From: a virus
Direction: 5' to 3' (one strand)
Length of the DNA: 64,000 nucleotides
IMG/VR virus record: IMGVR_UViG_3300025646_000015
Location: 37,269 to 101,268 of that record
Shown: positions 1 to 64,000 of the stretch, in pieces
Layout of the letters: every line of letters begins with the position of its first letter
How positions within the stretch are numbered: the stretch's first letter is position 1
Program-made: the position numbers and the translations under genes
The notes under the pieces: model-generated
What the model was told of the DNA's origin: nothing
The model's input: only the letters and a program-made list of their open reading frames with translations
Database searches by the model: none

Positions 1-78
1 ATTAGCTCCTTTTCTCCTTCCACTTCCAGATTTTCTTGGAGTTCCATCTTTATTTAAAGTAATATTTCTGTTTTTCAT
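1..78 (-). CDS. 5' part of a small basic hypothetical protein (runs off the left edge)
   Basis: ATG at 78 reads MKNRNITLNKDGTPRKSGSGRRKGAN; sigma70 promoter directly upstream. Confidence 0.6.
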   Translation of the reverse strand, partial: MKNRNITLNKDGTPRKSGSGRRKGAN

Positions 79-85
79 AATAATT

Positions 86-114
86 ATTATGCCACAAAAA
101 TAACCATTAGTCAA
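86..114 (-). promoter_or_regulatory. sigma70-type promoter
   Basis: TTGACT-17 nt-CATAAT, 7 nt upstream of ATG 78. Confidence 0.65.
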
Positions 115-147
115 GTTTTTTTAAAAAAAAATAAATTTTTAAAAAAA

Positions 148-429
148 TTAAGATAAGAATGTGTCGGGGATTTGGTCGTGATCTATGAATGAACCGCTAT
201 TGTTGTCGGAAGATTCATAAATGATAAGATCGGGAGCTTTATCATTAGATTTCATTTTGTTTAAGAAAACAACGACATTTAATTCCTTCTCTTCGTCAGA
301 GCCTTTATTTAGTTTGATTAATCCTGAATAAAACTGTTGAGTCTTACCCTCTTTTCTCCAAAGAGCGCCAAGTTCACGCTTACGCCATTCAGATGTTGAT
401 TTATTTTCTGTGCTATGTGTATTATCCAT
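148..429 (-). CDS. DUF736-like small protein (possible nucleic-acid binding)
   Basis: ELGALWRK...VVVFLN..K.NDKAPD pattern; acidic tail. Confidence 0.55.
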   Translation of the reverse strand: MDNTHSTENKSTSEWRKRELGALWRKEGKTQQFYSGLIKLNKGSDEEKELNVVVFLNKMKSNDKAPDLIIYESSDNNSGSFIDHDQIPDTFLS

Positions 430-458
430 ATTATTTATATAATTGTTAATTTCGAAGT

Positions 459-487
459 ATTATAAATGAATTATAAAATAAAGTCAA
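459..487 (-). promoter_or_regulatory. sigma70-type promoter
   Basis: TTGACT-17 nt-TATAAT upstream of ORF 148..429. Confidence 0.75.
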
Positions 488-534
488 GTTTTTTTATTTC
501 TATTGATTTTTTTTTAAAAGAACTTATCATAAGT

Positions 535-1368
535 ATGAATCAAAAATATATGCATAGAACAGTCGCAAACTCCTTAGGTAGTGGGTTTTTTTCGTGTTGT
601 GGTAGCTTACTTGAGCTAATATTTAATTACAATAGGATGACTGGAGAAATCCCATTATTTGTAGATAACTCTTTTAGTTTTAGAAATTTCAAAACAATAA
701 AAAAAGAAAAAGAAGATATATTTTTTGATTTCTTTGATGAGCCGAAAGTTAGTAAAGCCAAAGTGGGGAAAATCAAAAACAAGGTTACGAAAAATATATC
801 TGAATTCAAGAAGTTTGAAAAAATTGAATTTGAGAAAATAAACTTTTTAATAAAAACATTTTTTAACCCAAGCGAAGAGATTAGAAAAATCAAAAAAGAA
901 ATAGAAGATAAGTTTAAAATTAATCCTGAAAACACTTGTTCTGTTTTATATCGAGGCAATGACAAAATAACCGAGATGGCGGAAACGAAAAAGTCTTGGT
1001 ATTTGAAAGAAATAAAAAAAATAAATAAAAAAGAGGAGGATTTAGACTTCTTTATTCAAACAGATGATTCCAGCTTTTTAGCATATGCAAAATCCTTTAT
1101 TTCAAAAGAAATAAATTATAAAACAGCAGGAGAATACATCAGATCATTTGATGATAAAACTCACTCTGTTAACACATTTTTTGGGACAGCAGAGGATTCA
1201 AGAATTAAGAATTACAAATACGCAAAGAATTTCTTAGCCATTATGATGATTATTGCCGAAAGTAAATATATTATTTGCAATTCAGGAAATGTAGGACTTT
1301 GGGCTTGTTTATTTAGGGGGAATGCAAAAAATGTGGTACAAAAGTTGCCCAAAAAAGTATTTTTATAA
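535..1368 (+). CDS. putative fucosyltransferase (NodZ/GT11/GT23-like)
   Basis: GSGFFS N-terminal motif, YRGNDK, FIQTDD, SGNVGLWA; start moved to ATG 535. Confidence 0.6.
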   Translation: MNQKYMHRTVANSLGSGFFSCCGSLLELIFNYNRMTGEIPLFVDNSFSFRNFKTIKKEKEDIFFDFFDEPKVSKAKVGKIKNKVTKNISEFKKFEKIEFEKINFLIKTFFNPSEEIRKIKKEIEDKFKINPENTCSVLYRGNDKITEMAETKKSWYLKEIKKINKKEEDLDFFIQTDDSSFLAYAKSFISKEINYKTAGEYIRSFDDKTHSVNTFFGTAEDSRIKNYKYAKNFLAIMMIIAESKYIICNSGNVGLWACLFRGNAKNVVQKLPKKVFL

Positions 1369-2124
1369 AATATGATTTTTGATTTCTAAATTTCTATTAT
1401 TAATCCTCATTTGCTTGAGGATATGTTTTTTATCTTCTAAGTAATCTTCTTGATTTAAATAAAGATTGGGATTCCATTTTATAAAAATTTTGTTAATTTT
1501 TTTGTACAAAGGTGAAGACAACAATGCATTAAGTAATTTTTTTTCATCCCCCTGCACATCAATTTTCATAACAATATAAGGATTAAAATAATCTTTAAAG
1601 ACATCAACCAACAAATTATGTATACCTATACATTTAACATTTTTAGTATCATACTTTACGCTATGAAAGTTTCCCCAATGATCAATATTTGCTATAGTGG
1701 AAGAACCAAATGGTTTGGTTTCGAAATGAGAACCTTTTGATCTTTGAACCATTTTAACTAATTTTGCTTCATTAAATCCACTTTGAGCCGAAACCCCTAA
1801 ATTCTCGTATGTAAAGTTTTTGAATTTTGGCAATGTGTTCGTAATGGGATATGATGCAAAAAATACAGATTCATCTAATTCATAACAACGAACATCCCAT
1901 GAATTATCAATACCAAAATCATTAACATATTTTTTAAGTCCATTAAAATTGCCAGAACCAATATCAATAAAAACTTTTTGTTTTTCGGTGTATTCAATAA
2001 TTGAATCTAGTAATTGTTTGCAATCGAATTCTAAGTTATTTTCATTCTTGAAGGATTCTATTGTTGATAGAATTTGTGATCTAATTGTAGTTTTAGTTTT
2101 TTGTATTTTTTGTTTTGTTTTCAT
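1363..2124 (-). CDS. FkbM-like SAM-dependent methyltransferase
   Basis: FIDIGS motif I, MKIDVQG.E. Confidence 0.6.
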   Translation of the reverse strand: MKTKQKIQKTKTTIRSQILSTIESFKNENNLEFDCKQLLDSIIEYTEKQKVFIDIGSGNFNGLKKYVNDFGIDNSWDVRCYELDESVFFASYPITNTLPKFKNFTYENLGVSAQSGFNEAKLVKMVQRSKGSHFETKPFGSSTIANIDHWGNFHSVKYDTKNVKCIGIHNLLVDVFKDYFNPYIVMKIDVQGDEKKLLNALLSSPLYKKINKIFIKWNPNLYLNQEDYLEDKKHILKQMRINNRNLEIKNHIL

Positions 2125-2716
2125 TGATTTTTTTATATTGAATTATTTTTTCACATAATTTATAGAGTTCATCTAAGCTCAAATCACCTTTTGCCGTATT
2201 TGCCGATTTTATGCATATACCTAAATTGCTTAGATCATTTGTTCCCCCTTTGGATGTAGGAATGATATGATCGAGGTTATATGTTTCAGGTTTATTTAAA
2301 TCTATTTTTTCTCCAGTTAAATAACAGACAGGATTATCTCCTATTTTATTCAACACATCTTGATAGGAATAATTAGAGGAAATGTTATTTACAAGTCCAT
2401 GCGTTTTATGCTTATTACTTCTTTTAAAAGTCTTGACTTTTCCTCTAAAAGATTGGTTGTCAAATTCTTCTTTGGAAGTTCTATTTCTAAATGCAGAAAT
2501 TTTTCTGAAAATTGATTTTCTGTTTTTAGTTTGAGACCGAACTCTTTCTTTTTCTGAACCATCTCCACAATGGTAACTAATTGTTGATTTAGAACAATTT
2601 AATATTGATTGAATTTCTTTGTAGCTTTTACCTTCTGATCTTAATTTTAAGATATCTTCCTTTCGCTTTTTATTATTTAAATTTTTTCTTTTTTTTGTCT
2701 GGAAAGTTTGGTTCAT
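2093..2716 (-). CDS. HNH endonuclease with N-terminal HTH (free-standing, homing-type)
   Basis: GKSYKEIQSILNCSKSTISYH HTH; CYLTG...LDHIIPTSKGGTNDLSNL...N.AK HNH motif. Confidence 0.85.
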   Translation of the reverse strand: MNQTFQTKKRKNLNNKKRKEDILKLRSEGKSYKEIQSILNCSKSTISYHCGDGSEKERVRSQTKNRKSIFRKISAFRNRTSKEEFDNQSFRGKVKTFKRSNKHKTHGLVNNISSNYSYQDVLNKIGDNPVCYLTGEKIDLNKPETYNLDHIIPTSKGGTNDLSNLGICIKSANTAKGDLSLDELYKLCEKIIQYKKINENKTKNTKN

Positions 2717-3088
2717 TTAAATCATTGATTTTAAAATATTAAATATAAAAGATGATGCTAGAAAAATTTCTTCTTTATCTGCTTGATTTATTATATCAAG
2801 ATTACATAAGTTTTCTAAATTTTCTTCGAAAGCAAAATACTTAATGTTTTCTGAAGGGTTATAAATATAGAAGCAATGAATTCCATGCTCGCAATTTTCT
2901 AGCAATAAAAAATAATTAGATTTGGATTCTTTGATTTTAAATGATGTGATTTTATTATATATATCAAGACATTTTACTGAAATATCATCAATTTCTGATT
3001 TTACAAAATTGCCTTTTAAATGATTTTTGTAAATTTCATTAAATACTGTCTTAAAATTTAAATTTTGTAAGATTTTAGTAATTTTCAT
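2717..3088 (-). CDS. hypothetical protein
   Basis: ORF in operon; GTGTAA motif 9 nt upstream of ATG 3088. Confidence 0.55.
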   Translation of the reverse strand: MKITKILQNLNFKTVFNEIYKNHLKGNFVKSEIDDISVKCLDIYNKITSFKIKESKSNYFLLLENCEHGIHCFYIYNPSENIKYFAFEENLENLCNLDIINQADKEEIFLASSFIFNILKSMI

Positions 3089-3102
3089 CAATATGATTTA
3101 CA

Positions 3103-3582
3103 CTATATCATATTGTTTGATCCTATAATTTGATACTTAATCCCGCTTTGAAATTGACCGAGTTTATTTCTTGCAGGGCAAAATTTTCCATTCTCATTTC
3201 TTTTCTCGAAACTAATGCGTAACCCTTTGTTCCAAGGAGTGTTGTTGGTTGAAAATCTTCCTTGACTGTCTCTGTTATCTGATTTATTTGGGGCAAACCA
3301 AGAATCTTTTGATATTTTATACAATTTATGTTTTGTGTTCGGATAACTTTTTTCCAATATCAACTCCCACTCTTTATCGCTTAAAACCCTTCCCTTATAC
3401 TTATTTTTATTTAAATGATATATTCTTATATTGGATATGGATATTTTTTTTAAATCTTTTTTAATTTTTTTTAAAAAAACTTCTCCAGCATGATCTTTAT
3501 TTGAAGCTTTAATAAAAGATTTCGCATGAAAATCAAAAGCTGAATGTATAATATAATATATTATGTATATATTTGAGTTCAT
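3103..3582 (-). CDS. hypothetical protein with NUMOD-like RD..GRF/PWNKG repeats; paralog of 7134..8000
   Basis: RDSQGRF, RNENGKF, RNKLGQF and TPWNKG motifs; N-terminal domain resembles 7134..8000. Confidence 0.55.
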   Translation of the reverse strand: MNSNIYIIYYIIHSAFDFHAKSFIKASNKDHAGEVFLKKIKKDLKKISISNIRIYHLNKNKYKGRVLSDKEWELILEKSYPNTKHKLYKISKDSWFAPNKSDNRDSQGRFSTNNTPWNKGLRISFEKRNENGKFCPARNKLGQFQSGIKYQIIGSNNMI

Positions 3583-4466
3583 TATAAATGTCGTCTTATT
3601 AGATATTTAGATAATGCATCCTTTAATGCTTCCTCTACTGTTCTAATCGGAATATATTTTTCGATTTTCGATGTATCAAGAGTGCAATTTGAGCGAGGAG
3701 CAACAACTTCTTGCATAAAATTATCTAAATTGCTGAAAAATTTAAATTCTTTATTTGGCTTTAAATGTTCTCGCATTAAATCAACTACTTCTTTAGTAGT
3801 AATACTACCTTTATTTGTTACATTGTAAATCCCAAATGGGACGTTTTGCTCGATTAAATCAATAGTATATTTTGCAAAATCAGCGCGATGAGAAAGAGAA
3901 TTACGCGCATCTAATAATTTATCGTAAGTTAATAATTTAGTTAAATAATTGCGTGGAGATTCGAATTCATCAAATGGTATGCGCAGTCTAAAAATATAAC
4001 TATCTGGAGCATTTTGCTTGATAATTTTTTCTGCGAGAGCTTTGGTTCCACTATAAAAACTACCATTTTGAAAATCAAAATTAGAAACATCTTCTTCTGA
4101 AAATTGTTTTTCATATCCAGTATAAATACAGCCCGAAGAAATATGAGTATATAAATACCCTTTATTTGCACAAAGTTGAGAAAAAAACGCGGGTAAAACT
4201 ACATTACCTTCAACTGCATCCGATTTGTTTAGCTCGCAAGCATCCACATTTGGTTTGCCAATATATCCCGCGCAATTAATGATGGAAACATTATAGTGTT
4301 TGACTGTTTTTTTGTATACAGTATTTGACAGCCAATTATCAAAAACTTTCATATTTGTATAGTCTACATCTGTGCGACTAAGGGCGATATAAGGTAAATC
4401 GCGAGACATTAATTCTTTTATTATAGCTTCTGCTATATAGCCATTTTTGCCTAATATTATATACAT
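3582..4466 (-). CDS. NDP-4-keto-6-deoxyhexose (rhamnose) epimerase/reductase, RmlD/UER1-like SDR
   Basis: ILGKNGYIA Rossmann motif, NCAGYIGKPNVDACE, SSGCIY, YSGTK catalytic motif. Confidence 0.8.
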   Translation of the reverse strand: MYIILGKNGYIAEAIIKELMSRDLPYIALSRTDVDYTNMKVFDNWLSNTVYKKTVKHYNVSIINCAGYIGKPNVDACELNKSDAVEGNVVLPAFFSQLCANKGYLYTHISSGCIYTGYEKQFSEEDVSNFDFQNGSFYSGTKALAEKIIKQNAPDSYIFRLRIPFDEFESPRNYLTKLLTYDKLLDARNSLSHRADFAKYTIDLIEQNVPFGIYNVTNKGSITTKEVVDLMREHLKPNKEFKFFSNLDNFMQEVVAPRSNCTLDTSKIEKYIPIRTVEEALKDALSKYLIRRHL

Positions 4467-4472
4467 AAAAAA

Positions 4473-5138
4473 TTAAAGATTATTGCGCACATGGTAAACA
4501 CATTCTCCAAAACCCCCATTATCCAATATACATTTATAAGAAAAAACTAATTCTAAAAATGACTCGTCAATGAACTTTATGTCATCAGAAGAAGTTTGAA
4601 AAATATTGATTGGTAATTTGAATTCCTGTTTAATTGAATATAAAATATTATTTATAATATCTTGATTGACAGAATAGTTGTGATCTGTGTATGAGTATCT
4701 ATTGTCTAATAAATCATTCGATCCGTAATGCATTGCAGCAACTATGGTTATCGAGGAAGTTTGGCTGTCTAAAAAGTTGTCTATTGAATGCATCAACCTA
4801 TCTCTATTGAAAATAAAACAATCTTGATGAAACTCATTATCTGTAGCAATATCCCCACATCTAATATTAACACAAAGATTGTTTTTGGCAGGTTTATAAA
4901 ATTTTTTTGAAATCGAAGCCAAAGACTCCCAATTTATTTCTTCAGGACGATTGATATCAATTGTTTTTAAATATTTAAACAAAATAGAATCTTGATATTT
5001 GGGGTCAGATAAAATTATTTTTCGATCATTTTTCCATCGCATCCCTCGGGCATAAATTAAATCTCCAATTCGATAGTGCTTATTACATTTGAGTAATCTT
5101 ATTTGTTCAAATAAATTTATTTTTTCAGAAATTGTCAT
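4473..5138 (-). CDS. putative GT11-like glycosyltransferase
   Basis: NIRCGD (HxRxGD-like) and GGFG motifs. Confidence 0.4.
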   Translation of the reverse strand: MTISEKINLFEQIRLLKCNKHYRIGDLIYARGMRWKNDRKIILSDPKYQDSILFKYLKTIDINRPEEINWESLASISKKFYKPAKNNLCVNIRCGDIATDNEFHQDCFIFNRDRLMHSIDNFLDSQTSSITIVAAMHYGSNDLLDNRYSYTDHNYSVNQDIINNILYSIKQEFKLPINIFQTSSDDIKFIDESFLELVFSYKCILDNGGFGECVYHVRNNL

Positions 5139-5141
5139 AAA

Positions 5142-5924
5142 TTAAATTGATGGGTTTTTTAATTTATTAAATATAATATATTTGTATATATCTGATCTTT
5201 TTGATTTTTTGCCAAAATCTTCAAGGAAATTATTATTCATGTTATTAACTCCTCCATGAATGTGAAAAAGATTATATGACTTTTTTATTTTAGCAAAATT
5301 TATATTTTCAGATCTAAATTCAAAGGTGATAGGTATACGCGAAAACACTTTTAAATGATGACACAAAAATTCAATTAAAAACATGTCATTTAATTTTTTA
5401 TCCTCCTTGTTTTGTAAGTTTATGTTATAAAATTCAGAAAATTTCTTAGATGTAGATTCGAAATCTTTGCTATTAAAAAAATCTTCAAAAAAATCAAGGA
5501 GTGTTTCGGAAGATTGTTTTGTCATATAACCACAAGATCCTGAGTTAGCCAAAATACATGCTTGGTTTTTAATTACAGAATCCGCCTTTTTAAAATTGAA
5601 AGATTGGTTGAATACATCGTAATCACACCATAAGCAATCCTCTTTGTTTTCTAGAACAAAATTGGTATAGGCATACCACCTTAAATAACAATGCATTAAA
5701 TATCTAGGATAATTTGGAGAAAATTTGTAAAAAGGGCTATTGAAATCTTCAATTTTTATATTTTTCAATTTTGAATTGGAGATAGCGTCTTTTTTTGACA
5801 AAACGATTGGATTCCAACCTTTGGATTTCCAATTTTTTTTCCATATATCAACAAGAACCAGACTGTCTTCAGACAATCTTAAATTATCTATAGGCTCATA
5901 ATAACAAATAACAGTTCTTTTCAT
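5142..5924 (-). CDS. putative GT-A glycosyltransferase (paralog of 14463..15263)
   Basis: WKKNW..GWNPIVL, CYLRW, DYD (DxD) motif, NDM, HIHG. Confidence 0.5.
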   Translation of the reverse strand: MKRTVICYYEPIDNLRLSEDSLVLVDIWKKNWKSKGWNPIVLSKKDAISNSKLKNIKIEDFNSPFYKFSPNYPRYLMHCYLRWYAYTNFVLENKEDCLWCDYDVFNQSFNFKKADSVIKNQACILANSGSCGYMTKQSSETLLDFFEDFFNSKDFESTSKKFSEFYNINLQNKEDKKLNDMFLIEFLCHHLKVFSRIPITFEFRSENINFAKIKKSYNLFHIHGGVNNMNNNFLEDFGKKSKRSDIYKYIIFNKLKNPSI

Positions 5925-5929
5925 TTTAA

Positions 5930-6469
5930 TTAAAAATTGTACCCAAAATGATTAATTACATCTTTATTTTCTTCATGAACTATATCAATCATTTCAGAAT
6001 TAAAAAAGGGCCGATAATCTGACGTTTTTCTAGTGCCGTGATGATCAAAATGAGGCATATTTACCTTTGGCAAATCAATATAATTTAATAATTCCTTATA
6101 ACCTTCTTGCATTTCTTCTAGCTTTATATGAAAATCGAGCTTCTCCCAATCTTTATATTTAAGCCTAGGCTCATTATAAAAAAAATCTTCAAAATCTTTG
6201 TATGGTTTTTTGTGCTTTATGCAATGATAATACCATGAAACCAACCTATCCCAGGGGTTTCGTAATACGGCAAATTTAAAATAATCATTAATGTTTAAAT
6301 TCATAGAGGAGATTTCGTTTTCCATATCAGAAAAACTTCTGTGAAACCCAGGGTCTTCTGGTTTGTAGCCATGTTTTTTAAGAACCCCCCATTTGATGGC
6401 TAAACGCATAGAGGTGCCGCCACATTTTCCGTAATGTAAAAATAGTATTTTATATTTATGCCATATCAT
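5930..6469 (-). CDS. sulfotransferase family 2 protein
   Basis: FLHYGKCGGTS 5'-PSB and RNPWDRLVSWY 3'-PB motifs; D...FGY C-terminus. Confidence 0.85.
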   Translation of the reverse strand: MIWHKYKILFLHYGKCGGTSMRLAIKWGVLKKHGYKPEDPGFHRSFSDMENEISSMNLNINDYFKFAVLRNPWDRLVSWYYHCIKHKKPYKDFEDFFYNEPRLKYKDWEKLDFHIKLEEMQEGYKELLNYIDLPKVNMPHFDHHGTRKTSDYRPFFNSEMIDIVHEENKDVINHFGYNF

Positions 6470-6472
6470 AGG

Positions 6473-7144
6473 TTATTTTGATCTAGATTTTTCCCTGCCT
6501 CCTCCAAATAAATAATTTATAGCTCTATTGCCTTTAGCCAAAAATTCTTTATCGCAATCTGCATTTATATCTATTTTGATATAAGATTTGATTCTATCAT
6601 ATATATCCATAATAGAATGAGAGATAGCTTGGTGAGTAACTCCTAACGCATTACCAAGCTCATCAAGAGTCTTACCTTGTAGGACAAATGGGAAAATATT
6701 TTTTTGGCGAGGAGTTAATATGTCACTATAATCCAATAACCATTTAATGATATTATTGTATTTTTCTGAATGATTTAATTTTGCGAAACTAGGATCTTCG
6801 GCACCTATAGTTTGACACATGTAATCAAAAATAGTTTTATCGCCCTCGTCACTTTTGACTAGAGAATCATCTTTTCTTTCGAGATATTTTTTATCTCCAT
6901 AAGCGAAACCCCCACTAGCAGTCCATTTAATAAAATTTCGACAAGTCATATGGGTAAATTTTCTAAATTCTGTTTCATTGTCAAACACTTTGTCAAATAA
7001 TTTGTTTATACAATAGTTGTTAATTTCAGAAATAATTTCCTCTACAGTTAACTTATGGTGAGGTCTCCTGTGTTTACTTACGATTTTAATCATGTCGTCT
7101 TGATATTCAGACAACCATTTTATATTCTGATCTTTATTTTCCAT
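6473..7144 (-). CDS. sigma70-like factor (region-4 HTH)
   Basis: LTPRQKNIF...GKTLDELGNALGVTHQAISH region-4 pattern; region-2-like EEIISE...F.KF...CRN. Confidence 0.6.
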   Translation of the reverse strand: MENKDQNIKWLSEYQDDMIKIVSKHRRPHHKLTVEEIISEINNYCINKLFDKVFDNETEFRKFTHMTCRNFIKWTASGGFAYGDKKYLERKDDSLVKSDEGDKTIFDYMCQTIGAEDPSFAKLNHSEKYNNIIKWLLDYSDILTPRQKNIFPFVLQGKTLDELGNALGVTHQAISHSIMDIYDRIKSYIKIDINADCDKEFLAKGNRAINYLFGGGREKSRSK

Positions 7145-8000
7145 AATTAAGACATTTTTTAACAGTTTGGTAATTGCATTTTAATTTTTCGCGTATCATA
7201 TGAAAAGTTGCTCCCTCTGACCTCATCTTTACAGCTTGAGGCGCGAGTCTGGCTATGCGAGCTTCTGATTTTTTTTGCCAAGCACTCTTAATTCCAGCAA
7301 TCCTTCTTTCATTGTTGGCTAAAGCATGAGCTATGCTAGGTGGGGGTGGGGGGAATTCTTTTTGCCAATCAACTTCAACAAATTTTTCTTCCATCAATTT
7401 ATACAAAGATCTAATTGGCATGCCCATTGATTTAGCTGCTCTAGTTCGATTATTGCCGTTGAGCGATAAATGTAGCTGAATTTTCTCTTTCATGCCTTCA
7501 CGCTCTTCTTTGGGCCATTCTATCCATTTGCCTCGCCATAACATATAAGGTTTTTCTTCTTTTTTAGCTGTATGAATGGGTCGAATCTTGTTACCCTTTT
7601 GAAAACCCACTCCCTTCTTGGGTGGAGTGCCTTTGTTAAAGCGGTTATTATAACCTTTAGGTCTAGTTTTATTATATTTAAATAAATGGTTGGCGAAATT
7701 AGGGAAAGATGCATCTCTGATGCATTGCCAGTCTTTAATATTCAATCTCAAGTCATGCATGGCTGTATCATGAGTTAACATAAATATTTGTAATGCCTTG
7801 ATTTTGTGAGAGGGGTTATCTTCTTTAACTTTTTTAGTTAAAATTTTTTTTGCTAAGTCAGCAGATCTAGCTTTAATAACAACACGAAAATCTAACTCAT
7901 TACCCTCGGAGTCATGCTCGGTATAATCTATTTTCCAATACTGATCGAAAGAGAATTTCTTTTTTCTATATTTAAATTGAGAATTTTGTTTTTTAGGCAT
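7134..8000 (-). CDS. putative DNA-binding protein with Fis-type HTH and C-terminal HTH
   Basis: NGNNRTRAAKSMGMPIRSLYKLM (HTH_8-like); GATFHMIREKLKCNYQTVKK; start moved to ATG 8000. Confidence 0.6.
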   Translation of the reverse strand: MPKKQNSQFKYRKKKFSFDQYWKIDYTEHDSEGNELDFRVVIKARSADLAKKILTKKVKEDNPSHKIKALQIFMLTHDTAMHDLRLNIKDWQCIRDASFPNFANHLFKYNKTRPKGYNNRFNKGTPPKKGVGFQKGNKIRPIHTAKKEEKPYMLWRGKWIEWPKEEREGMKEKIQLHLSLNGNNRTRAAKSMGMPIRSLYKLMEEKFVEVDWQKEFPPPPPSIAHALANNERRIAGIKSAWQKKSEARIARLAPQAVKMRSEGATFHMIREKLKCNYQTVKKCLNYGK

Positions 8001-8001
8001 A

Positions 8002-8223
8002 TCAATCTTCCAATGAGTCATCGACCTTTTTTTTGAATTCGGGGTTGCTATCGTATATCCCCATTGATCTGCCAATGGCATGAGAGAATCGATCAATGAA
8101 AATCACAACACCTATTATAATATAAAAATATATATTATATATACCTATTGAAAAATATAAGCAGGTTAATAAAACTATGTAAGGTAAATATTTATTCAAT
8201 AAATATTCTATCATTGCTTGCAT
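8002..8223 (-). CDS. small membrane protein (2 TM)
   Basis: hydrophobic stretches YLPYIVLLTCLYF and IYFYIIIGVVIF. Confidence 0.55.
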   Translation of the reverse strand: MQAMIEYLLNKYLPYIVLLTCLYFSIGIYNIYFYIIIGVVIFIDRFSHAIGRSMGIYDSNPEFKKKVDDSLED

Positions 8224-8224
8224 A

Positions 8225-8779
8225 CTATTCATTTTTAAATTCTCCATATACTTCATAATAATTAATTTTTGTTTTTGTTGATTTTAACAAATTTTGCCTA
8301 ATCCTAAATAATGTAGCAGTTATAGATCCAATAGGTTTATTTAGCGTTTTTGATATCTTCTTCATAGAGTAATTTTTTTTAAATCTTAAATTAGCTATTT
8401 CCTTCATGTGTTCTGGCAAATTTTGGTAAGATATATCCAAAGCTTCTTTTTCGTGCTTATGAGGCTCATAAGTGATAGATTCATCCATAATATCTTGAAT
8501 CAATTCGCTATCAAAAAAAATTTTATTTCTTTTCTTTTTGGTGAGAAAGCCCATTACTTGATATCTAGCAATTTTAAATGCCCATGTTTTAAGTTCCGCT
8601 TTATTTGGATCAAATAAGTCTTGTTTTTCGCAAAGAATTAGGTTTGTTTCTTGTAATACATCTTTAGCATCTTCATAATTATGAATTATAGATAATATAA
8701 AAGAAAGTAATGAATTTTGAATTTTTGCAACCTCCAAATCAAAGAAAAAAGGTGGACCTTTATAAGTTTTGTCTTTCAC
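8225..8779 (-). CDS. ECF sigma-70 factor, Rhodopirellula/Verrucomicrobium-type
   Basis: DAKDVLQETNLIL, WAFKIARYQV, LP...KEIANLRF...SMKKIS...TLFRIR. Confidence 0.85.
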   Translation of the reverse strand: MKDKTYKGPPFFFDLEVAKIQNSLLSFILSIIHNYEDAKDVLQETNLILCEKQDLFDPNKAELKTWAFKIARYQVMGFLTKKKRNKIFFDSELIQDIMDESITYEPHKHEKEALDISYQNLPEHMKEIANLRFKKNYSMKKISKTLNKPIGSITATLFRIRQNLLKSTKTKINYYEVYGEFKNE

Positions 8780-8975
8780 TCCACTTTCCTGAATAAGGAT
8801 TAAATTTTTCTATATATATATTTTGAACAATAAGACCCTTTTTCTTTAACATCGATTCGTGCGAATCTAAAGCTTCTTTAGAGTTTTTTGCCATAAAGTA
8901 ATGATAACTATCCATAACTGAATGATATGATCCTGCATTATATTTGATGCGATACTCAAAGAGTTTTTCAGCCAA
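8760..8975 (-). CDS. hypothetical protein
   Basis: probable TTG start at 8975 overlapping the upstream stop; in operon. Confidence 0.5.
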   Translation of the reverse strand: MAEKLFEYRIKYNAGSYHSVMDSYHYFMAKNSKEALDSHESMLKKKGLIVQNIYIEKFNPYSGKWSERQNL

Positions 8976-9153
8976 TTTTTTCTTCTTCTTCATCCATCCA
9001 ATAAATGTCATCAAATAAAACGAATTTATATTCATCTTCTAATTCCAATTCAACCCCAACGGGCTGACCTGCAGAAACAACAATGTCATTTTCTTTATAA
9101 AAGAATTCTTCGTAGTCTGATGCAAAAACTATTTGACAAGATTTTATATTCAT
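8968..9153 (-). CDS. small acidic hypothetical protein
   Basis: first ORF downstream of a consensus sigma70 promoter. Confidence 0.55.
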   Translation of the reverse strand: MNIKSCQIVFASDYEEFFYKENDIVVSAGQPVGVELELEDEYKFVLFDDIYWMDEEEEKIG

Positions 9154-9184
9154 ATTTTATATATTGTTTTATTATTATGAAATA

Positions 9185-9213
9185 ATCTTAACCCAAAATT
9201 TACAAAATGTCAA
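9185..9213 (-). promoter_or_regulatory. sigma70-type promoter of the sigma-factor cassette
   Basis: TTGACA-17 nt-TAAGAT. Confidence 0.75.
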
Positions 9214-9228
9214 GTATATTTAATATTA

Positions 9229-10275
9229 TTACAATTGAGATATTATCGCAGAACACAACTTGGGTAGAAAAATTTCACCAATAACTTTTCTAATAAAATT
9301 AGGTTGATAATCATATCTGAAGCCCCCGTTTGAGCCTGAATGAGCAAAACGATCTAAGCAGTTCTCAGGAAGGCCGCATACACAAAGCAATTCCCTTATT
9401 GACAGAACTCTTGGGTCAGTTGGATGCACATTATTTTGGCTGGATATTGAGCCATTTGTCATTGTTACAGTAGGTGCAGGTTTGTCCCAATACATTCGTT
9501 TGTATGTAGTCATAAATCCTTTTATTCTTCTACCATCTTTTTGGGGATAATCAATCAAATTATTGAAAGCAGTATCACCCTCAGGTGTAGATGACATCCA
9601 TTTGACATGATTAGGGTTATGATTAGGTGCAAAATGCCAAGGTATATCAGAATGCTCTCCATTATTTAAAGAAGGTAGGTGTCCTATCGCATCTCGAAGG
9701 GTGTAAGTCTGACGCATGGCTGAAGGATGTTCCCACTTCCCGTTTGGAGAAATTAAGCAAATAGAACGTTTTCTAGACTGAGGTGTGCCAAAATTTTTTG
9801 AGTCAAGCACTAGAAATTTAGCTTTCATGCCCTTGGGGATATTTAAATTTATGAATTCAGAAATTTTAACAACAGAGTTGTTATAATTTATAAATGTATC
9901 AGGCATTTGGGGGACATTTTCAATTAACATATATTTTGCCCCAATCGAATGAAATACATCTAAAGCATAAACTATAAGTTTATTTCTAATATCATCTGGT
10001 TTTTTTAAAGCATTTGCTCCACTCATGCCTTGACAAGGGGGAGTAGCTATGACTAAATCGACTCCCTCGTCTTGACTTAATGATTTTTGAATTATTTGAT
10101 TTCTTATTTCAATGGAAGATATATCACCATGAATACAATCACATTCTGGATAAAATTTATTATATAATTCACACCTTGATTCAATCAGCTCATTTGCCAG
10201 TACTACATTGACTCCTAAATTTTTTAGATAAAATTCTCCAAAACCAACATTTGAAAATAAAGATATTGCATTCAT
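9229..10275 (-). CDS. dcm: DNA (cytosine-5)-methyltransferase (orphan)
   Basis: SLFS..GFG motif I, PPCQG motif IV, ENV motif VI, QSRKR motif VIII, RVLSIRE motif IX. Confidence 0.92.
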   Translation of the reverse strand: MNAISLFSNVGFGEFYLKNLGVNVVLANELIESRCELYNKFYPECDCIHGDISSIEIRNQIIQKSLSQDEGVDLVIATPPCQGMSGANALKKPDDIRNKLIVYALDVFHSIGAKYMLIENVPQMPDTFINYNNSVVKISEFINLNIPKGMKAKFLVLDSKNFGTPQSRKRSICLISPNGKWEHPSAMRQTYTLRDAIGHLPSLNNGEHSDIPWHFAPNHNPNHVKWMSSTPEGDTAFNNLIDYPQKDGRRIKGFMTTYKRMYWDKPAPTVTMTNGSISSQNNVHPTDPRVLSIRELLCVCGLPENCLDRFAHSGSNGGFRYDYQPNFIRKVIGEIFLPKLCSAIISQL

Positions 10276-10291
10276 GAAACGTATATTATAT

Positions 10292-10320
10292 AGTATATAT
10301 TATATGCATGCGATTATCAA
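10292..10320 (-). promoter_or_regulatory. sigma70-type promoter of the methyltransferase
   Basis: TTGATA-17 nt-TATACT. Confidence 0.65.
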
Positions 10321-11333
10321 GATTTAAATTTACGAATTAAATCACTAAGCTTATTGCAAATATCCCTAAATTCAGAAATTGATAAATTAATTTTATTTGC
10401 ATTTAAGATTTTGCAAATTATTTCATCATTTAATTTAGCATCGCAAAATAAACTTTTATTAATTGGAAAATTTAAATCAATCAATTCGGATTTATTAATG
10501 AAATTTTCTGAAGCTTCGTGTGTAAATAAAAGTTGCCAGGATGACCCTATGTTAGATTTTAAGAATCTACAACAATCCGATACTTTATCAAAATCTGATT
10601 TTAAGTTTTCAATTATTTGGTTGGGTGTAAAATTAGGTTTTTTGTCCGAAAACACTGTGGTAAAAGTTTTTATTAAATAATTTTCTATAGATCTGCAATG
10701 CAAGTGAAGAAGAGCAGATTCTGTATAAGAAGGTGTTGTTAGTGGAACATTGCAAAAATGAACAGAATTATATTCATCTAAGCTAATATTCTTATATTTA
10801 ATTCCATTAGACCAGACCGAAGAAGAGTCTTTGAAATAAAAAAAGTGAGAGCCTAAATTCCTAATACATATAGATCTCCTTATCATAGTTTTGATATGAT
10901 TAGATCTAAAAAAATTTAAGCCAGAATTTAAATCTAATTTTACATCCAAACAATCTGGATAATTTGATATATTATGAGCATTAATCCAATTAAAAAAGTA
11001 AACATCAGCTTGGTTTCGGTCTATAAAATCTTTAAGACTTGAATACTGTTTGTTTAAGAGCAAGAATTCATCACAGTCGATATTTAAAATAAAATCAGAA
11101 TCAGAGTTAAATTTTTTTAAAAACCGCTCGAAGAAATCTTGCAATGCCTGATCTCCATTATTTCCAGAAATTGCATCTATTATATTGACGCAACTATTTT
11201 TCTTAAATTGATTTAATTCACTATTGCAAATATTGATTATATATATTTCATCAACTCCTAAATTTAGGTAATGATCGATAAAATAATCAAGATACTGAGC
11301 TTCATGGAAGCATCTTGTCACCAAACGAATCAT
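10317..11333 (-). CDS. glycosyltransferase (GT2_4/GT92-like)
   Basis: E..YL.YFIDHYL.LGVD.IYI, IDCDEFL, KTMIR, LHLH.RS. Confidence 0.75.
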   Translation of the reverse strand: MIRLVTRCFHEAQYLDYFIDHYLNLGVDEIYIINICNSELNQFKKNSCVNIIDAISGNNGDQALQDFFERFLKKFNSDSDFILNIDCDEFLLLNKQYSSLKDFIDRNQADVYFFNWINAHNISNYPDCLDVKLDLNSGLNFFRSNHIKTMIRRSICIRNLGSHFFYFKDSSSVWSNGIKYKNISLDEYNSVHFCNVPLTTPSYTESALLHLHCRSIENYLIKTFTTVFSDKKPNFTPNQIIENLKSDFDKVSDCCRFLKSNIGSSWQLLFTHEASENFINKSELIDLNFPINKSLFCDAKLNDEIICKILNANKINLSISEFRDICNKLSDLIRKFKS

Positions 11334-11971
11334 AATTTAAAAGATTTATTTACATATATATTATGAAATCCAGATCGAATACGGCTAAACTTTAGATCAT
11401 TTAATAAAAATTCAAATTTATGATAATTACAAATTTTTTCATTATCTTTTTCAAAAAAAACTAATCTTAGCTTTGACAAAAAATCAATCGCTCTTTTTTG
11501 TCTACAAAAAAAGTTTAAGCACCCCTCGCAGTCAGCGAAAAGTACAGTAAAATCAGTATCAACCAAAGATCTAACATGTTGTAGTGAATAAGGTTTTATT
11601 GTTAAATCAGGATTACTGGAAGAACCAATCGAAGTATATCCACCCGTAAATCCAAGTGGATGATCGGGCTGAGGAACGTGTAATAATTGTGGCAAATCAT
11701 TAATAGAACCATGCACAATATTAAACTCAGATTTATGAATGTCTTTATTTTTTGTTAAATCTAAAAATGCAGAATTATTGGGTTCAACAACAACATGATT
11801 TTTAGGGATCAATAATTTTTTATTAATTTCAACTGCTGTTCGACCTATGCCACCCCCTAATTCAAGTACACAATCGTTTTGATGCACAAATTCTCTAGCA
11901 ATTAAAACTTCTGGAAACTCATACTTGTTGTGAGTAAAATCTTTTAATTTATTGTTTATATAAAAATTCAT
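11330..11971 (-). CDS. FkbM-like methyltransferase
   Basis: VLELGGGIG, VVVEPN, ADCEG. Confidence 0.75.
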   Translation of the reverse strand: MNFYINNKLKDFTHNKYEFPEVLIAREFVHQNDCVLELGGGIGRTAVEINKKLLIPKNHVVVEPNNSAFLDLTKNKDIHKSEFNIVHGSINDLPQLLHVPQPDHPLGFTGGYTSIGSSSNPDLTIKPYSLQHVRSLVDTDFTVLFADCEGCLNFFCRQKRAIDFLSKLRLVFFEKDNEKICNYHKFEFLLNDLKFSRIRSGFHNIYVNKSFKL

Positions 11972-11983
11972 GTATATAATATA

Positions 11984-12886
11984 TTATAACCTTAAACATT
12001 CTAAATTTTCAGGATCAAAAGAGAAATAATTAATAGAATCGGCATTTCCCAAAAACCCCGCCCATGTTGAGAATGCTGATTTTCTTTTGCCAAAAGGAAA
12101 ATGAGAGACCGATGTTATGTCGCGAGAATAAGATAAACAATAGAAGTCAGACAGTGTGTCGGTTAATGATTCCTCTTGATTTATTAAACCTGTATGACAT
12201 TTATTTTCATTAAATAAAATATGGGGAAATTTATTTTTAATAAAATTTAAAAAAAATATATTGTCGCAAGAAACAAAGTCAGCTTCCTTAATTTTGCCCT
12301 CGAAATAATTTAATAAAAAATCAAAAACATAATCATGTTTTAGCGAATTAGACCAATTTTCAAATGAAAAACTTGGGGGCATGTGATTACGGTAATAATT
12401 TAATAAAAAATTTGATGAAACTAAGGATTGATCTCCCAATCTAAAATGCAGTGCCTTATGGATTTTAGGTTTTTTATTAAAAAGAGTGTCTTGTATAGAA
12501 AAATTTTCAAGAAATATTTGTTTTAAAAAATTAATTAACGGTTCGGGTGGAGAAAAAGAATCTAATTCCGAGTCACCATTGCTCATAACAAAAACACTAT
12601 CATTTGAAGAATTTAATGTTAAGAATTTTTGGAGTTGATGATTATTTCCATCTATATAAGGAATGTGTTCTGGGAAATTGCCCTGATAAACAAGTTCTTC
12701 ATTTATATTTATAAATGGCTCTAGAGAATGTCCGCTGGCACAAATAAAAAAATTAATATCGTTATATTTGCATATCATATATGCTTGACTAATGCCACGG
12801 ATAATATCACCAAGACCAGAAAATGTAGGCTTGATTTGATTGTTGATAAGACAGTTGTGTCTAAGACAATAGATCAAATTATTCAT
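11984..12886 (-). CDS. putative fucosyltransferase-like GT-B protein
   Basis: GLGDIIRG, LHFRLGD, DFYCLS...SAFS. Confidence 0.55.
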   Translation of the reverse strand: MNNLIYCLRHNCLINNQIKPTFSGLGDIIRGISQAYMICKYNDINFFICASGHSLEPFININEELVYQGNFPEHIPYIDGNNHQLQKFLTLNSSNDSVFVMSNGDSELDSFSPPEPLINFLKQIFLENFSIQDTLFNKKPKIHKALHFRLGDQSLVSSNFLLNYYRNHMPPSFSFENWSNSLKHDYVFDFLLNYFEGKIKEADFVSCDNIFFLNFIKNKFPHILFNENKCHTGLINQEESLTDTLSDFYCLSYSRDITSVSHFPFGKRKSAFSTWAGFLGNADSINYFSFDPENLECLRL

Positions 12887-13787
12887 CTAGCACCTTTCCT
12901 AGTAAAATTTTATGAGTTAATAACTGTATGTTTTGAATTAATCCATAAAAATCAGAACTATCTTTGTGAAAAATTTGAGAACAGACAGATTGTATTCTCT
13001 GAGTCTGATTCTCAGCTTCTAAAATCCAATTTTCATTGGTCATGATGTCTGAGACAGCCTGCCATGCAACCCTTTTTATCAACCAAGATTTTGTAACTTG
13101 ATGTTTTTTTAAATAATGTTTTACCGAAAAACACGGGTTGTAAAATATTTTACCACCAGAATCATAAATTTTATTTAATAAATCGTTCTCTTCTGAACTA
13201 AGTAGGCCGAGATTATCACCTTTTCTGCCCAAGGATAAATCAAAGCCGCCAAATTCTAATATTTTAGCCTTTTTGATCAATAGATTTGCTCCAACCAGCC
13301 ACCTAGCTTGAGTTTTGTAATCTAAAATAGCATTGCCAAAATCCAAGATAGATAACATTGGATAAAGCTCTTCAAAAAACCAATCTGGCTTCGAAACAAA
13401 AGACCAATCTGGCAAAGCCTTGCCCCCAATGGCATCTGGGTTATTCATATTTTTGATGGCTTCTTTGACCTTTATTGAGAAATCTCCATAAATAGAGACA
13501 TCATCATCCAGAAAATGAATATATTCGGTTTTGCAATAATCAACACATATATTTCTTGAATCAGATAATCCGTTGCATTCAGAATGAAGGTAGAAGAAAT
13601 TCGGAAAGTTGGAAATAATATTTTTCACGTCTTCTAAATAAATAAAATTATCATCCTGAATTAAATTAGCAGGAGTGTTGTCATGAACAAATACATTGAA
13701 ATCCAAATCTTTTTGCATGACCAAGTCTTGCATTATCCCTTTTAAATGAAAATAATTATTATATGTAGATATAGCAAAAGTTATCAT
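12879..13787 (-). CDS. GT2 glycosyltransferase
   Basis: ISTYN, GLSDSRN, FLDDD, GANL, GGFD..LGRKG, EENDL; start moved to ATG 13787. Confidence 0.85.
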   Translation of the reverse strand: MITFAISTYNNYFHLKGIMQDLVMQKDLDFNVFVHDNTPANLIQDDNFIYLEDVKNIISNFPNFFYLHSECNGLSDSRNICVDYCKTEYIHFLDDDVSIYGDFSIKVKEAIKNMNNPDAIGGKALPDWSFVSKPDWFFEELYPMLSILDFGNAILDYKTQARWLVGANLLIKKAKILEFGGFDLSLGRKGDNLGLLSSEENDLLNKIYDSGGKIFYNPCFSVKHYLKKHQVTKSWLIKRVAWQAVSDIMTNENWILEAENQTQRIQSVCSQIFHKDSSDFYGLIQNIQLLTHKILLGKVLDE

Positions 13788-13810
13788 TGGAGCAAGTGAG
13801 GGAATCGAAC
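13788..13810 (-). pseudogene. tRNA 3'-end remnant (Gly-like, T-loop to CCA)
   Basis: GTTCGATTCCCTCACTTGCTCCA; no pairing 5' T-stem or acceptor strand upstream; one nt short of canonical length. Confidence 0.5.
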
Positions 13811-13891
13811 TAGTAGATGATTTTGTTTTAAAAAAAATTTTAGTTAACTGGAGTATATATAATATATATTTTTCACACAACTTCTAATTTT

Positions 13892-13907
13892 TGGCAGAAT
13901 TAATGCA
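13892..13907 (+). promoter_or_regulatory. sigma54 (-24/-12)-type promoter upstream of hsp20
   Basis: TGGCAGAATTAATGCA with GG-N10-GC spacing. Confidence 0.6.
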
Positions 13908-13985
13908 ACAATAATATTGAAGTGCTCAAAACGAGGCTTTGATGTAGACAAAATGTCGCATGCAACTAAAAAAAATATAAATACA

Positions 13986-14462
13986 ATGACAAAATTACAC
14001 ATAAGAAGCAATCTTCCTAGTGGAAACTTAATTACTAGAGAAGAATTTTTAACACCGTTTGATTCTATTTTCGATAGCATCATACAAAAAACAATACCTT
14101 CTTTTTCCGAAGAGTTTGGGATTAGTTTTTTTGGAAATAACAGCTACCCAAAAGTAGATGTAATCGATCACGAAGATAAAATAACGATTGAAGCAGAAAT
14201 CCCAGGGCTATCAAAAGAAGATGTATCTGTTGACTTAGAAGATAATATCTTGTCTATTACTGGATCAAAAAGAAGCCAGCAAGAAGATAGGGAAAAAAAA
14301 TACATCAGAAGAGAGCTTAAAAGATCAAGTTTTAAAAGATCATTTCAGCTTGGAGAAAATTTTAAAACAAAAAATATTAAAGCTGACTTTAAAGATGGTA
14401 TATTATTAGTAATAGTACCCAAAAAAGAGCCAGAAAAGCCTAAAAAAATAAAGATATTATAA
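13986..14462 (+). CDS. hsp20: small heat shock protein Hsp20/alpha-crystallin
   Basis: YPKVDV...EAEIPGLSKEDV...LSITG...RRE...SFKRSF.L...A.FKDGIL...PK; start moved to ATG 13986. Confidence 0.95.
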   Translation: MTKLHIRSNLPSGNLITREEFLTPFDSIFDSIIQKTIPSFSEEFGISFFGNNSYPKVDVIDHEDKITIEAEIPGLSKEDVSVDLEDNILSITGSKRSQQEDREKKYIRRELKRSSFKRSFQLGENFKTKNIKADFKDGILLVIVPKKEPEKPKKIKIL

Positions 14463-15263
14463 TCAAGCCCCTTCGGGGGCTTTTTTGTGCAAAGATAGCT
14501 TGTTGTAAATTTTTGCAAATTGAATCCTGCGATCATAAGTTGTTAAAGTATGTTCATCACTTGAGTCATGACAGAATTTGTGAGACAAGTGAACCAGCTT
14601 GCTTTCAAAAACTAAAGAGGGTATATGTATATTATAAGGCTCTTTAGGCAAATTTGGTTCTCCTACATAAGTATTATTAAATTTATAAAATATTCTATCA
14701 TCCAGTCCTTTTTTAAAAATAGCCATAAGAAAATCTTGATCTGTAAAAAATTTCCTGAAGCCATGAACTGGATCTTTTATTAGAGAAACTCGGTGACAAT
14801 GTTTGATAATATCTTCTTTGTTTTCAAAAAGATAATCTATGTAGGAAAAGAAATTGACTGCATTTCCAGACATAAAGCAAGGGCAGGCTCTATGAAACCA
14901 TGTTAAAGATGATGGATTTGATGTAATGTCAGAAGGAGAAAGAGAAATATTAAAAATATCACAATCAGAAAAAAGAGAAAAATCCTTGCAAAAATATGCA
15001 AAAGCTAAATGCTCCAAGTGTGTTGCCATGTGATAGCTATGTTCTTCTACTTTTTGTCCAGAAGCATGAAAGTGGATGTATTTCACAAAATCACAGTACT
15101 TTTTATAAAGAGGCTTGTCTTGAATCATGGCTTTATTTAAGATAATTGGTTCAAACCCTAAATTGCTCCAATTTTTTTGCCAAAGCTTTAAAAAAGACGT
15201 AGCCTTTTCAATATAATTTATGTTTTTGAAGTTAGTGAATTGGTGATATGTATAAATTTTCAT
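14463..15263 (-). CDS. putative GT-A glycosyltransferase (paralog of 5142..5924)
   Basis: WQKNWSNLGFEPIIL, SDCD, TDQDFL, HLSH. Confidence 0.5.
   Translation of the reverse strand: MKIYTYHQFTNFKNINYIEKATSFLKLWQKNWSNLGFEPIILNKAMIQDKPLYKKYCDFVKYIHFHASGQKVEEHSYHMATHLEHLAFAYFCKDFSLFSDCDIFNISLSPSDITSNPSSLTWFHRACPCFMSGNAVNFFSYIDYLFENKEDIIKHCHRVSLIKDPVHGFRKFFTDQDFLMAIFKKGLDDRIFYKFNNTYVGEPNLPKEPYNIHIPSLVFESKLVHLSHKFCHDSSDEHTLTTYDRRIQFAKIYNKLSLHKKAPEGA
14465..14486 (+). terminator. intrinsic terminator after hsp20
   Basis: AAGCCCC-TTCG-GGGGCTT hairpin followed by a T run. Confidence 0.9.
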
Positions 15264-15267
15264 AAAA

Positions 15268-15678
15268 TGGTGGAGGTGGCGGGAGTTGAACCCGCGTCCT
15301 GATCGCCTGCAACGATCACATCTACAAGTTTAGTTGATTTTTTTTATAGTTAAGATATCAACATCCAACTAGCCATTTCAATTATTTACAGTTTATGATA
15401 TGGATAAATTTTTATCTGTTTTGGCAGATTAGTGACCCCGCAATCTTAATATCTGCGTCAAAAGTTGCGAGGGGGCAGCTTTCAAGCTACCATCTCAAGC
15501 TCTTCAGCTTGCTCGAATTGTACGAGATTGTCGTACTCTTCACGAGCAGCTTCAAGAAGCTCTTCTATGCTATAATAACCTTCGGCATGTATAGCTTGTG
15601 TGTCTTGATATCGGAGCCTGACACATCTCCGACTTGCAGTGAAAGAATTCGAACGTCAGTCAAATCCAGAACACCCCC
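15268..15678 (-). ncRNA. ssrA: tmRNA (one-piece, 411 nt, encoded CCA)
   Basis: 5' GGGGGUG pairs with CACCUCC-ACCA giving G3.U70; T-arm GCGGG-TTCAACT-CCCGC; GGATTTGAC 5' motif; PK1 stems TCGGAG/CTCCGA and TGTGTC/GACACA; tag frame. Confidence 0.95.
15482..15586 (-). other. tmRNA tag reading frame (A)AEGYYSIEELLEAAREEYDNLVQFEQAEELEMVA*
   Basis: resume codon GCC after ATACAT just downstream of PK1; 34 codons to TGA. Confidence 0.8.
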
Positions 15679-15705
15679 ATAAAATTTTAAAGAACTAAAT
15701 ATAGT

Positions 15706-15746
15706 TTACACTTTATTTATAGTAACAAAAGATAAAATAAAGTCAA
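15706..15746 (-). promoter_or_regulatory. tandem promoters of the tmRNA (sigma70-like plus phage GTGTAA motif)
   Basis: TTGACT at 15746-15741 with TACTAT 16 nt downstream; GTGTAA at 15711-15706. Confidence 0.6.
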
Positions 15747-15761
15747 GTTTCCCATAGTGTT

Positions 15762-16349
15762 TCATAATTTCTCAGCTATAGTGTTTAAACGGTCTTTCTT
15801 TTTTACAGAATAACCATACTGTTTTAATTTTTCTACACAAGGTTTATATACTTCACCTTTTAGCTCGTTGATTCTTGGATATCCGTCGGCATGTAAATGC
15901 TCAAACTCAATATACTTAATATCAAATTTATCTAAATTAAAGTTTAATAAAATTTCACAATCGGAACCTTCAGCGTCAATATAAAGTCTATCACATTCTG
16001 TTATATTATTAAGTTTAAAAAATTCATCTAAAGTAAAACATTCAACTTCTATTTCAAAAATGCTTTCATGGTTATGTGCTGTTAAATGTTGCCTATTAAT
16101 TGAAGAGTGCTGGATTTTTGATATATTAGTAGGAACAAACATCTTAATAACTTTTTTATTCGCTACAGGGGATATAGCTATATTAAAAATTTTAAAGTTT
16201 TTTATGTTTTTATATGCCTCTTTAATGTGTGGGTTACACATGGATAAAGGTTCTATAAGGTAAACCTTTTCAATTTCATCTTTGTGATTTATAACATATT
16301 TGTGACAATCATCTAAAGAATTATTAGTGCCTACTTGTACTATTTTCAT
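15762..16349 (-). CDS. FkbM family methyltransferase
   Basis: VQVGTN, LIEP, FTLD.FF, LYIDAEGSD, IEFE. Confidence 0.8.
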   Translation of the reverse strand: MKIVQVGTNNSLDDCHKYVINHKDEIEKVYLIEPLSMCNPHIKEAYKNIKNFKIFNIAISPVANKKVIKMFVPTNISKIQHSSINRQHLTAHNHESIFEIEVECFTLDEFFKLNNITECDRLYIDAEGSDCEILLNFNLDKFDIKYIEFEHLHADGYPRINELKGEVYKPCVEKLKQYGYSVKKKDRLNTIAEKL

Positions 16350-16494
16350 ATTAATAATTTATTAAAATTGTTGATTAAAAATTTACTTTTTGTAAATTCA
16401 AGTCTATCTTAGGATTACACCGAATTCCATTTTTTTAACTATATCTATAGTTTATTAAAATTTTTTTATACTATAGATTATTCAATTTTCTAAA

Positions 16495-17109
16495 TTATTC
16501 TCCAAATTCATAACCAAAATACTCAATGTCTCGTGCATACTTTTCTGCGACAATCTCGCGAGTTTCATCATCGTAGTATTCGGTGTAGTGTTTGTGGTTG
16601 GTTTTGTTAACATGTGGTAGGCTCTGAAAAGGAAGTCCAAGCGAAAAGCTTATTTCATCAAAGCTTTTTTGAAGAGATTCGTATTTAAATATTAAATCAC
16701 ATCCTTTCGCAAAATCTATTACATTCATTGAAATAGGAGGCCACACGCTAAGATGTTTTTTTACAAATTCCCTAAAAGAGACAGACCCTACATTGAACCT
16801 TGAAGTTGAGTTGAAACCATAGCTCCATGCCGAGACCAAACGTGAATAAGGATTGCGAGAAAAACAGAATTTAAAGTAGTTACCGAGGTTTTTATATGTT
16901 TCTGGGAAAAGCTTGCCTAGCTCATGCATTGGTATATGATGGGGACAATAATTAATATTTGTTTTTGAGTGAATAAAATTTAAAAATTCTCCTTGACTAA
17001 GTCCATGATATAAATCTTTTTCTGTCAAACCAAGTCCAACAATTAATGAAGAACTGCCAGTTTTCGGGTAACGCAAAAATATATATTTATGTTTTTCAGA
17101 GATGATCAT
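16495..17109 (-). CDS. sulfotransferase family 2 protein
   Basis: FLRYPKTGSSS, RNPYSRLVSAW, HYTEYYDDETREIVAEKYARDIEYFGYEF. Confidence 0.9.
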   Translation of the reverse strand: MIISEKHKYIFLRYPKTGSSSLIVGLGLTEKDLYHGLSQGEFLNFIHSKTNINYCPHHIPMHELGKLFPETYKNLGNYFKFCFSRNPYSRLVSAWSYGFNSTSRFNVGSVSFREFVKKHLSVWPPISMNVIDFAKGCDLIFKYESLQKSFDEISFSLGLPFQSLPHVNKTNHKHYTEYYDDETREIVAEKYARDIEYFGYEFGE

Positions 17110-17111
17110 GT

Positions 17112-17915
17112 TTAAAACCCAAGTAGTTTTTGAAATTTATTATAATCCACAAAATCTTCTAATGTATTGCTATTAGAATCGTTTTGTGCGATATTAATTA
17201 ATTGTCGTTTATTTGACATCCATTTCCTTCCTGTCCAAACTTGTACTCCTTTAATGTAAGATTTGTATTGAGAGGGTGTTTCGCTATACACTCCGATGTA
17301 TAAGTATTTGAAGTTAAAGCGTTTACAAAGCTCGACTTCTAAATGGTTGGATAAATTGCCGAGAGATAATTGTGGCTCAGAGTAGTCCCAAAAAAATAAA
17401 CCCGAAACTAAAGAGTGACCAACTTGAGTCATTGCGGTACAGGCAATTATTTCATCGTTTAGATAAAACAAAATGAAATGACTACTATCATCAACAACAT
17501 ATTTAAGAAAATTTTCTTTATCTAATATATCTTTGTAATTTTTGTGTGTTACATAGTTGTTATATATAGAATAAAGTTTATCTTTTATTTGATCTCTATC
17601 TGATTTTATATTTAAATCGCCAATAGTAATGTATTTGTAAGAAAAATTATTTAATTTTAATGCTTTTAAGTGCTTACTTTTTGCGCGGAACTTTTCGCAT
17701 TCGATTCTTGCGCTTCTTAATTGACACCAAATTTGTTTATTATTTGCTTCACTTTCGTTCACAAATTCGCAATCGTTGGTATAGAAATATGTGGGTAGCC
17801 AACCCGTAGCTAGGGCTTCATCCTCTTCGCCACTATCAACCCAAGCAGAAATAAGAGTATAATTAAAGTCTGTATCAGCTTGCTTAGAAATAACATGGTC
17901 ATAAAATATTTTCAT
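17112..17915 (-). CDS. ATE/Bpt-like aminoacyl-tRNA--protein transferase
   Basis: AL.TGW; C-terminal ATE_C pattern FWDYSEPQLSLG....LEVE.CK...FKYLYIG...YKS....Q.W...W. Confidence 0.7.
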   Translation of the reverse strand: MKIFYDHVISKQADTDFNYTLISAWVDSGEEDEALATGWLPTYFYTNDCEFVNESEANNKQIWCQLRSARIECEKFRAKSKHLKALKLNNFSYKYITIGDLNIKSDRDQIKDKLYSIYNNYVTHKNYKDILDKENFLKYVVDDSSHFILFYLNDEIIACTAMTQVGHSLVSGLFFWDYSEPQLSLGNLSNHLEVELCKRFNFKYLYIGVYSETPSQYKSYIKGVQVWTGRKWMSNKRQLINIAQNDSNSNTLEDFVDYNKFQKLLGF

Positions 17916-17931
17916 TCTACATTGATGTTTT

Positions 17932-18534
17932 TTATTTTTGGTTATTTAATAATGAACCAATTAAATCAAATGTTTTTTCATTCTTTGTAAGAACCCCAAG
18001 ACCATGAGAATGCTTAAAATTAAAATTATAAAATTCATCTTTGATCTCATCAAAAAATCTTCCTACATCCTTTGGAAATGAAATTGTGTCGTGAAATAAA
18101 ATTAAAGCATCTTCGTTACAATGATCAATCCAGTTTGTGAAATCTGATTTTACAGCATCGTATGTATGAAGTCCGTCAATGTGTAAAATATCTATTTTTT
18201 TATTCCAAGTTTTAGATAGTTCGGTGAAATCACTTTTTATAATTTCTACATTATCTATGTCATAGTGTGATTCCATGTCCGATTGTAAATTTTTAACAAT
18301 TTCATACGTGTTTCTATATTTTGCGTGTTCATCACCTTGAAACCAATCGACTCCATAAACTTTTCCAATTTTTGGTTGGGCAAAGCAAAAAGTGGAAAAT
18401 CCGTAGTCAACTCCAAGATCAACTACAATATCTGGTTTTAAAATTTCAACCAAATTCATTGCAAATTCTCCGTGACCCATCCATGCAGTTCCATGCACAC
18501 TTATTAATTTTTTAATGTATTTAACTCTGCTCAT
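17932..18534 (-). CDS. class I SAM methyltransferase (Methyltransf_24)
   Basis: VDLGVDYGFST, GVDWF.GD, IDILHIDGLHTYDAVKSD, LFHD, HGLGV. Confidence 0.9.
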   Translation of the reverse strand: MSRVKYIKKLISVHGTAWMGHGEFAMNLVEILKPDIVVDLGVDYGFSTFCFAQPKIGKVYGVDWFQGDEHAKYRNTYEIVKNLQSDMESHYDIDNVEIIKSDFTELSKTWNKKIDILHIDGLHTYDAVKSDFTNWIDHCNEDALILFHDTISFPKDVGRFFDEIKDEFYNFNFKHSHGLGVLTKNEKTFDLIGSLLNNQK

Positions 18535-18564
18535 TATATTTTATATTTTAAATTGTATTGTTTA

Positions 18565-19242
18565 TCAATTGGAGAACAACCAAAACTCAGCACTGTAGAA
18601 TGGGGACTGCTTTAATTTACAATCTGAATATTTATTTAATTGTACATACTTAATAGGACAGGGCAGACTTTTTAGATGATCGGAAGTTGACCACCAAAAA
18701 TTACCGCTGTAATGGTTGCCACGAAAATCTATACCAGTATGGTTTTTGTTATTCAAATCTTTTTGGCACTTTCTCCAATTTGTTATTAAAGTGTTAGACA
18801 TTGCTAATCTCCAATCCTCTCGGCTGTTGTAATACATATGAGCGCCAGAATGCACAGAGCCTTTTCCGTGAAGATATAATATATTCGCAGGATTTTTTAA
18901 CGCATTAATTTGATCATGCATGAATTTAAGAGTGTCAGCCTCAAGCCCTGTTTTACCAATTAGAAGTCTGTGATTATTTTCAATCTCAATGGGAGTGAAT
19001 GAACTTATATACTCCCGCAATTCTTGATTAAGATATTGATGCAAATTTATTTTAGACAATTTACTTGCAAATGTTTGTTGAATATTATGCCTATGCTCTT
19101 GCATATTTGCCCCAATAATATTAATGTGTAATTTGTTTATATTTTCATACAAATCTGACTTTATAATTTCATCTAATGTTCTAGAAAGTATATCGAAAGA
19201 TTTATCTGTACAAAAGTAATGATAGTAAATTATTTTATTCAT
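18565..19242 (-). CDS. conserved phage protein, putative glycosyltransferase-related
   Basis: E..TL, ILYLHGKG, WR..M, HYSGNFWW, AEFW motifs. Confidence 0.5.
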   Translation of the reverse strand: MNKIIYYHYFCTDKSFDILSRTLDEIIKSDLYENINKLHINIIGANMQEHRHNIQQTFASKLSKINLHQYLNQELREYISSFTPIEIENNHRLLIGKTGLEADTLKFMHDQINALKNPANILYLHGKGSVHSGAHMYYNSREDWRLAMSNTLITNWRKCQKDLNNKNHTGIDFRGNHYSGNFWWSTSDHLKSLPCPIKYVQLNKYSDCKLKQSPFYSAEFWLFSN

Positions 19243-19778
19243 TCTACATTATATATTTCTGTATTGGGTTTAGGTATAAATTTTACACTATCATTTACTA
19301 TATGATCATCCCATATGATCTTATTTGTTGGTTGCGCGGCAAAATTGCCCTCGTTTAATTTGATAAAATGAAATGGTTTGTAAAACTTTGGGTCTTCTGC
19401 TCGATCTGAGCCATAAGGTTCTAAGGTAAACATATATTGACCATGATGAAATTCTTTATTTTCATCAAAAAACTTACAATTCATATATTTGAGATAGTCG
19501 TATTCAATAACACTGTTAGAATAGCTAAATGAATCATAAGTCATTAAGAATGATAAATCTCTTTGTGGAGCTTCCTTGAGCCAGCAAAAGGCATGTAAGG
19601 GTAACTTTGTATATACCGCGCCATTTTCAATCATAGCTACAAATGTCATAGCTTGATTTTTGATTGTATGGACGCCGAAAATTACACAATTTAAATGATC
19701 GGGTATATCTTCAGAATTAGAAACAAATTCTCTCCTCAAAAAGCATTTGATTGCTGGAGTGTTATTGCATAACTTCAC
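19239..19778 (-). CDS. conserved phage hypothetical protein
   Basis: GAVY.KLPLHAF, Y.FT, GNFAAQPTNKIIW motifs recalled from aquatic phages. Confidence 0.6.
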   Translation of the reverse strand: MKLCNNTPAIKCFLRREFVSNSEDIPDHLNCVIFGVHTIKNQAMTFVAMIENGAVYTKLPLHAFCWLKEAPQRDLSFLMTYDSFSYSNSVIEYDYLKYMNCKFFDENKEFHHGQYMFTLEPYGSDRAEDPKFYKPFHFIKLNEGNFAAQPTNKIIWDDHIVNDSVKFIPKPNTEIYNVE

Positions 19779-20476
19779 ACATCTTTAGGTTTTTTTTTCT
19801 TTTGCGCTTTTTTATATGCTTCTGGATCTGGGCGATCTTTATCTCCAGGTTTTGCTGGACGATAGTTTTTACCTTCCCTTTTTTTCTTTTCTCTAATGTT
19901 ATGCCAAAGGCCTTTGCCTTCAGCCTCTGATTTCTCTTTAGGTTCTTCTTCTTTTTTGGAATCTTTATCTTCTGCTTTCTTGGGATCTTTGCCCTGTTTT
20001 TTTAAAATTTTCTTTTGCATTTCTGGGGGAAGTTTTTTTTGCTGCTCAGTTAATTCGGCATCAGATTCATCTAAATAATTTAAGAGATCTTCATAAGTTT
20101 CTTCGGAACCCTTTGTGACTTTAGTAACACTTTTCTTGCTCCACATTTTACATGACCAATAGCGGGCTTTTGTTTTTGGTCCTGGATTTTCACAATTATG
20201 TCTCGCGCGAAAAGATTTCCTGCGCTCAGGACTGTCTCTTTTGATTTCCATATTGGGGTCTCCAAAATTAACTTTAACGACATTACCCTTTTCGTTTTTC
20301 ACATAGACCGAAAACTTCTTTGGTCCGCCTGGTGTACGAAAAGGTTTGTTTAAAGTCTTGCCCTTTGTTTTTTCTTCGGCCCAAGCTTCTTCGCCAATTT
20401 CTTCTTCGTTCCCAACTTCGGCAGCAAACGCTTTCTTGATTTCTGAGGAAAAATCTATTTCATGTTTGTAATTCAT
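19775..20476 (-). CDS. conserved basic phage protein (RRKSFRARH.C...ARYWSC domain)
   Basis: LNKPFRTPGGPKKFSVYV...FGDPNM...RRKSFRARHNC...YWSC; GLW.NI..K motif; start moved to ATG 20476. Confidence 0.7.
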   Translation of the reverse strand: MNYKHEIDFSSEIKKAFAAEVGNEEEIGEEAWAEEKTKGKTLNKPFRTPGGPKKFSVYVKNEKGNVVKVNFGDPNMEIKRDSPERRKSFRARHNCENPGPKTKARYWSCKMWSKKSVTKVTKGSEETYEDLLNYLDESDAELTEQQKKLPPEMQKKILKKQGKDPKKAEDKDSKKEEEPKEKSEAEGKGLWHNIREKKKREGKNYRPAKPGDKDRPDPEAYKKAQKKKKPKDV

Positions 20477-20492
20477 GTGTAATATATATTGG

Positions 20493-20798
20493 ATGGTAAT
20501 AATTGATTCAAGATTAACTGCTCCACCTAGTGAAGTGTGTCTCTTTAGAGAAATTACACTATTCACGCGAGCTTTTCTGCAAGAAAATATAGTTTTAGAA
20601 TGCAGAAGGGAAGAAAGAGATTTTTACTATAAATGGTTGAAAAATAAAGCGGCATGGGATTATGTTGAGGATTTTATACAACCAAAATCTGAAAACGGGA
20701 GAATTTCTATAAGAACTAAAGATGGAGATATAACCATAGATAGAATTAACTATCAAAATATAAATTTTATATTGCAAAGATTAGGCATATGGACATAG
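20493..20798 (+). CDS. hypothetical protein
   Basis: GTGTAA (20477-20482) 10 nt upstream of ATG 20493. Confidence 0.6.
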   Translation: MVIIDSRLTAPPSEVCLFREITLFTRAFLQENIVLECRREERDFYYKWLKNKAAWDYVEDFIQPKSENGRISIRTKDGDITIDRINYQNINFILQRLGIWT

Positions 20799-20989
20799 GC
20801 AAAGAAAGATTATTGCATTTTATAGTTTTTTTATGTTTCATGCTTATTTATATATGTTATGAAAAAAATAAAGAAAACGAAAAATTAAAAGACATGGTAT
20901 ACGAAGCAGAAAAAACCATTGGCATACAAAACCAAGTTATTATTAATCAGAAACATTACATAGAGGCAATTAATAAATTTATAAATTAA
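20789..20989 (+). CDS. small membrane-anchored coiled-coil protein
   Basis: N-terminal TM LLHFIVFLCFMLIYICY followed by a coiled coil. Confidence 0.5.
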   Translation: MDIGKERLLHFIVFLCFMLIYICYEKNKENEKLKDMVYEAEKTIGIQNQVIINQKHYIEAINKFIN

Positions 20990-21522
20990 CGATATTCTTT
21001 TTTTAAGAGTCTCCACCTGTCGGAGTCAATTGGTTTATCTCCTGAATCTATAGAATTAATCATGTTAATAACCTCTTCTATTGAGTTATATATATATTTA
21101 TGAGGAATCATGCCAAACATCCATAATGGGGTTTTTACTTTACCGCCTTCGATGCTAATAAAAATTGGTTTTTTCATCCTTACAGCAGTCACAATTTCTT
21201 CTGCACTACCCCAACTTGCGACTTCTGGAACTAAATGAGCAATAATAAAATCACTTCTATCTACTAAATTTAGATCATAAGATCTTATAGTCTTTAGTTT
21301 TTCTGAAAGTACATCATATTTTTTATTTTTTAATAAAAAGTCCATTTCTGTTCGAGAGTTTTCACTCTCATCAACGTCTTTCACAAAAGGTTTATCGTAT
21401 GGATTAAAGCATAAAATATTAAGTTTGCTCAACTCTTTAGTAACTTCTTTTCTCCAATTTCTTCCATTAAGATACTGCATATGTCCAACCAAATAAACTT
21501 TGGTTTTCTGCAATAAATTCAT
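20986..21522 (-). CDS. nucleoside 2-deoxyribosyltransferase-like / nucleotide N-glycosidase
   Basis: KVYLVG, NPY, DL..VDRSD.IIA, SWGSAEE. Confidence 0.75.
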   Translation of the reverse strand: MNLLQKTKVYLVGHMQYLNGRNWRKEVTKELSKLNILCFNPYDKPFVKDVDESENSRTEMDFLLKNKKYDVLSEKLKTIRSYDLNLVDRSDFIIAHLVPEVASWGSAEEIVTAVRMKKPIFISIEGGKVKTPLWMFGMIPHKYIYNSIEEVINMINSIDSGDKPIDSDRWRLLKKEYR

Positions 21523-21525
21523 ACT

Positions 21526-22275
21526 TTAATTTTTTAAAAGTTTGATTATCTCCCTAGCTATTTTAGGGGGTATATCTTCATAAGAAGACCAAGAAGATGG
21601 ATCAAATTCTTTAAGATCAATGATATAGATACCGTCTTTATGCCATTGCCTTAATTGATCTAGGAAATTTTCAAAACTTGAAAGACCGAATGCCTCCGCA
21701 CTGGATTTCACGAAACCTTGAGGCGTTAGTGATGAAGATGGATTTGATAATGAAGGATTAGATAAACCTGACTTATCAATTTCATCGTCTCCGACAATAT
21801 GGATATTAAGAAAATTTCTAACACATCTCACAAAAGCTCGATTACAAGCAATTGTCTCTAAAAACTTAGTGGCAAAACTGCTGGTATTATTTAATGTAGC
21901 ATTTGCCGCGTCTTGGAATAAAACAGATTCAAAACTTGTTTCATAATTAGGAAGAAACTCTATAGAGCATAAAACTGAAACATGAAAGTCTTCGCACTTA
22001 ATAAAGTCATATTTTACACTTTTAAAACCTCGAAGCTTTGCCAATTCTTTTATGCCTCCTAATTTAATTAACAACTGATGGTCTTCTAATCCATCAATAG
22101 ATTTAGGCATAGGTTTCTTTCTTAGTTCAAACCAACTCTTGTTTGGGAATAAGAATTCATCTTTAACCATCGCTCTCCAATTGACAGAGCCATCTTCAGA
22201 AAAATTATAATTATAATCTTTTATTAGCCCCCTGTCGTCACGCTGGAAATTTAATTTTAATTGATTTTCTTGCAT
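21526..22275 (-). CDS. putative ssDNA-annealing protein (Rad52/Sak-like fold)
   Basis: GGIKELA, A.NRAFVRCVRNFLNI..VG.DEI pattern; replication context. Confidence 0.4.
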   Translation of the reverse strand: MQENQLKLNFQRDDRGLIKDYNYNFSEDGSVNWRAMVKDEFLFPNKSWFELRKKPMPKSIDGLEDHQLLIKLGGIKELAKLRGFKSVKYDFIKCEDFHVSVLCSIEFLPNYETSFESVLFQDAANATLNNTSSFATKFLETIACNRAFVRCVRNFLNIHIVGDDEIDKSGLSNPSLSNPSSSLTPQGFVKSSAEAFGLSSFENFLDQLRQWHKDGIYIIDLKEFDPSSWSSYEDIPPKIAREIIKLLKN

Positions 22276-22280
22276 AATAT

Positions 22281-23381
22281 TTAAGATGTTTTATAAAAAA
22301 AGAAAAAATCTTGATCTTCCCACAAGTCAGAAGCATCAATGATTGATTCTAGTTCACCTGAGGATTGTTGACCAATGACCCAGTGAGCCTTACTGCAAAA
22401 CTCTCCGTTTTTGGAAAACAAACGTTTAGATGAAAACATCTTAGTATTATCGCAAAATTCAATAGAATTGTCAATATCTTTTTTTGTTTTTTTAGGGTAG
22501 TGAAAAATAGTTTCGTCAATGTATTTTAGCCTAACATCTTTTAATATATCTTCATTATCAACATACAATTCATATGGAACATTATAGTATTTTAATGTTT
22601 CAACAAATGTAAAATCTTGATCTAAAGAGTTTTTCATGTTGACACAGAATCGTAAATTTCCATGCCTTGCTAAATTAATAAATTCATTAGAAAAAGGTTT
22701 GTCCGTAATAATACTCGCGACCCTTTGATTGCAAAAATTTAAAATTTTATTCTCATCAAAAGATAAATCAGCTCGTATATTTAAACTAGATCTAGGGAAA
22801 AAATTTGGAGCAGGATCAAAATCAGGTATAACTTCGATTACATCTTGATTAGATAAGTTTCCTCTATAAATGTTATTTAGCTTGTTTAACTCGTGATCAA
22901 TCCCTAGGATGTTTAAAATTTTAGAAGCAATATTTGAAGTACTGATATTAATGTAGTTATTGTTGCATTCTAGGTAATCACCTTTGTATTTGGGCCAACA
23001 AAACTGACCAAAGTCTTTGGGGAAAAGACAAAAGCTTGGAACATTAAAACTATTTGATACATAAGTAAAATGATCGTACTCGGAAATGTGACATAAAGAT
23101 TTAGATATTAAATAAGAGTTTTGATTGAAAGAAAGATTTTTTTTATCTACAACGTTATATAAAGAATCTTTACAGTTTCCTATTAATAGAACCTTAATGT
23201 CTTGTTTCTCAAGATAGGGTAGGATTAATCTAATAACTTCATTCCAGTACTTGTAAAATTTTTCATTATCAAAAGAAATGCTTACATAATTTTCATGCAA
23301 ATTTGGATAAAAACAAGGGTTTACAGAAATTTCGTCGAACTTCAATGCAGAATACAGAGAGAATTTTTCCAATTTGTTCAT
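22281..23381 (-). CDS. GT9-like (heptosyltransferase C-domain) protein
   Basis: YKYWNEVI..I...L, LSFNQ.SYLI..S..HI..D, VP.F.LF. Confidence 0.5.
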   Translation of the reverse strand: MNKLEKFSLYSALKFDEISVNPCFYPNLHENYVSISFDNEKFYKYWNEVIRLILPYLEKQDIKVLLIGNCKDSLYNVVDKKNLSFNQNSYLISKSLCHISEYDHFTYVSNSFNVPSFCLFPKDFGQFCWPKYKGDYLECNNNYINISTSNIASKILNILGIDHELNKLNNIYRGNLSNQDVIEVIPDFDPAPNFFPRSSLNIRADLSFDENKILNFCNQRVASIITDKPFSNEFINLARHGNLRFCVNMKNSLDQDFTFVETLKYYNVPYELYVDNEDILKDVRLKYIDETIFHYPKKTKKDIDNSIEFCDNTKMFSSKRLFSKNGEFCSKAHWVIGQQSSGELESIIDASDLWEDQDFFFFYKTS

Positions 23382-25267
23382 TGAGAAGATAGATTAATTA
23401 ATTTGTTTTCAATACTGGAAGATGGGGCTTGAACCAAATCAAAATTATAATAATAATCAAAATACTGAAGCATAGTTTTCTCTGAAGAAAATTCTTTTTG
23501 GTATGGAATCATTTGATATATACAAGGATGTCCAGACAGGATCGAGTGATGAGTCAATTTTGTAGAAAAATAAACATCAACATTATGAAACTTATTCTTA
23601 AAATCTTTGATTAAGGATGAAACTAATAGCAAATCTTCTATAGAATTAGTAGAAACAAACAAAGCTTTCTTATTTTCGTTTTTTGGAAAAATATCTTCTA
23701 TGCCAATTTGAGCATCTTTTTTTTCAATTTTTGCATTCTCGGAATGAGCTACTGATTTAAAATAATTCAATATATTAGATCTAGACATTCCATTTCTGAT
23801 TTGATTCATCCAGTGCTTGTGTCCATCATCATAATGATCAAGATCAATTTTTAATATATTTTTATATATATCAATCAGCCAAGAAGAATCATCCTGACTG
23901 TTATTGGGTGAATATTCTGGGTCGCGTTTCTCCAGGTCAAAAGAAAAGTCTTCAATATAATCCATGGAATCAAATATTTCTTCAAGTTTTTTGCCGATAA
24001 CTGGAATAGAATAGTTGTCAATAACATATTGTCTTGATTTTTCCCCCATCATTTTGCGTTGATTAAAATCCATCTTAAAGACTTTTTTTAAATTTTTAAA
24101 AATACTTTGAGGGGATGTACTGGCTTTAATAAATTGAGTGCCAGGTTCTCTGTACTCAGACCAATCAAGTGGTAGTCCCCCGCTGTCTTTATTGCAAGAA
24201 TCTATTCCGCAAGAGTAATTAGTAACTAAAGTTATAAGTTCTGTAAGCTTAGCTTCTTGTATAGGTATTTCCTGTCCGCCACTAGTGAATGGATGGCAAT
24301 AAACATCCATTAAATTATATATCTCATTCAACTGCTTTTCATTAACACCATGACTTATGTTTACGGTGTTTTGAGATTTAGAAGATCCGCATATAGGGCA
24401 ATCTTTCTCTTGTCCAGTGAAAGGCTTAATTTCATAATTAGAACAATTAGGGCAATAATAAGTGCAGAGAATATCTCTTGGATCAATTTGTTTTTCTTTA
24501 ATTAAAGAAACAATATCCCAACCTTCAGAAAAATTAGTGTGCAACAAAAGCTTGGCTTTGCTTTGGGGATAATTTTTTTTAAAAATCCTAAAACCTTCTA
24601 GCAAATTAGGAACACTTTTTCTCAATTGATTTCTAAAAACAAATCCTATAACAAAAGAATCTTCATCAATTTGAAAACGCTCTCTAAGCGATGATCTCTT
24701 AACAGAATCAAGCTTAAAAAAGTTAGTGTCATCAACCCCGCCATGAAGAGTCTTTACATGATTGATTCCATAATCTTCTTTAAAAGATTGTTCGGCAAAG
24801 CTTGACCAAACATAATAATTCTTAATTTTACTCGCAGATTTTACAGCATCAGGCAAAAGAGGAAGGCTATCAAGAGTAGTCCATACCATGGAATTTATTT
24901 TATTCCACCAATCTTTTTGAATAAAAGGGGAAAGTCCCCATATATCTTCAACACCTAAATATATATCAGGCTTTTCTGTTTTTATTACTTGATCAATCTG
25001 GAAATGTCCATATTGAGCAGACCTAGAAAGATTAGGGTCAGAAGTTAATCTGTCTAACTCTTCTTGAGAGCTTGGCAATCCACCAATAGCTTTCCATGGT
25101 AAAGTTTGTAAAGCTTGGTGTCCATTGGCAACCCCATTGCTTAATTCAATTATTTCATACTTGCCAGTTGAGGCCAGATATCTTAGTATATTTTTGGCAT
25201 TCTTGCCGAAACCAGTAAGGACTCTTGAGTAATTACTGTGAAAGATTATTTTTTTCTTTCTTTTCAC
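23378..25267 (-). CDS. multidomain GT-B (GT4-like) glycosyltransferase with Zn ribbon, DUF4214-like helix bundle and GT9-like tail
   Basis: TGFG, RNQLRK, CPNC...CPIC, IYNLMDVY.HPFTSGGQEIPIQEA; IY..IL...DG..HW.....G.SR. Confidence 0.75.
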   Translation of the reverse strand: MKRKKKIIFHSNYSRVLTGFGKNAKNILRYLASTGKYEIIELSNGVANGHQALQTLPWKAIGGLPSSQEELDRLTSDPNLSRSAQYGHFQIDQVIKTEKPDIYLGVEDIWGLSPFIQKDWWNKINSMVWTTLDSLPLLPDAVKSASKIKNYYVWSSFAEQSFKEDYGINHVKTLHGGVDDTNFFKLDSVKRSSLRERFQIDEDSFVIGFVFRNQLRKSVPNLLEGFRIFKKNYPQSKAKLLLHTNFSEGWDIVSLIKEKQIDPRDILCTYYCPNCSNYEIKPFTGQEKDCPICGSSKSQNTVNISHGVNEKQLNEIYNLMDVYCHPFTSGGQEIPIQEAKLTELITLVTNYSCGIDSCNKDSGGLPLDWSEYREPGTQFIKASTSPQSIFKNLKKVFKMDFNQRKMMGEKSRQYVIDNYSIPVIGKKLEEIFDSMDYIEDFSFDLEKRDPEYSPNNSQDDSSWLIDIYKNILKIDLDHYDDGHKHWMNQIRNGMSRSNILNYFKSVAHSENAKIEKKDAQIGIEDIFPKNENKKALFVSTNSIEDLLLVSSLIKDFKNKFHNVDVYFSTKLTHHSILSGHPCIYQMIPYQKEFSSEKTMLQYFDYYYNFDLVQAPSSSIENKLINLSSQ

Positions 25268-25276
25268 TACGCAAAA

Positions 25277-25846
25277 TTAAAAAGGATCTTCTTCTGTAAT
25301 TTCTGCCTTAGGGGAATTGTCTGATTGATAATTTCGACTTGAATTAATTTGATAATCGATATAGGAATCAATGTATTTAATCAATAGTCTTTTTAGTACT
25401 TCAAGTTCTCCAGGTTCAAGCGCTATTTTTATGTTTACTGACTTATTTTTAGATAAAGAAAAGCCAAAACAGGGAACAATAACATCTGATTCCTCAAAAG
25501 ACTTACTAGAAGAATTGTAACTAGAAACTTTAGAGTTCTTGTCCCAAGGAGTCAACTTGATTGTCGTTGTATTCTCTCCATATGAATGAAAAGAAGAAAA
25601 CTGAGTTCTATTATTTAGAGCATTAAGGAACTCTCCTGCTTCATTATGATTAATTTTAGTATTAATCGTTTTTTCTGGGTTTTTAGCGTTACCAGAAAAA
25701 GATCCAGTTTTCTTTGAATCGTTCCACCCATGCTGAGCTATAGAGCTGATATAAAATGAAGGGGCATTATTTTTTTCTTCAGACAAAGAAAATGTAAATG
25801 CAGATCCAGAATTCTTGCTGTTAGGTTTGTAAAATTGAATAGACAT
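25277..25846 (-). CDS. putative single-stranded DNA-binding protein
   Basis: beta-rich body with an acidic C-terminal EEDPF tail like SSB DDIPF; replication context. Confidence 0.5.
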   Translation of the reverse strand: MSIQFYKPNSKNSGSAFTFSLSEEKNNAPSFYISSIAQHGWNDSKKTGSFSGNAKNPEKTINTKINHNEAGEFLNALNNRTQFSSFHSYGENTTTIKLTPWDKNSKVSSYNSSSKSFEESDVIVPCFGFSLSKNKSVNIKIALEPGELEVLKRLLIKYIDSYIDYQINSSRNYQSDNSPKAEITEEDPF

Positions 25847-25848
25847 AA

Positions 25849-26442
25849 TTATGAATTGGCTAGTTTTTCTTCGACTTTAAGCAAGATATCTAAAACTTCA
25901 TGCTCGTAACGAGTGTGTGTCCTCATTTTTTCAGCATCATCTGAAATATTGGACATTTCTTGAACAAATCTAGCATAAATTTCTTCATATCCATTAAAGA
26001 AGCAAACTTCTCCAGAGAAAAATTTTCTAACTTCTTCATTAGCTTCTTTGGGGGCTACTCCAGCAGTCGGCCTAAGTTTGTGGGTAACAATATAAGATGT
26101 CGCATCTTCTTGTTCTTTAAATGTATTTTCATTTAGAAGACGTTCTTCTTTTGATGGCATTAATGTGATACTGATAACTTGATTGTCTCGTTCGCAAACC
26201 AAGAATTTATAACCTTTAGTGACTTCCAACTTCTTTTTTGTTAAAAAAGATTTTAATTCTTTAACATCGCTACAATAATTCCATTCCCTTTCTTCATAAT
26301 TTTCTCCACAAGGATGGAATTCAACTAACCTGTCCCCAAGATGGGTAACTACAAAATTAGAATTCTGAGGCGAGTCTAGATCATTTACATGAATATCTGC
26401 TTCAGCTGCGTTTTCTTTGTCGATTTTATTTTTATTTTTCAT
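25849..26442 (-). CDS. hypothetical protein (translationally coupled to clpC)
   Basis: 197-aa ORF overlapping the clpC stop. Confidence 0.6.
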   Translation of the reverse strand: MKNKNKIDKENAAEADIHVNDLDSPQNSNFVVTHLGDRLVEFHPCGENYEEREWNYCSDVKELKSFLTKKKLEVTKGYKFLVCERDNQVISITLMPSKEERLLNENTFKEQEDATSYIVTHKLRPTAGVAPKEANEEVRKFFSGEVCFFNGYEEIYARFVQEMSNISDDAEKMRTHTRYEHEVLDILLKVEEKLANS

Positions 26443-28894
26443 TTTTTTTGATTTGATCTAATGTTATTTTGATATTGGAAGAAGAATCTTTTATAATCAT
26501 TTTAGATATTATTTTTTCAATATTTTTTTGAATAATATTTTGAATTGGTCTAGCCCCCAAGTTTGCATCAAAAGCTTTTTGAGAAAGAAAGTCAATACAT
26601 TCCGAATCCAAGGTAACTTCAATTTTATACATTTTTTTGATTTTTCTAATCAACTTTGATATATTTTTCTTTGTGAGAAATTTAATTTGCTCTAAAGAAA
26701 ATGTATTGAATAGCAATATATCATCGATTCTATTAATCAACTCGGGTTTAAGTGTTAATTCAACTTCCTTCATGACGCTGTCTGATACAGAATGTTCTTG
26801 TTTCATGAAACCTACTGCTTGTTTTTGATGATAATGTTTAGCTCCGATATTGCCTGTCATTATAACAATGCAATTTTTAAAATTAGCATTTTTCCCAGAC
26901 TCATCTGTAAGCCTTCCTTCTTCTAGAATTTGTAAGAGAATATTCAAGACATCAGGATGAGCTTTTTCAATTTCGTCAAATAGTAAAACCGAATGAGGTT
27001 TGCTTTTGATTTTATCAGTTAAAGATCCTGATTCATTATATCCTATGTAGCCTGGCGCCGAACCTATTAATCTAGATATGTTAATCTTTTCTGAGTATTC
27101 TGACATGTCTAAATGAATTAAATGATTAGATCCACCAAAGTAAGTTTCTGCCAAATGTTTTGCTAAGAAAGTTTTACCTACTCCTGTAGGGCCCAAAAAA
27201 AGAAAAGATCCTAGCGGTTTATTGGAATTTGTTATTCCAAGTTTAGACCTTAGAATACATGAAGAAACAACTTCGCACGCATGATCTTGAAATAAAACTC
27301 CTTTTGATAAATCATTTTCGAGATTTAATAAGAAGCCCTGTTCGTCTTTGTTGATTTTTCCTATTGGAATCTTACAAGAACTAGAAACAACTTCAGCTAT
27401 TTCTTTTTTTGTTATAAAATTAATTTTAGATTTAATTCTATTTTTCCAATTTTTAAATTTCCTTTCGTGGATTTTTATTAATTTATTCTGTTGATTTCTG
27501 AACTCTTTTTTTAGTGCAGGATGTTGATCTTCCTGCGACATAAGAAACTCTAATTTTTCTTCAATTTCCAAAATTTCTTTTGGTTTAGATGAATTTCTTA
27601 TTTTGGCCCTAGCTCCAGCTTGATCAATTATGTCAACCGCTTTATCTGGCAACTGTCTGTCATTTATATACTGAACAGATAAGTCGATAGCAAATTGAAT
27701 AGCGTTTTTTCTATATTTAACATTGTGAAATTTTTCATAATAACCAATGCTTTGATTGATAATTTCGAAGCTTTGGTTTGCAGTAGGCTCATCAATTAAA
27801 ACTTTTTCAAAACGACGTTCTAGTGCAGAATCTTTTTCAAAAGATTTTTTATACTCACTGGGGGTTGTGGCCCCAATGCATCTAATCTTATTTCTAGCTA
27901 ATGCTGGCTTCAAAATATTTGCAGCATCTAAAGATCCTTCTGAAGCCCCCGCTCCAATTATGGTATGAATTTCATCAATAAATAAAATTATATTAGGATC
28001 TTTTTCGACATAATTAATTAAAGACTTCAATCTTTCTTCAAATTGACCCCTAAATTTAGTTCCTGCAATTAATGCAGTAAGGTCTACTTCTAGGATTTTT
28101 TTTGAACTAAGAAACTCTGTGCATTGATTGGCGGCAATAAGCTGAGCCAATCCTTCTATAATTGTTGTTTTTCCTGTGCCAGGAAGGCCTATTAATATAG
28201 GATTATTTTTGTTTCTTCTACATAATATTTCAGAAATTTGAGAAATTTCAAAATCCTTTCCTATCACTTTGTCGAACAAGGAATCTCTTGCCATTTTTAT
28301 ATAATCCTTCGTGAATGAAGTTATAGAATTTTGAGATAAAGGCGGTCGAGGATCATCAATGGATTCTTGGTCAGCTTGATTTTCATTAATTTGTCTATAG
28401 GGTCTTACTTTAGGAAGAGTCATCTCATTTGTATTTGAGAAATTTAACAGTGCCGCCTCCAGAAAACCTTTTATATTTAGATTAAAATCTTTTAAAAAAT
28501 TTGAAATGATCGTATCTTTCGTATTTAAGAAAATAAAAAAAAGATGCTCGACACCTATGTAATCATGAGAGAATTTCTCAGAAAGATCTTTGGCTTTTCT
28601 AAAAATTTCCAGATAATCTTCGCAAAAAGATAATTTTAATTGAGGAGTTTTTTGATTAAAATAAATCTTATCCTGAAGTTTTAAAGAATTAATCTCTCCA
28701 CTCATGTATGATTTAAAATCTTCTATAGGGACATTTATATATGTAAAAAAATTCTCTATAAAAAAATGAGAGGATTCTACAAAGCCTATTAATAAGGAGT
28801 CTAAACAAATGGAATTGAACCCAAGCTGTTGAGAAACTTTCTTCGAGAAAGAAATTAAGTGCTGCGCCCTTGGCGTTAAATTAAATTTATTCAT
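26432..28894 (-). CDS. clpC: ClpC/ClpA-type AAA+ unfoldase
   Basis: Clp_N repeats, Walker A GLPGTGKT and GPTGVGKT, Walker B LFIDEIH and LLFDEIEKAH, short M-domain, VGF ClpP-docking loop. Confidence 0.9.
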   Translation of the reverse strand: MNKFNLTPRAQHLISFSKKVSQQLGFNSICLDSLLIGFVESSHFFIENFFTYINVPIEDFKSYMSGEINSLKLQDKIYFNQKTPQLKLSFCEDYLEIFRKAKDLSEKFSHDYIGVEHLFFIFLNTKDTIISNFLKDFNLNIKGFLEAALLNFSNTNEMTLPKVRPYRQINENQADQESIDDPRPPLSQNSITSFTKDYIKMARDSLFDKVIGKDFEISQISEILCRRNKNNPILIGLPGTGKTTIIEGLAQLIAANQCTEFLSSKKILEVDLTALIAGTKFRGQFEERLKSLINYVEKDPNIILFIDEIHTIIGAGASEGSLDAANILKPALARNKIRCIGATTPSEYKKSFEKDSALERRFEKVLIDEPTANQSFEIINQSIGYYEKFHNVKYRKNAIQFAIDLSVQYINDRQLPDKAVDIIDQAGARAKIRNSSKPKEILEIEEKLEFLMSQEDQHPALKKEFRNQQNKLIKIHERKFKNWKNRIKSKINFITKKEIAEVVSSSCKIPIGKINKDEQGFLLNLENDLSKGVLFQDHACEVVSSCILRSKLGITNSNKPLGSFLFLGPTGVGKTFLAKHLAETYFGGSNHLIHLDMSEYSEKINISRLIGSAPGYIGYNESGSLTDKIKSKPHSVLLFDEIEKAHPDVLNILLQILEEGRLTDESGKNANFKNCIVIMTGNIGAKHYHQKQAVGFMKQEHSVSDSVMKEVELTLKPELINRIDDILLFNTFSLEQIKFLTKKNISKLIRKIKKMYKIEVTLDSECIDFLSQKAFDANLGARPIQNIIQKNIEKIISKMIIKDSSSNIKITLDQIKKNEK

Positions 28895-31464
28895 TTAATA
28901 TCTGAGAGTTTCATATAAATTTTTTCGTCAATTATTGACAGATCATCAATAAAAATAACGTCATCTCCTTTGGATCCTGTTAGTATTACAATATTGTTTT
29001 TTTCTGGAATAGTATTTCTTGATTTAAACTTTTTTAACTTTTTATCTCTTCCGTCAACAAGTATAGCATTAAAAGATCCTAATTCATCAGAGATAACAAG
29101 TTTTAAATAATCATTATTTTTCCTGCTTTTTCCACTAAAAGAATCTTCTACGACTCCTATGTATTTTGATTTGTAGCCATTTTCATAAGAAAGAAGATCT
29201 AGGGAACTAGAAAACTTATGAGAAGAACCAAAACATTTTCCTAATGTGGTACTATAGCTAAATCCAAGAAGTTTAGTTTCAAAAAACCAATTAGCAAAAT
29301 CTTCATATTGTTTATTTTTATCATATATAGTTTTGTAATTTTTATATTTAGATTTAAGTGTTTCAAATCTAGAAGGCTTCATTATAGGCTTATTGTCATC
29401 GCCTATTAAATTGCCTTTGACCGCATGATCAATAGCTTTCAATATGTCAAAATCATACCGATCTCCGAGTTTATAAAAAATACGTTTTTCTCTATCTGTA
29501 AGAAGATTAAATACTTGTGCTTCAAGAACTAATCTAGCTCTACTTGTTTGATTTGAAGAAAGAGCTCCTGCTTGTATTAAAGATGAAAGTATTCCAATGT
29601 TTAAACCTGCAGTTTTAGCAGAAAGAAATGTATCAAATTTATTAGGATTGTCTGAATTTATAAAATCCCTTAAAGACGTGAGAGATTTTTTATTAATGCC
29701 CTTTATGCTATTCAGTCCATATCTTATATGATTACCCTCTATAGAGAAATCCATCTGTGATTTAGACAAATCTGGAGGCAATAATTCAATATTAAAAAAG
29801 GGTAATTCTTGCGAAATTTTTTTAATCTCATCTTGTGGGGATGGCTCATATTCAGTCATTTTTAATAAACTTAAAAAGAATTCCTTAGGATGATTGAATT
29901 TAATGAATGCAGTCCATGCAGATAGTATTGAATAAGATATTGAGTGACTTTTATTGAAAGAATAGTTTGCACTATCTTCAGCCACTTTCCAAAAAGAATC
30001 CCCTATTGAGGAATCAAGATTATTCTCTTTTATCTTATCGGAAATTTTATCTTTCCATTCTTTCATTTTATCCACCCTTTTCTTGCCAACTATTCTCCTA
30101 AGCTGTTCTGCCTCGTCCAAGTTGAATCCAATTTTTACAGCCATTTTCATTAACTGTTCTTGATACAAAGGTATGCCGCCAGTATAATCCAAAACATCAT
30201 CGAAGAAATGATTGATAGATTGCGCAGATCCTGATTTAACATAATCTTTATAGTTGTCAGCAAAGTCTATCGCACCTGGTCTAGCAATGGCTATTACAGC
30301 ACTTAATTGCTCAAGGTTTTGAGGTCTTATTTTCTTACAGACCGAAAAATTTGCGCCAGCCTCGATCTGAAAAATTCCATGGGGATGCAAGAGGTGCGAG
30401 AAATTAGAATAAATTTTTTCAGAATCCAAAGGAATATCTTCTGGCTTTATGTTCAACAAGGCGCACGAAGAATAAATGGCACTAAGAGTCCTAAGTCCTA
30501 AAATATCAAATTTAACAGTCAACTCTGAAATCCAATGCATATCATAAGAACTTACAATTGAGCCATCATTAGTTTTTTGAAGGGGGCACAAATCAGACAT
30601 TACATTATAAGATATAGCTATTCCCGAAGGATGGACTCCCGAATTTTTCTTGAGCCCTTCTAGTGTTTTAGCTATTTCGTAAACTTCTAAATTGTTTTTG
30701 CAAAAATTTGAAAATTTATCATTATGAGACCTAGCTTTTTCTAGCTTCATGACAACCCCGAATTCTTTAGGTATGTAATCACTAACTAGGTTAGCATCCT
30801 GTTCGGAGAAACTTGCAACTATTTTACAACATTCTTTAATACATAACTTACCACTCAAGGTATTTAGTGTTAAAATTTTACAGGTTCTATTAGGGTATTT
30901 GGATTCAATATAATTTATAACCTTTTGTCTATGTTCATAAGCGATGTCATTGTCTACATCAGCCAAAAGACCTCCGTCAAGAAAAGTAACTCCATCTTGT
31001 ACAGTTTTTTTTGCCCTGCTTCTAGAAACAAATCTTTCGAAATACAAATCATACTTTATTGGGTCTACTTTTGTGACATTAATTAAAAATAAAATCAAAC
31101 TTCCTGCTGCGGAACCTCGACCTGGGCCTGTTGGTATTCTATTTTTATGACAAAAATTTAAAATATCCCAATTCAATAAAATATAGTCTGTAAAACCAAG
31201 ATCATCAATGATATTTAATTCGTAGTCAAGTCTGTCTTGATAAGATTTATAATTATTTTTTCTATAAATTTCTTTGTCTTTAAGACCTTTGTCGCAAATA
31301 AGCCGCAGAAAGTCGGCGTTTGTTATTTTTTCAGAATTTATACCGAATTCTTTATAATAAGATTCATCAATTTTAATTTCTGGCAAACGAACTCCTGGGG
31401 GGACGCAATCTTGATAAGATTGAAAATCATTAAAAAATTGTTTATCTAAATATCTATCTTCCAT
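28891..31464 (-). CDS. dnaE: DNA polymerase III alpha (DnaE), polymerase part without PHP domain
   Basis: GRGSAAGS, FERF, DVDND catalytic aspartates, GVHPSG, KFDILGL, YQEQ, FNKSH, C-terminal OB. Confidence 0.95.
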   Translation of the reverse strand: MEDRYLDKQFFNDFQSYQDCVPPGVRLPEIKIDESYYKEFGINSEKITNADFLRLICDKGLKDKEIYRKNNYKSYQDRLDYELNIIDDLGFTDYILLNWDILNFCHKNRIPTGPGRGSAAGSLILFLINVTKVDPIKYDLYFERFVSRSRAKKTVQDGVTFLDGGLLADVDNDIAYEHRQKVINYIESKYPNRTCKILTLNTLSGKLCIKECCKIVASFSEQDANLVSDYIPKEFGVVMKLEKARSHNDKFSNFCKNNLEVYEIAKTLEGLKKNSGVHPSGIAISYNVMSDLCPLQKTNDGSIVSSYDMHWISELTVKFDILGLRTLSAIYSSCALLNIKPEDIPLDSEKIYSNFSHLLHPHGIFQIEAGANFSVCKKIRPQNLEQLSAVIAIARPGAIDFADNYKDYVKSGSAQSINHFFDDVLDYTGGIPLYQEQLMKMAVKIGFNLDEAEQLRRIVGKKRVDKMKEWKDKISDKIKENNLDSSIGDSFWKVAEDSANYSFNKSHSISYSILSAWTAFIKFNHPKEFFLSLLKMTEYEPSPQDEIKKISQELPFFNIELLPPDLSKSQMDFSIEGNHIRYGLNSIKGINKKSLTSLRDFINSDNPNKFDTFLSAKTAGLNIGILSSLIQAGALSSNQTSRARLVLEAQVFNLLTDREKRIFYKLGDRYDFDILKAIDHAVKGNLIGDDNKPIMKPSRFETLKSKYKNYKTIYDKNKQYEDFANWFFETKLLGFSYSTTLGKCFGSSHKFSSSLDLLSYENGYKSKYIGVVEDSFSGKSRKNNDYLKLVISDELGSFNAILVDGRDKKLKKFKSRNTIPEKNNIVILTGSKGDDVIFIDDLSIIDEKIYMKLSDIK

Positions 31465-32087
31465 AAAAGCTGTTGAAATACATCGTGAGTTTTCTTTACA
31501 TCATATAATGCGTCATGCAACAAATTTGGATCAAATTCTATTTTGAAATCTTTACATAATTGTTGCAAGTTAGTTTTTATACCCTTTTTTCTATAATTTA
31601 AAAGTTTGTATTGCCAGCTTATCATGTCCGAATCATTCTTGTATTCAATTTTGTTTTTAAATGATCTAGCTAAACAATTAGTATCAATTATCCTTGGAAG
31701 ATAAGAATAGTTTGAGCCAAGCCCGAGAAGTCTTCTATGAATGTTATGTATATAAACATCAAAACCAAGTATATTGTGACCTACTATTATATAGTTGTTA
31801 TTATATATAAATTTTTCAAATTCATTGAGGGCCGATCTAGGGCAAACTTTAAATTTGTCATATTTTTTTTGAGAAAAACCTGTTACACGTTTGGCTCCAT
31901 CTGAAATATTTAAATCGTCCCAGTCTATATAAAATTCTTTTTCCTCTATAATCTTATCTCCTTGTGTTACAATAAAAGCCAATTGCCAGGGTTTGTTTTT
32001 AAAACTACCTAAATTTAAGTTGCAGGTTTCATAATCAAAAAATATGTATTTTTGATTTTTTTTAAATCTTAATAAATTCTCATTCAT
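31446..32087 (-). CDS. dnaQ: DEDDh 3'-5' exonuclease (DnaQ/epsilon-like)
   Basis: FFDYET, GHN..GFD, IDT, HDALYD; start moved to ATG 32087. Confidence 0.85.
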   Translation of the reverse strand: MNENLLRFKKNQKYIFFDYETCNLNLGSFKNKPWQLAFIVTQGDKIIEEKEFYIDWDDLNISDGAKRVTGFSQKKYDKFKVCPRSALNEFEKFIYNNNYIIVGHNILGFDVYIHNIHRRLLGLGSNYSYLPRIIDTNCLARSFKNKIEYKNDSDMISWQYKLLNYRKKGIKTNLQQLCKDFKIEFDPNLLHDALYDVKKTHDVFQQLLWKIDI

Positions 32088-33040
32088 ACTTCGTAGTATT
32101 GGACTTGATTCAAGGCATCTATTTGATTTCCACCAGCATAGCTTATAGAGCTTTGCAAGTCTTGAGTTATTTCCAAAAGTTTTTGACCAACAGTCATATT
32201 GTTGCAAGCTATGTTTGTTAGCTTACCTTCTATATTATTATTATGACCTTTGTTTTCTGCGCTTGCAGATCCAAAATATGCTTTATGAGAAATATTATCA
32301 ATAGAACTTTCGATAGCTGGACTATCAATACATGCGGCAAATAAACCTCCAGCCATAACCATTGTCGCTCCAGCAACTATTGCCTTTGCTATATCTCCGT
32401 TACATTTTATTCCACCATCCGCAATAACAGGAACACGGTATCCATCATCTATAACATTAGAACACTTTTCAACGCAAGTAAACATTGGCATTGTGAACCC
32501 TGTTTTGTCTTTTGTTGTACATGGGGAGCCTTGACCTATGCCAACTTTTACGGCATCTGCTCCCCAATCATAAAGTTGCCTTACAGCTTCTGGCGTTGCA
32601 ACGTTTCCAGCTATAACATTAGTTCGAGGAAAATGTTTTTTAACATGGTTAATTGTATTATGCATTCTTTTACAATGTCCATGGGCGATATCAATTGTTA
32701 TGAAATCAATTCTTTGTTTAAGCTTTGCAAGAGCGAGTATATCTTTTTTGTCGGAAATTTTCACGCCCATACTAACAGAAATGAGAGGCCATCTTTCTTC
32801 ATTCATTTGAATAACAGTATCTTTAAGGGAGTTACCAAATCGATGCATGATATAAAAATAACCATCATTAGCCAAATTCCTAGATAAATCCATATCTATA
32901 ACTGATTTCATATTGGCGGGTATAATTGGTAGCATAAATTCCCTAGCACAGAACTCTACAGAGGGATCGCAATCAACTCTACTATGAACCTCGCTATAAT
33001 TAGGAATTAAACAAATGTCTGAATATTTAAGAGCTTTCAT
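32084..33040 (-). CDS. guaC: GMP reductase (GuaC type 2)
   Basis: PANM, YIMHRF, IDIAHGH, AGNV, KVGIGQGSPCTT, ADGG, LQSSISYAGG; start ATG 33040. Confidence 0.9.
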   Translation of the reverse strand: MKALKYSDICLIPNYSEVHSRVDCDPSVEFCAREFMLPIIPANMKSVIDMDLSRNLANDGYFYIMHRFGNSLKDTVIQMNEERWPLISVSMGVKISDKKDILALAKLKQRIDFITIDIAHGHCKRMHNTINHVKKHFPRTNVIAGNVATPEAVRQLYDWGADAVKVGIGQGSPCTTKDKTGFTMPMFTCVEKCSNVIDDGYRVPVIADGGIKCNGDIAKAIVAGATMVMAGGLFAACIDSPAIESSIDNISHKAYFGSASAENKGHNNNIEGKLTNIACNNMTVGQKLLEITQDLQSSISYAGGNQIDALNQVQYYEV

Positions 33041-33773
33041 ATTTAGTATAATCTTCAAAACAGAATTTATTACTAGAGCAATGTTCTAGATTAGGACTTT
33101 CTAGAGAAACAGATTTTGAGGAAAAATTCCTATTGCAAATACATTTATAGGATTGATATGCTTCAAAATCATTATAGTTTTTATAAAAGATGCTTTTGCA
33201 ATTCATTAAATTAAATGAATTATTATTGCAGTATTTTAAGACCGAACCTTTAATTAGATCATCAAAAGGCAAATCATTGGATTCTATTAAAAATGTAGGG
33301 TTAAAGAAAGAAAGATCAACAAAAACGCTAGAGAAAGACATTATGTTTTGATAAATAAAAGAATCGTAAAAAGGTATGAATAGAGATAAATGTTGAGAAT
33401 TCCAAAAATCTTTTAAATCGTTCAATTTTATCACTCCATTATTTTCTAAATTTATATATGTTGATATTTTATTAAGCAATTTACAGCCATTAGAGTTTTT
33501 AGAAAAAACAATTATTTTATGAAAAATTTCACAGTCTTCATCTTCACATAAAGAAATTCTTAAGCCAAAAATAAAATTTATACCTAGATCAATACTGTTC
33601 TTTCTAGCTTCTAGAAAACCGCACATAGTATCCTCAACTAGAAATAATTGATTTAAATTGTTTTCTCTTAGTATATTAAATATATTATTAGGATTTCCGT
33701 TTTCGTAAGAATCTCGATCTATCCTAAGTATACTTTTACCTATTGAAAAATCTGATTTAAATAAAGGTATCAT
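33027..33773 (-). CDS. stand-alone PHP domain of DnaE (N-terminal half of split Pol III alpha)
   Basis: FKSDFSIGKS (degenerate HxHS.YS), ED.M.GF, FIFG.RI, KIIVFSKN..G.K.LNKIST. Confidence 0.75.
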   Translation of the reverse strand: MIPLFKSDFSIGKSILRIDRDSYENGNPNNIFNILRENNLNQLFLVEDTMCGFLEARKNSIDLGINFIFGLRISLCEDEDCEIFHKIIVFSKNSNGCKLLNKISTYINLENNGVIKLNDLKDFWNSQHLSLFIPFYDSFIYQNIMSFSSVFVDLSFFNPTFLIESNDLPFDDLIKGSVLKYCNNNSFNLMNCKSIFYKNYNDFEAYQSYKCICNRNFSSKSVSLESPNLEHCSSNKFCFEDYTKYESS

Positions 33774-33813
33774 TTATGTGCAACATTATAGCACATAAAA
33801 TCTATGTAATCAA
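33773..33813 (-). promoter_or_regulatory. sigma70 promoter with a 9-9-9 inverted repeat around the -10
   Basis: TTGATT-17 nt-TATAAT with TGn extension; TTTATGTGC-N9-GCACATAAA at 33773-33799. Confidence 0.75.
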
Positions 33814-35039
33814 GTCTTTTTTATTTCTACAGTGTATTTGCTTTTAGGCTTATTTTCCTTGTCTAAATTTACAGAAGGAGCACTGTTACTTTCAGCCTCT
33901 TGAATATTTCCAAAATCTTTTTTTTCTTTTTTAAAAAAATTATTAAATTTTTTTTTAATATCTATTCTTTCAGGAGCAGGATCGACTCTATTATTTATAC
34001 TCATGCTAAATGCACAAATAATCATAACAATAGCTAGGGGGTCAAAAACAACTATAATGAGCATTATTACTAGCCGAACTGAAGTTCCGCTATCAAATTT
34101 AGGTCCACCAAAATCATAAATTAATTCTGATATGTATTTAATTGGACCAAGTTCGTTATCTATTATTAGTTGTTTATTTTCCAGTTCAAACTTGCGATTA
34201 TTTAAATTATTTATTAAAGAAAGAGAGTCTTTTATTTTTAGTTCTTGTGCGTCGAGAAAAGATAAATCGGACTCACTAATTTCAACTTTTTCTGATTGAA
34301 GAGAAGAAATTTTATTCCTAATCAAAGTTGATTCGGATTTAGAATTAGAACGAGATTTTAAAATCAAATCATCTAGGTTAGATATTTGAGAGTTTATAGA
34401 AGTTCTTTCTTCTGACTGTTGATCTTGCAATTTTTTAATTTTACTTTCAGTGCTTGAGAAAAATCCACCCTTCTGCGCTCTTAAAATAGCAACCTCTGAG
34501 TCAAGCTCTCTTATTCGATCTCTTAACTTATCTATTTTATTGTTTAAATCTAATATTTCCTGATCTGATCTAGAGTTTATAAACTCTATATCTTTCAATA
34601 ATTGATTTTTAATATCTTCATTTTTGTTTTCACTATAAAAAACGCTTGATTTTTTTTCTTCTATTATTTTCTTATATCTTTCTATAGATTCATTTTCAAA
34701 TTTTATTTTGCGATCTATTTCAGAAATTTCTTGCGTGGCAAAAGTTGAACTAGCATTATGTTCTATGTGTGATTTACTAAGAAATCCGAAAATACCCATG
34801 CTGGTTATGAACATTAGAATAACTACAGCTAAAGATAGGTAGAATTTAGTTAATCTAGAAATGAAACCCCAATTTTGATGAACCCATACAGCCACAATAA
34901 TTTTAGCTAATTCAAGGGCTGTTGCCATCACAACAATAGAAAAAATAGATCCAGGGAAGATTGCAGATAGTCCTATTATGCTAAAATACGCAGCAATTGA
35001 AGACAGCGATAATGCTGAAGCCATCAGCAAGAATTTCAT
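33810..35039 (-). CDS. conserved phage membrane protein with long coiled coil
   Basis: AAYFSI.GL, LE.AK, ITSMGIFGFLSK.H, GPIKYI, IIVVFDPLA motifs. Confidence 0.75.
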   Translation of the reverse strand: MKFLLMASALSLSSIAAYFSIIGLSAIFPGSIFSIVVMATALELAKIIVAVWVHQNWGFISRLTKFYLSLAVVILMFITSMGIFGFLSKSHIEHNASSTFATQEISEIDRKIKFENESIERYKKIIEEKKSSVFYSENKNEDIKNQLLKDIEFINSRSDQEILDLNNKIDKLRDRIRELDSEVAILRAQKGGFFSSTESKIKKLQDQQSEERTSINSQISNLDDLILKSRSNSKSESTLIRNKISSLQSEKVEISESDLSFLDAQELKIKDSLSLINNLNNRKFELENKQLIIDNELGPIKYISELIYDFGGPKFDSGTSVRLVIMLIIVVFDPLAIVMIICAFSMSINNRVDPAPERIDIKKKFNNFFKKEKKDFGNIQEAESNSAPSVNLDKENKPKSKYTVEIKKT

Positions 35040-35293
35040 TAAGGATCTCTTGGTTTAAGTGAGTTGAATAAATCTTGCTCAATTCGAATTGCTTTGGCCA
35101 ATTCTTGTGGATCAGGATTATACTTGTTAAGGTTATATTTCAGATAAAATAAATCTGATTTTAAATATTTTTCAAAAGCTAAATAGTTGCGAACATCAGG
35201 CCTTACTTTAAGCGGGGATATTTTAAGATCTTTTAAGTCGCTTTTTGAAGTTTTTACAACATAAACTTCTTTCGTATTATTTCCGTAACTCAT
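35039..35293 (-). CDS. hypothetical protein
   Basis: TAATG-coupled in operon. Confidence 0.55.
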   Translation of the reverse strand: MSYGNNTKEVYVVKTSKSDLKDLKISPLKVRPDVRNYLAFEKYLKSDLFYLKYNLNKYNPDPQELAKAIRIEQDLFNSLKPRDP

Positions 35294-36060
35294 TAATAGT
35301 TAAAACTAATTCCAAACCATGCTCCGTCTACGACATCAGTGGAGTTGACGAAAGTCATTTTCTCTCCAATCGTTTCGATATCAGCTGGAAAATACGAAAG
35401 AGTACTTTTGTTAACATGTCGCTTAACCAGCTCTTTTGCTTCGTCAGTCATGAAACCATAGGCTACTCCAATAGCATATGTTACGCTAAAATCCTCGTAC
35501 TCTTTGAAAACATTAAATGAAAGACTTGCACCACATCCTCCGTCTCTCTCACCAAGAGAAAGGCCTAAATCCTGCTCCGTTACAGTTACCCCGCTGCTTG
35601 AAGTTCCGTTACTATATGTTTGAGTATTGGTAGTATAAGTCGTCTGAGTTCTTTGATTTGCCTCGTAAATTTTGCCTGCAGTAAAACCAAGAATTAAGGA
35701 AAATGATCGATCCCTGTATTCCACACCTTCTCCACGAAGCCAGGATAGCTGAGCTAAATCAATGGAGTATTTTTCTCTAGGAGCCCATTCTATGCCAGTT
35801 GTCTCTGTGCTAATCTCGGTAGCAGTGGTTGCAAATTCGCCCACTATAGTTGGGGTTGCTTTTATTACTTGTAAAGATTGGGCGTTAGTACTATTTGTTC
35901 CACTAGTGGTCTCAGAAACACTTTCTACTACTGGTGTGATTTGAAGTTCAGAAGAGACCTTTAAGACACTATCGGAAATGTTTTTGTTGATCTCTATTAT
36001 CGTTGTGATAGGAGTTACGTTATCTGATTCCTCCCTTGTTCCTCCTGTTGCTCTGCCCAT
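35293..36060 (-). CDS. Thr/Ser-rich hypothetical (probably virion) protein
   Basis: 255-aa ORF with beta-strand-like composition. Confidence 0.6.
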   Translation of the reverse strand: MGRATGGTREESDNVTPITTIIEINKNISDSVLKVSSELQITPVVESVSETTSGTNSTNAQSLQVIKATPTIVGEFATTATEISTETTGIEWAPREKYSIDLAQLSWLRGEGVEYRDRSFSLILGFTAGKIYEANQRTQTTYTTNTQTYSNGTSSSGVTVTEQDLGLSLGERDGGCGASLSFNVFKEYEDFSVTYAIGVAYGFMTDEAKELVKRHVNKSTLSYFPADIETIGEKMTFVNSTDVVDGAWFGISFNY

Positions 36061-36062
36061 AA

Positions 36063-38009
36063 TTATTTTGCGTTAAAGTTAGTTGATTTAGGTAAAACGG
36101 TAGTTTTTTCCTTTAAAGAAATTTGAGATTTATCGAAAATAGATGATCCTCCAACACTTCCAATTCTTGCATAGTCTGGAAGTTGTGTAGAAACATCTCT
36201 GGATTTCGCTAAAATTTTTGTTGAATTAATTGGAGGTAATAAACCCTGTACATCGTATGTAGAGTCTTCTAATTTTCTTGGATTTGTGTCAGGAATAGAA
36301 AATAAACTTGTATGTTTATATGGATTTGGAAGACCTTGATACCCTGGCTGTCTATGCGCTTTAAGATTGGTTCCAGTATGATTGTCTTTTATTCCGTTTA
36401 AAAGCTTATAAGGAGCTTGATAAAGCAAGGGGAATACAGATTCATCGATTTTTAAATGCTTTCTATTTTTAAAGTAAAAAAACTTATCATTAACATACTG
36501 ACCTGGTGTTCCGCCTAGTGGGAGAAATAATGGAGCAGATAAAGTGTCACTATAAGCTCTAAACTTTAAATTTTGTTTTTCTGTCAAAGTTAATCTATTT
36601 GCTTCTAGAAATGTTTTTGATTTAGAAAGTTTGAAAAAATCAGCATAAGTCACATCCCATTTGAAATTTAAAGATGCACGAGTAGCAACTGGATCAAAAA
36701 GAATATGATTTACTGGAAGATTATTGTAAGTTAGCTCTCGAGCTCCAAAGGCAACTGGAGAATGCAGGGAATAAGAAAAAAATAAAGGTTTTTCTATGTC
36801 AGAAGCAGCCATTCTATGATTTAAAATACTAGCGGCATCTCCTAGTCCTCGATTATTTTCATTAAACTGAATTTCATAATAAACTCCTTTTACTTTGGAC
36901 GCAACAACCTCAAAATCCCAACCAGCAGCAGGAACTATGTAAGCCAATTGAGGAAACGAATGATATTCAACAGGAGATCTAGCAAAACCTTCATGATCTA
37001 CTCCATTAGTGTTATAATCAAAAACCATATTAAGGTTAAATTCTTTAACTTGACCGTATTCAGCCAAGTCTGCAAAATAATTGGCAACGGATTCGTCTAA
37101 GGTGATAACAAATGCTCCTGTGTTGCTAGGTTGTATAGTAAGGGGGATAATAACATCTTGGGTATCAACCGTTCCATCTTTTCCATGAAAAAATATAGAA
37201 GTATAATCTTTAGCCATACCTGTTAATAAACCATTTTCATCTAGATCTCCATGAATCTGTTGAAGCCCAGTAGGCTCTATAAACGTGCGTAAATGAGGTG
37301 GTAGAGGCCTATCATCTCCAGGAATTACAACTTCAAAATCTTGAGAAACATGCTGTAGCGGATAATTTCTATTAACATTAAGATTATTTGGGTGTCTTAA
37401 ATTCCCAACTTCATATTCGTTTGGGGTGCTTGTGGTTTTGATAACAAAATCAGTTTCTATTCCTGCAAGCATATAGTATTGTTTGGAACAAATAGAAAGT
37501 TCTCTGTATTTTTTTTTGTCAGTATAATAACCTTTGTTTTCTAAAAGAGGATATCCACCACCTAAATGGTTTGGCATTTTATTGTGTTCATCCTGACGTT
37601 CTGATAAATCTACATAAATGCCTGTTGCAAAGTTTTGTGTGATTCCAGGTCTTCTATAAGATGTCTGGTCAAACCCGTTTTCATCTTCAAAACTAGTAAA
37701 ATTACCTGGAACTTGTAAATAATTAGATTTAGGTTGAAGTTTAAATGGAAATCCATTAAAATATCCATTTGAAGTAAAAGATTGAGCTGGATACGGAACT
37801 TCTTTGTAAGATGTAAAGTTTCCAAGAGTTAATTGGGGGACTGAATTTGAGCCTTGGAAAAGATATCTTTTTTGCCCAAATTCTGTAGTGGTTGTGGTTG
37901 CTGCTATACTATTTGTAAAACCAGGTGTAGAAACTTCCACAAATGGATTAACTTTATTGCTAGTGGGCGAAGATTTGAATGAAGAATCAGGCTTGCGAAT
38001 TGGTTTCAT
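36063..38009 (-). CDS. large hypothetical (probably virion) protein
   Basis: 648 aa; GTGTAA motif 9 nt upstream. Confidence 0.65.
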   Translation of the reverse strand: MKPIRKPDSSFKSSPTSNKVNPFVEVSTPGFTNSIAATTTTTEFGQKRYLFQGSNSVPQLTLGNFTSYKEVPYPAQSFTSNGYFNGFPFKLQPKSNYLQVPGNFTSFEDENGFDQTSYRRPGITQNFATGIYVDLSERQDEHNKMPNHLGGGYPLLENKGYYTDKKKYRELSICSKQYYMLAGIETDFVIKTTSTPNEYEVGNLRHPNNLNVNRNYPLQHVSQDFEVVIPGDDRPLPPHLRTFIEPTGLQQIHGDLDENGLLTGMAKDYTSIFFHGKDGTVDTQDVIIPLTIQPSNTGAFVITLDESVANYFADLAEYGQVKEFNLNMVFDYNTNGVDHEGFARSPVEYHSFPQLAYIVPAAGWDFEVVASKVKGVYYEIQFNENNRGLGDAASILNHRMAASDIEKPLFFSYSLHSPVAFGARELTYNNLPVNHILFDPVATRASLNFKWDVTYADFFKLSKSKTFLEANRLTLTEKQNLKFRAYSDTLSAPLFLPLGGTPGQYVNDKFFYFKNRKHLKIDESVFPLLYQAPYKLLNGIKDNHTGTNLKAHRQPGYQGLPNPYKHTSLFSIPDTNPRKLEDSTYDVQGLLPPINSTKILAKSRDVSTQLPDYARIGSVGGSSIFDKSQISLKEKTTVLPKSTNFNAK

Positions 38010-38018
38010 ATATGGATA

Positions 38019-39083
38019 TTACACCAAAAACGAAGCCTTTTCAAAAAAATGTGGGCATCCTTGATAAAATTTTTCAGCAAAAATATAATCGTCTGGATAG
38101 TCAGCTTTGTTTTTAATTTTTGTCGAAGCAATGAAATCTCCATCCTTGTTCAAAACATGAAAATATTTCATGGGTAACCTGTGTTCGCAGATATAGCTTT
38201 TTATTTTTTCTCCGTTATTATCAAGAACATATTCGCCTTTTGATTTTTTAAAACCCTCTTTTCCGCACATCAAGGGACCTCCAAAAGTCTTATCGGCTGG
38301 ATAAGACTGGTCTGCTGCAAAATTAGACCGAGCATCTTGTTCAGAAAAATTCTCTAAGTAAGATTGAATTGCGGTTAATTGATGCTCGAAACCATCTAAT
38401 TCTGAAGCAGAGATTTGAGACATTTTTAAGACCCCGTTTCCAGGATTGCCTAAAAGGTCATGAGATAAATCAAATTTAAGAAACAAAAACTCAACATCAA
38501 TATCTTGAACTTTAGGAAATAATTTTTTAACAGCAAGGCAATACATTAAATTTTGAAGATTATCTGTTATCTCTTTACCTTTGAATACTTGTTTGCTTGT
38601 CTTGAAATCTCTAATCAAAGCTTTGCTTTTTCTATTATATAAAAACAACTTGTCAATAAACCCGCGTATTTTATAATTTTTGGTACCATCTTGTATATGA
38701 AAATTAAACTCTTGCTCTGATATGGCATCAGAAGGTTTTAAGTTATTTTTGCCAAAAAAATCATATAGCAATCCTTTGATGATCATTGAATCCATCATTT
38801 CCATGTTTTCCTCATCATTAACTTTAAGTTTTTTTGCATGATAATTAACTAATTTAAAAACAGCTGGAGATACTATTATTGTTCCACTCTTGATGATAGA
38901 TTTGTAATGTTTGTTATGTTTCTTTTTTCCCAATAACTCAAATACTAAATGGCAGATCCAACCTCTACTAGATCCATCATTTCCTTCTTGAGGTAATTTT
39001 AATACATAACTGGTCCAGTATTTCCAAGAGCAGGATTGCGCTGTTTTTATTCTACTTGCAGAAAGATAAACGTCTTTACTCAT
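38019..39083 (-). CDS. PD-(D/E)XK exonuclease (RecB/Cas4-like)
   Basis: LSASRIK...CSWKY, G.ICH..FE, EQEF, GFIDKL, IRDFKTS, Q..MY; C-terminal Cys residues. Confidence 0.85.
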   Translation of the reverse strand: MSKDVYLSASRIKTAQSCSWKYWTSYVLKLPQEGNDGSSRGWICHLVFELLGKKKHNKHYKSIIKSGTIIVSPAVFKLVNYHAKKLKVNDEENMEMMDSMIIKGLLYDFFGKNNLKPSDAISEQEFNFHIQDGTKNYKIRGFIDKLFLYNRKSKALIRDFKTSKQVFKGKEITDNLQNLMYCLAVKKLFPKVQDIDVEFLFLKFDLSHDLLGNPGNGVLKMSQISASELDGFEHQLTAIQSYLENFSEQDARSNFAADQSYPADKTFGGPLMCGKEGFKKSKGEYVLDNNGEKIKSYICEHRLPMKYFHVLNKDGDFIASTKIKNKADYPDDYIFAEKFYQGCPHFFEKASFLV

Positions 39084-40134
39084 AATTAATCAATGTAGTT
39101 TCAAATTTTTTTATTTTTTTAAGAAAATCTTTTGTTGGGTTATTGATTTTATTTTTTGCATATTTTAATACTGAGAAATAATAATTCGAATCAAAGCTTC
39201 TTGAATATTTATTTTTCTTTTCTATCCATTCATTCATTTCCGCTTCATTCATGTCTCCGAAATCATTAGCTAATGGAAGGCAAATTTTTATTTTTTCAAA
39301 ATTAAAATAATTCAAAAGTTTAAAAAAAGATTTAACAGCTCCTTGTTTTCCTGCATTAATTCGTTTATTTAAATCATTATTAAATGATATAAATATATCA
39401 TTAATTTCAAAACTGCACAAATAGGAAATCAAGGACGGAGAGATATCAACTCCAAAACAACATAATACATTAAATATATTGTTTTGATAAAGATTTAATA
39501 CGTCACCTATACTCTCGACTAATATGACAGATTTAGATTCTAAAATATGAGGTCTAGATAAAAGATGTGGATAGATCCATTTTGTTTTGATGCCTATGTG
39601 TTTCCATTTAGGCCTGTTCTCTTTTTCTAACATATCTCTGCCTGAAAAGCCATGGATTTTACCGTAAATATTAAAAATAGGAAAAACAAATCTTTGGTAC
39701 ATTTTTCCTTCGGTGCAAAGACCTCCTTTAAACAACTTTAAAACTTCTGGAGAAATACCTCTGTTTTCATAAAAAACATAATGAGGCAACAATCTCTCTA
39801 GCAACGAATCAGGATAAATTTTTTCCATAGTAATTAATTCTTTTTTTTGAAATTGAACTTCATTATCAAAAGAAAAATCTTTTGATTTTATAAACTTATC
39901 AATTAAATCATCATCATTAGAATTTAATGTTAACTGAACTAACTTTTTGAAAGGCATGAAAGAAGTATTGTTTACATAATCTTTCCAAACTCCAGAATTT
40001 TTATAAATTTGTAATGCTGTTTTATTGTCGCCATTTCTAAATAAAGCATTAGTTTGCCAATAATCTCCTTTGTCTGATAAATCATAACCAAGGGAATTTA
40101 AAGTAGACTCTATATCTATAGTTTGATTATTCAT
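39076..40134 (-). CDS. dnaG: DNA primase (DnaG-like TOPRIM)
   Basis: RFVFPIFN..G.I.GFSGR, PKWK, ILVESIGD, FNND, NDFGD. Confidence 0.85.
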   Translation of the reverse strand: MNNQTIDIESTLNSLGYDLSDKGDYWQTNALFRNGDNKTALQIYKNSGVWKDYVNNTSFMPFKKLVQLTLNSNDDDLIDKFIKSKDFSFDNEVQFQKKELITMEKIYPDSLLERLLPHYVFYENRGISPEVLKLFKGGLCTEGKMYQRFVFPIFNIYGKIHGFSGRDMLEKENRPKWKHIGIKTKWIYPHLLSRPHILESKSVILVESIGDVLNLYQNNIFNVLCCFGVDISPSLISYLCSFEINDIFISFNNDLNKRINAGKQGAVKSFFKLLNYFNFEKIKICLPLANDFGDMNEAEMNEWIEKKNKYSRSFDSNYYFSVLKYAKNKINNPTKDFLKKIKKFETTLINYE

Positions 40135-41654
40135 GAATTGAACAAATCTGGGACGTCACTTTCTCCATCTTGATTTGGAGATATGTCGGCAGTTCTCAAA
40201 TGATCAACTAAATCTCTTAAATCTCCAACTTCAGTAATATTAAAGTTATTGAAATCTAAGCTTATATAATTTCTTTTGAGGGAACCGTCAGCCATTCTAA
40301 CAGGCTCTATTTCTCCCATCGGGTCTTGCCCTAAATGTCTAGATTTAATGTTTGTCAACTTGTGTGTTCCAAAATTCATATCTTCTGCAATTTCAGAAGG
40401 CTCTTTTGTGCGTAATAAAAACATATGAGAACAAAATTGTGTGATCCTATCCGATAAGGATACTACAGTTTCGTCTTCTACAATATTATCTGAAGACCTG
40501 TTTCGACTAGTTCCAATTCTATTCATTTGAACACTTGTCATCATAGAAATTAAAGGTTTATTATCAATTACAATTTCTTTTGATATCAATTTTTTAAATC
40601 TATCAACCATTTCGCCAACGACCTGCCACTCATTCTTGTTAGAACTTTGCTGAAACGTGGTTTTAATATAATCAAAACTAAAAATCATTTGATTTCCCCT
40701 TCCGACTTTAGAGTAATAAAATCTTTTTACAATACTAATCATTTGATCAACGCTCATTCCTCCGCAATTATAATAATAAAACTGCATCCCCTTAAGGGTC
40801 TTCCAAGTCTTTCTTACTTTATTAACAATTTGATCTCCAGCTTGCCTCCATCTGCCACTCTCTAGCAAGCTTAATGGAACTCTAGAAAGAGCCGCACATT
40901 GTCTCATTGTTAATTCTTCTAAGCTCATTTCTCCATTATCAAAATGAAGTATTGGTACATGATTATTCTGCGAGGAAACTTTGGTGCAAAAATCCATACA
41001 GAATTGAGTTTTACCTATACCTGATCTTGCAACTATAACAGTTATATTACCTGGCCTTAATAAGGATCCGTATATTTCGTGCAATCTTTGATGGGGCCCA
41101 GATAAACCAAAATCATCCACAGGATTGTTCCCCCTTTCCTCTATCAACTCTTCCATTGAATCATATATATTAACAGGAATATCTGATCCAGATTCATAAA
41201 AATTTAATTTTCTGTGATATATTTGATCTAAACTTTCAATTACCAAATCATAATCCGAATCCATAGGTAGGGACTGCATCTTTTTAATCATGTCAGAACC
41301 GACATTGCAAAAATCTCTACGTAAAGATAGATTTTTTAAAGCTTTAGCCGTCTCAATAATAGAAGAACTCGAAGTTTTCCTAAGAGAAAGGCTTTGTAGA
41401 TAATCTAAAGGATTTATATTATCCTCAAAATCAATAGATAAGGATTTAATATGTTCAACAATTAAAAATTCATCAAAACTTTTACCTTTGTTTATAAAAT
41501 ATTTAATTGCTAGAAATATAGTGCGATTTGTCTTGCTATACTCTGTATAAAAATCATTTTCATCTATCAAATGAGCTATATCAAGATAAATGTTGGGATG
41601 TTGAAGTATGCCGCTAATAAAATGCTGTTCTAATTCGTAATTATATAATTGCAT
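40131..41654 (-). CDS. dnaB: replicative DNA helicase DnaB
   Basis: N-terminal ELEQ..I..IL domain, ARSGIGKT Walker A, EMS, FDYIK, QMNR, KSRH. Confidence 0.9.
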   Translation of the reverse strand: MQLYNYELEQHFISGILQHPNIYLDIAHLIDENDFYTEYSKTNRTIFLAIKYFINKGKSFDEFLIVEHIKSLSIDFEDNINPLDYLQSLSLRKTSSSSIIETAKALKNLSLRRDFCNVGSDMIKKMQSLPMDSDYDLVIESLDQIYHRKLNFYESGSDIPVNIYDSMEELIEERGNNPVDDFGLSGPHQRLHEIYGSLLRPGNITVIVARSGIGKTQFCMDFCTKVSSQNNHVPILHFDNGEMSLEELTMRQCAALSRVPLSLLESGRWRQAGDQIVNKVRKTWKTLKGMQFYYYNCGGMSVDQMISIVKRFYYSKVGRGNQMIFSFDYIKTTFQQSSNKNEWQVVGEMVDRFKKLISKEIVIDNKPLISMMTSVQMNRIGTSRNRSSDNIVEDETVVSLSDRITQFCSHMFLLRTKEPSEIAEDMNFGTHKLTNIKSRHLGQDPMGEIEPVRMADGSLKRNYISLDFNNFNITEVGDLRDLVDHLRTADISPNQDGESDVPDLFNS

Positions 41655-41660
41655 ATAAAT

Positions 41661-41692
41661 AGCATTCTAGCATGAATGCTCAAGAATGTAAA
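41661..41692 (-). promoter_or_regulatory. sigma70 promoter of dnaB with an inverted repeat over the -10
   Basis: TTTACA-17 nt-TAGAAT with TGn; AGCATTC-N6-GAATGCT at 41661-41680. Confidence 0.65.
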
Positions 41693-41699
41693 GAAGAAT

Positions 41700-41960
41700 T
41701 TACAGATTTTCTGAAATATCAATGGAAGCTTCTCCTTCTTCCATTTGTATCAAATATTTCTCTAGAGATTTGCGAAGACCCATTTCTACTATTTGAGAGC
41801 TATATTTTGATATAACCATAGCTCTACCAGAATCATCCACATAACTTAATACAAAACCAGAATTGCCTTTATTATCGCCAGTGAATTCATACAACTTTTC
41901 TAAGAAATTGTTAGGCATTTCAAATTTGGATTCAAATATTTTGTTTTTATCATTGTCCAT
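41700..41960 (-). CDS. hypothetical protein
   Basis: GTGTAT motif 11 nt upstream of ATG. Confidence 0.65.
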   Translation of the reverse strand: MDNDKNKIFESKFEMPNNFLEKLYEFTGDNKGNSGFVLSYVDDSGRAMVISKYSSQIVEMGLRKSLEKYLIQMEEGEASIDISENL

Positions 41961-42001
41961 CTATATATAGTATACACCATATCGAAAGTATTAAACTTAA
42001 A

Positions 42002-42412
42002 TTATAAATCCAAGCCAAGATTTATGAATAAATCCTTATTTATTTCATCAGAATCGTAAATCTCAAAAAAATTTATTGCATTAATTTTGCAAAATTCAAT
42101 TTTTTGCTTGTCTCTTCTTATTTGATCTAAATAATTAATCTTATTTCCTTTGTGAAAATAGGGGACATACTTTCTGTGTTGAACTCCCTGCACTTCTATG
42201 ACAATAGATTTTGAGGCATTATAAAAATCAAAAGAAAGTTTTGTTCCTGCTACTGGAAATTCTTCAAAGACCACATTGTTTGACCAATAATCTTTTAAAA
42301 ATTGTTTGACTTTAAATTGTATTTTGCTTCTGCTTGAAGCATCCCAGTCTATTAAATAATTTTTAATTTTTGGAACTCGCTTAAATGAACCATGCAATGT
42401 TTTAAATTTCAT
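42002..42412 (-). CDS. Vsr/DUF559-like PD-(D/E)XK endonuclease
   Basis: EEF, DFY, IEVQG.QH, D..K..FC..N.I...I. Confidence 0.75.
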   Translation of the reverse strand: MKFKTLHGSFKRVPKIKNYLIDWDASSRSKIQFKVKQFLKDYWSNNVVFEEFPVAGTKLSFDFYNASKSIVIEVQGVQHRKYVPYFHKGNKINYLDQIRRDKQKIEFCKINAINFFEIYDSDEINKDLFINLGLDL

Positions 42413-43493
42413 TAAATGATTTTTCGAAATGAGAAAGTATTAAGTCGAAGAAATTTTTATTTTCTTCAATGAAAGATAAAAGTTTATTTTCACCTTGTAT
42501 TTTTTCTGGACAATCTATTTTTGATTCTTTGCACAAATCAATTATTTCGGCGTCAAAAGAAATCCATGCACCTTTTTGATCTATATATCCCCACAATTTC
42601 ATTATATCGATCAATTCTCTTTCTCTCCATATGCTGTTACCATTTTTTCTTCCATAACGAATTGGGTATCTAACTACAGATCCAGTTTTTTCATTAACAC
42701 TTTTTCTAAAAGCGATTTTGCAAAAATGTCCAATAGGATTTCCTTTATCTTCTATTTTAGAGGCGCTAGGATTAGAATATATAATATCATTAGAATATCT
42801 TTCTTGAAACTCAAGAATGAAGTTTGCATAATGTTTTACAGCATTACCTCCAGCTTGCTTAACTTTAGGACCAGTTCTGCTTGCGTAAGGATTCGCTGCA
42901 ACCTCTACCCTGACTTGAGAAGTGAGTATCATCATATGACCCATTTTAGTGATAGGCAAAACCATTTTCTTTAAAAATACGGATGTGACTAATGCTCCTC
43001 CTGCGACCTGCTCGCTTTCATCAAAAGGTTTATCAAAGTCACCTATGCGACATAATGCATCAACACTGTCAATTATGAATAAAAACTTTTTGCCTTCTTC
43101 ATTCTCTTCAACCAATGTTCTAATTAATTGAAAAACTTTTTCAAAAATATTACAATCAAATCTAAAGAATTTTTCTTCAGAAGTATCAACTCCAGTTCGA
43201 ATTAATAATTCTGGAGCCAATCTACCTTCGCTTCTAACATAAATAACCATAGCTTTGTCTCCAAAATGATTTTGGAAATTTCTAGCTACTGTTAATGCAC
43301 AGCTTGTTTTTCCACCTTCATTAACCCCTGTAAATCTGTGAGCTCCAGAAGGAAATCCTCCGCCTAATGCTAAGTCAAGGTTGATGCTTCCTGAGGGTAT
43401 TTTGTAATCTTCTTCCTCGCAAAAATTATAATGATAATTTTTATTAGATTTGTCTTGCAAGAACTTATTTATAATAGCAATTGATTCACTCAT
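42402..43493 (-). CDS. recA: RecA/UvsX-like recombinase
   Basis: PSGS..LD.ALGGGFP, G.NEGGKTS, IIDSV, SQVR, GGNA.KHYA, KGAW. Confidence 0.9.
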   Translation of the reverse strand: MSESIAIINKFLQDKSNKNYHYNFCEEEDYKIPSGSINLDLALGGGFPSGAHRFTGVNEGGKTSCALTVARNFQNHFGDKAMVIYVRSEGRLAPELLIRTGVDTSEEKFFRFDCNIFEKVFQLIRTLVEENEEGKKFLFIIDSVDALCRIGDFDKPFDESEQVAGGALVTSVFLKKMVLPITKMGHMMILTSQVRVEVAANPYASRTGPKVKQAGGNAVKHYANFILEFQERYSNDIIYSNPSASKIEDKGNPIGHFCKIAFRKSVNEKTGSVVRYPIRYGRKNGNSIWRERELIDIMKLWGYIDQKGAWISFDAEIIDLCKESKIDCPEKIQGENKLLSFIEENKNFFDLILSHFEKSFNEI

Positions 43494-43824
43494 ATTTTAA
43501 GAATTGTTTAATTGTTTTAGGTTTAGAAGAAGTTTTGTAATCATCTCCACACTTAGGCCCCAATGTTATATTCTCTGTTTTCTTGGGCTTATATCTAAAT
43601 TCATTGATTTTTTTTTTCAAAATAGATTCCCCGAACTCTGTTTTAAAGTAAAGCAGTGAATCAAATTTTTTATTAAATTTTAAATTTGTCCAGAAATCTT
43701 CTGAATTAAAAAGTGAAAGTATTTCGTTTAAGAATTTCATTTCTCTTGCCCAAAATCCTCTTACGTTAGACTTGGGTTTGTCGACTAAATTTTCAATAAT
43801 TTTTTTCTTTTTTGTGTGTTTCAA
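43486..43824 (-). CDS. hypothetical protein
   Basis: probable TTG start at 43824; coupled to recA. Confidence 0.55.
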   Translation of the reverse strand: MKHTKKKKIIENLVDKPKSNVRGFWAREMKFLNEILSLFNSEDFWTNLKFNKKFDSLLYFKTEFGESILKKKINEFRYKPKKTENITLGPKCGDDYKTSSKPKTIKQFLKYE

Positions 43825-43828
43825 AATT

Positions 43829-45070
43829 TTAATATAAATCAATTGAATTTTTAGATGTGTTATAGTAATAGCAAACTTCTCGATTTCCATAAGTAGAATC
43901 ATAAACCTCATCAATAATAAATTTTTTGTTAGTATTATCGAAAGATTTGGCAGAAGGTTTTGAATTGAATCCATTATTGAAGTCTAGGAAATTTCTATTA
44001 ATGATAAAGCTGGAAGAATTTAAATATTCATAAAAAACACTATTACTTTCCATCGAAGAAACTTTTGAAAAAATATTTGTAAATTCAATTTCAGACATAT
44101 CTTTAGTTAAGTATATGAATTTTCCACTAGACCAGTAGCAGAATGTATTATAATCACTAGAATCAATATCATTGAAAAAAGATAATATCACTTTATTAGA
44201 AGAAAGTAAAGAATAAAAATTATTCTTAAAAAAATGAATGATTTCGTATTGATCTCTTATATTAAAGTAAAAAATGAAATTACAAGATGGTTTTATCAAG
44301 TCAAAATCATGAAAATTTTTTAATATGATTTTTTTTGATTCGCTACTAAAATTTAAGAAAAGAAAGCAAAAAGACAGGAAGCTTTGAGAGTTTTGATTCT
44401 TTGCGTATATTAAATAATTTTTTCGTTCATTGATTTTTGAAGCAACTTTATGATGCAAATGAAATCCTATAATTTCTGGAACAATAAAATGTTGATTGTT
44501 TGCAAGTTTATTATTAATAAAATCAAAATCCTCCCAGCCCCAGCCTTCAAATTTTTCATCGAATCCTTTTGATTGAGTGAATAATTTATTGCTAACTATA
44601 AAAGAATACTTCCCAAAATGATCACTGTACCTGAGTGGATTCATGGGCGAGCCCAAAACCTTTCCTTTTAGAAAATTTTTAGTTTGAGATTCTGTAAAAT
44701 TATAAACTCTATCAAAAGGTTTTACCAAATCTTCCCCATTAATGTAACTAATGATAAGCTCAAAAGGCAAGAATACATCTGCATCTAAAAACCAAAGGTA
44801 ATGAGTTTTAGACAAATTAGCAGCAATATTATATAATTTAGATTTTTTAAAAAATTTAGAATCTGATAAATATTTAACATGTTTATAATTCAAACTTTCA
44901 CTTGCATCAAGAATAATAGATTCTTCGATTTCTTTGTGAAAAATTTGTTCAACTAAAATAAGATTTATTTTAGATTTTATTACTTGAGAAATTATAAAAT
45001 CTAAATTTCTTTTGCGATCTTTGTGCGAGTTTTTAAATGCTATTATTATTGTATAATTATCAGAAGTCAT
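43829..45070 (-). CDS. GT2/GT7C-type glycosyltransferase
   Basis: R.RNL, LVEQ, KS.LYN, FLDAD, GFDEKFEGWGWED, HLHH. Confidence 0.8.
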   Translation of the reverse strand: MTSDNYTIIIAFKNSHKDRKRNLDFIISQVIKSKINLILVEQIFHKEIEESIILDASESLNYKHVKYLSDSKFFKKSKLYNIAANLSKTHYLWFLDADVFLPFELIISYINGEDLVKPFDRVYNFTESQTKNFLKGKVLGSPMNPLRYSDHFGKYSFIVSNKLFTQSKGFDEKFEGWGWEDFDFINNKLANNQHFIVPEIIGFHLHHKVASKINERKNYLIYAKNQNSQSFLSFCFLFLNFSSESKKIILKNFHDFDLIKPSCNFIFYFNIRDQYEIIHFFKNNFYSLLSSNKVILSFFNDIDSSDYNTFCYWSSGKFIYLTKDMSEIEFTNIFSKVSSMESNSVFYEYLNSSSFIINRNFLDFNNGFNSKPSAKSFDNTNKKFIIDEVYDSTYGNREVCYYYNTSKNSIDLY

Positions 45071-46073
45071 CCTCTAGCGAGCCGCTTTGTTGATATTCTC
45101 TAACTCTGCGTTCAAAAAAGTTTCCCATTGCTTGCACATCTACAACTTCACCGAGCCATGGAAATGGGTTATTATCACTTGGAAAACGATATTCCAATCC
45201 AATGGCTTCAAGTCGACGATTGCCAATATAATGCATATAGTCAACAAACATTTCTGCATTTAATCCTAGTATCCCTGTAGGTAATACATCATGGGCATAT
45301 GAAATTTCTAATTCAACAGCCTTTTTAATGTGTTCTGTAAATTCTTCTTGAATCGCTTTGGTCCATATACTTGGATTTTGCTCGATCAAAGTATTAATTA
45401 AGTATGTTCCAAATGCAATATGAGAACTTTCATCACGAAGTGTGTATTTGATTTGATCTGAAATGCCCTGCAATTTATTTTGCCTACCCAAAGCTAATAA
45501 CATAGCAAATCCGCTAAAGAAAAATGTGCCTTCACATACAATCCAATAAGTCAAGAAATTTCTAAGGATCTCTTGCTTTCCTGATTTAGTATGAGGATCA
45601 AAATCTTGACGACTAATATCATCAGTAATACTCATAAGAAAATCGTCCTTAGCTTTAATGCTAGGAATGTTTTCATATGCAGCAAAAACTTCTTCTACAT
45701 TAAGATCTAAGCTATCACATATATATACTACCGTGAGGTTGTGAAGACTTTCCTCAAAGGCTTGACGCAATATGTATTGACGACATTCAGCATCTGTAAT
45801 AAAACGGAAAGCGGATAGTAGCAAATTATTGCCAACAAGAGACTCAGATCCAGCAAAAAACCCAAGGCAGCGTTTAACAAGTAATTTTTCATCATCTGTA
45901 ATTTCATTGTTTTTCCATTGTTGAATATCGTTTTGCATGGATATTTCTGTTGGCATCCAATTATTTGCACAACTTTTAAGAAATAAGTCCCATGCATATT
46001 TATGTTTGTGTGGGAGTATTCGATTGACTCCTGCGATATTTTTAGTTAAAAGTTCTCCTGTTTTGTCGCTCAT
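45060..46073 (-). CDS. nrdB: ribonucleotide reductase small subunit, class Ic (R2c)-like
   Basis: ANNWMP.E, FF..SESLVGNN (Glu first ligand), EESLHNLTV (Val at the radical-Tyr site), EG.FF.SGF, RDE..H, NFFE.RV.EYQ; start ATG 46073. Confidence 0.92.
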   Translation of the reverse strand: MSDKTGELLTKNIAGVNRILPHKHKYAWDLFLKSCANNWMPTEISMQNDIQQWKNNEITDDEKLLVKRCLGFFAGSESLVGNNLLLSAFRFITDAECRQYILRQAFEESLHNLTVVYICDSLDLNVEEVFAAYENIPSIKAKDDFLMSITDDISRQDFDPHTKSGKQEILRNFLTYWIVCEGTFFFSGFAMLLALGRQNKLQGISDQIKYTLRDESSHIAFGTYLINTLIEQNPSIWTKAIQEEFTEHIKKAVELEISYAHDVLPTGILGLNAEMFVDYMHYIGNRRLEAIGLEYRFPSDNNPFPWLGEVVDVQAMGNFFERRVREYQQSGSLEDDF

Positions 46074-46087
46074 AATTATATAAAACG

Positions 46088-46116
46088 ATAATAACACATA
46101 TTAGGACCATTTGCAA
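46088..46116 (-). promoter_or_regulatory. sigma70 promoter of nrdB
   Basis: TTGCAA-17 nt-TATTAT with TGn. Confidence 0.6.
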
Positions 46117-46125
46117 GAAAAAAAA

Positions 46126-47154
46126 TTAAGAATTGAAAGTTTTATATAAACTGTTCTTATATGGGTGTGCGCTATCTAGCTTTGATGCTAGTCCCCACTT
46201 GTGAGCTAGGTAGGCCTCTATGTTTTCGCGAGTTTCTTGAGTAAGCTGTTCTCCTTCGTTGTTAAAAAATAAAACTTCTGCAATATATCCTTCGTGCTTA
46301 TTTGAGTTTCCTTCCCTGCAGCCTAGTTGTAGTTTGAGCATATCTTCGTTGTTTGGTTGCGTTGAAACTAACTCGTGAATATATGCTACGTCTGGTTTGG
46401 AGCCTTGAAAAACTCCATCTCTATATAAAAATGTTCCAAGGTTTCCTTCTGTTGTCCCTAGCACAGTTTCTTGCATAGAAATTCTTTCGTTTGTGTCACT
46501 TTCGCTTAAAAAATCAATTTTGTCACTTTGTGAGCTGTCAAATGAACCTATGACAGATGAATCTGACCGCAGGTAAAATCTAGATTTGTTGGGGTTTTCG
46601 TTTCCTGAGCCAAGAATGTAATCTTTGTTTGCTGCGTCTGATTTGTATACGATAAATACGGTTGTGTATCCAAATGAAATTGCGTCTGTGCTTGAAAATG
46701 TAAGGCAATTGTCTGCTCCATCGAAGTCTATAACATTTAATCCGTTAAGGGTTCTAGAATTCGTGCTTGGCATGTGGCTAGCCATTGAGGTTGATGCATG
46801 AAAATTGTTTCCGCTAATATCTCTCCATTCGCTAACGCTTCCAGAAGACTCTGAGATAGAGTTGCTTACTGTTGCATCAAGGTGCACTCTTATTGTGATG
46901 TCTAAAGCATTTAATTTGCTTTTTCTTTGAGGTCTAAATCCTGAATCGTATTCATCTTTGATCTCTGACTCTAGATCAAAATCGTATAATTTTCTAAATA
47001 ATTCTCTGCCTGTATGATTAATAAAATAATGTTCGTCTGCTTCTGTTCCTGCTAAAAGTATTGTATTAATCTGAGATTTCCATGTACTTAAGTTTGTCTG
47101 CAGCTCTTCTTTTGTCGCAGAGTGAATAAGGTTATTTAATTCTTGAAGGTTCAT
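46126..47154 (-). CDS. LamG-like adhesin/virion protein (YLAHKWGL module)
   Basis: LDA...VSEW.D.SGN..HA, NGLNV.DFDG, G.IAEV, EAYLAHKWGL...HPYK; GTGTAA 10 nt upstream. Confidence 0.75.
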   Translation of the reverse strand: MNLQELNNLIHSATKEELQTNLSTWKSQINTILLAGTEADEHYFINHTGRELFRKLYDFDLESEIKDEYDSGFRPQRKSKLNALDITIRVHLDATVSNSISESSGSVSEWRDISGNNFHASTSMASHMPSTNSRTLNGLNVIDFDGADNCLTFSSTDAISFGYTTVFIVYKSDAANKDYILGSGNENPNKSRFYLRSDSSVIGSFDSSQSDKIDFLSESDTNERISMQETVLGTTEGNLGTFLYRDGVFQGSKPDVAYIHELVSTQPNNEDMLKLQLGCREGNSNKHEGYIAEVLFFNNEGEQLTQETRENIEAYLAHKWGLASKLDSAHPYKNSLYKTFNS

Positions 47155-47191
47155 GTATAAAGAATTACACTATTTAAAAGAAATGTCAAGC

Positions 47192-50100
47192 TTATTGGCC
47201 TATAGGAGCATAATTTTTATAGGGATGATCAGATGGTAAATTAGATTGTAGACCCCACTTGTGAGCGAGGTAGCCTTCGACTTTTTCGCGTTCAGTATTG
47301 GAATGGTTTTCGTTGAAGATGATGATTTCAGCGATGTGACCATCCCAGTAATGTTCGGATTTGGAACTATGTTTACCAATGGTGATACCAGCAGGAGCTG
47401 GACCCCCCATGTTGGATAATAGACTATTCTGTGCGGTGCCGTTGTGGTAAGGGATTGCATTTGTGCCATCACTTACTGCTACGAGGATACTATGAGCTTC
47501 AACACTTTTTGCAGGTGTGTTTGTATCAGCCGAATTCCATGCACCTGAACCATAAAACGTAGCAAAATCGTTATTCCCATTTCCATTACCTAAGTAATAA
47601 TACTTTTCGATATTTAATATTCTACGGTACCCATTGGTATTTGATTTGGCCACGGCATAGATGGAGTGTGCGTTTTGAAGGACGAAGTTTGAGGAAATCA
47701 AGTGGTCTGCCGTTCCATCAAAACTGAGAACGGATTTTCCGTTGAGGCCAGAAGCAACCAAAGTAGGTTGATTTGCCCCTGTTCCCTGCGTGGCATGGTT
47801 CGAGTTTCCGCTCTTATCCAACCATTGACTAACTGCATCGGAAGTATGAATGATAGTACTTGAATCGTACGCGTCCAACCAGAGACTTGTTGTTATATTT
47901 GAGGGAGTCCATAGTGTTTCACCAGTTGGAGCGGGAGCATAATTTTTATATGGATGATCAGTGTGTAATAAAGAATTTAATCCCCATTTGTGCGCTAAAT
48001 ATCCCTGGAATTTATATTGATCCAAAGTATTTGTTGTTATAATTACCTCTCCCCAGTCTGATTTTTGTTCAAAATTATCTGGATTACTAGAATCATTTAA
48101 TGTTAAACCAAATGTGTCGTTATTAAAGGTTATATTTGCTCCACTGGTCGGGCCTATCACACTTTGACCGTTAAGTAAAAGCTCGATGGTATCAGCAATG
48201 GGATCAATAACAACCTCGTATAAATTCCATAAATTTGTAAGGTCAGATGTTGAAAATGAAATAGATGGAAGACTTGTTGGACTCATATATATATTGCCAA
48301 AAAACTGGGTAGAGCTATTGGATTGAATAATGAATTGTTGAGGGCCTGATGCTAACAGCTGAAATAGTCCATTGAAGGTGCCTGTACCATCTTGAATGGT
48401 TGGTTTTACTACTAAATATATATGAATTCTTTGTTCTTTCATCGGGACGGCTGCAGTTAATTCGTCTGCCTCGTCATCTGATCGAAAAATATTAGCATTG
48501 GTTAAACCTGGTCCAGCATAACCCTCAACACTTGCATCATCATCACATGGGATTGAAGTAATACTATTTACTGGCATTACGGATAAAGAGTTTTTCCCTT
48601 TTTCTATTATTGATGTTATAACATTAGAAACATCTTTATTAAAAGATGTTTCATCGTTTGCATCTAACCAAAATAAAAGATCTGTTTGAACTTGACTTGG
48701 TAACCAACCTCCCCCCGTGTTTACAGTCATTGCTTTTTGCATTTCTGATGCAAATTCCACTCCAATATCAAACATATCGTTACATTGATTACCATTAAAA
48801 TCTCTAACAGAAGGATCTCCGACTCCAACATGATTACTTGTTGTGCTGCCGTTGGTTCCGTCACCAGGCCCGTGTCCAAACAATGCCGCGTTAACTATAC
48901 CTATATTGGGATCTTCATCTGCTACTGGTTGTTGCCAATCTCCTCCGTATCCAATTTTTGTAATAACAATTGGAAATGTTGCATAATTTGAAACACTGTA
49001 TTCTGTGTTTAAATGAGATCTAAAATCATTAATAAATTGTTGCAAAGCTGTCTGATCTCCTCCAGATTCTCCTTGCCACCATATTAAACCTTTAAAGTTA
49101 TATGAATAGCCAAGACTGGTGAGTTTGCTTGTCGCATCTGATAGGCTACTAACTAGCCCGCGCCAAGCATCTCCTTCATTATCTCCAGTGCCAGACTTAT
49201 TCCAGTCTGAAAGTTCTGTTCCTGGCAACAAGGTACTGGCACCTACTGCATATTTAATGATTCCAATGTTTGTTCCTAGATTTAATGCTTGAGCATGATT
49301 CATGAACCCTAGTTCTGGGCCGAACTGAGTAGATTGACCAAGAGATGAATTACCGTCATCACCTCGTGTGTATTTAGCTCGAGTGGAGAATTGCCAATTA
49401 GAATAATATTGTGATGTAGATGCATTGCTAGTGTCGTCATGCCAAGAAGTGTAAAACATGCCATTTTGAAATGCTTGCTCGAATGTTAAATCTGAAACTG
49501 GAGCATGTCCGTGAGCATTGCTTTGCCCAGCGATAATAAACAAATCAACTGATTTAGAAGAGCCAAGGGTTGTATTGTCATTAAATTTTTTCCAATCTCC
49601 TTTTAGGAAGTACAGGGGCTGATTGCTGGTTAAATCAAATACAACTTGACCATCTTTACCAACAGGTAAGTTTTCATTGGCACTTGTAACTACTTTAACA
49701 GTAGATTTTTCTTCGAGATCTATAATTTTTAAGTCGTTTTGATCAAAATAATCTTTAGACAAAGCTCTATCTCCTACAAAAAGACTGTTGGCACTTAGAT
49801 ACATATGCCTAATCTTATATTCCGCACTTCCAATATCATATGTTGAATTGGTATCTGGGATAATATGTGTGTTTAGGTTGCCGTTTAAATAAGTGGCAAC
49901 ATTAGAGTCTCCATATGTGCCTCCTTGATTAACTAGAGTTTCAATATTTGTGCCGCTAACAAGCAAATCACCGACGAAGTTTTTTGATCCTCCTATAGTT
50001 TGATCACCAGTTCTATAAACTCCACTGGTTACAGTCAAGGCATTGCCAGAAAGATTGCCGCTAACATTGCCAGAAATAAAACTATCAAATCTTTTTTCGC

Positions 50101-50344
50101 CGCTTATTAATTGATCGCCAGTTATATAAACACCACTTTCAAAGGTTGTGTAATAATTGTTTGTTGTAGATTCTCCTCCCCCTCCAGTAGAATAAGAATC
50201 TAAATCATTCCAGGCTGTTGTCCCGTCGCCAATTTTAAGAATTTGATTAGAAGTATCAAATCCAGGTTCTCCAGCATTTAGAACTGGATTATAGAAGGAC
50301 CATTGGCTGCTAGTCCCGCGTCGAAGTAGTATTCTTTGAGCCAT
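47192..50344 (-). CDS. tail fibre/receptor-binding protein: Mtd_N-like head, SASA (SGNH) carbohydrate acetylesterase, two LamG-like modules
   Basis: RRGT..QW..NPVL..GE.GFDT...LKIGDG..AW; VY.TGDQ repeats; AGQSN and WWQGES; two YLAHKWGL..HPYKNYAP ends. Confidence 0.85.
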   Translation of the reverse strand: MAQRILLRRGTSSQWSFYNPVLNAGEPGFDTSNQILKIGDGTTAWNDLDSYSTGGGGESTTNNYYTTFESGVYITGDQLISGEKRFDSFISGNVSGNLSGNALTVTSGVYRTGDQTIGGSKNFVGDLLVSGTNIETLVNQGGTYGDSNVATYLNGNLNTHIIPDTNSTYDIGSAEYKIRHMYLSANSLFVGDRALSKDYFDQNDLKIIDLEEKSTVKVVTSANENLPVGKDGQVVFDLTSNQPLYFLKGDWKKFNDNTTLGSSKSVDLFIIAGQSNAHGHAPVSDLTFEQAFQNGMFYTSWHDDTSNASTSQYYSNWQFSTRAKYTRGDDGNSSLGQSTQFGPELGFMNHAQALNLGTNIGIIKYAVGASTLLPGTELSDWNKSGTGDNEGDAWRGLVSSLSDATSKLTSLGYSYNFKGLIWWQGESGGDQTALQQFINDFRSHLNTEYSVSNYATFPIVITKIGYGGDWQQPVADEDPNIGIVNAALFGHGPGDGTNGSTTSNHVGVGDPSVRDFNGNQCNDMFDIGVEFASEMQKAMTVNTGGGWLPSQVQTDLLFWLDANDETSFNKDVSNVITSIIEKGKNSLSVMPVNSITSIPCDDDASVEGYAGPGLTNANIFRSDDEADELTAAVPMKEQRIHIYLVVKPTIQDGTGTFNGLFQLLASGPQQFIIQSNSSTQFFGNIYMSPTSLPSISFSTSDLTNLWNLYEVVIDPIADTIELLLNGQSVIGPTSGANITFNNDTFGLTLNDSSNPDNFEQKSDWGEVIITTNTLDQYKFQGYLAHKWGLNSLLHTDHPYKNYAPAPTGETLWTPSNITTSLWLDAYDSSTIIHTSDAVSQWLDKSGNSNHATQGTGANQPTLVASGLNGKSVLSFDGTADHLISSNFVLQNAHSIYAVAKSNTNGYRRILNIEKYYYLGNGNGNNDFATFYGSGAWNSADTNTPAKSVEAHSILVAVSDGTNAIPYHNGTAQNSLLSNMGGPAPAGITIGKHSSKSEHYWDGHIAEIIIFNENHSNTEREKVEGYLAHKWGLQSNLPSDHPYKNYAPIGQ
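47205..47961. repeat. 28-bp direct repeat (1 mismatch) at the ends of the two LamG modules
   Basis: ggagcataatttttata(g/t)ggatgatcag at 47205-47232 and 47934-47961. Confidence 0.85.
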
Positions 50345-50350
50345 AATTTA

Positions 50351-51178
50351 TCACAGCTCAGGTCTTTCGGAATAATATGTATGGGCGGGATCTAATTGAG
50401 ATTGAAGTCCCCATTTGTGAGCCAGGAATCCTTCGATTTTTTCGGTATGTGCAACATCTTGAACAATTACAATATCACTCATAAAACCATCTAAATATGC
50501 AGCTGACTGAAATTGAGAAGCGATTTTAAGACCCGTTCCGTTTCTGGTCCCTGTATTATTTGTGAGATCAATTACATTAACTCCATTTATTCTTAATTTA
50601 AATGTATCACTTTCTTGATCGGAAACAAATGATAAAATATAACAATGATCATTGCTTTCTGGAAATGTTTCTGTAGTAGATCCTCCTGGTTGATTTCCTA
50701 AAACACCGTTAATTCTTCTAAGAAAAATACGGTCAGGATCATTATTATCACTATCAAAAATAAATTCTTGGGGCTCTTCTGTGGCATCGATATCAAAACT
50801 TAAAATTGTATGAAATCCAAAAGTAGCGGTAGGTATAGAATTATTTACCAAATTTGCGGCACCATCAAAATCAAAAACATTCTTGTTATATAATTGTCTG
50901 GCTCCAATAACTGGACCATTGTTATCTGGGGAGAGTGCATACTGTCCGTTTTGACTCACAACAGTTGTTGCTCGATTATTCGAATCTAATGTTAGAGAGT
51001 CGGCGTCACTGGGGTCGTACCAACCAATCAAGTTGTCGGTTGAGTCAACATGTATTTGAGATGGAGTCCATGGATGACGACGTACATCAAAAAACATGGT
51101 ATTGTTCTTTTTCTTTAAAAGAAGGTGTCCTCGCACAAAATGCAAAGAATTGCCATTGGGATCTTTAAGTATTGCCAT
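50351..51178 (-). CDS. LamG-like adhesin/virion protein (YLAHKWGL module)
   Basis: WTPSQI, WYD.SD, FDFDG, EKIEGFLAHKWGL...H.Y. Confidence 0.75.
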   Translation of the reverse strand: MAILKDPNGNSLHFVRGHLLLKKKNNTMFFDVRRHPWTPSQIHVDSTDNLIGWYDPSDADSLTLDSNNRATTVVSQNGQYALSPDNNGPVIGARQLYNKNVFDFDGAANLVNNSIPTATFGFHTILSFDIDATEEPQEFIFDSDNNDPDRIFLRRINGVLGNQPGGSTTETFPESNDHCYILSFVSDQESDTFKLRINGVNVIDLTNNTGTRNGTGLKIASQFQSAAYLDGFMSDIVIVQDVAHTEKIEGFLAHKWGLQSQLDPAHTYYSERPEL

Positions 51179-51183
51179 GATAT

Positions 51184-51639
51184 TTAAGAAGTTGGTAATA
51201 GAAAATAAGTATAATAATTGGGTGTAAATAAGCCATGCGGTCGAACATCACTTTCAATAGAAAATCTTCTTTCATCAAACTCCAATCTTTTCGCGTTTTT
51301 TAAGATTTCATGTCCATCTGAGTCGACTTTTATTCGAACATAACCATCGGGCATTGTTATTTTTAATTGAGAATCTACAGAAGAATCTTCAAACATAGCC
51401 TCAGAACGATCTGTGTCATATTGAATGCGAGCATTAAATGATCCAGATTGAACAATTCTTTGCACAGTTTGTTTGGGAGCAATATTTTGTTGGTAGATGC
51501 TATTAAATTTAGGATTAGTAGAAAGAACTACTTTCTTCGCCTCTTTGTAGTAATAAATTGGCCGAGCGAATGTATCATGCAAGTCTTGAAATACAGATTG
51601 CATGGCAGATTTTTCAGAATCTGTCAGAAAGCTAGGCAT
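51184..51639 (-). CDS. putative head-closure/neck protein
   Basis: H.TFARPI, ARI.Y, VRIKV, EFD.R.F, YY.YFL; GTGTAA 11 nt upstream. Confidence 0.45.
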   Translation of the reverse strand: MPSFLTDSEKSAMQSVFQDLHDTFARPIYYYKEAKKVVLSTNPKFNSIYQQNIAPKQTVQRIVQSGSFNARIQYDTDRSEAMFEDSSVDSQLKITMPDGYVRIKVDSDGHEILKNAKRLEFDERRFSIESDVRPHGLFTPNYYTYFLLPTS

Positions 51640-51666
51640 AATAATGTATATTACACAGAAACACGC

Positions 51667-52251
51667 TTATTTTATACGAATTTCTTTCCAGTTTACCTTT
51701 TTATCTTTCACGAGATTTCTAATATGTCTTTGTTTGGAATTTAATTGACTGTTCCCGCTTTTTACTTCTATAAACGTAACCTCTTCTTCTCCGAAAGATA
51801 TATAATCTATGGGTTGACCCAAAAATGAACATTGTTCTGGTTCAAATTCAAATTGATCTAAGAAGGGAGCGAGTGTCTCTGCTATATGACCGAGCCTAAC
51901 TTCACTACTTTTCTTTTGGGATACTACTTTTGCTTTTAATTCTTGCTGTTCTGATAATTTTTCTTGAAGTTTTACTATAGTGTTTTCGTAATCCTTTTCT
52001 TTTGTTTGTATCTCAATCTTTTTTTCCTGTATAGATTCTCTTTCTAATTTAAAAGATTCTTGCAGTGTGGATAAATTATGTTTGTATGTATTTTCTCGAG
52101 CAGAGAAGTCTTGCTCCATTTCTTTTATCCTACCCTTTAATAGAAAATTATCTTTTTCTATATCTTCTAAGTTTTTTAATCTTTTTTTAAATTTTAAAAA
52201 AATAAAAGCAGATGAAACAATGGATGCGAGTAGTAATAACTCAAACAACAT
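51667..52251 (-). CDS. membrane-anchored Holliday-junction-resolvase-like nuclease (Endonuc_Holl)
   Basis: N-terminal TM and coiled coil; G.IAE.LAPF, FLG.PIDYI.F, FIEVKSG.S.L...Q; ATG 52251 overlaps the upstream TAA. Confidence 0.8.
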   Translation of the reverse strand: MLFELLLLASIVSSAFIFLKFKKRLKNLEDIEKDNFLLKGRIKEMEQDFSARENTYKHNLSTLQESFKLERESIQEKKIEIQTKEKDYENTIVKLQEKLSEQQELKAKVVSQKKSSEVRLGHIAETLAPFLDQFEFEPEQCSFLGQPIDYISFGEEEVTFIEVKSGNSQLNSKQRHIRNLVKDKKVNWKEIRIK

Positions 52252-52340
52252 TAAACAAAAGTTTTCCATGAAGATCGATTAGCAATAAAATCATCTTCAC
52301 TCGATTCGTGAATTAAATTATTTAACTCTTGTAAATTCAT
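52251..52340 (-). pseudogene. 29-aa mini-ORF, truncated paralog of the N-terminus of 46126..47154
   Basis: MNLQELNNLIHESSEDDFIANRSSWKTFV* vs MNLQELNNLIHSATKEELQTNLSTWKSQI; own GTGTAA motif 8 nt upstream; absent from the ORF track. Confidence 0.8.
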
Positions 52341-52358
52341 AATATGAATTACACTATT

Positions 52359-52793
52359 TTAACGCTTCTTACTTGGGATGGCATAAAACCCTACAACCAT
52401 AAAGCATAAATCAATGAAAGAACTGAGCATTAATCCACCACTCAATGTAACAACTTCCCATTCTTTACCGCCAAATATCCAGCTAAAGAAACCCCACTTT
52501 GCTCCATCGCCTTTAGGGACAATTACATCATAAGTAATTGTAGGATTGTGCGCATAATAAATCATAAGATAACACATAGTGAATGTTATCGTCATGAATA
52601 ATATTCTACGGGTAACTTTAACGAAAGGATCACTAGCTTGCTGCTCCTGATTTTTAATCATGGCTTCAAGCATCGCAGTATCTCTTGCTGCAAGCATCAT
52701 TTGATCTTGACGCTTTTGTTCAAGCCAAGAATTTATTAGGTTGCAGGCAAGTTTTATACCTGCACCTAATATGGTATTAAGAATTGGACCCAT
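52359..52793 (-). CDS. membrane protein, possible holin
   Basis: amphipathic N-terminus, 2 TM segments, basic C-terminus KKR. Confidence 0.5.
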   Translation of the reverse strand: MGPILNTILGAGIKLACNLINSWLEQKRQDQMMLAARDTAMLEAMIKNQEQQASDPFVKVTRRILFMTITFTMCYLMIYYAHNPTITYDVIVPKGDGAKWGFFSWIFGGKEWEVVTLSGGLMLSSFIDLCFMVVGFYAIPSKKR

Positions 52794-52984
52794 TAGCCAA
52801 GAGAGTCAAAAACTTCTTTACTGCAAAATTTTGTTAGCTTGGTTCCATCTTCGTCAACAGCAGATAACCCATAACGAGTAACTGTTTTACCAGTTTTAGT
52901 GGTGCGTTCATAAGTTTTTTTTTGAACATTAGCTTCAGAAATCTGAACTTTAGTTTTCTTTTTTACATTATAGAATTCTATCAT
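52793..52984 (-). CDS. small basic DNA-binding-like protein (CC1/Cren7/DUF5679-like)
   Basis: EFYNVK.K.KV...RY...A..EDGT.LTKF pattern; 63 aa, Lys/Thr-rich. Confidence 0.5.
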   Translation of the reverse strand: MIEFYNVKKKTKVQISEANVQKKTYERTTKTGKTVTRYGLSAVDEDGTKLTKFCSKEVFDSLG

Positions 52985-52998
52985 AATATTATATATTG

Positions 52999-53436
52999 TT
53001 AAATTTTATATCTTTTATCTCTATAGATACACAAGCATTCTATTAAATCATCTTGTATATTATAAGGAAAGTCTTCTATTTTTTCAAGTGGATACCAAAT
53101 ATATTCTGTATGTTCTTCATTTAATACAACTTCTGGCTTGTAATCTAAACAGCAGCAATAAACAGATAATTCAGTGCCGTTGTGATAAATATTTTTAATA
53201 TAATTTAATTTATCTAATGTGGTTTTAATTCCTGTTTCTTCAATCAATTCTCTAATTGCACAAATTATTGGATTTTCACCTTGCTCTATCGATCCGCCAA
53301 AAATACTCCAATATCCACCTAAGGAAATGGACTCTCCATTCCAAAATTCAATACGTTTACCAAGTAAAATTTGATCTTCAAAGACTACACCTACTCCCGA
53401 GGCTCTTTTATTGACATGATTCACAAATTTCTCCAT
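52999..53436 (-). CDS. NUDIX hydrolase
   Basis: GGSIEQGENP..CAIRELIEETGI Nudix box; LNEEH..Y.W. Confidence 0.9.
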   Translation of the reverse strand: MEKFVNHVNKRASGVGVVFEDQILLGKRIEFWNGESISLGGYWSIFGGSIEQGENPIICAIRELIEETGIKTTLDKLNYIKNIYHNGTELSVYCCCLDYKPEVVLNEEHTEYIWYPLEKIEDFPYNIQDDLIECLCIYRDKRYKI

Positions 53437-55831
53437 TCTTCATGGCTTCAATACTGCAAGCTTGAGCTTCTTTTGTTGATGATGGTTGTTCGGAGGATGT
53501 TGATTTTTCAACTTTTGAAGCGGCTCTATTTCTCAAATAATAAGTGGTTTTCAATCCAACTTCCCAACTAGCCATATAAATATCATTTAAATATTTTAAA
53601 GAAGTGGTTTTATTATAAAGATTGAAACTAATAGCTTGATCGATCCATTTTTGGCGAGCAGCATTGGACTCGATGAGTTTAAACATGTCTCTATCAAAGG
53701 CAGTTTTGTATTTTTCTTTTATGTCTTCTGGAATAGATCCATTTAATAAAGATAAATCACCATCACAACTTTTGACTAAAGCTGCGGTTTCTGCATTCCA
53801 CAAACCTCTTGATTTCATATCTTTAACGAAATGGGGGTTTGTGATATAAAAATTACCGCTTTTATTTTCATAAACAAATAATACAGAAAAATTTGGTTCA
53901 ATGCTTTGTTCGACACCATTTATATAACCTATCGTAGCGGTAGGAGCAATTGCCATTACATTACTATTACGCATACCATTAGACTTTATCGAATTTCGAA
54001 CCTCTGACCAATTCAAAGATTCCCCATTTCCAGGCTCAGATTTTCTATATTTATGCAAATTATTCCAACTGTCTATTGGTAAGACGTTTTGGGACCACAA
54101 GGAGCCTTGGTAGTTTTCATAAGGTCCGCGTTCTTTTGCTAAATTAGAACTAGCTAATATAGCCTCCCTGCTATAAAATTCAAAAAAGTAATTGTTCCAT
54201 TCTATAGCTTCATCGCTATCTATAGATATATTTTTTGAATGCAATACATCATGTATCCCCATAACACCGAGGCCTATGGGGCGGTTTTTAAGGTTAGAAT
54301 TACTTGATTCTTTTGTTGGGTAAAAGTTAATATCAATAACATTATCTAACATTCTAACAGCTGTATGAATTGATTTTCTTAACTTATCAAAATTTATTTC
54401 TCCATCGTTATCTAAATGGTTTAGTATATTAATGGACCCAAGATTGCAAACGGCGGTCTCCCCTATTTCAGTTTTTTCACCCTCTTTATATCTTGACGGT
54501 TTTGTATGCAAAGTGATTTCTGTACATAAATTTGAACTGTGTACTATTCCAGCATGCTGGTTAGTATATCTGATATTACAAGGATCTTTGAATGTGCACC
54601 AAGGATGTGAGGTTTCAAATAAAACTTTTAACATTTTTTTCCACAAATCTTTTGCTGGAGTGGTCCTATAATTTTTAATTAAACCTTCTTCTGCCTTCTG
54701 GCACAATTTATTATACTTTTTATCAAATTCTTCGCCAAAGGAATCGTGAAGGTCGGCATCATTGGGGTCAAAAAAATACCACATGTCTTCATTTTTAACT
54801 CTACGCATAAATTCATCTGGAATCCAGGATGCAGTATTCATATCATGACAACGCAATCTGTCATCACCAGTGTTTCTTCTAAGATTAAGAAAATCTTCGA
54901 AATCCAAATGCCAAGGTTCTAGATATGCACAACCTGCACCTGGGCGTTTTCCTCCTTGGTTTACTGCAATAAGTAAATCGTTATAAATTTTTAACCAAGG
55001 AATGAGGCCGCTAGATATTCCGTTAGTTCCTTGAATATGAGATCCCGTAGAACGAAAAGGGGTAACATCAAGGCCAAGGCCACCTGCATATTTTGACTTT
55101 CTGGCTTCTTGCCAAGCTCCATCAAAAATACCATCGATACTATCGTCAAAAGTATTAAGGTAGCAAGAGCTGAGTTGAGAATGGGTAGTTCCACTATTAA
55201 ATAACGTAGGTGTTGAGGAGGTATAAAGTTGTTTGCTCAATAAATCATAAAACTCTATAGCCTTTTCGTTTTTATTTTCTTCATTGATTGCTAAACCCAT
55301 TGCGACTCTCATATAAAAAGACTGAGGAGCCTCCATAATTTTACCGTCTAATCTTATAAAATATCTATCATATAAAATCTGAATCCCCAAATATTTGAGA
55401 TGTTTATCTCTCCTGATTTTGAGAGATTCAGACAATTTTATCAAATCAAATTCAAGTAATCTAGAGTCGAGCCTATTTTCTTTTGCTAATTTCTTTATAT
55501 TCTGTATAAATGATTTTCTATATTGAAGTTTAAAAGTGTCAGAGTCAACCCCTTCTTTAAAACACTCTTTGTATAAAGTATTAAGCAATAATCCAGCCGC
55601 AGCATAGGAGTAGTTCGGTTCTTTTTCTATTTTCTCTCTGGCTGAGAGAATGAGTGCTTGATCTATTTCTTTAGTTGTGATCTTGTCAAATAACTGAAGT
55701 TGTGCATCTAATACTATTTCACTAGCAGAAACATCTTCTATTGAATCGCAAGCTCTTTGAGCACTTGCATTAATTTTTTCTACATTAAATTCTTCGAGTC
55801 GACCATTGCGTTTTTTAACTTTAATTTGCAT
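53408..55831 (-). CDS. nrdA: ribonucleotide reductase large subunit (class I) with ATP cone
   Basis: VKKRNG ATP cone, TPTLFN, SSCYL, SNLCTEI, VCNLGS, APTAT, KTTYY, C-terminal CESC. Confidence 0.97.
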   Translation of the reverse strand: MQIKVKKRNGRLEEFNVEKINASAQRACDSIEDVSASEIVLDAQLQLFDKITTKEIDQALILSAREKIEKEPNYSYAAAGLLLNTLYKECFKEGVDSDTFKLQYRKSFIQNIKKLAKENRLDSRLLEFDLIKLSESLKIRRDKHLKYLGIQILYDRYFIRLDGKIMEAPQSFYMRVAMGLAINEENKNEKAIEFYDLLSKQLYTSSTPTLFNSGTTHSQLSSCYLNTFDDSIDGIFDGAWQEARKSKYAGGLGLDVTPFRSTGSHIQGTNGISSGLIPWLKIYNDLLIAVNQGGKRPGAGCAYLEPWHLDFEDFLNLRRNTGDDRLRCHDMNTASWIPDEFMRRVKNEDMWYFFDPNDADLHDSFGEEFDKKYNKLCQKAEEGLIKNYRTTPAKDLWKKMLKVLFETSHPWCTFKDPCNIRYTNQHAGIVHSSNLCTEITLHTKPSRYKEGEKTEIGETAVCNLGSINILNHLDNDGEINFDKLRKSIHTAVRMLDNVIDINFYPTKESSNSNLKNRPIGLGVMGIHDVLHSKNISIDSDEAIEWNNYFFEFYSREAILASSNLAKERGPYENYQGSLWSQNVLPIDSWNNLHKYRKSEPGNGESLNWSEVRNSIKSNGMRNSNVMAIAPTATIGYINGVEQSIEPNFSVLFVYENKSGNFYITNPHFVKDMKSRGLWNAETAALVKSCDGDLSLLNGSIPEDIKEKYKTAFDRDMFKLIESNAARQKWIDQAISFNLYNKTTSLKYLNDIYMASWEVGLKTTYYLRNRAASKVEKSTSSEQPSSTKEAQACSIEAMKNGEICESCQ

Positions 55832-55922
55832 GTTATTTTTTACACGGAGTATAGTTTTATTTTATCTAAAAAGATAAAAAAATAGAAAAAGAATTTTAAC
55901 AAAATTCAAAAAAAAATCAAGG

Positions 55923-56882
55923 TTATTCTTTATTTTTTTTTAAGAAAGATTGATATGATTTCAGAAGGCCTTCTTCAATCGTAACTTGCGGAACGAAACC
56001 AAGTTTTGAAATTCTAGTATTGTCCATTTTTTTTCTCATTGTTCCATCTGGCATATTTTTATTAAAAATAATGTCTCCATTATATTTTATAATTTTTTTA
56101 ATTTTTAATAAAAGATTTAAAATTGATATTTCCTCATTTGAACCACAGTTAAGATGAGATATTTTTTGATTGTATATTTCTGAAGCTTCGATATTTTCCA
56201 GGCAATGAAATATTGCATTAGCCAGGTCATCTACATACAAAAATTCTCGAAGGGGAGAACCAGTTCCCCAGAGCTCGACAGCTTCACTATTTGAAGATTT
56301 AGCTTCATGAACTTTTCTTATAAGTGCAGGCAAAACATGAGAAGTCTCTAAGTCAAAATTATCATTTGGCCCATATAAGTTGCAAGGCATGATTGAATAA
56401 AAATTACATCCATATTGATGATAAAAACTTTCGCACATTTTTAATGCAGCAATTTTTGCAATTGCATAAGGTTCATTTGTGGGTTCCAAGGGTCCACTCA
56501 AAAGATCTTCTTCAACAATTGGTCGATCAAAATTTTTGGGGTAAATGCAAGAAGACCCCAAGTTTATAAGTTTTTTAACATTAAATTTATGAGAAAAGTT
56601 GATAATATTATAACCTATAGCGAGGTTTTCCGAGATAAAATCTGCTCTATAGTAATTATTTGCATATATGCCGCCAACCTTTGCGGCACATAGGATGACA
56701 TAATCAATAGAAATATTTTTAAAAAATAATTCTACTGAATTTGAGTTAGTTAAGTCTAATTCATCTCTTGATCTTGTAATGATATTATCATAGCCAGCAG
56801 CCTTAAGTTTCTTAAGCACAGAAGAGCCTACCATTCCGTTATGGCCAGCCACAAAAATGCAACTATTTTTATCAAGCTTCAA
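55923..56882 (-). CDS. fcl: GDP-L-fucose synthase
   Basis: AGHNGMVGS, AAKVGGI, LGSSCIYP, PTNEPYAIAK, NLYGPNDNF, SHVLPAL; probable TTG start 56882. Confidence 0.95.
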   Translation of the reverse strand: MKLDKNSCIFVAGHNGMVGSSVLKKLKAAGYDNIITRSRDELDLTNSNSVELFFKNISIDYVILCAAKVGGIYANNYYRADFISENLAIGYNIINFSHKFNVKKLINLGSSCIYPKNFDRPIVEEDLLSGPLEPTNEPYAIAKIAALKMCESFYHQYGCNFYSIMPCNLYGPNDNFDLETSHVLPALIRKVHEAKSSNSEAVELWGTGSPLREFLYVDDLANAIFHCLENIEASEIYNQKISHLNCGSNEEISILNLLLKIKKIIKYNGDIIFNKNMPDGTMRKKMDNTRISKLGFVPQVTIEEGLLKSYQSFLKKNKE

Positions 56883-57930
56883 GATAATCGTTCTGATACA
56901 TTTTTTTAACCAAGCTTTTGAAGTCAGTTTTTCTTTGCCAATGCATTTCTTTTTCTGCCAAAGATGGATTCCCGCATAACTCATGAACTTCCGCTGGCCT
57001 GTAAAACTTTTTGTCTATTTCAACAATAAGAAAATTACCTTCATGTGTATAATACTTTTCTTCATCCCCCTCCCCATTTTTATAAAAAAGAATATCAGCT
57101 TTTTTTAAGGTTTCTTCAAGAAATTCTCGAATTGTATGCATTTCTCCACTAGCTAAAATATAGTTTTTTGGAGCATTTTGGTTCAACATTAACCAAACCC
57201 CTTCCATAAAGTCTTCCGCATCACTCCAATCTCTCTTTGCATCCAAATTTCCTAACTTTAATATGGGAACATCGGTCGAAAAAATATCACGTTGTTCTAA
57301 AGCTTTTTTTAGTTTAGCAATATTATGAGATATTTTGCGAGTAACGAAATCAATGCCACGTCTAGTTCCTTCGTGGTTAAATAGCCAGCCCTGTACGGCA
57401 TAAAGACCGTAAGACTCTTTGTATACCCTAACTAAATGTCTTGCGGCACATTTAGCTGCACCATATGGAGACTGTGGATTCAGTGGGTGATTTTCATCCT
57501 GTGGCGAATATTCAACGTCGCCAAATTCTTCAGAAGACCCTGCATTGTAAAATCTACATTTAGGAGCAAATCTGCGTATGGCTTCTAGTATATGCAAAAC
57601 AGCATCTGCATCTGTTCCCCATGTTTGTATTGGATATTTCCAGCTTCCAGCAACAAAAGATTGTGCTGCAAAATTGATAAAATAATCAGGTTGTATATCA
57701 ATTACTACATCTCGAATGCTGTGTGGATCATTTAGATCCATATCAATAAGCTCAAAGTTTTCCACATTTTCTAAGTGTTGTATGTTTTTATGATTTAAAA
57801 CACTTAGCCTACGAATTGATCCATAGATTTTGAATTTTTCTTTTTTGTTGAGTAAGTAGTCACACATGTGACTGCCATCTTGTCCCGTCACCCCAGTAAT
57901 AATTACTTTTTTAATATCTGTACTTTCCAT
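56872..57930 (-). CDS. gmd: GDP-mannose 4,6-dehydratase
   Basis: ITGVTGQDGS, AAQSFV, SSEEFG, SPYGAAK, LFNHE, FVTRKI, LGNLDAKRDW, RPAEV; start ATG 57930. Confidence 0.95.
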   Translation of the reverse strand: MESTDIKKVIITGVTGQDGSHMCDYLLNKKEKFKIYGSIRRLSVLNHKNIQHLENVENFELIDMDLNDPHSIRDVVIDIQPDYFINFAAQSFVAGSWKYPIQTWGTDADAVLHILEAIRRFAPKCRFYNAGSSEEFGDVEYSPQDENHPLNPQSPYGAAKCAARHLVRVYKESYGLYAVQGWLFNHEGTRRGIDFVTRKISHNIAKLKKALEQRDIFSTDVPILKLGNLDAKRDWSDAEDFMEGVWLMLNQNAPKNYILASGEMHTIREFLEETLKKADILFYKNGEGDEEKYYTHEGNFLIVEIDKKFYRPAEVHELCGNPSLAEKEMHWQRKTDFKSLVKKMYQNDYLEA

Positions 57931-57936
57931 ACAGAT

Positions 57937-57964
57937 ATTATAAACTAACAAATCAAGAAATCAA
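57937..57964 (-). promoter_or_regulatory. sigma70-type promoter of gmd-fcl
   Basis: TTGATT-16 nt-TATAAT, 6 nt from the ATG. Confidence 0.55.
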
Positions 57965-58018
57965 AAAAAAAGAACCTCAAACTGATTTTATTGCCAGATC
58001 TATTAATCGTCGCAACTA

Positions 58019-59647
58019 TTAATAGGATTCGCGGCAAGTAACATCTTCCCACCCATGTGGGCTTACACCGCCCTGTTGATGATTAGCGATACAACAAGCC
58101 TCCCAACTATCGTAGCATTCAGTTCCTCCACCCAATAGCCTTCCATAATTATCATAAAGTGGTTGGCCGCAATATGAGTACCAAAGAGACTGATCAAGCA
58201 CTAGGCAATTAAGTCTAAGATTGGCATCATTGGTAAGATTGTCGTTCCATGGGTTTAGTTCATATTTCTGGCCCACTGGCTCTGGACCAGAGAAAAGGTT
58301 TTCCCAGCTATATTCGCCAGCTGCTCTTTCGTTTCCTGTCTCGCTGACATAACCACCTCCAGTGTCCGAGCAAGCGTCAGTGGTAATATCGCAGGTATTG
58401 TCGCACTCTGCCCATATTTCAAAACACATTTCGCTACTGCAAGTGCAGCTATGGCCATCATAAATACTAGTCGATGCGGTGCCCCCCGCTTCAAAAGTTG
58501 CTGTCCCACATACTTTTTCTGAAGCAGGTTTCTCCCAACTAACCCCATGCGAACTTCTACCTGGAATATAAAATTTTGTATTAGCACTGGAAGTATTGCC
58601 ACTTGAGGGGCTAGAAGAGAATGATAAATTAGGGTTAATTAATGGAGCATCAATAGCATTAAATCCTGGTAATTGATTTAATCTATTTTCTCGAGCTTCC
58701 TCCAGGAGTCTCGTACTGGGAGGAACTTTCTTGTCAACTCTAAAATTAGCAGGGTTTTGTTTATTTAATGTAGCTATAGAATCTAAATCAAGCCCTCTTC
58801 CGTGACTATACATGCCAAGCTCATCATCTATTAATGTAATTTTAGTTTTTCTAAATGTTTGCAGTTGTTGAGTTTTTCCAGTGTTAGGACTTCGAGATTT
58901 TAAAGTTGCTACACCATTTTCGTCTAGTTCCCAGAAATTATCTTTACCTTCGCCGACATTTGGGTTAAGAGATTCAACGAACTTAGATAAGGATATATTG
59001 CTAGCATGATTTGGAGTTCTATTGTCATGAACAAAATAAGGGTCGCCGCTATTAGCTTTTAATATTTCATCCTCTATAGGGCTAGTATAAAACACCTGTC
59101 TATTTAAAACCCCGTTTTTATTTATATAAATAGCACTTTTTGTGTTAATTGGATAACCTCTAAGAATTGTATAATTGCTTTCTAAATGTAGAATTTTTCT
59201 ATCTTCTTCTGGGGTTCCATCTAATGCAATAAATTCATTGTTTGAATTTACTTCGTAACCCTGAAGGAGGTAACAAAGCAATTTAACGAAAAATACTTCA
59301 CCCTCTTGGATATAGGAAACTTTAAAATTAGAGTTTTGTAAATTATAACCAGGCAACAATTCTATTTCGGCAAAGGTTTGGTGATCTACAGTGCCTTTGA
59401 AATTACTATCTGTTCCCAGAATTGCCCAGTGAATATTGTCTGGAGAGATATTATGATATTGAACATTTGGAGAAAAAACCAAGTCATGTTCTGAATCTCC
59501 AGTTTGTTCATTAAAATAAGTTTTGTAAATAGAATCGTCCATGAACCCATAAGGATCTTGACTGGTGTCAAATGATGGAGACAGTCTCCTTAGAACTGCA
59601 AGATCTAATGGACTAGGCCTGTTTACAAATTTTTTAATAGGTATCAT
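58019..59647 (-). CDS. hypothetical virion-type protein with Cys-rich C-terminal domain
   Basis: 542 aa; Ser-rich linker then 13 Cys in the last ~165 aa. Confidence 0.65.
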   Translation of the reverse strand: MIPIKKFVNRPSPLDLAVLRRLSPSFDTSQDPYGFMDDSIYKTYFNEQTGDSEHDLVFSPNVQYHNISPDNIHWAILGTDSNFKGTVDHQTFAEIELLPGYNLQNSNFKVSYIQEGEVFFVKLLCYLLQGYEVNSNNEFIALDGTPEEDRKILHLESNYTILRGYPINTKSAIYINKNGVLNRQVFYTSPIEDEILKANSGDPYFVHDNRTPNHASNISLSKFVESLNPNVGEGKDNFWELDENGVATLKSRSPNTGKTQQLQTFRKTKITLIDDELGMYSHGRGLDLDSIATLNKQNPANFRVDKKVPPSTRLLEEARENRLNQLPGFNAIDAPLINPNLSFSSSPSSGNTSSANTKFYIPGRSSHGVSWEKPASEKVCGTATFEAGGTASTSIYDGHSCTCSSEMCFEIWAECDNTCDITTDACSDTGGGYVSETGNERAAGEYSWENLFSGPEPVGQKYELNPWNDNLTNDANLRLNCLVLDQSLWYSYCGQPLYDNYGRLLGGGTECYDSWEACCIANHQQGGVSPHGWEDVTCRESY

Positions 59648-61715
59648 AAATAACCTCCCATCCTTTATCGTTAATTAATCTGTTGATCGCAAAAAGTGTT
59701 TCATCATGAATATCATAAAGTTCTCCAGTAAACTCATCTCTATTAAGAAGATGTGTGGATAAGATGACTGGTTCCCCGTTATTTTGCGAAGTGTACATAT
59801 TCCCCCTGTTACCATTGCTGGAAAAAACTGGAGCTTCAGGTCCAGAACCTTGCCAGTTTTGATTACTAATATTTAAATAGCCATTTTTAGAAGAAACGGC
59901 TAATGCCGATTCTACCACTAAACTAATTCCTGTCATATTTAATTTGTTTCCAGCAACATTAATATATCTTAAACCTTTAATTGGAAAAATATTAGTCAAA
60001 GAAAGGTTTTTCGATTTTGTTTCTTTGTCTAAATGGCTAAATGCATCATCCCTTCCAACCAAGGTGTCAAATCCATCAAAATTTTCAAGTAAGTCTGCGT
60101 CATACATAGAAGTTAATGCTTCATTTGGCCTTTCTACCGTTATGTAACGAGACATGTTGAATTTTCCAGGTTCTGCTGTTTGTGTAAAAGCATAATTTCC
60201 ATATTCGTTTTTAACAGTAAATGGATGATGATTGTTCCATATATCTATTGAGCAATTAGAAATATCAAATTTTTCAAGATGAGGAAAATGAGAACGTCTA
60301 AAAATAAAATATTCTAAATTCGAATTGTTACTTAAATCTAGTTCGGTTACATTATGACATGAACCCTTAAAGGATTCGGGTATTCTGAAATATTTTAAAT
60401 CAGAATTGGTTATCTTAATTCCAGTCAAATTTCCATACTTGGTTCCGTGAAACAAATGTGGAGCACCGTATTCCCAGTATTCGTCTTGAGTATACCCTAA
60501 TGAATCAGAATTAATTGAGTAATAAAAACTATCGGGAGAAGGCATAAATAAATCTATATTTCTCTGGTTCGCTTCTGTTATTTTTGCGATTCCTGTTAAT
60601 GTAACTTCTGAATCCATGTGATCAAAATCTACAGCCCCAGAAAAAAGAAATTTTAAATTTTTATGATAGTCTATCAAGGTAGTACTTTTAACAAAAGAAA
60701 TTGTATTAGGCCCTGCAGTAAAACCAATTCCTGTTAAAAATTTAGAGCCAAGGTCATGATTCAAAAGTCCTGCTTTGGGGTCAAGTTCTGCATCTCTCAT
60801 AAAACCAGAACGAAAATCTAAATTTTTTACTAAACTTAAACTTTTCGAATGAAGATTGGTGTAGGAACCTGCTGTGATATTTTCATCATACAAATTAAAA
60901 GAGATGTCATAAGTGTGTAAAGGATCGCCGTAAGAATCGACTTTCCTATCCATATTTATTAATAAAAATTTCCCACTAAAAGAATAAGGTTGTGGCAAAT
61001 GATGTCTAATTGTATACATGGCTCGGTCACTTTCTGAACCATCATAACCAATTATCTCGCCACTGACCAAACTGGGATTGGATTGATCTGTAATATAAAA
61101 TTTTTCTGAAGATTTGTTTCCGAAAGAATTGGATTGAAGTATGTATGGCCCGAAATCAGGCCTTGCGATCATACCTCCTGTTGATACCCTGTAACCATTA
61201 TCACCAGAAATCAAATCTTCATCGATTGCAATTTGAACTTCCTCACATGTATGAAAGTATCTCAATTTCCTGGTTGTTTTTGTGCCTTCTACTGGATGAT
61301 CATATCCTATTCTATAATAACTATTAGATATATCTTCAAAGTGTTCTGTATCCAAATTTGTAGTAAAACTTATTGTGGCTGGAGGTTGAAGACCGAATAC
61401 TTGGTTTCCATTTTTATCTTTTTTTACCCTGTCTCTGGCAATTTTTAATGCATCGGGAGTTGGTTGAAATTTGTGAGGGTCTTTATGCTGAGTAGGGCTT
61501 TCAATATTAAATATATTTGTTTGTGTAAAATCTACATCATCGATCTCTAAACCCTGAGCCTTACTAAGTTTGTTAACATAATAAAGGGGGCGAGACTCTA
61601 TATCTCTTAACGTTGTAGGAATTCCAGTTTGGAAAGTAGGCATTGAATTATTTATGATACTTCTGCCTAATTTAAGCGCCCCTCCTCCTAGTTTGATATT
61701 TCTAGCATTTCCCAT
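59634..61715 (-). CDS. large hypothetical protein with leucine-rich-repeat-like C-half
   Basis: NVTELDLSNN, HLEKFDISNC, GLRYINVAGNKL; start moved to ATG 61715 (GTGTAT 10 nt upstream). Confidence 0.65.
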   Translation of the reverse strand: MGNARNIKLGGGALKLGRSIINNSMPTFQTGIPTTLRDIESRPLYYVNKLSKAQGLEIDDVDFTQTNIFNIESPTQHKDPHKFQPTPDALKIARDRVKKDKNGNQVFGLQPPATISFTTNLDTEHFEDISNSYYRIGYDHPVEGTKTTRKLRYFHTCEEVQIAIDEDLISGDNGYRVSTGGMIARPDFGPYILQSNSFGNKSSEKFYITDQSNPSLVSGEIIGYDGSESDRAMYTIRHHLPQPYSFSGKFLLINMDRKVDSYGDPLHTYDISFNLYDENITAGSYTNLHSKSLSLVKNLDFRSGFMRDAELDPKAGLLNHDLGSKFLTGIGFTAGPNTISFVKSTTLIDYHKNLKFLFSGAVDFDHMDSEVTLTGIAKITEANQRNIDLFMPSPDSFYYSINSDSLGYTQDEYWEYGAPHLFHGTKYGNLTGIKITNSDLKYFRIPESFKGSCHNVTELDLSNNSNLEYFIFRRSHFPHLEKFDISNCSIDIWNNHHPFTVKNEYGNYAFTQTAEPGKFNMSRYITVERPNEALTSMYDADLLENFDGFDTLVGRDDAFSHLDKETKSKNLSLTNIFPIKGLRYINVAGNKLNMTGISLVVESALAVSSKNGYLNISNQNWQGSGPEAPVFSSNGNRGNMYTSQNNGEPVILSTHLLNRDEFTGELYDIHDETLFAINRLINDKGWEVIYDTY

Positions 61716-61725
61716 ATCACTATAT

Positions 61726-61764
61726 ATACACATAACATGTATTCTTTTCATTTTTAATGTGTAA
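61726..61764. promoter_or_regulatory. back-to-back pair of phage GTGTA(A/T) promoter motifs
   Basis: GTGTAT on - (61731-61726) and GTGTAA on + (61759-61764), each 8-10 nt from a divergent start codon. Confidence 0.65.
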
Positions 61765-61772
61765 TATATTTT

Positions 61773-62945
61773 GTGGAAAGTTTGATTAAATATAACGCAG
61801 CTCAACTTTTTGTAAAGTCAGAAAGCGATCAAGAAATAAAACCAGTTTCTTTAGTTACAGATTTTAATTTTTCTTTTCAGATTCAAAGAGAATATATTGG
61901 ATCAGTAGGTTTTGAAGAAAAAATGCTGCCTGTGGTAAAAACGCCCGTTCCAACTTTCTCCTTCAGCTATTTTATATCTGATTTTGATAACGAAAAGTTG
62001 TTTGGGTTTATTACAAGAAATGAAGATTCGGTGCAAGAGAAAAAAGCCTTGTTTTCTAACTTTAGAAATTTAGACATATTCTTTTTATCTGAAGAAAATG
62101 GAATTTCTGACATGAATAAAATAAATAAGGATGATCTGACCGCTTGTTTTTTTACGGATGCATCTCTTGTTTCTTATAATTTAGAGGTTTTAAAAGCTGG
62201 AATAAAGGCAAATGTAGCCTTTGTTGCACAAAATATATCATTCCAAAAATTTAAGTCTTTAACAGATGGGTTAAATATTTCATTAGATGAAGAATCTAAG
62301 ATAACTACAATTAATAATGTAATCATTAATCCAAATCAAGGGCCAAACGATTCTCAAATAAACAAATTTATTGGAGGTTTTGAGTTAGATTTTTTTCAAG
62401 AAGCTCAAGTTTCATTAAATCTTCCGTACAAACAATTATTTGATTTTGGACAAATCTATCATAAAAGAGTATTGAGATATCCGATTGAAGGGCAAATTAA
62501 TATATCAGCAATAATAAATAAAAAAATTTATGGTGATATTTTAGATATATTTAAAAATGATAAAAAAAATAGTATTGTAATATATAATGGAAGAAAAGGA
62601 TGTCTTGATGACAATCAATTGATAGAGAATGAAGGAAGAGGGGGGATTTTAATAAAAGGAGCCCTTCTAAGCAAGCAGGACGCAACTTTATCAAATCAAA
62701 ATAGGGGATTCTTGAAAGCTAATATATCGTTAGATTTTGAAATTTATGAAGACTACGGAATGTGGATGTCAAAACATGTTCCAATAGGCGCAACATTTAT
62801 AACCGAAGATGTTTTAGAGTTTGATTTTATATTAGAAGGATCGGGGGAAGTTCAAGTTTTATCTGAGTCTGCATTAATAATCTTTAATACTATGAAACAA
62901 TTAGATGCAAACATATCGGATTTTAAAACAAATTTAAATTATTGA
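61773..62945 (+). CDS. putative tail tube-like structural protein
   Basis: FNFSF.I.RE.I...G, FSFSYF, SYNLE, R.L.YPI...I.ISA beta-strand pattern. Confidence 0.45.
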   Translation: MESLIKYNAAQLFVKSESDQEIKPVSLVTDFNFSFQIQREYIGSVGFEEKMLPVVKTPVPTFSFSYFISDFDNEKLFGFITRNEDSVQEKKALFSNFRNLDIFFLSEENGISDMNKINKDDLTACFFTDASLVSYNLEVLKAGIKANVAFVAQNISFQKFKSLTDGLNISLDEESKITTINNVIINPNQGPNDSQINKFIGGFELDFFQEAQVSLNLPYKQLFDFGQIYHKRVLRYPIEGQINISAIINKKIYGDILDIFKNDKKNSIVIYNGRKGCLDDNQLIENEGRGGILIKGALLSKQDATLSNQNRGFLKANISLDFEIYEDYGMWMSKHVPIGATFITEDVLEFDFILEGSGEVQVLSESALIIFNTMKQLDANISDFKTNLNY

Positions 62946-62985
62946 TATTTAAATAATTTTAAAAACAAAATGTGTAATTAAATTT

Positions 62986-64000
62986 ATGGCCGAAAATAAA
63001 CAAAAAATTTCAGATTTACAAAGTATACAATTGCCTCCGCAAGATGATGATTTTTTGGTTTTGGCTAGATCTGAAATTGCTAATTACAAAATTAGGTATG
63101 AAGACTTCTCTAGAATGTATTCTGGTTTATTCTTGGGGGTAAAACCTGGGATTAATAATTTAATCAACGACAATTCTCAAGTAAATTATATTATAGAGAA
63201 AGGTGTAAAATTTGAACAAAAAACAGAGTTTGATTTGCCAATAAGTGGAAATCTATCAGGGACAGCTAGGTATACTCAAGATGCCGTTTATATAACTGGA
63301 GATCAACAAATCGATGGAGTCAAAACATTTAAAAATTATTTGGTCGGAAATTTATCTGGAGAAGCAACTTCTGTAAGAAGTGGCGTTTATGTAAGTGGAG
63401 ATCAAACAATTAGTGGGATAATAAATTTTGCAGATGGAATTACTATTAACGGAGAACCTTTTGATGCAGATATAGATCCAGATGAGGTTTTAACAATAAC
63501 TGGATTAGAGCAAGTCGTAACTGGATCGAAAATATTTTATAATTTCTTAATACCATCTGGAGGAATAACAACTACTGGGGACAGCGACTCACTGGTAATA
63601 CACAGCAAGAATTCAAGTTATGATATAATACCCACAGGCTCTTTGGTTTTAGATTTTGAAAGTGGAGTATATATAACTGGTTCAAATTTGGAAATAGAGA
63701 AAGATTTAAATGTAAACGGAGATTTAAATGCAAAAAGAGCTGGTATAAATACAACTACAGGTGTGGGAGCAATTTTGTCTAAATCTGGAGGGATGATTCT
63801 TACAGACGGTAGAGATCCTGCAGGATTTTCAGTGCCAGACGAATCCCTTACTTTCGCTTTTCAAAGCGGAGTATACATTACTGGAAGCGACCTAAATATA
63901 GAAAACGATCTGTATGTAGGAGGAACTTTGCGTGCAGATAACTTTGAAGCTGTCGACACTTTAGTCGGTGAATCTGGAGGAATGATTCTTACAGATGGTA
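62986..64000 (+). CDS. tail-fibre-like protein, 5' part (runs off the right edge; absent from the ORF track)
   Basis: open frame from ATG 62986: MAENKQKISDL..., repeats VYITGDQ/GNLSG/ESGVYITG shared with 47192..50344; GTGTAA 8 nt upstream. Confidence 0.8.
   Translation, partial: MAENKQKISDLQSIQLPPQDDDFLVLARSEIANYKIRYEDFSRMYSGLFLGVKPGINNLINDNSQVNYIIEKGVKFEQKTEFDLPISGNLSGTARYTQDAVYITGDQQIDGVKTFKNYLVGNLSGEATSVRSGVYVSGDQTISGIINFADGITINGEPFDADIDPDEVLTITGLEQVVTGSKIFYNFLIPSGGITTTGDSDSLVIHSKNSSYDIIPTGSLVLDFESGVYITGSNLEIEKDLNVNGDLNAKRAGINTTTGVGAILSKSGGMILTDGRDPAGFSVPDESLTFAFQSGVYITGSDLNIENDLYVGGTLRADNFEAVDTLVGESGGMILTDG

Follow-up and report, generated by a model that had tools for sequence, protein, structure and literature searches.

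Proteostasis-type genes of a large uncultured tailed phage: a ClpC-type unfoldase, a tmRNA, an ATE-like protein and an Hsp20

Bacterial trans-translation, together with Clp proteolysis, relies on the tmRNA SsrA, its partner SmpB and the ClpXP and ClpAP proteases. Phage-encoded tmRNAs are already known: they occur in 2.3% of 18,146 phage genomes, among them the OM43 phage Melnitz and the pelagiphage Mosig, and tmRNA genes are also common integration sites, with tmRNA fragments found in prophages (PMC9004378). The closest known ClpC unfoldases are those of Bacillota, in which ClpC of B. subtilis and S. aureus acts with MecA and ClpP (3j3s, 6em8, 9gi1), and the aminoacyl-tRNA-protein transferases Bpt and ATE1 (7wg1, 7tif, 8tzv) are built from an ATE_N and an ATE_C domain.

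Relatives of these components lie close together in G000, an IMG/VR phage contig whose 101 kb record is estimated to be 74% complete; the window analysed here is a stretch of 64,000 nucleotides from it. The source is an uncultured tailed phage, large and of lytic type, of ~140 kb and 31.5% G+C. This identity is based on the IMG/VR record, on virion and tail-fibre PHROGs, and on the presence of rIIA/rIIB genes, the phage's own sigma factor and a large island of glycan enzymes, represented in the window by RmlD-like, GT1, GT2, FkbM and three sulfotransferase genes. The initial annotation placed four proteostasis genes inside 15 kb and read them as one phage system that tags proteins and degrades them. 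All four genes are present where it put them, as Rfam, ARAGORN and Pfam agree, and the ATE_C, Clp_N, AAA_2 and Rfam tmRNA models all find their match; the reading as one system is only partly supported. Comparison was made with 23 related IMG/VR records, most of which are fragments (11–79% complete), so that counts of presence and absence among them are weak. Two relatives are near-complete, among them G002 (98%); G019 reaches 90% and G013 79%.

A ClpC-type unfoldase coupled to DNA polymerase III

The features of this part of the window are the following:
26432..28894, minus strand: ClpC-type class I Hsp100 unfoldase of 820 aa, with N domain, D1, short M domain and D2 (Pfam; structure–sequence alignment)
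26807..26815, minus strand: VGF tripeptide of the ClpP-docking loop, residues 694–696 (alignment to the ClpC P-loop)
28891..31464, minus strand: DNA polymerase III alpha subunit (PF07733, PF17657, PF14579)

The proposal of a two-AAA Clp ATPase with a VGF loop for ClpP is borne out by both the Pfam domains (Clp_N, AAA, AAA_lid_9, AAA_2 and ClpB_D2-small) and the alignment to solved ClpC structures. The phage protein has the domain order of Bacillota ClpC and aligns over its full length to the S. aureus and B. subtilis proteins (6em8, 3j3s; E 1e-174; ~38% identity), its VGF falling on their AGF/VGF loop. Both ATPase rings, with Walker A/B motifs GLPGTGKT and ILFIDEIH in one and GPTGVGKT and LLFDEIEKAH in the other, are intact, as are the ClpP loop and the pore loops KFRGQFEER and GSAPGYIG, and the Walker motifs and pore loops are kept in 26–27 of the 27 ClpCs of the clade. 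Unlike its Bacillota counterparts, the phage protein has a divergent N domain, in which one Clp_N repeat passes Pfam weakly (27.1 bits) and the alignment to 6em8 starts at residue 6; it also scores under the NCBIfam equivalog cut-offs, and its gene is translationally coupled to that of Pol III alpha, whose stop codon overlaps the clpC start by 4 nt (ATGA). At the level of sequence, this supports the view that an intact unfoldase of ClpC type is encoded by the phage itself.

Its peptidase would have to come from elsewhere. As the initial annotation had noted for the window, no ClpP, ClpS or SmpB gene is detected, and this holds for the whole 101 kb record (74% complete); a search for MecA, McsB and ClpS as partners of the phage ClpC also found none. 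Among the relatives, a ClpP-family gene is present in two and absent from 21 of 23, and SmpB (PF01668) is found neither in G000 nor in any of the 23, which supports the view that both ClpC and the tmRNA depend on host partners.

The pairing with Pol III alpha is the most stable feature of this locus: in ~28 further IMG/VR loci ClpC is directly preceded by the polymerase gene, and the pair marks a clade of ~30 IMG/VR contigs. This arrangement could mean that ClpC works chiefly as a remodelling chaperone linked to replication, which assembles, recycles or clears polymerase or replisome complexes rather than serving as a general degradation engine, while the tmRNA merely frees ribosomes. There are precedents in ClpX, which acts in disassembly of the Mu transpososome, in ClpA with P1 RepA and in ClpXP with lambda O. 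The 4-nt overlap and the preserved gene order are consistent with such a role, as is a sister lineage in which Pol III is followed by a Clp-like ATPase consisting of D1 only, which together with D2 lacks the ClpP loop, so that something other than proteolysis may be what is conserved at this gene position. The full-length proteins of the clade point the other way. An [IVLM]GF tripeptide is found in 26 of 27 of them within a loop whose flanks are variable, which argues for ClpP docking, and the ClpP-family peptidase of the two relatives keeps its Ser, His and Asp positions. On this balance a mainly remodelling function is rather unlikely. To judge from the aligned loops, selection acts on the docking tripeptide throughout the clade, and we favour a complete unfoldase that would be co-translated with the replicative polymerase and most likely docks through its [IVLM]GF loop on host ClpP, giving a phage-directed protease.

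A full-length tmRNA with an acidic tag

The tmRNA gene and its tag frame are located as follows:
15268..15678, minus strand: tmRNA, one-piece and full length (RF00023, 124.3 bits, model positions 1–374 of 374; ARAGORN)
15482..15586, minus strand: tag frame including the stop codon, 34 aa, ending ...EELEMVA (position relative to relatives; Rfam alignment of the L003 copy)

The match to RF00023 far exceeds its gathering score of 47, so the tmRNA assignment stands. The acceptor stem, in which a 5' GGGGGUG pairs with CACCUCC-ACCA, resembles that of tRNA-Ala in its G3:U70 pair and 3' CCA. As in bacterial trans-translation, there is a full one-piece tmRNA with an alanine identity pair and a tag frame, and as in other phages the tmRNA is encoded without SmpB (PMC9004378). 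In Melnitz-type phages the tmRNA consists of two pieces and is linked to a riboswitch (PMC9004378), neither of which applies here; the present tmRNA also differs from known phage tmRNAs in belonging to a clade that encodes its own ClpC.

Two comparisons place the point at which translation resumes: its position relative to the relatives (nt 89–94 of the gene) and the Rfam alignment of the copy in L003, which is nearly identical. The ARAGORN call is shorter and covers just the final 21 aa of the tag (15482–15547). The tags of relatives are long and basic and end in LALAA, VAVAA or AVA, the ALAA type resembling bacterial tags. In contrast, the tag of G000, of 34 residues, is strongly acidic and ends in MVA instead of an xLAA-type C-terminus, and the acidic ...EMVA tag is common to G000 and L003. 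The receptor may therefore differ from the usual ClpX/SspB route, or the tagged products may not be degraded. Of the claim that the phage supplies its own tagging and unfolding, an own tmRNA that recurs in relatives and an intact ClpC remain; a tag with the canonical LAA end does not.

Given that tmRNA genes are commonly used for integration and that their fragments are found in prophages (PMC9004378), the gene could have been picked up passively from a host or at a prophage attachment site and have no role in infection. This is very improbable: the gene is full length and lies in the interior of the phage genome, away from its ends, it is kept in 11 of 23 relatives (both near-complete genomes are among the carriers), and its tag frame is open throughout and has diversified among relatives. 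Moreover, in the comparison with G002 the G3:U70 pair is retained while pair 4 shows a compensatory change from G-C to C-G. We therefore return to a tmRNA that looks functional and is probably transcribed from a promoter of its own. The host AlaRS would charge it and host SmpB, needed because no SmpB gene is found in G000 or its relatives, would deliver it; during infection it would free ribosomes that have stalled and add the tag to their products. In six of the 11 tmRNA-bearing records the distance to ClpC is no more than 6 kb, and ClpC and the tmRNA make up the older pair of the clade, with partial linkage.

An ATE-like protein with a conserved beta-barrel partner

Upstream of the tmRNA, on the same strand, lie the following genes:
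15762..16349, minus strand: FkbM-type methyltransferase, member of the glycan-type island (PF05050, E 5e-14)
16495..17109, minus strand: sulfotransferase (PF03567, E 1e-14)
17112..17915, minus strand: ATE/Bpt-like protein of 267 aa (PF04377 ATE_C, 46.2 bits against a cut-off of 25)
17932..18534, minus strand: Methyltransf_24 methyltransferase, directly upstream of the ATE-like gene (PF13578, E 2e-19)
19239..19778, minus strand: beta-barrel partner of the ATE-like gene (phrog_3704, E 3e-35)

A transferase-like gene had been reported 1.4 kb from the tmRNA, and the measured distance is 1,433 nt. Its description as an ATE/Bpt-like transferase holds for the ATE_C domain, the fold and the catalytic lysine, but not for the zinc finger, the arginine that reads acidic termini or the equivalog score. 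With Bpt and ATE1 it shares the GNAT-type core of ATE_C, a lysine at the catalytic position and a Bpt-like length. Foldseek with the AF2 model finds human ATE1 as best match (E 2e-9), followed by yeast ATE1, MprF, L/F-transferase and FemX. K218, which lies in a YK motif aligned to that of a canonical-type relative and is equivalent to FemX K305, is invariant (51/51). By contrast, the best NCBIfam Bpt model gives 41.7 bits where the equivalog cut-off is 252, Pfam finds no ATE_N domain, and both CxxC and GFRR motifs are absent from the top ~100 profile matches of the family. In an hhalign alignment (98.3% probability) GW-L-P stands on GF-R-R and the cysteines of the canonical-type relative fall on W/Q/R; the site of the RR motif holds hydrophobic residues or Pro instead. 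In K. lactis Ate1, R80 of the GxRRSG motif reads the acidic N-terminal residue and is essential (PMC9351520), and an Arg at the equivalent site is seen in only two of 51 family members. The protein is accordingly, as far as its sequence tells, not a classical Bpt, having neither the C4 zinc finger of ATE_N nor the Asp/Glu-reading arginine. Recognition of acidic N-termini could still take place, since a positively charged acceptor pocket might be restored by R67 and R70, which are both invariant. As in ATE1, an acidic residue occupies the donor-pocket position, E193, conserved in 45 of 51 members, aligning with Glu277 of Ate1 (PMC9351520), which hints at a basic donor amino acid such as Arg or Lys. 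By its predicted fold, then, the protein would be an aminoacyl-tRNA-dependent transferase that has retained the catalytic Lys.

The family is found in at least 522 viral contigs and in six MAG contigs among 185,579 species genomes, with no match in 50,697 GenBank phage records; by this distribution it is a virus-specific, almost exclusively viral branch, and it differs from Bpt and ATE1 also in having a fixed partner. At 75 of 83 loci this partner (phrog_3704) is the immediate neighbour of the ATE-like gene, whose most conserved link is to this unrelated beta-barrel protein and not to the tmRNA or ClpC. The partner is the better conserved of the two (mean identity 72% versus 48%), and its 34 synonymous and two non-synonymous changes relative to G002 indicate strong purifying selection. 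It is predicted to fold into two SH3/Tudor-like beta-barrels and has no Pfam family. The same family is that of the cyanophage and pelagiphage gene labelled 'PurM' or 'ferredoxin' (T4-like gene cluster 171 in Syn19) and is present in 112 GenBank phage records, where it is also called hypothetical; the first two labels are mistaken, as no PurM or ferredoxin domain is found in Pfam. In isolates phrog_3704 stands alone, without an ATE-like gene, whereas here and in many uncultured phages the two are coupled. The ATE-like gene thus appears to be passed on together with the gene for a beta-barrel protein under strong constraint, the two making up a cassette, and a first guess for the acceptor of the enzyme would be the partner itself or a protein that the partner presents.

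It could also be argued that the acceptor is not a protein, and that the enzyme aminoacylates a glycan, a lipid or a small amine, as FemX and MprF do, within a sulfated or methylated glycan pathway or, in relatives, a polyamine-type one. In G000 the gene is packed between the sulfotransferase (2 nt) and the methyltransferase (16 nt) in a window rich in glycan-type genes; the sulfotransferase abutment is retained in G002 (126116–126910, then 126911–127504), both FemX and MprF are among the fold matches, and in four of four cases (G003, G019, G020 and G021) a gene of the AdoMet_dc family precedes a divergent ATE-like gene. Nevertheless, both fold and sequence match best with ATE1 and Bpt, which modify proteins; sulfotransferase neighbours were seen only in G000 and G002 (although many neighbour clusters have no annotation), and the genes recognised beside the ATE-like gene at the 80 other loci belong to replication, nucleotide metabolism and packaging or encode Hsp20. 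The constant neighbour is the beta-barrel protein and no enzyme of sugar metabolism. We regard a non-protein acceptor as possible but not probable, and keep a protein acceptor linked to the partner as a tentative proposal.

Probably separate units, not one system

The fourth gene, a small heat-shock protein whose prediction is confirmed by Pfam, lies at the edge of the cluster:
13917..14462, plus strand: Hsp20/alpha-crystallin small heat-shock protein (PF00011, E 2e-25, 89.1 bits, residues 82–180; phrog_432)
14465..14482, strand not assigned: terminator-like G+C-rich hairpin with T run (terminator scan, 7 pairs, 5 of them G-C)

In the reading as one system, the ATE-like enzyme would write N-degrons and the tmRNA C-degrons, Hsp20 would hold substrates, and ClpC on host ClpP would degrade both classes. 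All four genes are real and fall within 15 kb, the ClpP loop of ClpC is conserved, and G002 also has all four. Random placement of four given genes within 15 kb of ~140 kb has a chance of 4 x (15/140)^3, ~0.005, by our own rough estimate; phage genomes are modular, which bears on this figure. However, the four genes occupy at least four transcription units in G000, and in G002 they extend over 86 kb, with Hsp20 at 40 kb, ClpC at 86–88 kb, the tmRNA at 89.7 kb and the ATE-like gene at 126 kb, which puts the ATE-like gene and Hsp20 36–50 kb from ClpC and the tmRNA. Given that G002 is 98% complete, the 15 kb clustering is lineage-specific. Across the 23 relatives, mostly fragments, the genes vary independently: only the Pol III–ClpC pair is fixed, ClpC and the tmRNA are often close, G013 and G010 have ClpC and the tmRNA with neither the ATE-like gene nor Hsp20 found, and Hsp20 is not found in G019. 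The missing zinc finger and R80 equivalent, together with the lack of a ClpS-type N-degron reader in G000, also speak against N-degron writing and reading within one system.

The surroundings of the ATE cassette in other phages bear on both sides. In two other lineages it lies directly beside an Hsp20 gene (16–17 loci), in another it is 2–3 genes from a Pol III-linked Clp-like ATPase (10 loci), and in L003 a distance of 45 nt separates the end of the ATE-like gene from the tmRNA; that the ATE-like gene turns up repeatedly near proteostasis genes hints at a functional connection, to which a reading as separate units gives too little weight. Yet none of the 80 other ATE loci has an ARAGORN-detected tmRNA within 6 kb, and the arrival of the cassette near the tmRNA would be specific to the lineage of G000. 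A single four-gene system is for these reasons distinctly improbable. We find it more likely than not that the phage carries several separate genes acting on host proteostasis, namely ClpC, the tmRNA, Hsp20 and the ATE-like gene, with no operon-like single system. Hsp20 would then be an independent holdase, transcribed convergently as in many marine phages. It is the sole plus-strand gene of its stretch, and the hairpin separates it from a convergent gene of 266 aa; its ORF is called from a TTG at 13917, with in-frame ATGs at 13953 and 13986.

Gene content and layout

The IMG/VR virus contig that contains the window (G000, 101,268 bp, estimated completeness 74%) encodes virion and tail-fibre proteins, a sigma factor, a C5 DNA methylase and many glycan enzymes. 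Genes for rIIA-like (770 aa) and rIIB-like (386 aa) proteins, a hallmark of large lytic phages, lie beyond the window (G000:C1:13745-17313). The initial annotation had combined a tmRNA, an aminoacyl-tRNA-protein transferase, ClpC and Hsp20 into a single tagging and degradation system, and the existence of all four genes was confirmed by Rfam, ARAGORN and Pfam.

Features of the window (strand where recorded)
1-25300: large glycan-type island, which includes an FkbM methyltransferase gene
3582-4466: RmlD-like reductase of the island
5930-6469 and 16495-17109: Sulfotransfer_2 genes of the island, three in all with a copy of the type found in the relative G002
8225-8779: sigma factor, interspersed in the island
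9229-10275: C5 DNA methylase, interspersed in the island
10317-11333 and 12879-13880: GT2 genes of the island
13917-14462, plus strand: Hsp20 (PF00011, E 2e-25)
15268-15678, minus strand: tmRNA (ARAGORN and Rfam)
17112-17915, minus strand: ATE-like protein, 267 aa (Pfam ATE_C, 46.2 bits against a cut-off of 25)
19239-19778: partner of the ATE-like gene, 179 aa (phrog_3704)
20986-21522: nucleoside 2-deoxyribosyltransferase-like (NDT) gene
23378-25267: GT1 with DUF4214, of the island
26432-28894, minus strand: ClpC, 820 aa (Pfam Clp_N, two AAA modules, AAA_lid_9, ClpB_D2-small)

The layout of the four genes is not that of one transcription unit, which speaks against a single system. Hsp20 is the sole plus-strand gene of the stretch, and its 3' end carries a strong hairpin and T-run common to it and its convergent neighbour. 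The tmRNA, preceded by an 83-nt spacer, is isolated from other genes, and the ATE-like gene is tightly flanked by a Methyltransf_24 gene (gap of 16 nt) and a sulfotransferase gene (gap of 2 nt). ClpC is coupled to a different gene, as its start and the stop of DNA polymerase III alpha share an ATGA overlap (window 26432-31464). The window had also been said to lack ClpP, ClpS and SmpB, and a search of the entire contig was likewise negative for each.

The Pol III-ClpC clade and its expected host partners

Searching IMG/VR with the ATE-like protein yielded three close relatives, among them G002 (139 kb, 98% complete), which by protein-by-protein comparison is a mosaic relative of G000. All four genes co-occur in G002, but they are dispersed over 40.1-126.1 kb, with Hsp20 at 40.1 kb, ClpC at 85.9-88.3 kb, the tmRNA at 89.7 kb and the ATE-like gene at 126.1 kb. 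Two ClpC queries matched more than 541 viral loci in IMG/VR, and in about 28 of the best 80 of these the Pol III alpha gene lies immediately 5' of ClpC. This gene pair defines a phage clade with genomes of roughly 140 kb and 31-33% G+C, for which gene presence was counted in 23 records, two of them near-complete.

Presence in the 23 clade records (in the two near-complete records)
tmRNA: 11 of 23 (2 of 2)
ATE_C: 7 of 23 (2 of 2)
Hsp20: 9 of 23 (1 of 2)
ClpP-family peptidase: 2 of 23 (0 of 2)
SmpB: 0 of 23 (0 of 2)

According to the coordinates, 6 of the 11 records with a tmRNA have it downstream of ClpC at a distance of no more than 6 kb (128 nt in G010, 1.4 kb in G002 and G018), and the distance is 10-32 kb in the others (10.8 kb in G000). 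ClpC and the tmRNA therefore look like an old neighbourhood that has often been broken, with the ATE-like gene and Hsp20 outside it. In relatives the NDT gene is usually found just 3' of the tmRNA, which gives the arrangement ClpC-tmRNA-NDT. The 444-aa gene between ClpC and the tmRNA of G002 has no PHROG match.

ClpC residues 6-815 align with ClpC of S. aureus and B. subtilis (E 1e-174), and the VGF tripeptide at residues 694-696 falls on the AGF/VGF ClpP-docking loop of these proteins. When 27 ClpCs of the clade are aligned, the two Walker A/B pairs and the two pore loops prove intact. The conservation of [IVLM]GF in 26 of the 27, within a loop whose flanks are otherwise variable, is a good argument that ClpP docking is under selection. 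The proposed use of host ClpP stands as what the phage ClpC should do, an expectation that is well founded. The ClpP-family peptidase of two other clade members, G007 (L100:9775-10479) and G014 (L099:7564-8259), has about 232 aa, a 60-aa N-terminal extension and conserved Ser, His and Asp positions; its gene sits among metabolic genes, outside the structural module and not among head genes. In a sister lineage (loci L107-L115, L120 and L122; e.g. L108:3006-4490), the gene after Pol III alpha encodes a Clp-like ATPase (about 460-500 aa) that consists of the N domain and D1 only, hence without the ClpP loop, and downstream of it lie a 69-aa gene, an APH-like kinase gene and an ATE-like gene. ClpC matches in the GenBank phage collection are mostly short unannotated records, which are probably host DNA. 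The 197-aa gene directly 3' of ClpC has no match in Pfam, NCBIfam, PHROGs or the ESM Atlas. Phage sHSPs, phage tmRNAs and a PHROG family of phage Clp-type ATPases are already known; a literature search found no account of a phage clade with a Pol III-coupled, full ClpC that keeps the ClpP-docking loop.

The tmRNA is full length (Rfam, 124.3 bits against a gathering score of 47, model positions 1-374 of 374) and preserves the acceptor-stem G3:U70 through a compensatory change relative to G002; the gene looks functional. ARAGORN calls its tag as AREEYDNLVQFEQAEELEMVA, and the open frame of the tag extends 5' of this call. Since relatives place the resume codon at nt 89-94 of the tmRNA gene, and the Rfam alignment shows a consensus resume codon at the equivalent place in the near-identical copy of locus L003, the G000 tag would on that basis have 34 residues, AEGYYSIEELLEAAREEY...EELEMVA. 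It is strongly acidic, with one basic residue; the tags of relatives are long and basic with canonical ends, as in G002 (GNKSRVKAFAFKKRELALAA) and in others that finish in ...KLALAA, ...VAVAA or ...AVA. This charge-reversed tag offers a simple test of whether a phage can re-route tagged proteins. The tmRNAs of G000 and G002 (15268-15678 and L012:9675-10038) are near-identical in their 3' two-thirds and strongly different in the tag and the rest of the 5' third. This pattern suggests that the gene has recombined internally or that constraint is very uneven along it. The tmRNA had been expected to need a partner from the host or from elsewhere in the phage genome, and neither G000 nor any clade record counted has an SmpB of its own; that it would have to use host SmpB is well founded. 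Phage tmRNAs, present in 2.3% of 18,146 phage genomes, have been proposed to act both in rescue and in selective tagging (PMC9004378).

The ATE-like family and its partner

Pattern scans found the ATE-like family on at least 522 IMG/VR contigs and, in 185,579 species genomes, at 6 loci only, all of them on MAG contigs; with two ATE-like proteins as tblastn queries, none of 50,697 GenBank phage records was matched. The sources of the cluster members are Tara, ENA and JGI metagenomes, and the contigs that carry them do not exceed 131 kb.

Initially read as a candidate Bpt/ATE transferase, this protein matches the bacterial arginyl/leucyl-transferase models weakly (41.7 bits, where the cut-off is 252, and over residues 68-238 only). 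A profile search across 1.84 billion representatives yielded 688 relatives, and the top 100 or so all lack both ATE_N motifs, CxxC and GFRR. When the family is aligned by hhalign with a canonical-type relative, which has the zinc-finger cysteines and GFRR (probability 98.3%), its GW-L-P falls on GF-R-R and its W/Q/R stand opposite the cysteines. The C4 zinc finger and the GFRR arginine R80 are defining features of K. lactis Ate1, which is inactive when it carries R80E (PMC9351520). Judged by these motifs, the defining features of N-degron writing have been lost from the branch, and the protein should not be classed as a Bpt. The best match of its AlphaFold model (pLDDT 73.6) is human ATE1 (E 2e-9, TM 0.59), followed by yeast ATE1, MprF, L/F-transferase and FemX, all of them aminoacyl-tRNA-dependent transferases. 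K218 of the YK motif is invariant in the family, and E193, present in 45 of 51 members, occupies the position of Glu277 in the arginine pocket of Ate1, where Bpt has Gln. We infer an active aminoacyl-tRNA transferase whose acceptor site differs from those of Bpt and ATE1 and which perhaps uses a basic amino acid.

The constant neighbour of the ATE-like gene belongs to phrog_3704; it is adjacent in 75 of 83 loci, and in 60 it lies directly upstream on the same strand. This partner is the more conserved of the two (mean identity 72% against 48%), and its 99% identity between G000 and G002 is not the result of recent transfer, which is ruled out by 34 synonymous against 2 non-synonymous differences. 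It has no Pfam family, no PDB sequence match and no named family in the ESM Atlas. Its model shows two small beta-barrels with weak Tudor/SH3-like matches only: Foldseek returned nothing at E <= 0.001, and the sole VIA-align matches were Tudor/SH3-like barrels whose Z of 5-6 falls in the common-fold range. In GenBank, phrog_3704 occurs in cyanophage, pelagiphage and Flavobacterium phage records, labelled PurM, ferredoxin or hypothetical, and in isolates the partner gene occurs without the ATE-like gene, as between nrdA and nrdB in pelagiphage Mosig. A 252-aa gene 3' of the partner in Flavobacterium phage immuto was rejected as ATE-like (hhalign probability of just 5%). In the same phage (L187:4687-5645) a small gene annotated TiaS (tRNA(Ile2) agmatinyltransferase) precedes the partner-family gene labelled PurM; in another lineage, a 138-aa neighbour of the ATE-like gene has a very weak TiaS_TCKD match (E 0.049).

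No account of a virus-specific branch of ATE/Bpt aminoacyl-tRNA transferases was found in a literature search. The branch spans hundreds of aquatic phage contigs but no cultured phage, and its fixed, strongly constrained partner and lost N-degron features therefore make it a clean target in the search for a new acceptor of tRNA-dependent aminoacylation.

Linkage of the cassette to proteostasis genes

The cassette of ATE-like and partner genes has Hsp20 directly 3' of it in 16-17 loci of one lineage, and in 10 loci of another it comes two to three genes after the Pol III-linked, D1-only Clp-like ATPase. In L003 the end of the ATE-like gene is 45 nt from the tmRNA; in the 80 other ATE loci ARAGORN found no tmRNA within 6 kb. 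The adjacency to Hsp20 could have been an inherited cyanophage gene order. In the cyanophage isolates Syn19 and DSL-LC02, however, the partner gene is not adjacent to hsp20, and the adjacency is therefore no carry-over of that order. These placements beside proteostasis genes favour the initial interpretation, but with about three events in some dozen distinct contexts they are suggestive, not decisive.

From the initial interpretation, a ClpC for host ClpP and a tmRNA for host SmpB are retained, but a single dual-degron system is not supported. It is conceivable, if quite unlikely, that the ATE-like protein and its beta-barrel partner would form a phage protein-tagging device that places a basic amino acid from tRNA onto chosen host or phage proteins, and that, together with the tmRNA and ClpC on host ClpP, the phage would decide which proteins are destroyed or spared. 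Three findings are of most interest: the pairing of a virus-only ATE-like family with a constrained partner, the coupling of ClpC to Pol III, and the reversed charge of the tmRNA tag.

The Pol III-ClpC clade also harbors a second, more divergent ATE-like type (about 30% identity) without the phrog_3704 partner, which is preceded by an AdoMet_dc-family gene in 4 of 4 records. In G019, G003 and G021 (L095:9351-9701, L096:8894-9268 and L097:9029-9439), this gene is itself divergent, encodes 116-136 aa and lies directly 5' of the ATE-like gene, downstream of which is a conserved 150-aa gene. A second, canonical AdoMet_dc is present in G020 and G021. A weak tmRNA match adjoining the ATE-like gene of G003 turned out to be a cluster of tRNA-Thr(TGT), tRNA-Arg(TCT) and tRNA-Leu(TAA), located directly 5' of the AdoMet_dc/ATE-like gene pair (L096:9289-9533).

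Follow-up and report, generated by a model that had tools for sequence, protein, structure and literature searches.

The tags that tmRNA adds to stalled chains are usually seen as short degrons matched to the host. A tmRNA gene in an uncultured phage, encoding a tag of 34 residues in which a degron-like LEAA stands in the interior rather than at the end, raises the question of where such a tag starts, how it became so long, and what fate it confers on the chains that carry it. tmRNAs are found in ∼2.3% of phage genomes (PMC9004378), and have also been reported from huge phages (PMC7162821), from phage G and from phages of the Bxz1 group (PMC4131195). Phage tags that are both long and charged have a precedent in Bxz1.

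The stretch of DNA analysed here, which we call the window, covers 64,000 nucleotides (positions 37,269 to 101,268) of IMG/VR record IMGVR_UViG_3300025646_000015, a 101-kb virus record of ∼31% G+C that is estimated to be 74% complete. Its source is an uncultured marine-type phage. The record encodes replication genes (a DnaE-type polymerase, DnaB, a primase, an exonuclease and a UvsX-like recombinase), both ribonucleotide reductase subunits, a virion protein and a tail-fibre-like protein. A first-pass annotation had placed a tmRNA in this window and explained its long tag by read-through of a once-terminal LEAA.

A full-length, one-piece phage tmRNA

The placement of the tmRNA holds: ARAGORN and Rfam RF00023 both locate it at 15268–15678 on the minus strand (Table 1), the latter with 124.3 bits against a gathering score of 47 and over model positions 1–374. 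The acceptor stem has 7 bp (GGGGGUG/CACCUCC) with the G3-U pair of alanine identity, and is followed by ACCA; the T-arm GGGUUCAACUCCC and this 3' ACCA end were read from the sequence and aligned by Infernal. Pseudoknot 1 (PK1) lies just upstream of the resume region, and its stems covary among members of the phage tmRNA family described below. By blastn, no match to the tmRNA was found among 50,697 GenBank phage records. We also considered whether the RNA might be a decoy for SmpB of the DS6A type, consisting of the tRNA-like domain only; this is ruled out, the RNA being full length and its tag frame being under selection.

No terminator-like site was seen between the 3' end of the tmRNA and the open reading frame that follows it, and the tmRNA may be co-transcribed with this frame and then cut out by processing. 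A search of IMG/VR found no relatives of that frame. The sigma-70-like promoter candidate sits ∼40 nt upstream of the mature 5' end. On the other side of the tmRNA, 1.4 kb away and among glycan-modifying genes, lies the frame for a Bpt/ATE-like aminoacyl-tRNA protein transferase, which the NCBIfam arginyltransferase models match weakly.

Table 1. Features of the tmRNA locus and its surroundings, in window coordinates
Feature	Position	Strand	Basis or remark
Hsp20 gene	13917–14462		Neighbour of the tmRNA
Next open reading frame after the tmRNA	14463–15263	−	Start at 15263, 4 nt past the tmRNA CCA end
One-piece tmRNA gene, 411 nt	15268..15678	−	ARAGORN; Rfam RF00023 full length; sequence
Helix 5, GGUAGCU / AGCUGCC	15474..15491	−	Codes for the terminal V-A; stop in its loop
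Tag stop codon UGA	15482..15484	−	In the loop of helix 5
Tag reading frame, 34 codons, resume codon GCC	15485..15586	−	Translation; family frame analysis
Long hairpin within the tag frame, 25 pairs	15497..15562	−	Frame nt 25–90; folds
GCU called as resume codon by ARAGORN (tmRNA nt 132)	15545..15547	−	Tag codon 14
Conserved U-A-C-A-U before the resume codon	15587..15591	−	All family members
Pseudoknot 1, CGGAG...CUCCG + UGUGUC...GACACA	15599..15631	−	Infernal alignment
Sigma-70-like promoter candidate (TTGACT, 16 nt, TG-extended TACTAT)	15719..15746	−	Consensus scan only
ATE_C/Bpt-like transferase, 267 residues	17112–17915	−	Pfam ATE_C, 46 bits (cut-off 25)
ClpC-type double-AAA+ unfoldase, 820 residues	26432..28894	−	Pfam; structure matches; sequence

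The tag is read from an upstream GCC codon

The programs disagree on where translation resumes. ARAGORN chooses a GCU with A at −4, which would give a tag of 21 residues, and it makes this call both here and in two relatives. Infernal, on the contrary, puts the consensus resume codon on a GCC lying 12 nt past PK1 (PK1 ends at tmRNA nt 80, U-A-C-A-U occupies nt 88–92 and GCC is at nt 93), and translation from this codon (15586–15584) to UGA yields the 34-residue tag that the first-pass annotation had proposed. Read in this frame, LEAA forms tag codons 11–14 (15556–15545) and is followed by CGT as codon 15 (15544–15542), GAAGAGCTT occurs twice, and the tag ends in M-V-A, all as originally noted.

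Relatives of the tmRNA were gathered from IMG/VR, MAG contigs and metagenomes, giving a set of over 40 contigs, in each of which G(G/C)C immediately follows U-A-C/U-A/U-U at tmRNA nt 89–94. In all of them, too, the tag frame read from this upstream codon stays open as far as a stop in the helix 5 loop. Only the window tmRNA has GCC (Ala) as its resume codon; every other member uses GGC (Gly), a known resume codon (PMC1168896). In the U-A-C-A-U motif, positions −5 (U) and −4 (A) are the equivalents of U85 and A86 of E. coli, of which A86 is the main determinant of frame (PMC2481249). The frame also bears the mark of coding: among 13 distinct 34-codon and 5 distinct 40-codon sequences of the acidic clade, third codon positions make up 29 of the 42 variable tag sites (P = 2.4e-6), and all differences in tag length across the family (20, 21, 31, 34 and 40 codons) are multiples of three.

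These observations bear directly on the ARAGORN call. Coding constraint is seen in the codons upstream of its GCU, with 8 of the 13 variable sites in the first 14 tag codons falling at third positions (P = 0.035). The GCU lies 42 nt further from PK1 than the resume codon of any aligned tmRNA and falls inside a stem, and the program's starts are inconsistent across the family (nt 76, 90, 94, 130 and 163), some of them out of frame with the LALAA ending. Our conclusion from these sequence comparisons is that the 21-residue call is a mis-call; that it should be correct seems to us very improbable.

The problem is a general one. ARAGORN puts the resume codon at nt 76, 130–132 or 163 instead of nt 89–94 in the window and in L004, L005, L006, L014, L016–L018 and L020, and one of its calls uses another frame with a start inside PK1. 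Seven family members found by Rfam were missed by it. Because the resume codon is misplaced in much of the family, automated surveys of phage tags will return incorrect peptides.

A family of tags that differ in length and charge

The family is found on phage contigs, and the net charge of its tags ranges from +10 to −11. Tags of the first class have 20–21 residues, a net charge of +1 to +6 and the ending LALAA (in one case ALVA), while those of the second have 31 residues, a net charge of +10 and again end in LALAA. The third class, to which the window belongs, is acidic (net −9 to −11), with 34 or 40 residues and endings in EMVA, PMAA, PMAV or PMTV. A 2021 review gives 8–35 residues as the range of published tags (PMC8012679), and the 40-residue tag thus exceeds that range. 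Within the sister clade that carries it (L005, L030, L145, L147 and L154), the ending drifts from PMAA to PMAV and PMTV.

The 34-residue tag of the window has a net charge of −10. A single-sequence AlphaFold2 model predicts residues 7–33 to be helical (pLDDT 92), and the peptide is amphipathic, with a helical moment of 0.52 over residues 7–24. Its C-terminal end is non-polar. The tag had no usable match in the ESM Atlas, and blastp against all phage ORFs returned nothing significant.

Two members of the family, L007 (6810–7251) and L026, are mosaics. The backbone segments of L007 are 82–87% identical to L004 and 60–70% identical to the window, while in the mosaic tmRNAs PK1 and the tag frame are of the acidic type, 93–94% identical to the window and 34–67% to L004. 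It follows from these identities that a segment comprising PK1 and the tag has moved between backbones, and the alignments thus indicate recombination of a PK1–tag module.

The long tag grew from within

In the read-through proposal, LEAA was once the end of the tag and the following residues are an extension gained by loss of a stop. The family alignment contradicts it. The last six codons of the window tag, with the stop, align with K-L-A-L-A-A-stop of the 20–21-residue sister tags and form helix 5, and this helix aligns with UAGCAG/CUGCUA of the LALAA tags, the change from A to V being matched on the opposite arm by either a change or a wobble. Helix 5 is conserved across the family, with changes on both of its sides. 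The end of the long tag is therefore the counterpart of the end of the short ones, and LEAA (15545–15556), which varies to LQAA and LDAA, lies within the 5' arm of an internal hairpin. Moreover, codon 15 is not a stop in any of ∼25 acidic-clade members. We have accordingly rejected read-through of an old stop codon.

What lengthens the tag instead is the internal hairpin. Folding of the coding region is strong, as the first-pass annotation had noted (−41.4 kcal/mol, z = −3.45, with none of 200 shuffles as good). A second hairpin inside the tag frame is predicted in every family member, its base built on the self-complementary (A/G)AGCUU. RNAalifold recovers it from the nine short-tag members, with compensatory changes in five of its nine pairs, and its counterpart in the 31-, 34- and 40-codon forms is longer. 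Since EMVA-stop is aligned with LALAA-stop and LEAA falls in the hairpin arm, the extra length is an in-frame internal expansion. As judged from the alignment, then, the long tag arose by in-frame expansion of a hairpin in the tag frame.

This raises the possibility that the RNA came first, and that selection has acted mainly on the long hairpin, for RNA stability, nuclease protection, binding of a protein or pacing of tag translation, the acidic peptide being largely what a near-palindromic GAAGAGCUUC-type sequence encodes. The presence of the hairpin in all members and its covariation in the short-tag ones are consistent with such a history, and in the acidic clade (13 distinct sequences) 96.9% of hairpin pair cells are kept. 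Variable sites there are enriched at unpaired hairpin positions (7 of 16, compared with 9 of 50 paired ones), and the repeated EEL motifs lie on two complementary arms, GAAGAGCUU being found on both. However, the strong third-position bias and the uniformly in-frame indels point to a selected peptide, as do amino-acid changes of a conservative kind (E/D, E/Q, E/K, N/S and A/V). Several of the substitutions that break a hairpin pair in the acidic clade are synonymous, and the first seven codons are unpaired yet their peptide is conserved. We consider it distinctly unlikely that selection on the RNA is the main explanation of the tag. In these alignments the constraints on RNA and on peptide are both visible in the hairpin region, and they are confounded there.

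Long tags in relation to cellular tmRNAs

In a scan of genome collections, copies of the family appeared in MAGs only as separate contigs of four MAGs from different taxa, namely Cellvibrionales, Halobacteriovorax, 'Proteobacteria' and Coraliomargarita (L028–L031, of which L028, the Cellvibrionales one, is a 210-kb contig). Three of these MAGs carry, at another place, a canonical tmRNA with a tag of 9–11 residues. The family contigs therefore have the appearance of phage sequences caught up in the binning, and are probably contaminants of the MAG bins. In eleven tmRNAs from the Verrucomicrobiota phylum, the tags have 9–10 residues apart from one of 19. The expectation that cellular tags would be much shorter is thus borne out over the eleven sampled Verrucomicrobiota and the chromosomal tmRNAs of the MAGs, in which they span 9–19 residues. 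Given these lengths and the confinement of the family to separate contigs, the long tags look like a phage trait, not copied from any sampled host.

A BLAST search of the tmRNA against 401 genomes of the Verrucomicrobiota phylum matched only the universal 3' end. By eye, the PK1 region resembles that of the Coraliomargarita tmRNA, a likeness that is insufficient to name the host.

Partners and the fate of tagged chains

Neither the record nor 22 related ones, four of which are at least 90% complete, yielded an SmpB, and ClpP was not found in these phages, including five relatives (4 at least 90% complete). The phage does encode a ClpC-type unfoldase. Its Pfam matches are Clp_N, AAA, AAA_lid_9, AAA_2 and ClpB_D2-small, with a short M-domain and two AAA+ modules, and its best solved relatives are the ClpC proteins of S. 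aureus and B. subtilis (6em8, 3j3s), which it matches end to end in one stretch, whereas ClpB structures are matched in two. The D2 module carries a VGF loop, in what we take to be the position of the ClpP-docking loop, and [VIL]GF is kept in all 11 orthologues extracted (L182–L191 among them). The gene is present in 14 of 22 relatives, in all four of the near-complete ones and with every tag class; from this distribution we regard it as a core gene of the phage lineage. The ATPase presumably uses host ClpP.

A further phage protein bears on how the end of the tag may be read. This protein of 208 residues, encoded outside the window (L175:470–1096, minus strand; G000:C1:18269–18895), ends in ...N-D-L-M-V-A, so that its last three residues are those of the tag. 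Homologues in five relatives, ∼45% identical, end in L-L-V-A, L-L-I-A or A-L-V-A, while the residues before the ending diverge. The protein matched no family in Pfam or PHROGs. With an ssrA-like C-terminus that is conserved, the protein may be a built-in protease substrate, and because endings of the L-M-V-A type are kept on it, they look like a signal used in this system; the comparison suggests as much.

Our preferred reading, which we hold to be probable, is that the locus encodes a functional phage tmRNA whose hairpin-expanded tag retains a C-terminal degron, the acidic body being an exchangeable, lineage-specific module. The RNA would need the host's alanyl-tRNA synthetase, SmpB and EF-Tu. 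It would enter stalled ribosomes, where translation would resume at GCC, and an alanine followed by the 34-residue, helix-prone peptide would be appended to the stalled chain. The C-terminal end of the tag (...L-E-M-V-A), as the positional homologue of ...L-A-L-A-A, would most likely still be a degron for a Clp-type protease, for which host ClpXP and the phage ClpC-type ATPase, docked on host ClpP, are both candidates. As for the amphipathic acidic body, it could be a site for an adaptor; alternatively it could serve as a solubilising or assembly-blocking tail, or be in part a side effect of selection on the RNA hairpin.

We favour a retained degron because MVA is non-polar and aligns with LAA, because ssrA tags that end in LVA are degraded in E. 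coli, their half-life being ∼13 min as against ∼8 min for LAA (PMC3511798), and because of the endings of the 208-residue proteins. Other features argue against our reading. In the acidic clade the ending drifts from the canonical AA (EMVA, PMAA, PMAV and PMTV), and the modelled helix, were it to run as far as residue 33, would make a poor extended degron. The ClpC-type gene, moreover, occurs irrespective of tag class, and its N-domain is not complementary in charge to the tag.

There is another way to read these features, close to what the first-pass annotation had in mind: the acidic helix may mask or replace the host degron, such that rescued chains escape host ClpXP and are kept, sequestered or given to the phage ClpC-type unfoldase. 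The tag is strongly acidic and three times as long as the cellular tags sampled, and endings in the clade move from AA to VA, AV and TV. The tmRNA, Hsp20, the ATE_C/Bpt-like transferase and the ClpC-type ATPase are all encoded within 15 kb, the tmRNA and the ClpC-type gene are found together across the lineage, and sister tags of opposite charge, together with the exchange of tag modules, suggest selection on the tag body itself. Nevertheless, the ClpC-type gene accompanies every class of tag, those ending in LALAA included, and the charges of the ClpC-type domains, including the N-domain, show no complementary pattern with those of the tags over 11 orthologues, so that electrostatic reading of the tag body by this ATPase is without support. 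A non-polar ending has been kept, of a kind that works in E. coli as LVA (PMC3511798), and no adaptor gene was identified near the tmRNA. Re-routing of this sort therefore strikes us as rather unlikely.

Going further than either reading, phage tags might be exchangeable effector cassettes, generated by hairpin growth and recombination, that set a fate chosen by the phage for rescued chains and are not plain host degrons. We are doubtful of this and put it forward as speculation. Were it true, tagged chains could be delivered to the phage ClpC-type ATPase on host ClpP; alternatively, tagging could keep truncated structural proteins out of assembly or help to evade a host response.

Comparison with known tmRNA systems

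The window tmRNA shares much with the canonical one-piece tmRNAs of E. coli and B. subtilis (RF00023). Common to both are a tRNA-like domain with G3-U and CCA, PK1 followed by U-A at −5/−4 and a resume codon near nt 90, a stop in the loop of helix 5, downstream pseudoknots and a non-polar C-terminal end, as well as a Gly or Ala resume codon as in tags of the Firmicutes type. Unlike them, it is phage-borne, SmpB not having been found in the phage, and its tag has 34 residues (40 in sisters) with a net charge of −10, ends in MVA rather than AA, and has an extra long hairpin inside its frame.

Long tags also exist in cells, where those of Mollicutes and Chlamydiae reach 20–30 residues, the tags of mollicutes being regarded as targets of Lon rather than of ClpXP. 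These differ from the window tag in belonging to the cell's only tmRNA and in not being strongly acidic helices, and they have no sequence relation to it. The 19-residue tag from the Verrucomicrobiota phylum is likewise unrelated to it.

The closest parallel in kind is the tmRNA of Bxz1 and the cluster C mycobacteriophages, which is also phage-encoded, with a long acidic tag and a non-canonical ending (PMC4131195; tmRNA Website). ARAGORN gives the Bxz1 tag 25 acidic residues, ending in A-A-L-V. The likeness is in kind only, since blastn detects no DNA similarity between the Bxz1 and window tmRNAs and the phage lineage and host are different. To our knowledge, neither a hairpin-expansion series nor tag-module exchange has been described for the Bxz1 group. 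More broadly, the hairpin-expansion series, the alignment of EMVA with LALAA, the exchange of tag modules and the systematic ARAGORN mis-calls appear to be undescribed.

Where tags are usually regarded as short and matched to the host, this family on phage contigs fixes the RNA machinery, while its peptide ranges in length from 20 to 40 residues and in charge from strongly basic to strongly acidic. The mechanism is visible in the alignments: the hairpin expands and modules are exchanged. Should something read the charged body of the tag, these phages would reprogram the fate of stalled-ribosome products during infection.

The two-piece tmRNAs of Melnitz and the pelagimyophages are, like the one described here, carried by marine phages of low G+C (PMC9004378), and have been proposed to sustain translation or to tag proteins for recycling (PMC9004378). 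In contrast to the one-piece window tmRNA, which belongs to a separate family, they are circularly permuted, of alphaproteobacterial type and linked to a glutamine riboswitch. As a separate observation on structured RNAs in this phage group, a related phage contig carries a match to the Rfam manA RNA motif (76.7 bits; L002:2003–2203, minus strand), ∼9 kb from its tmRNA.
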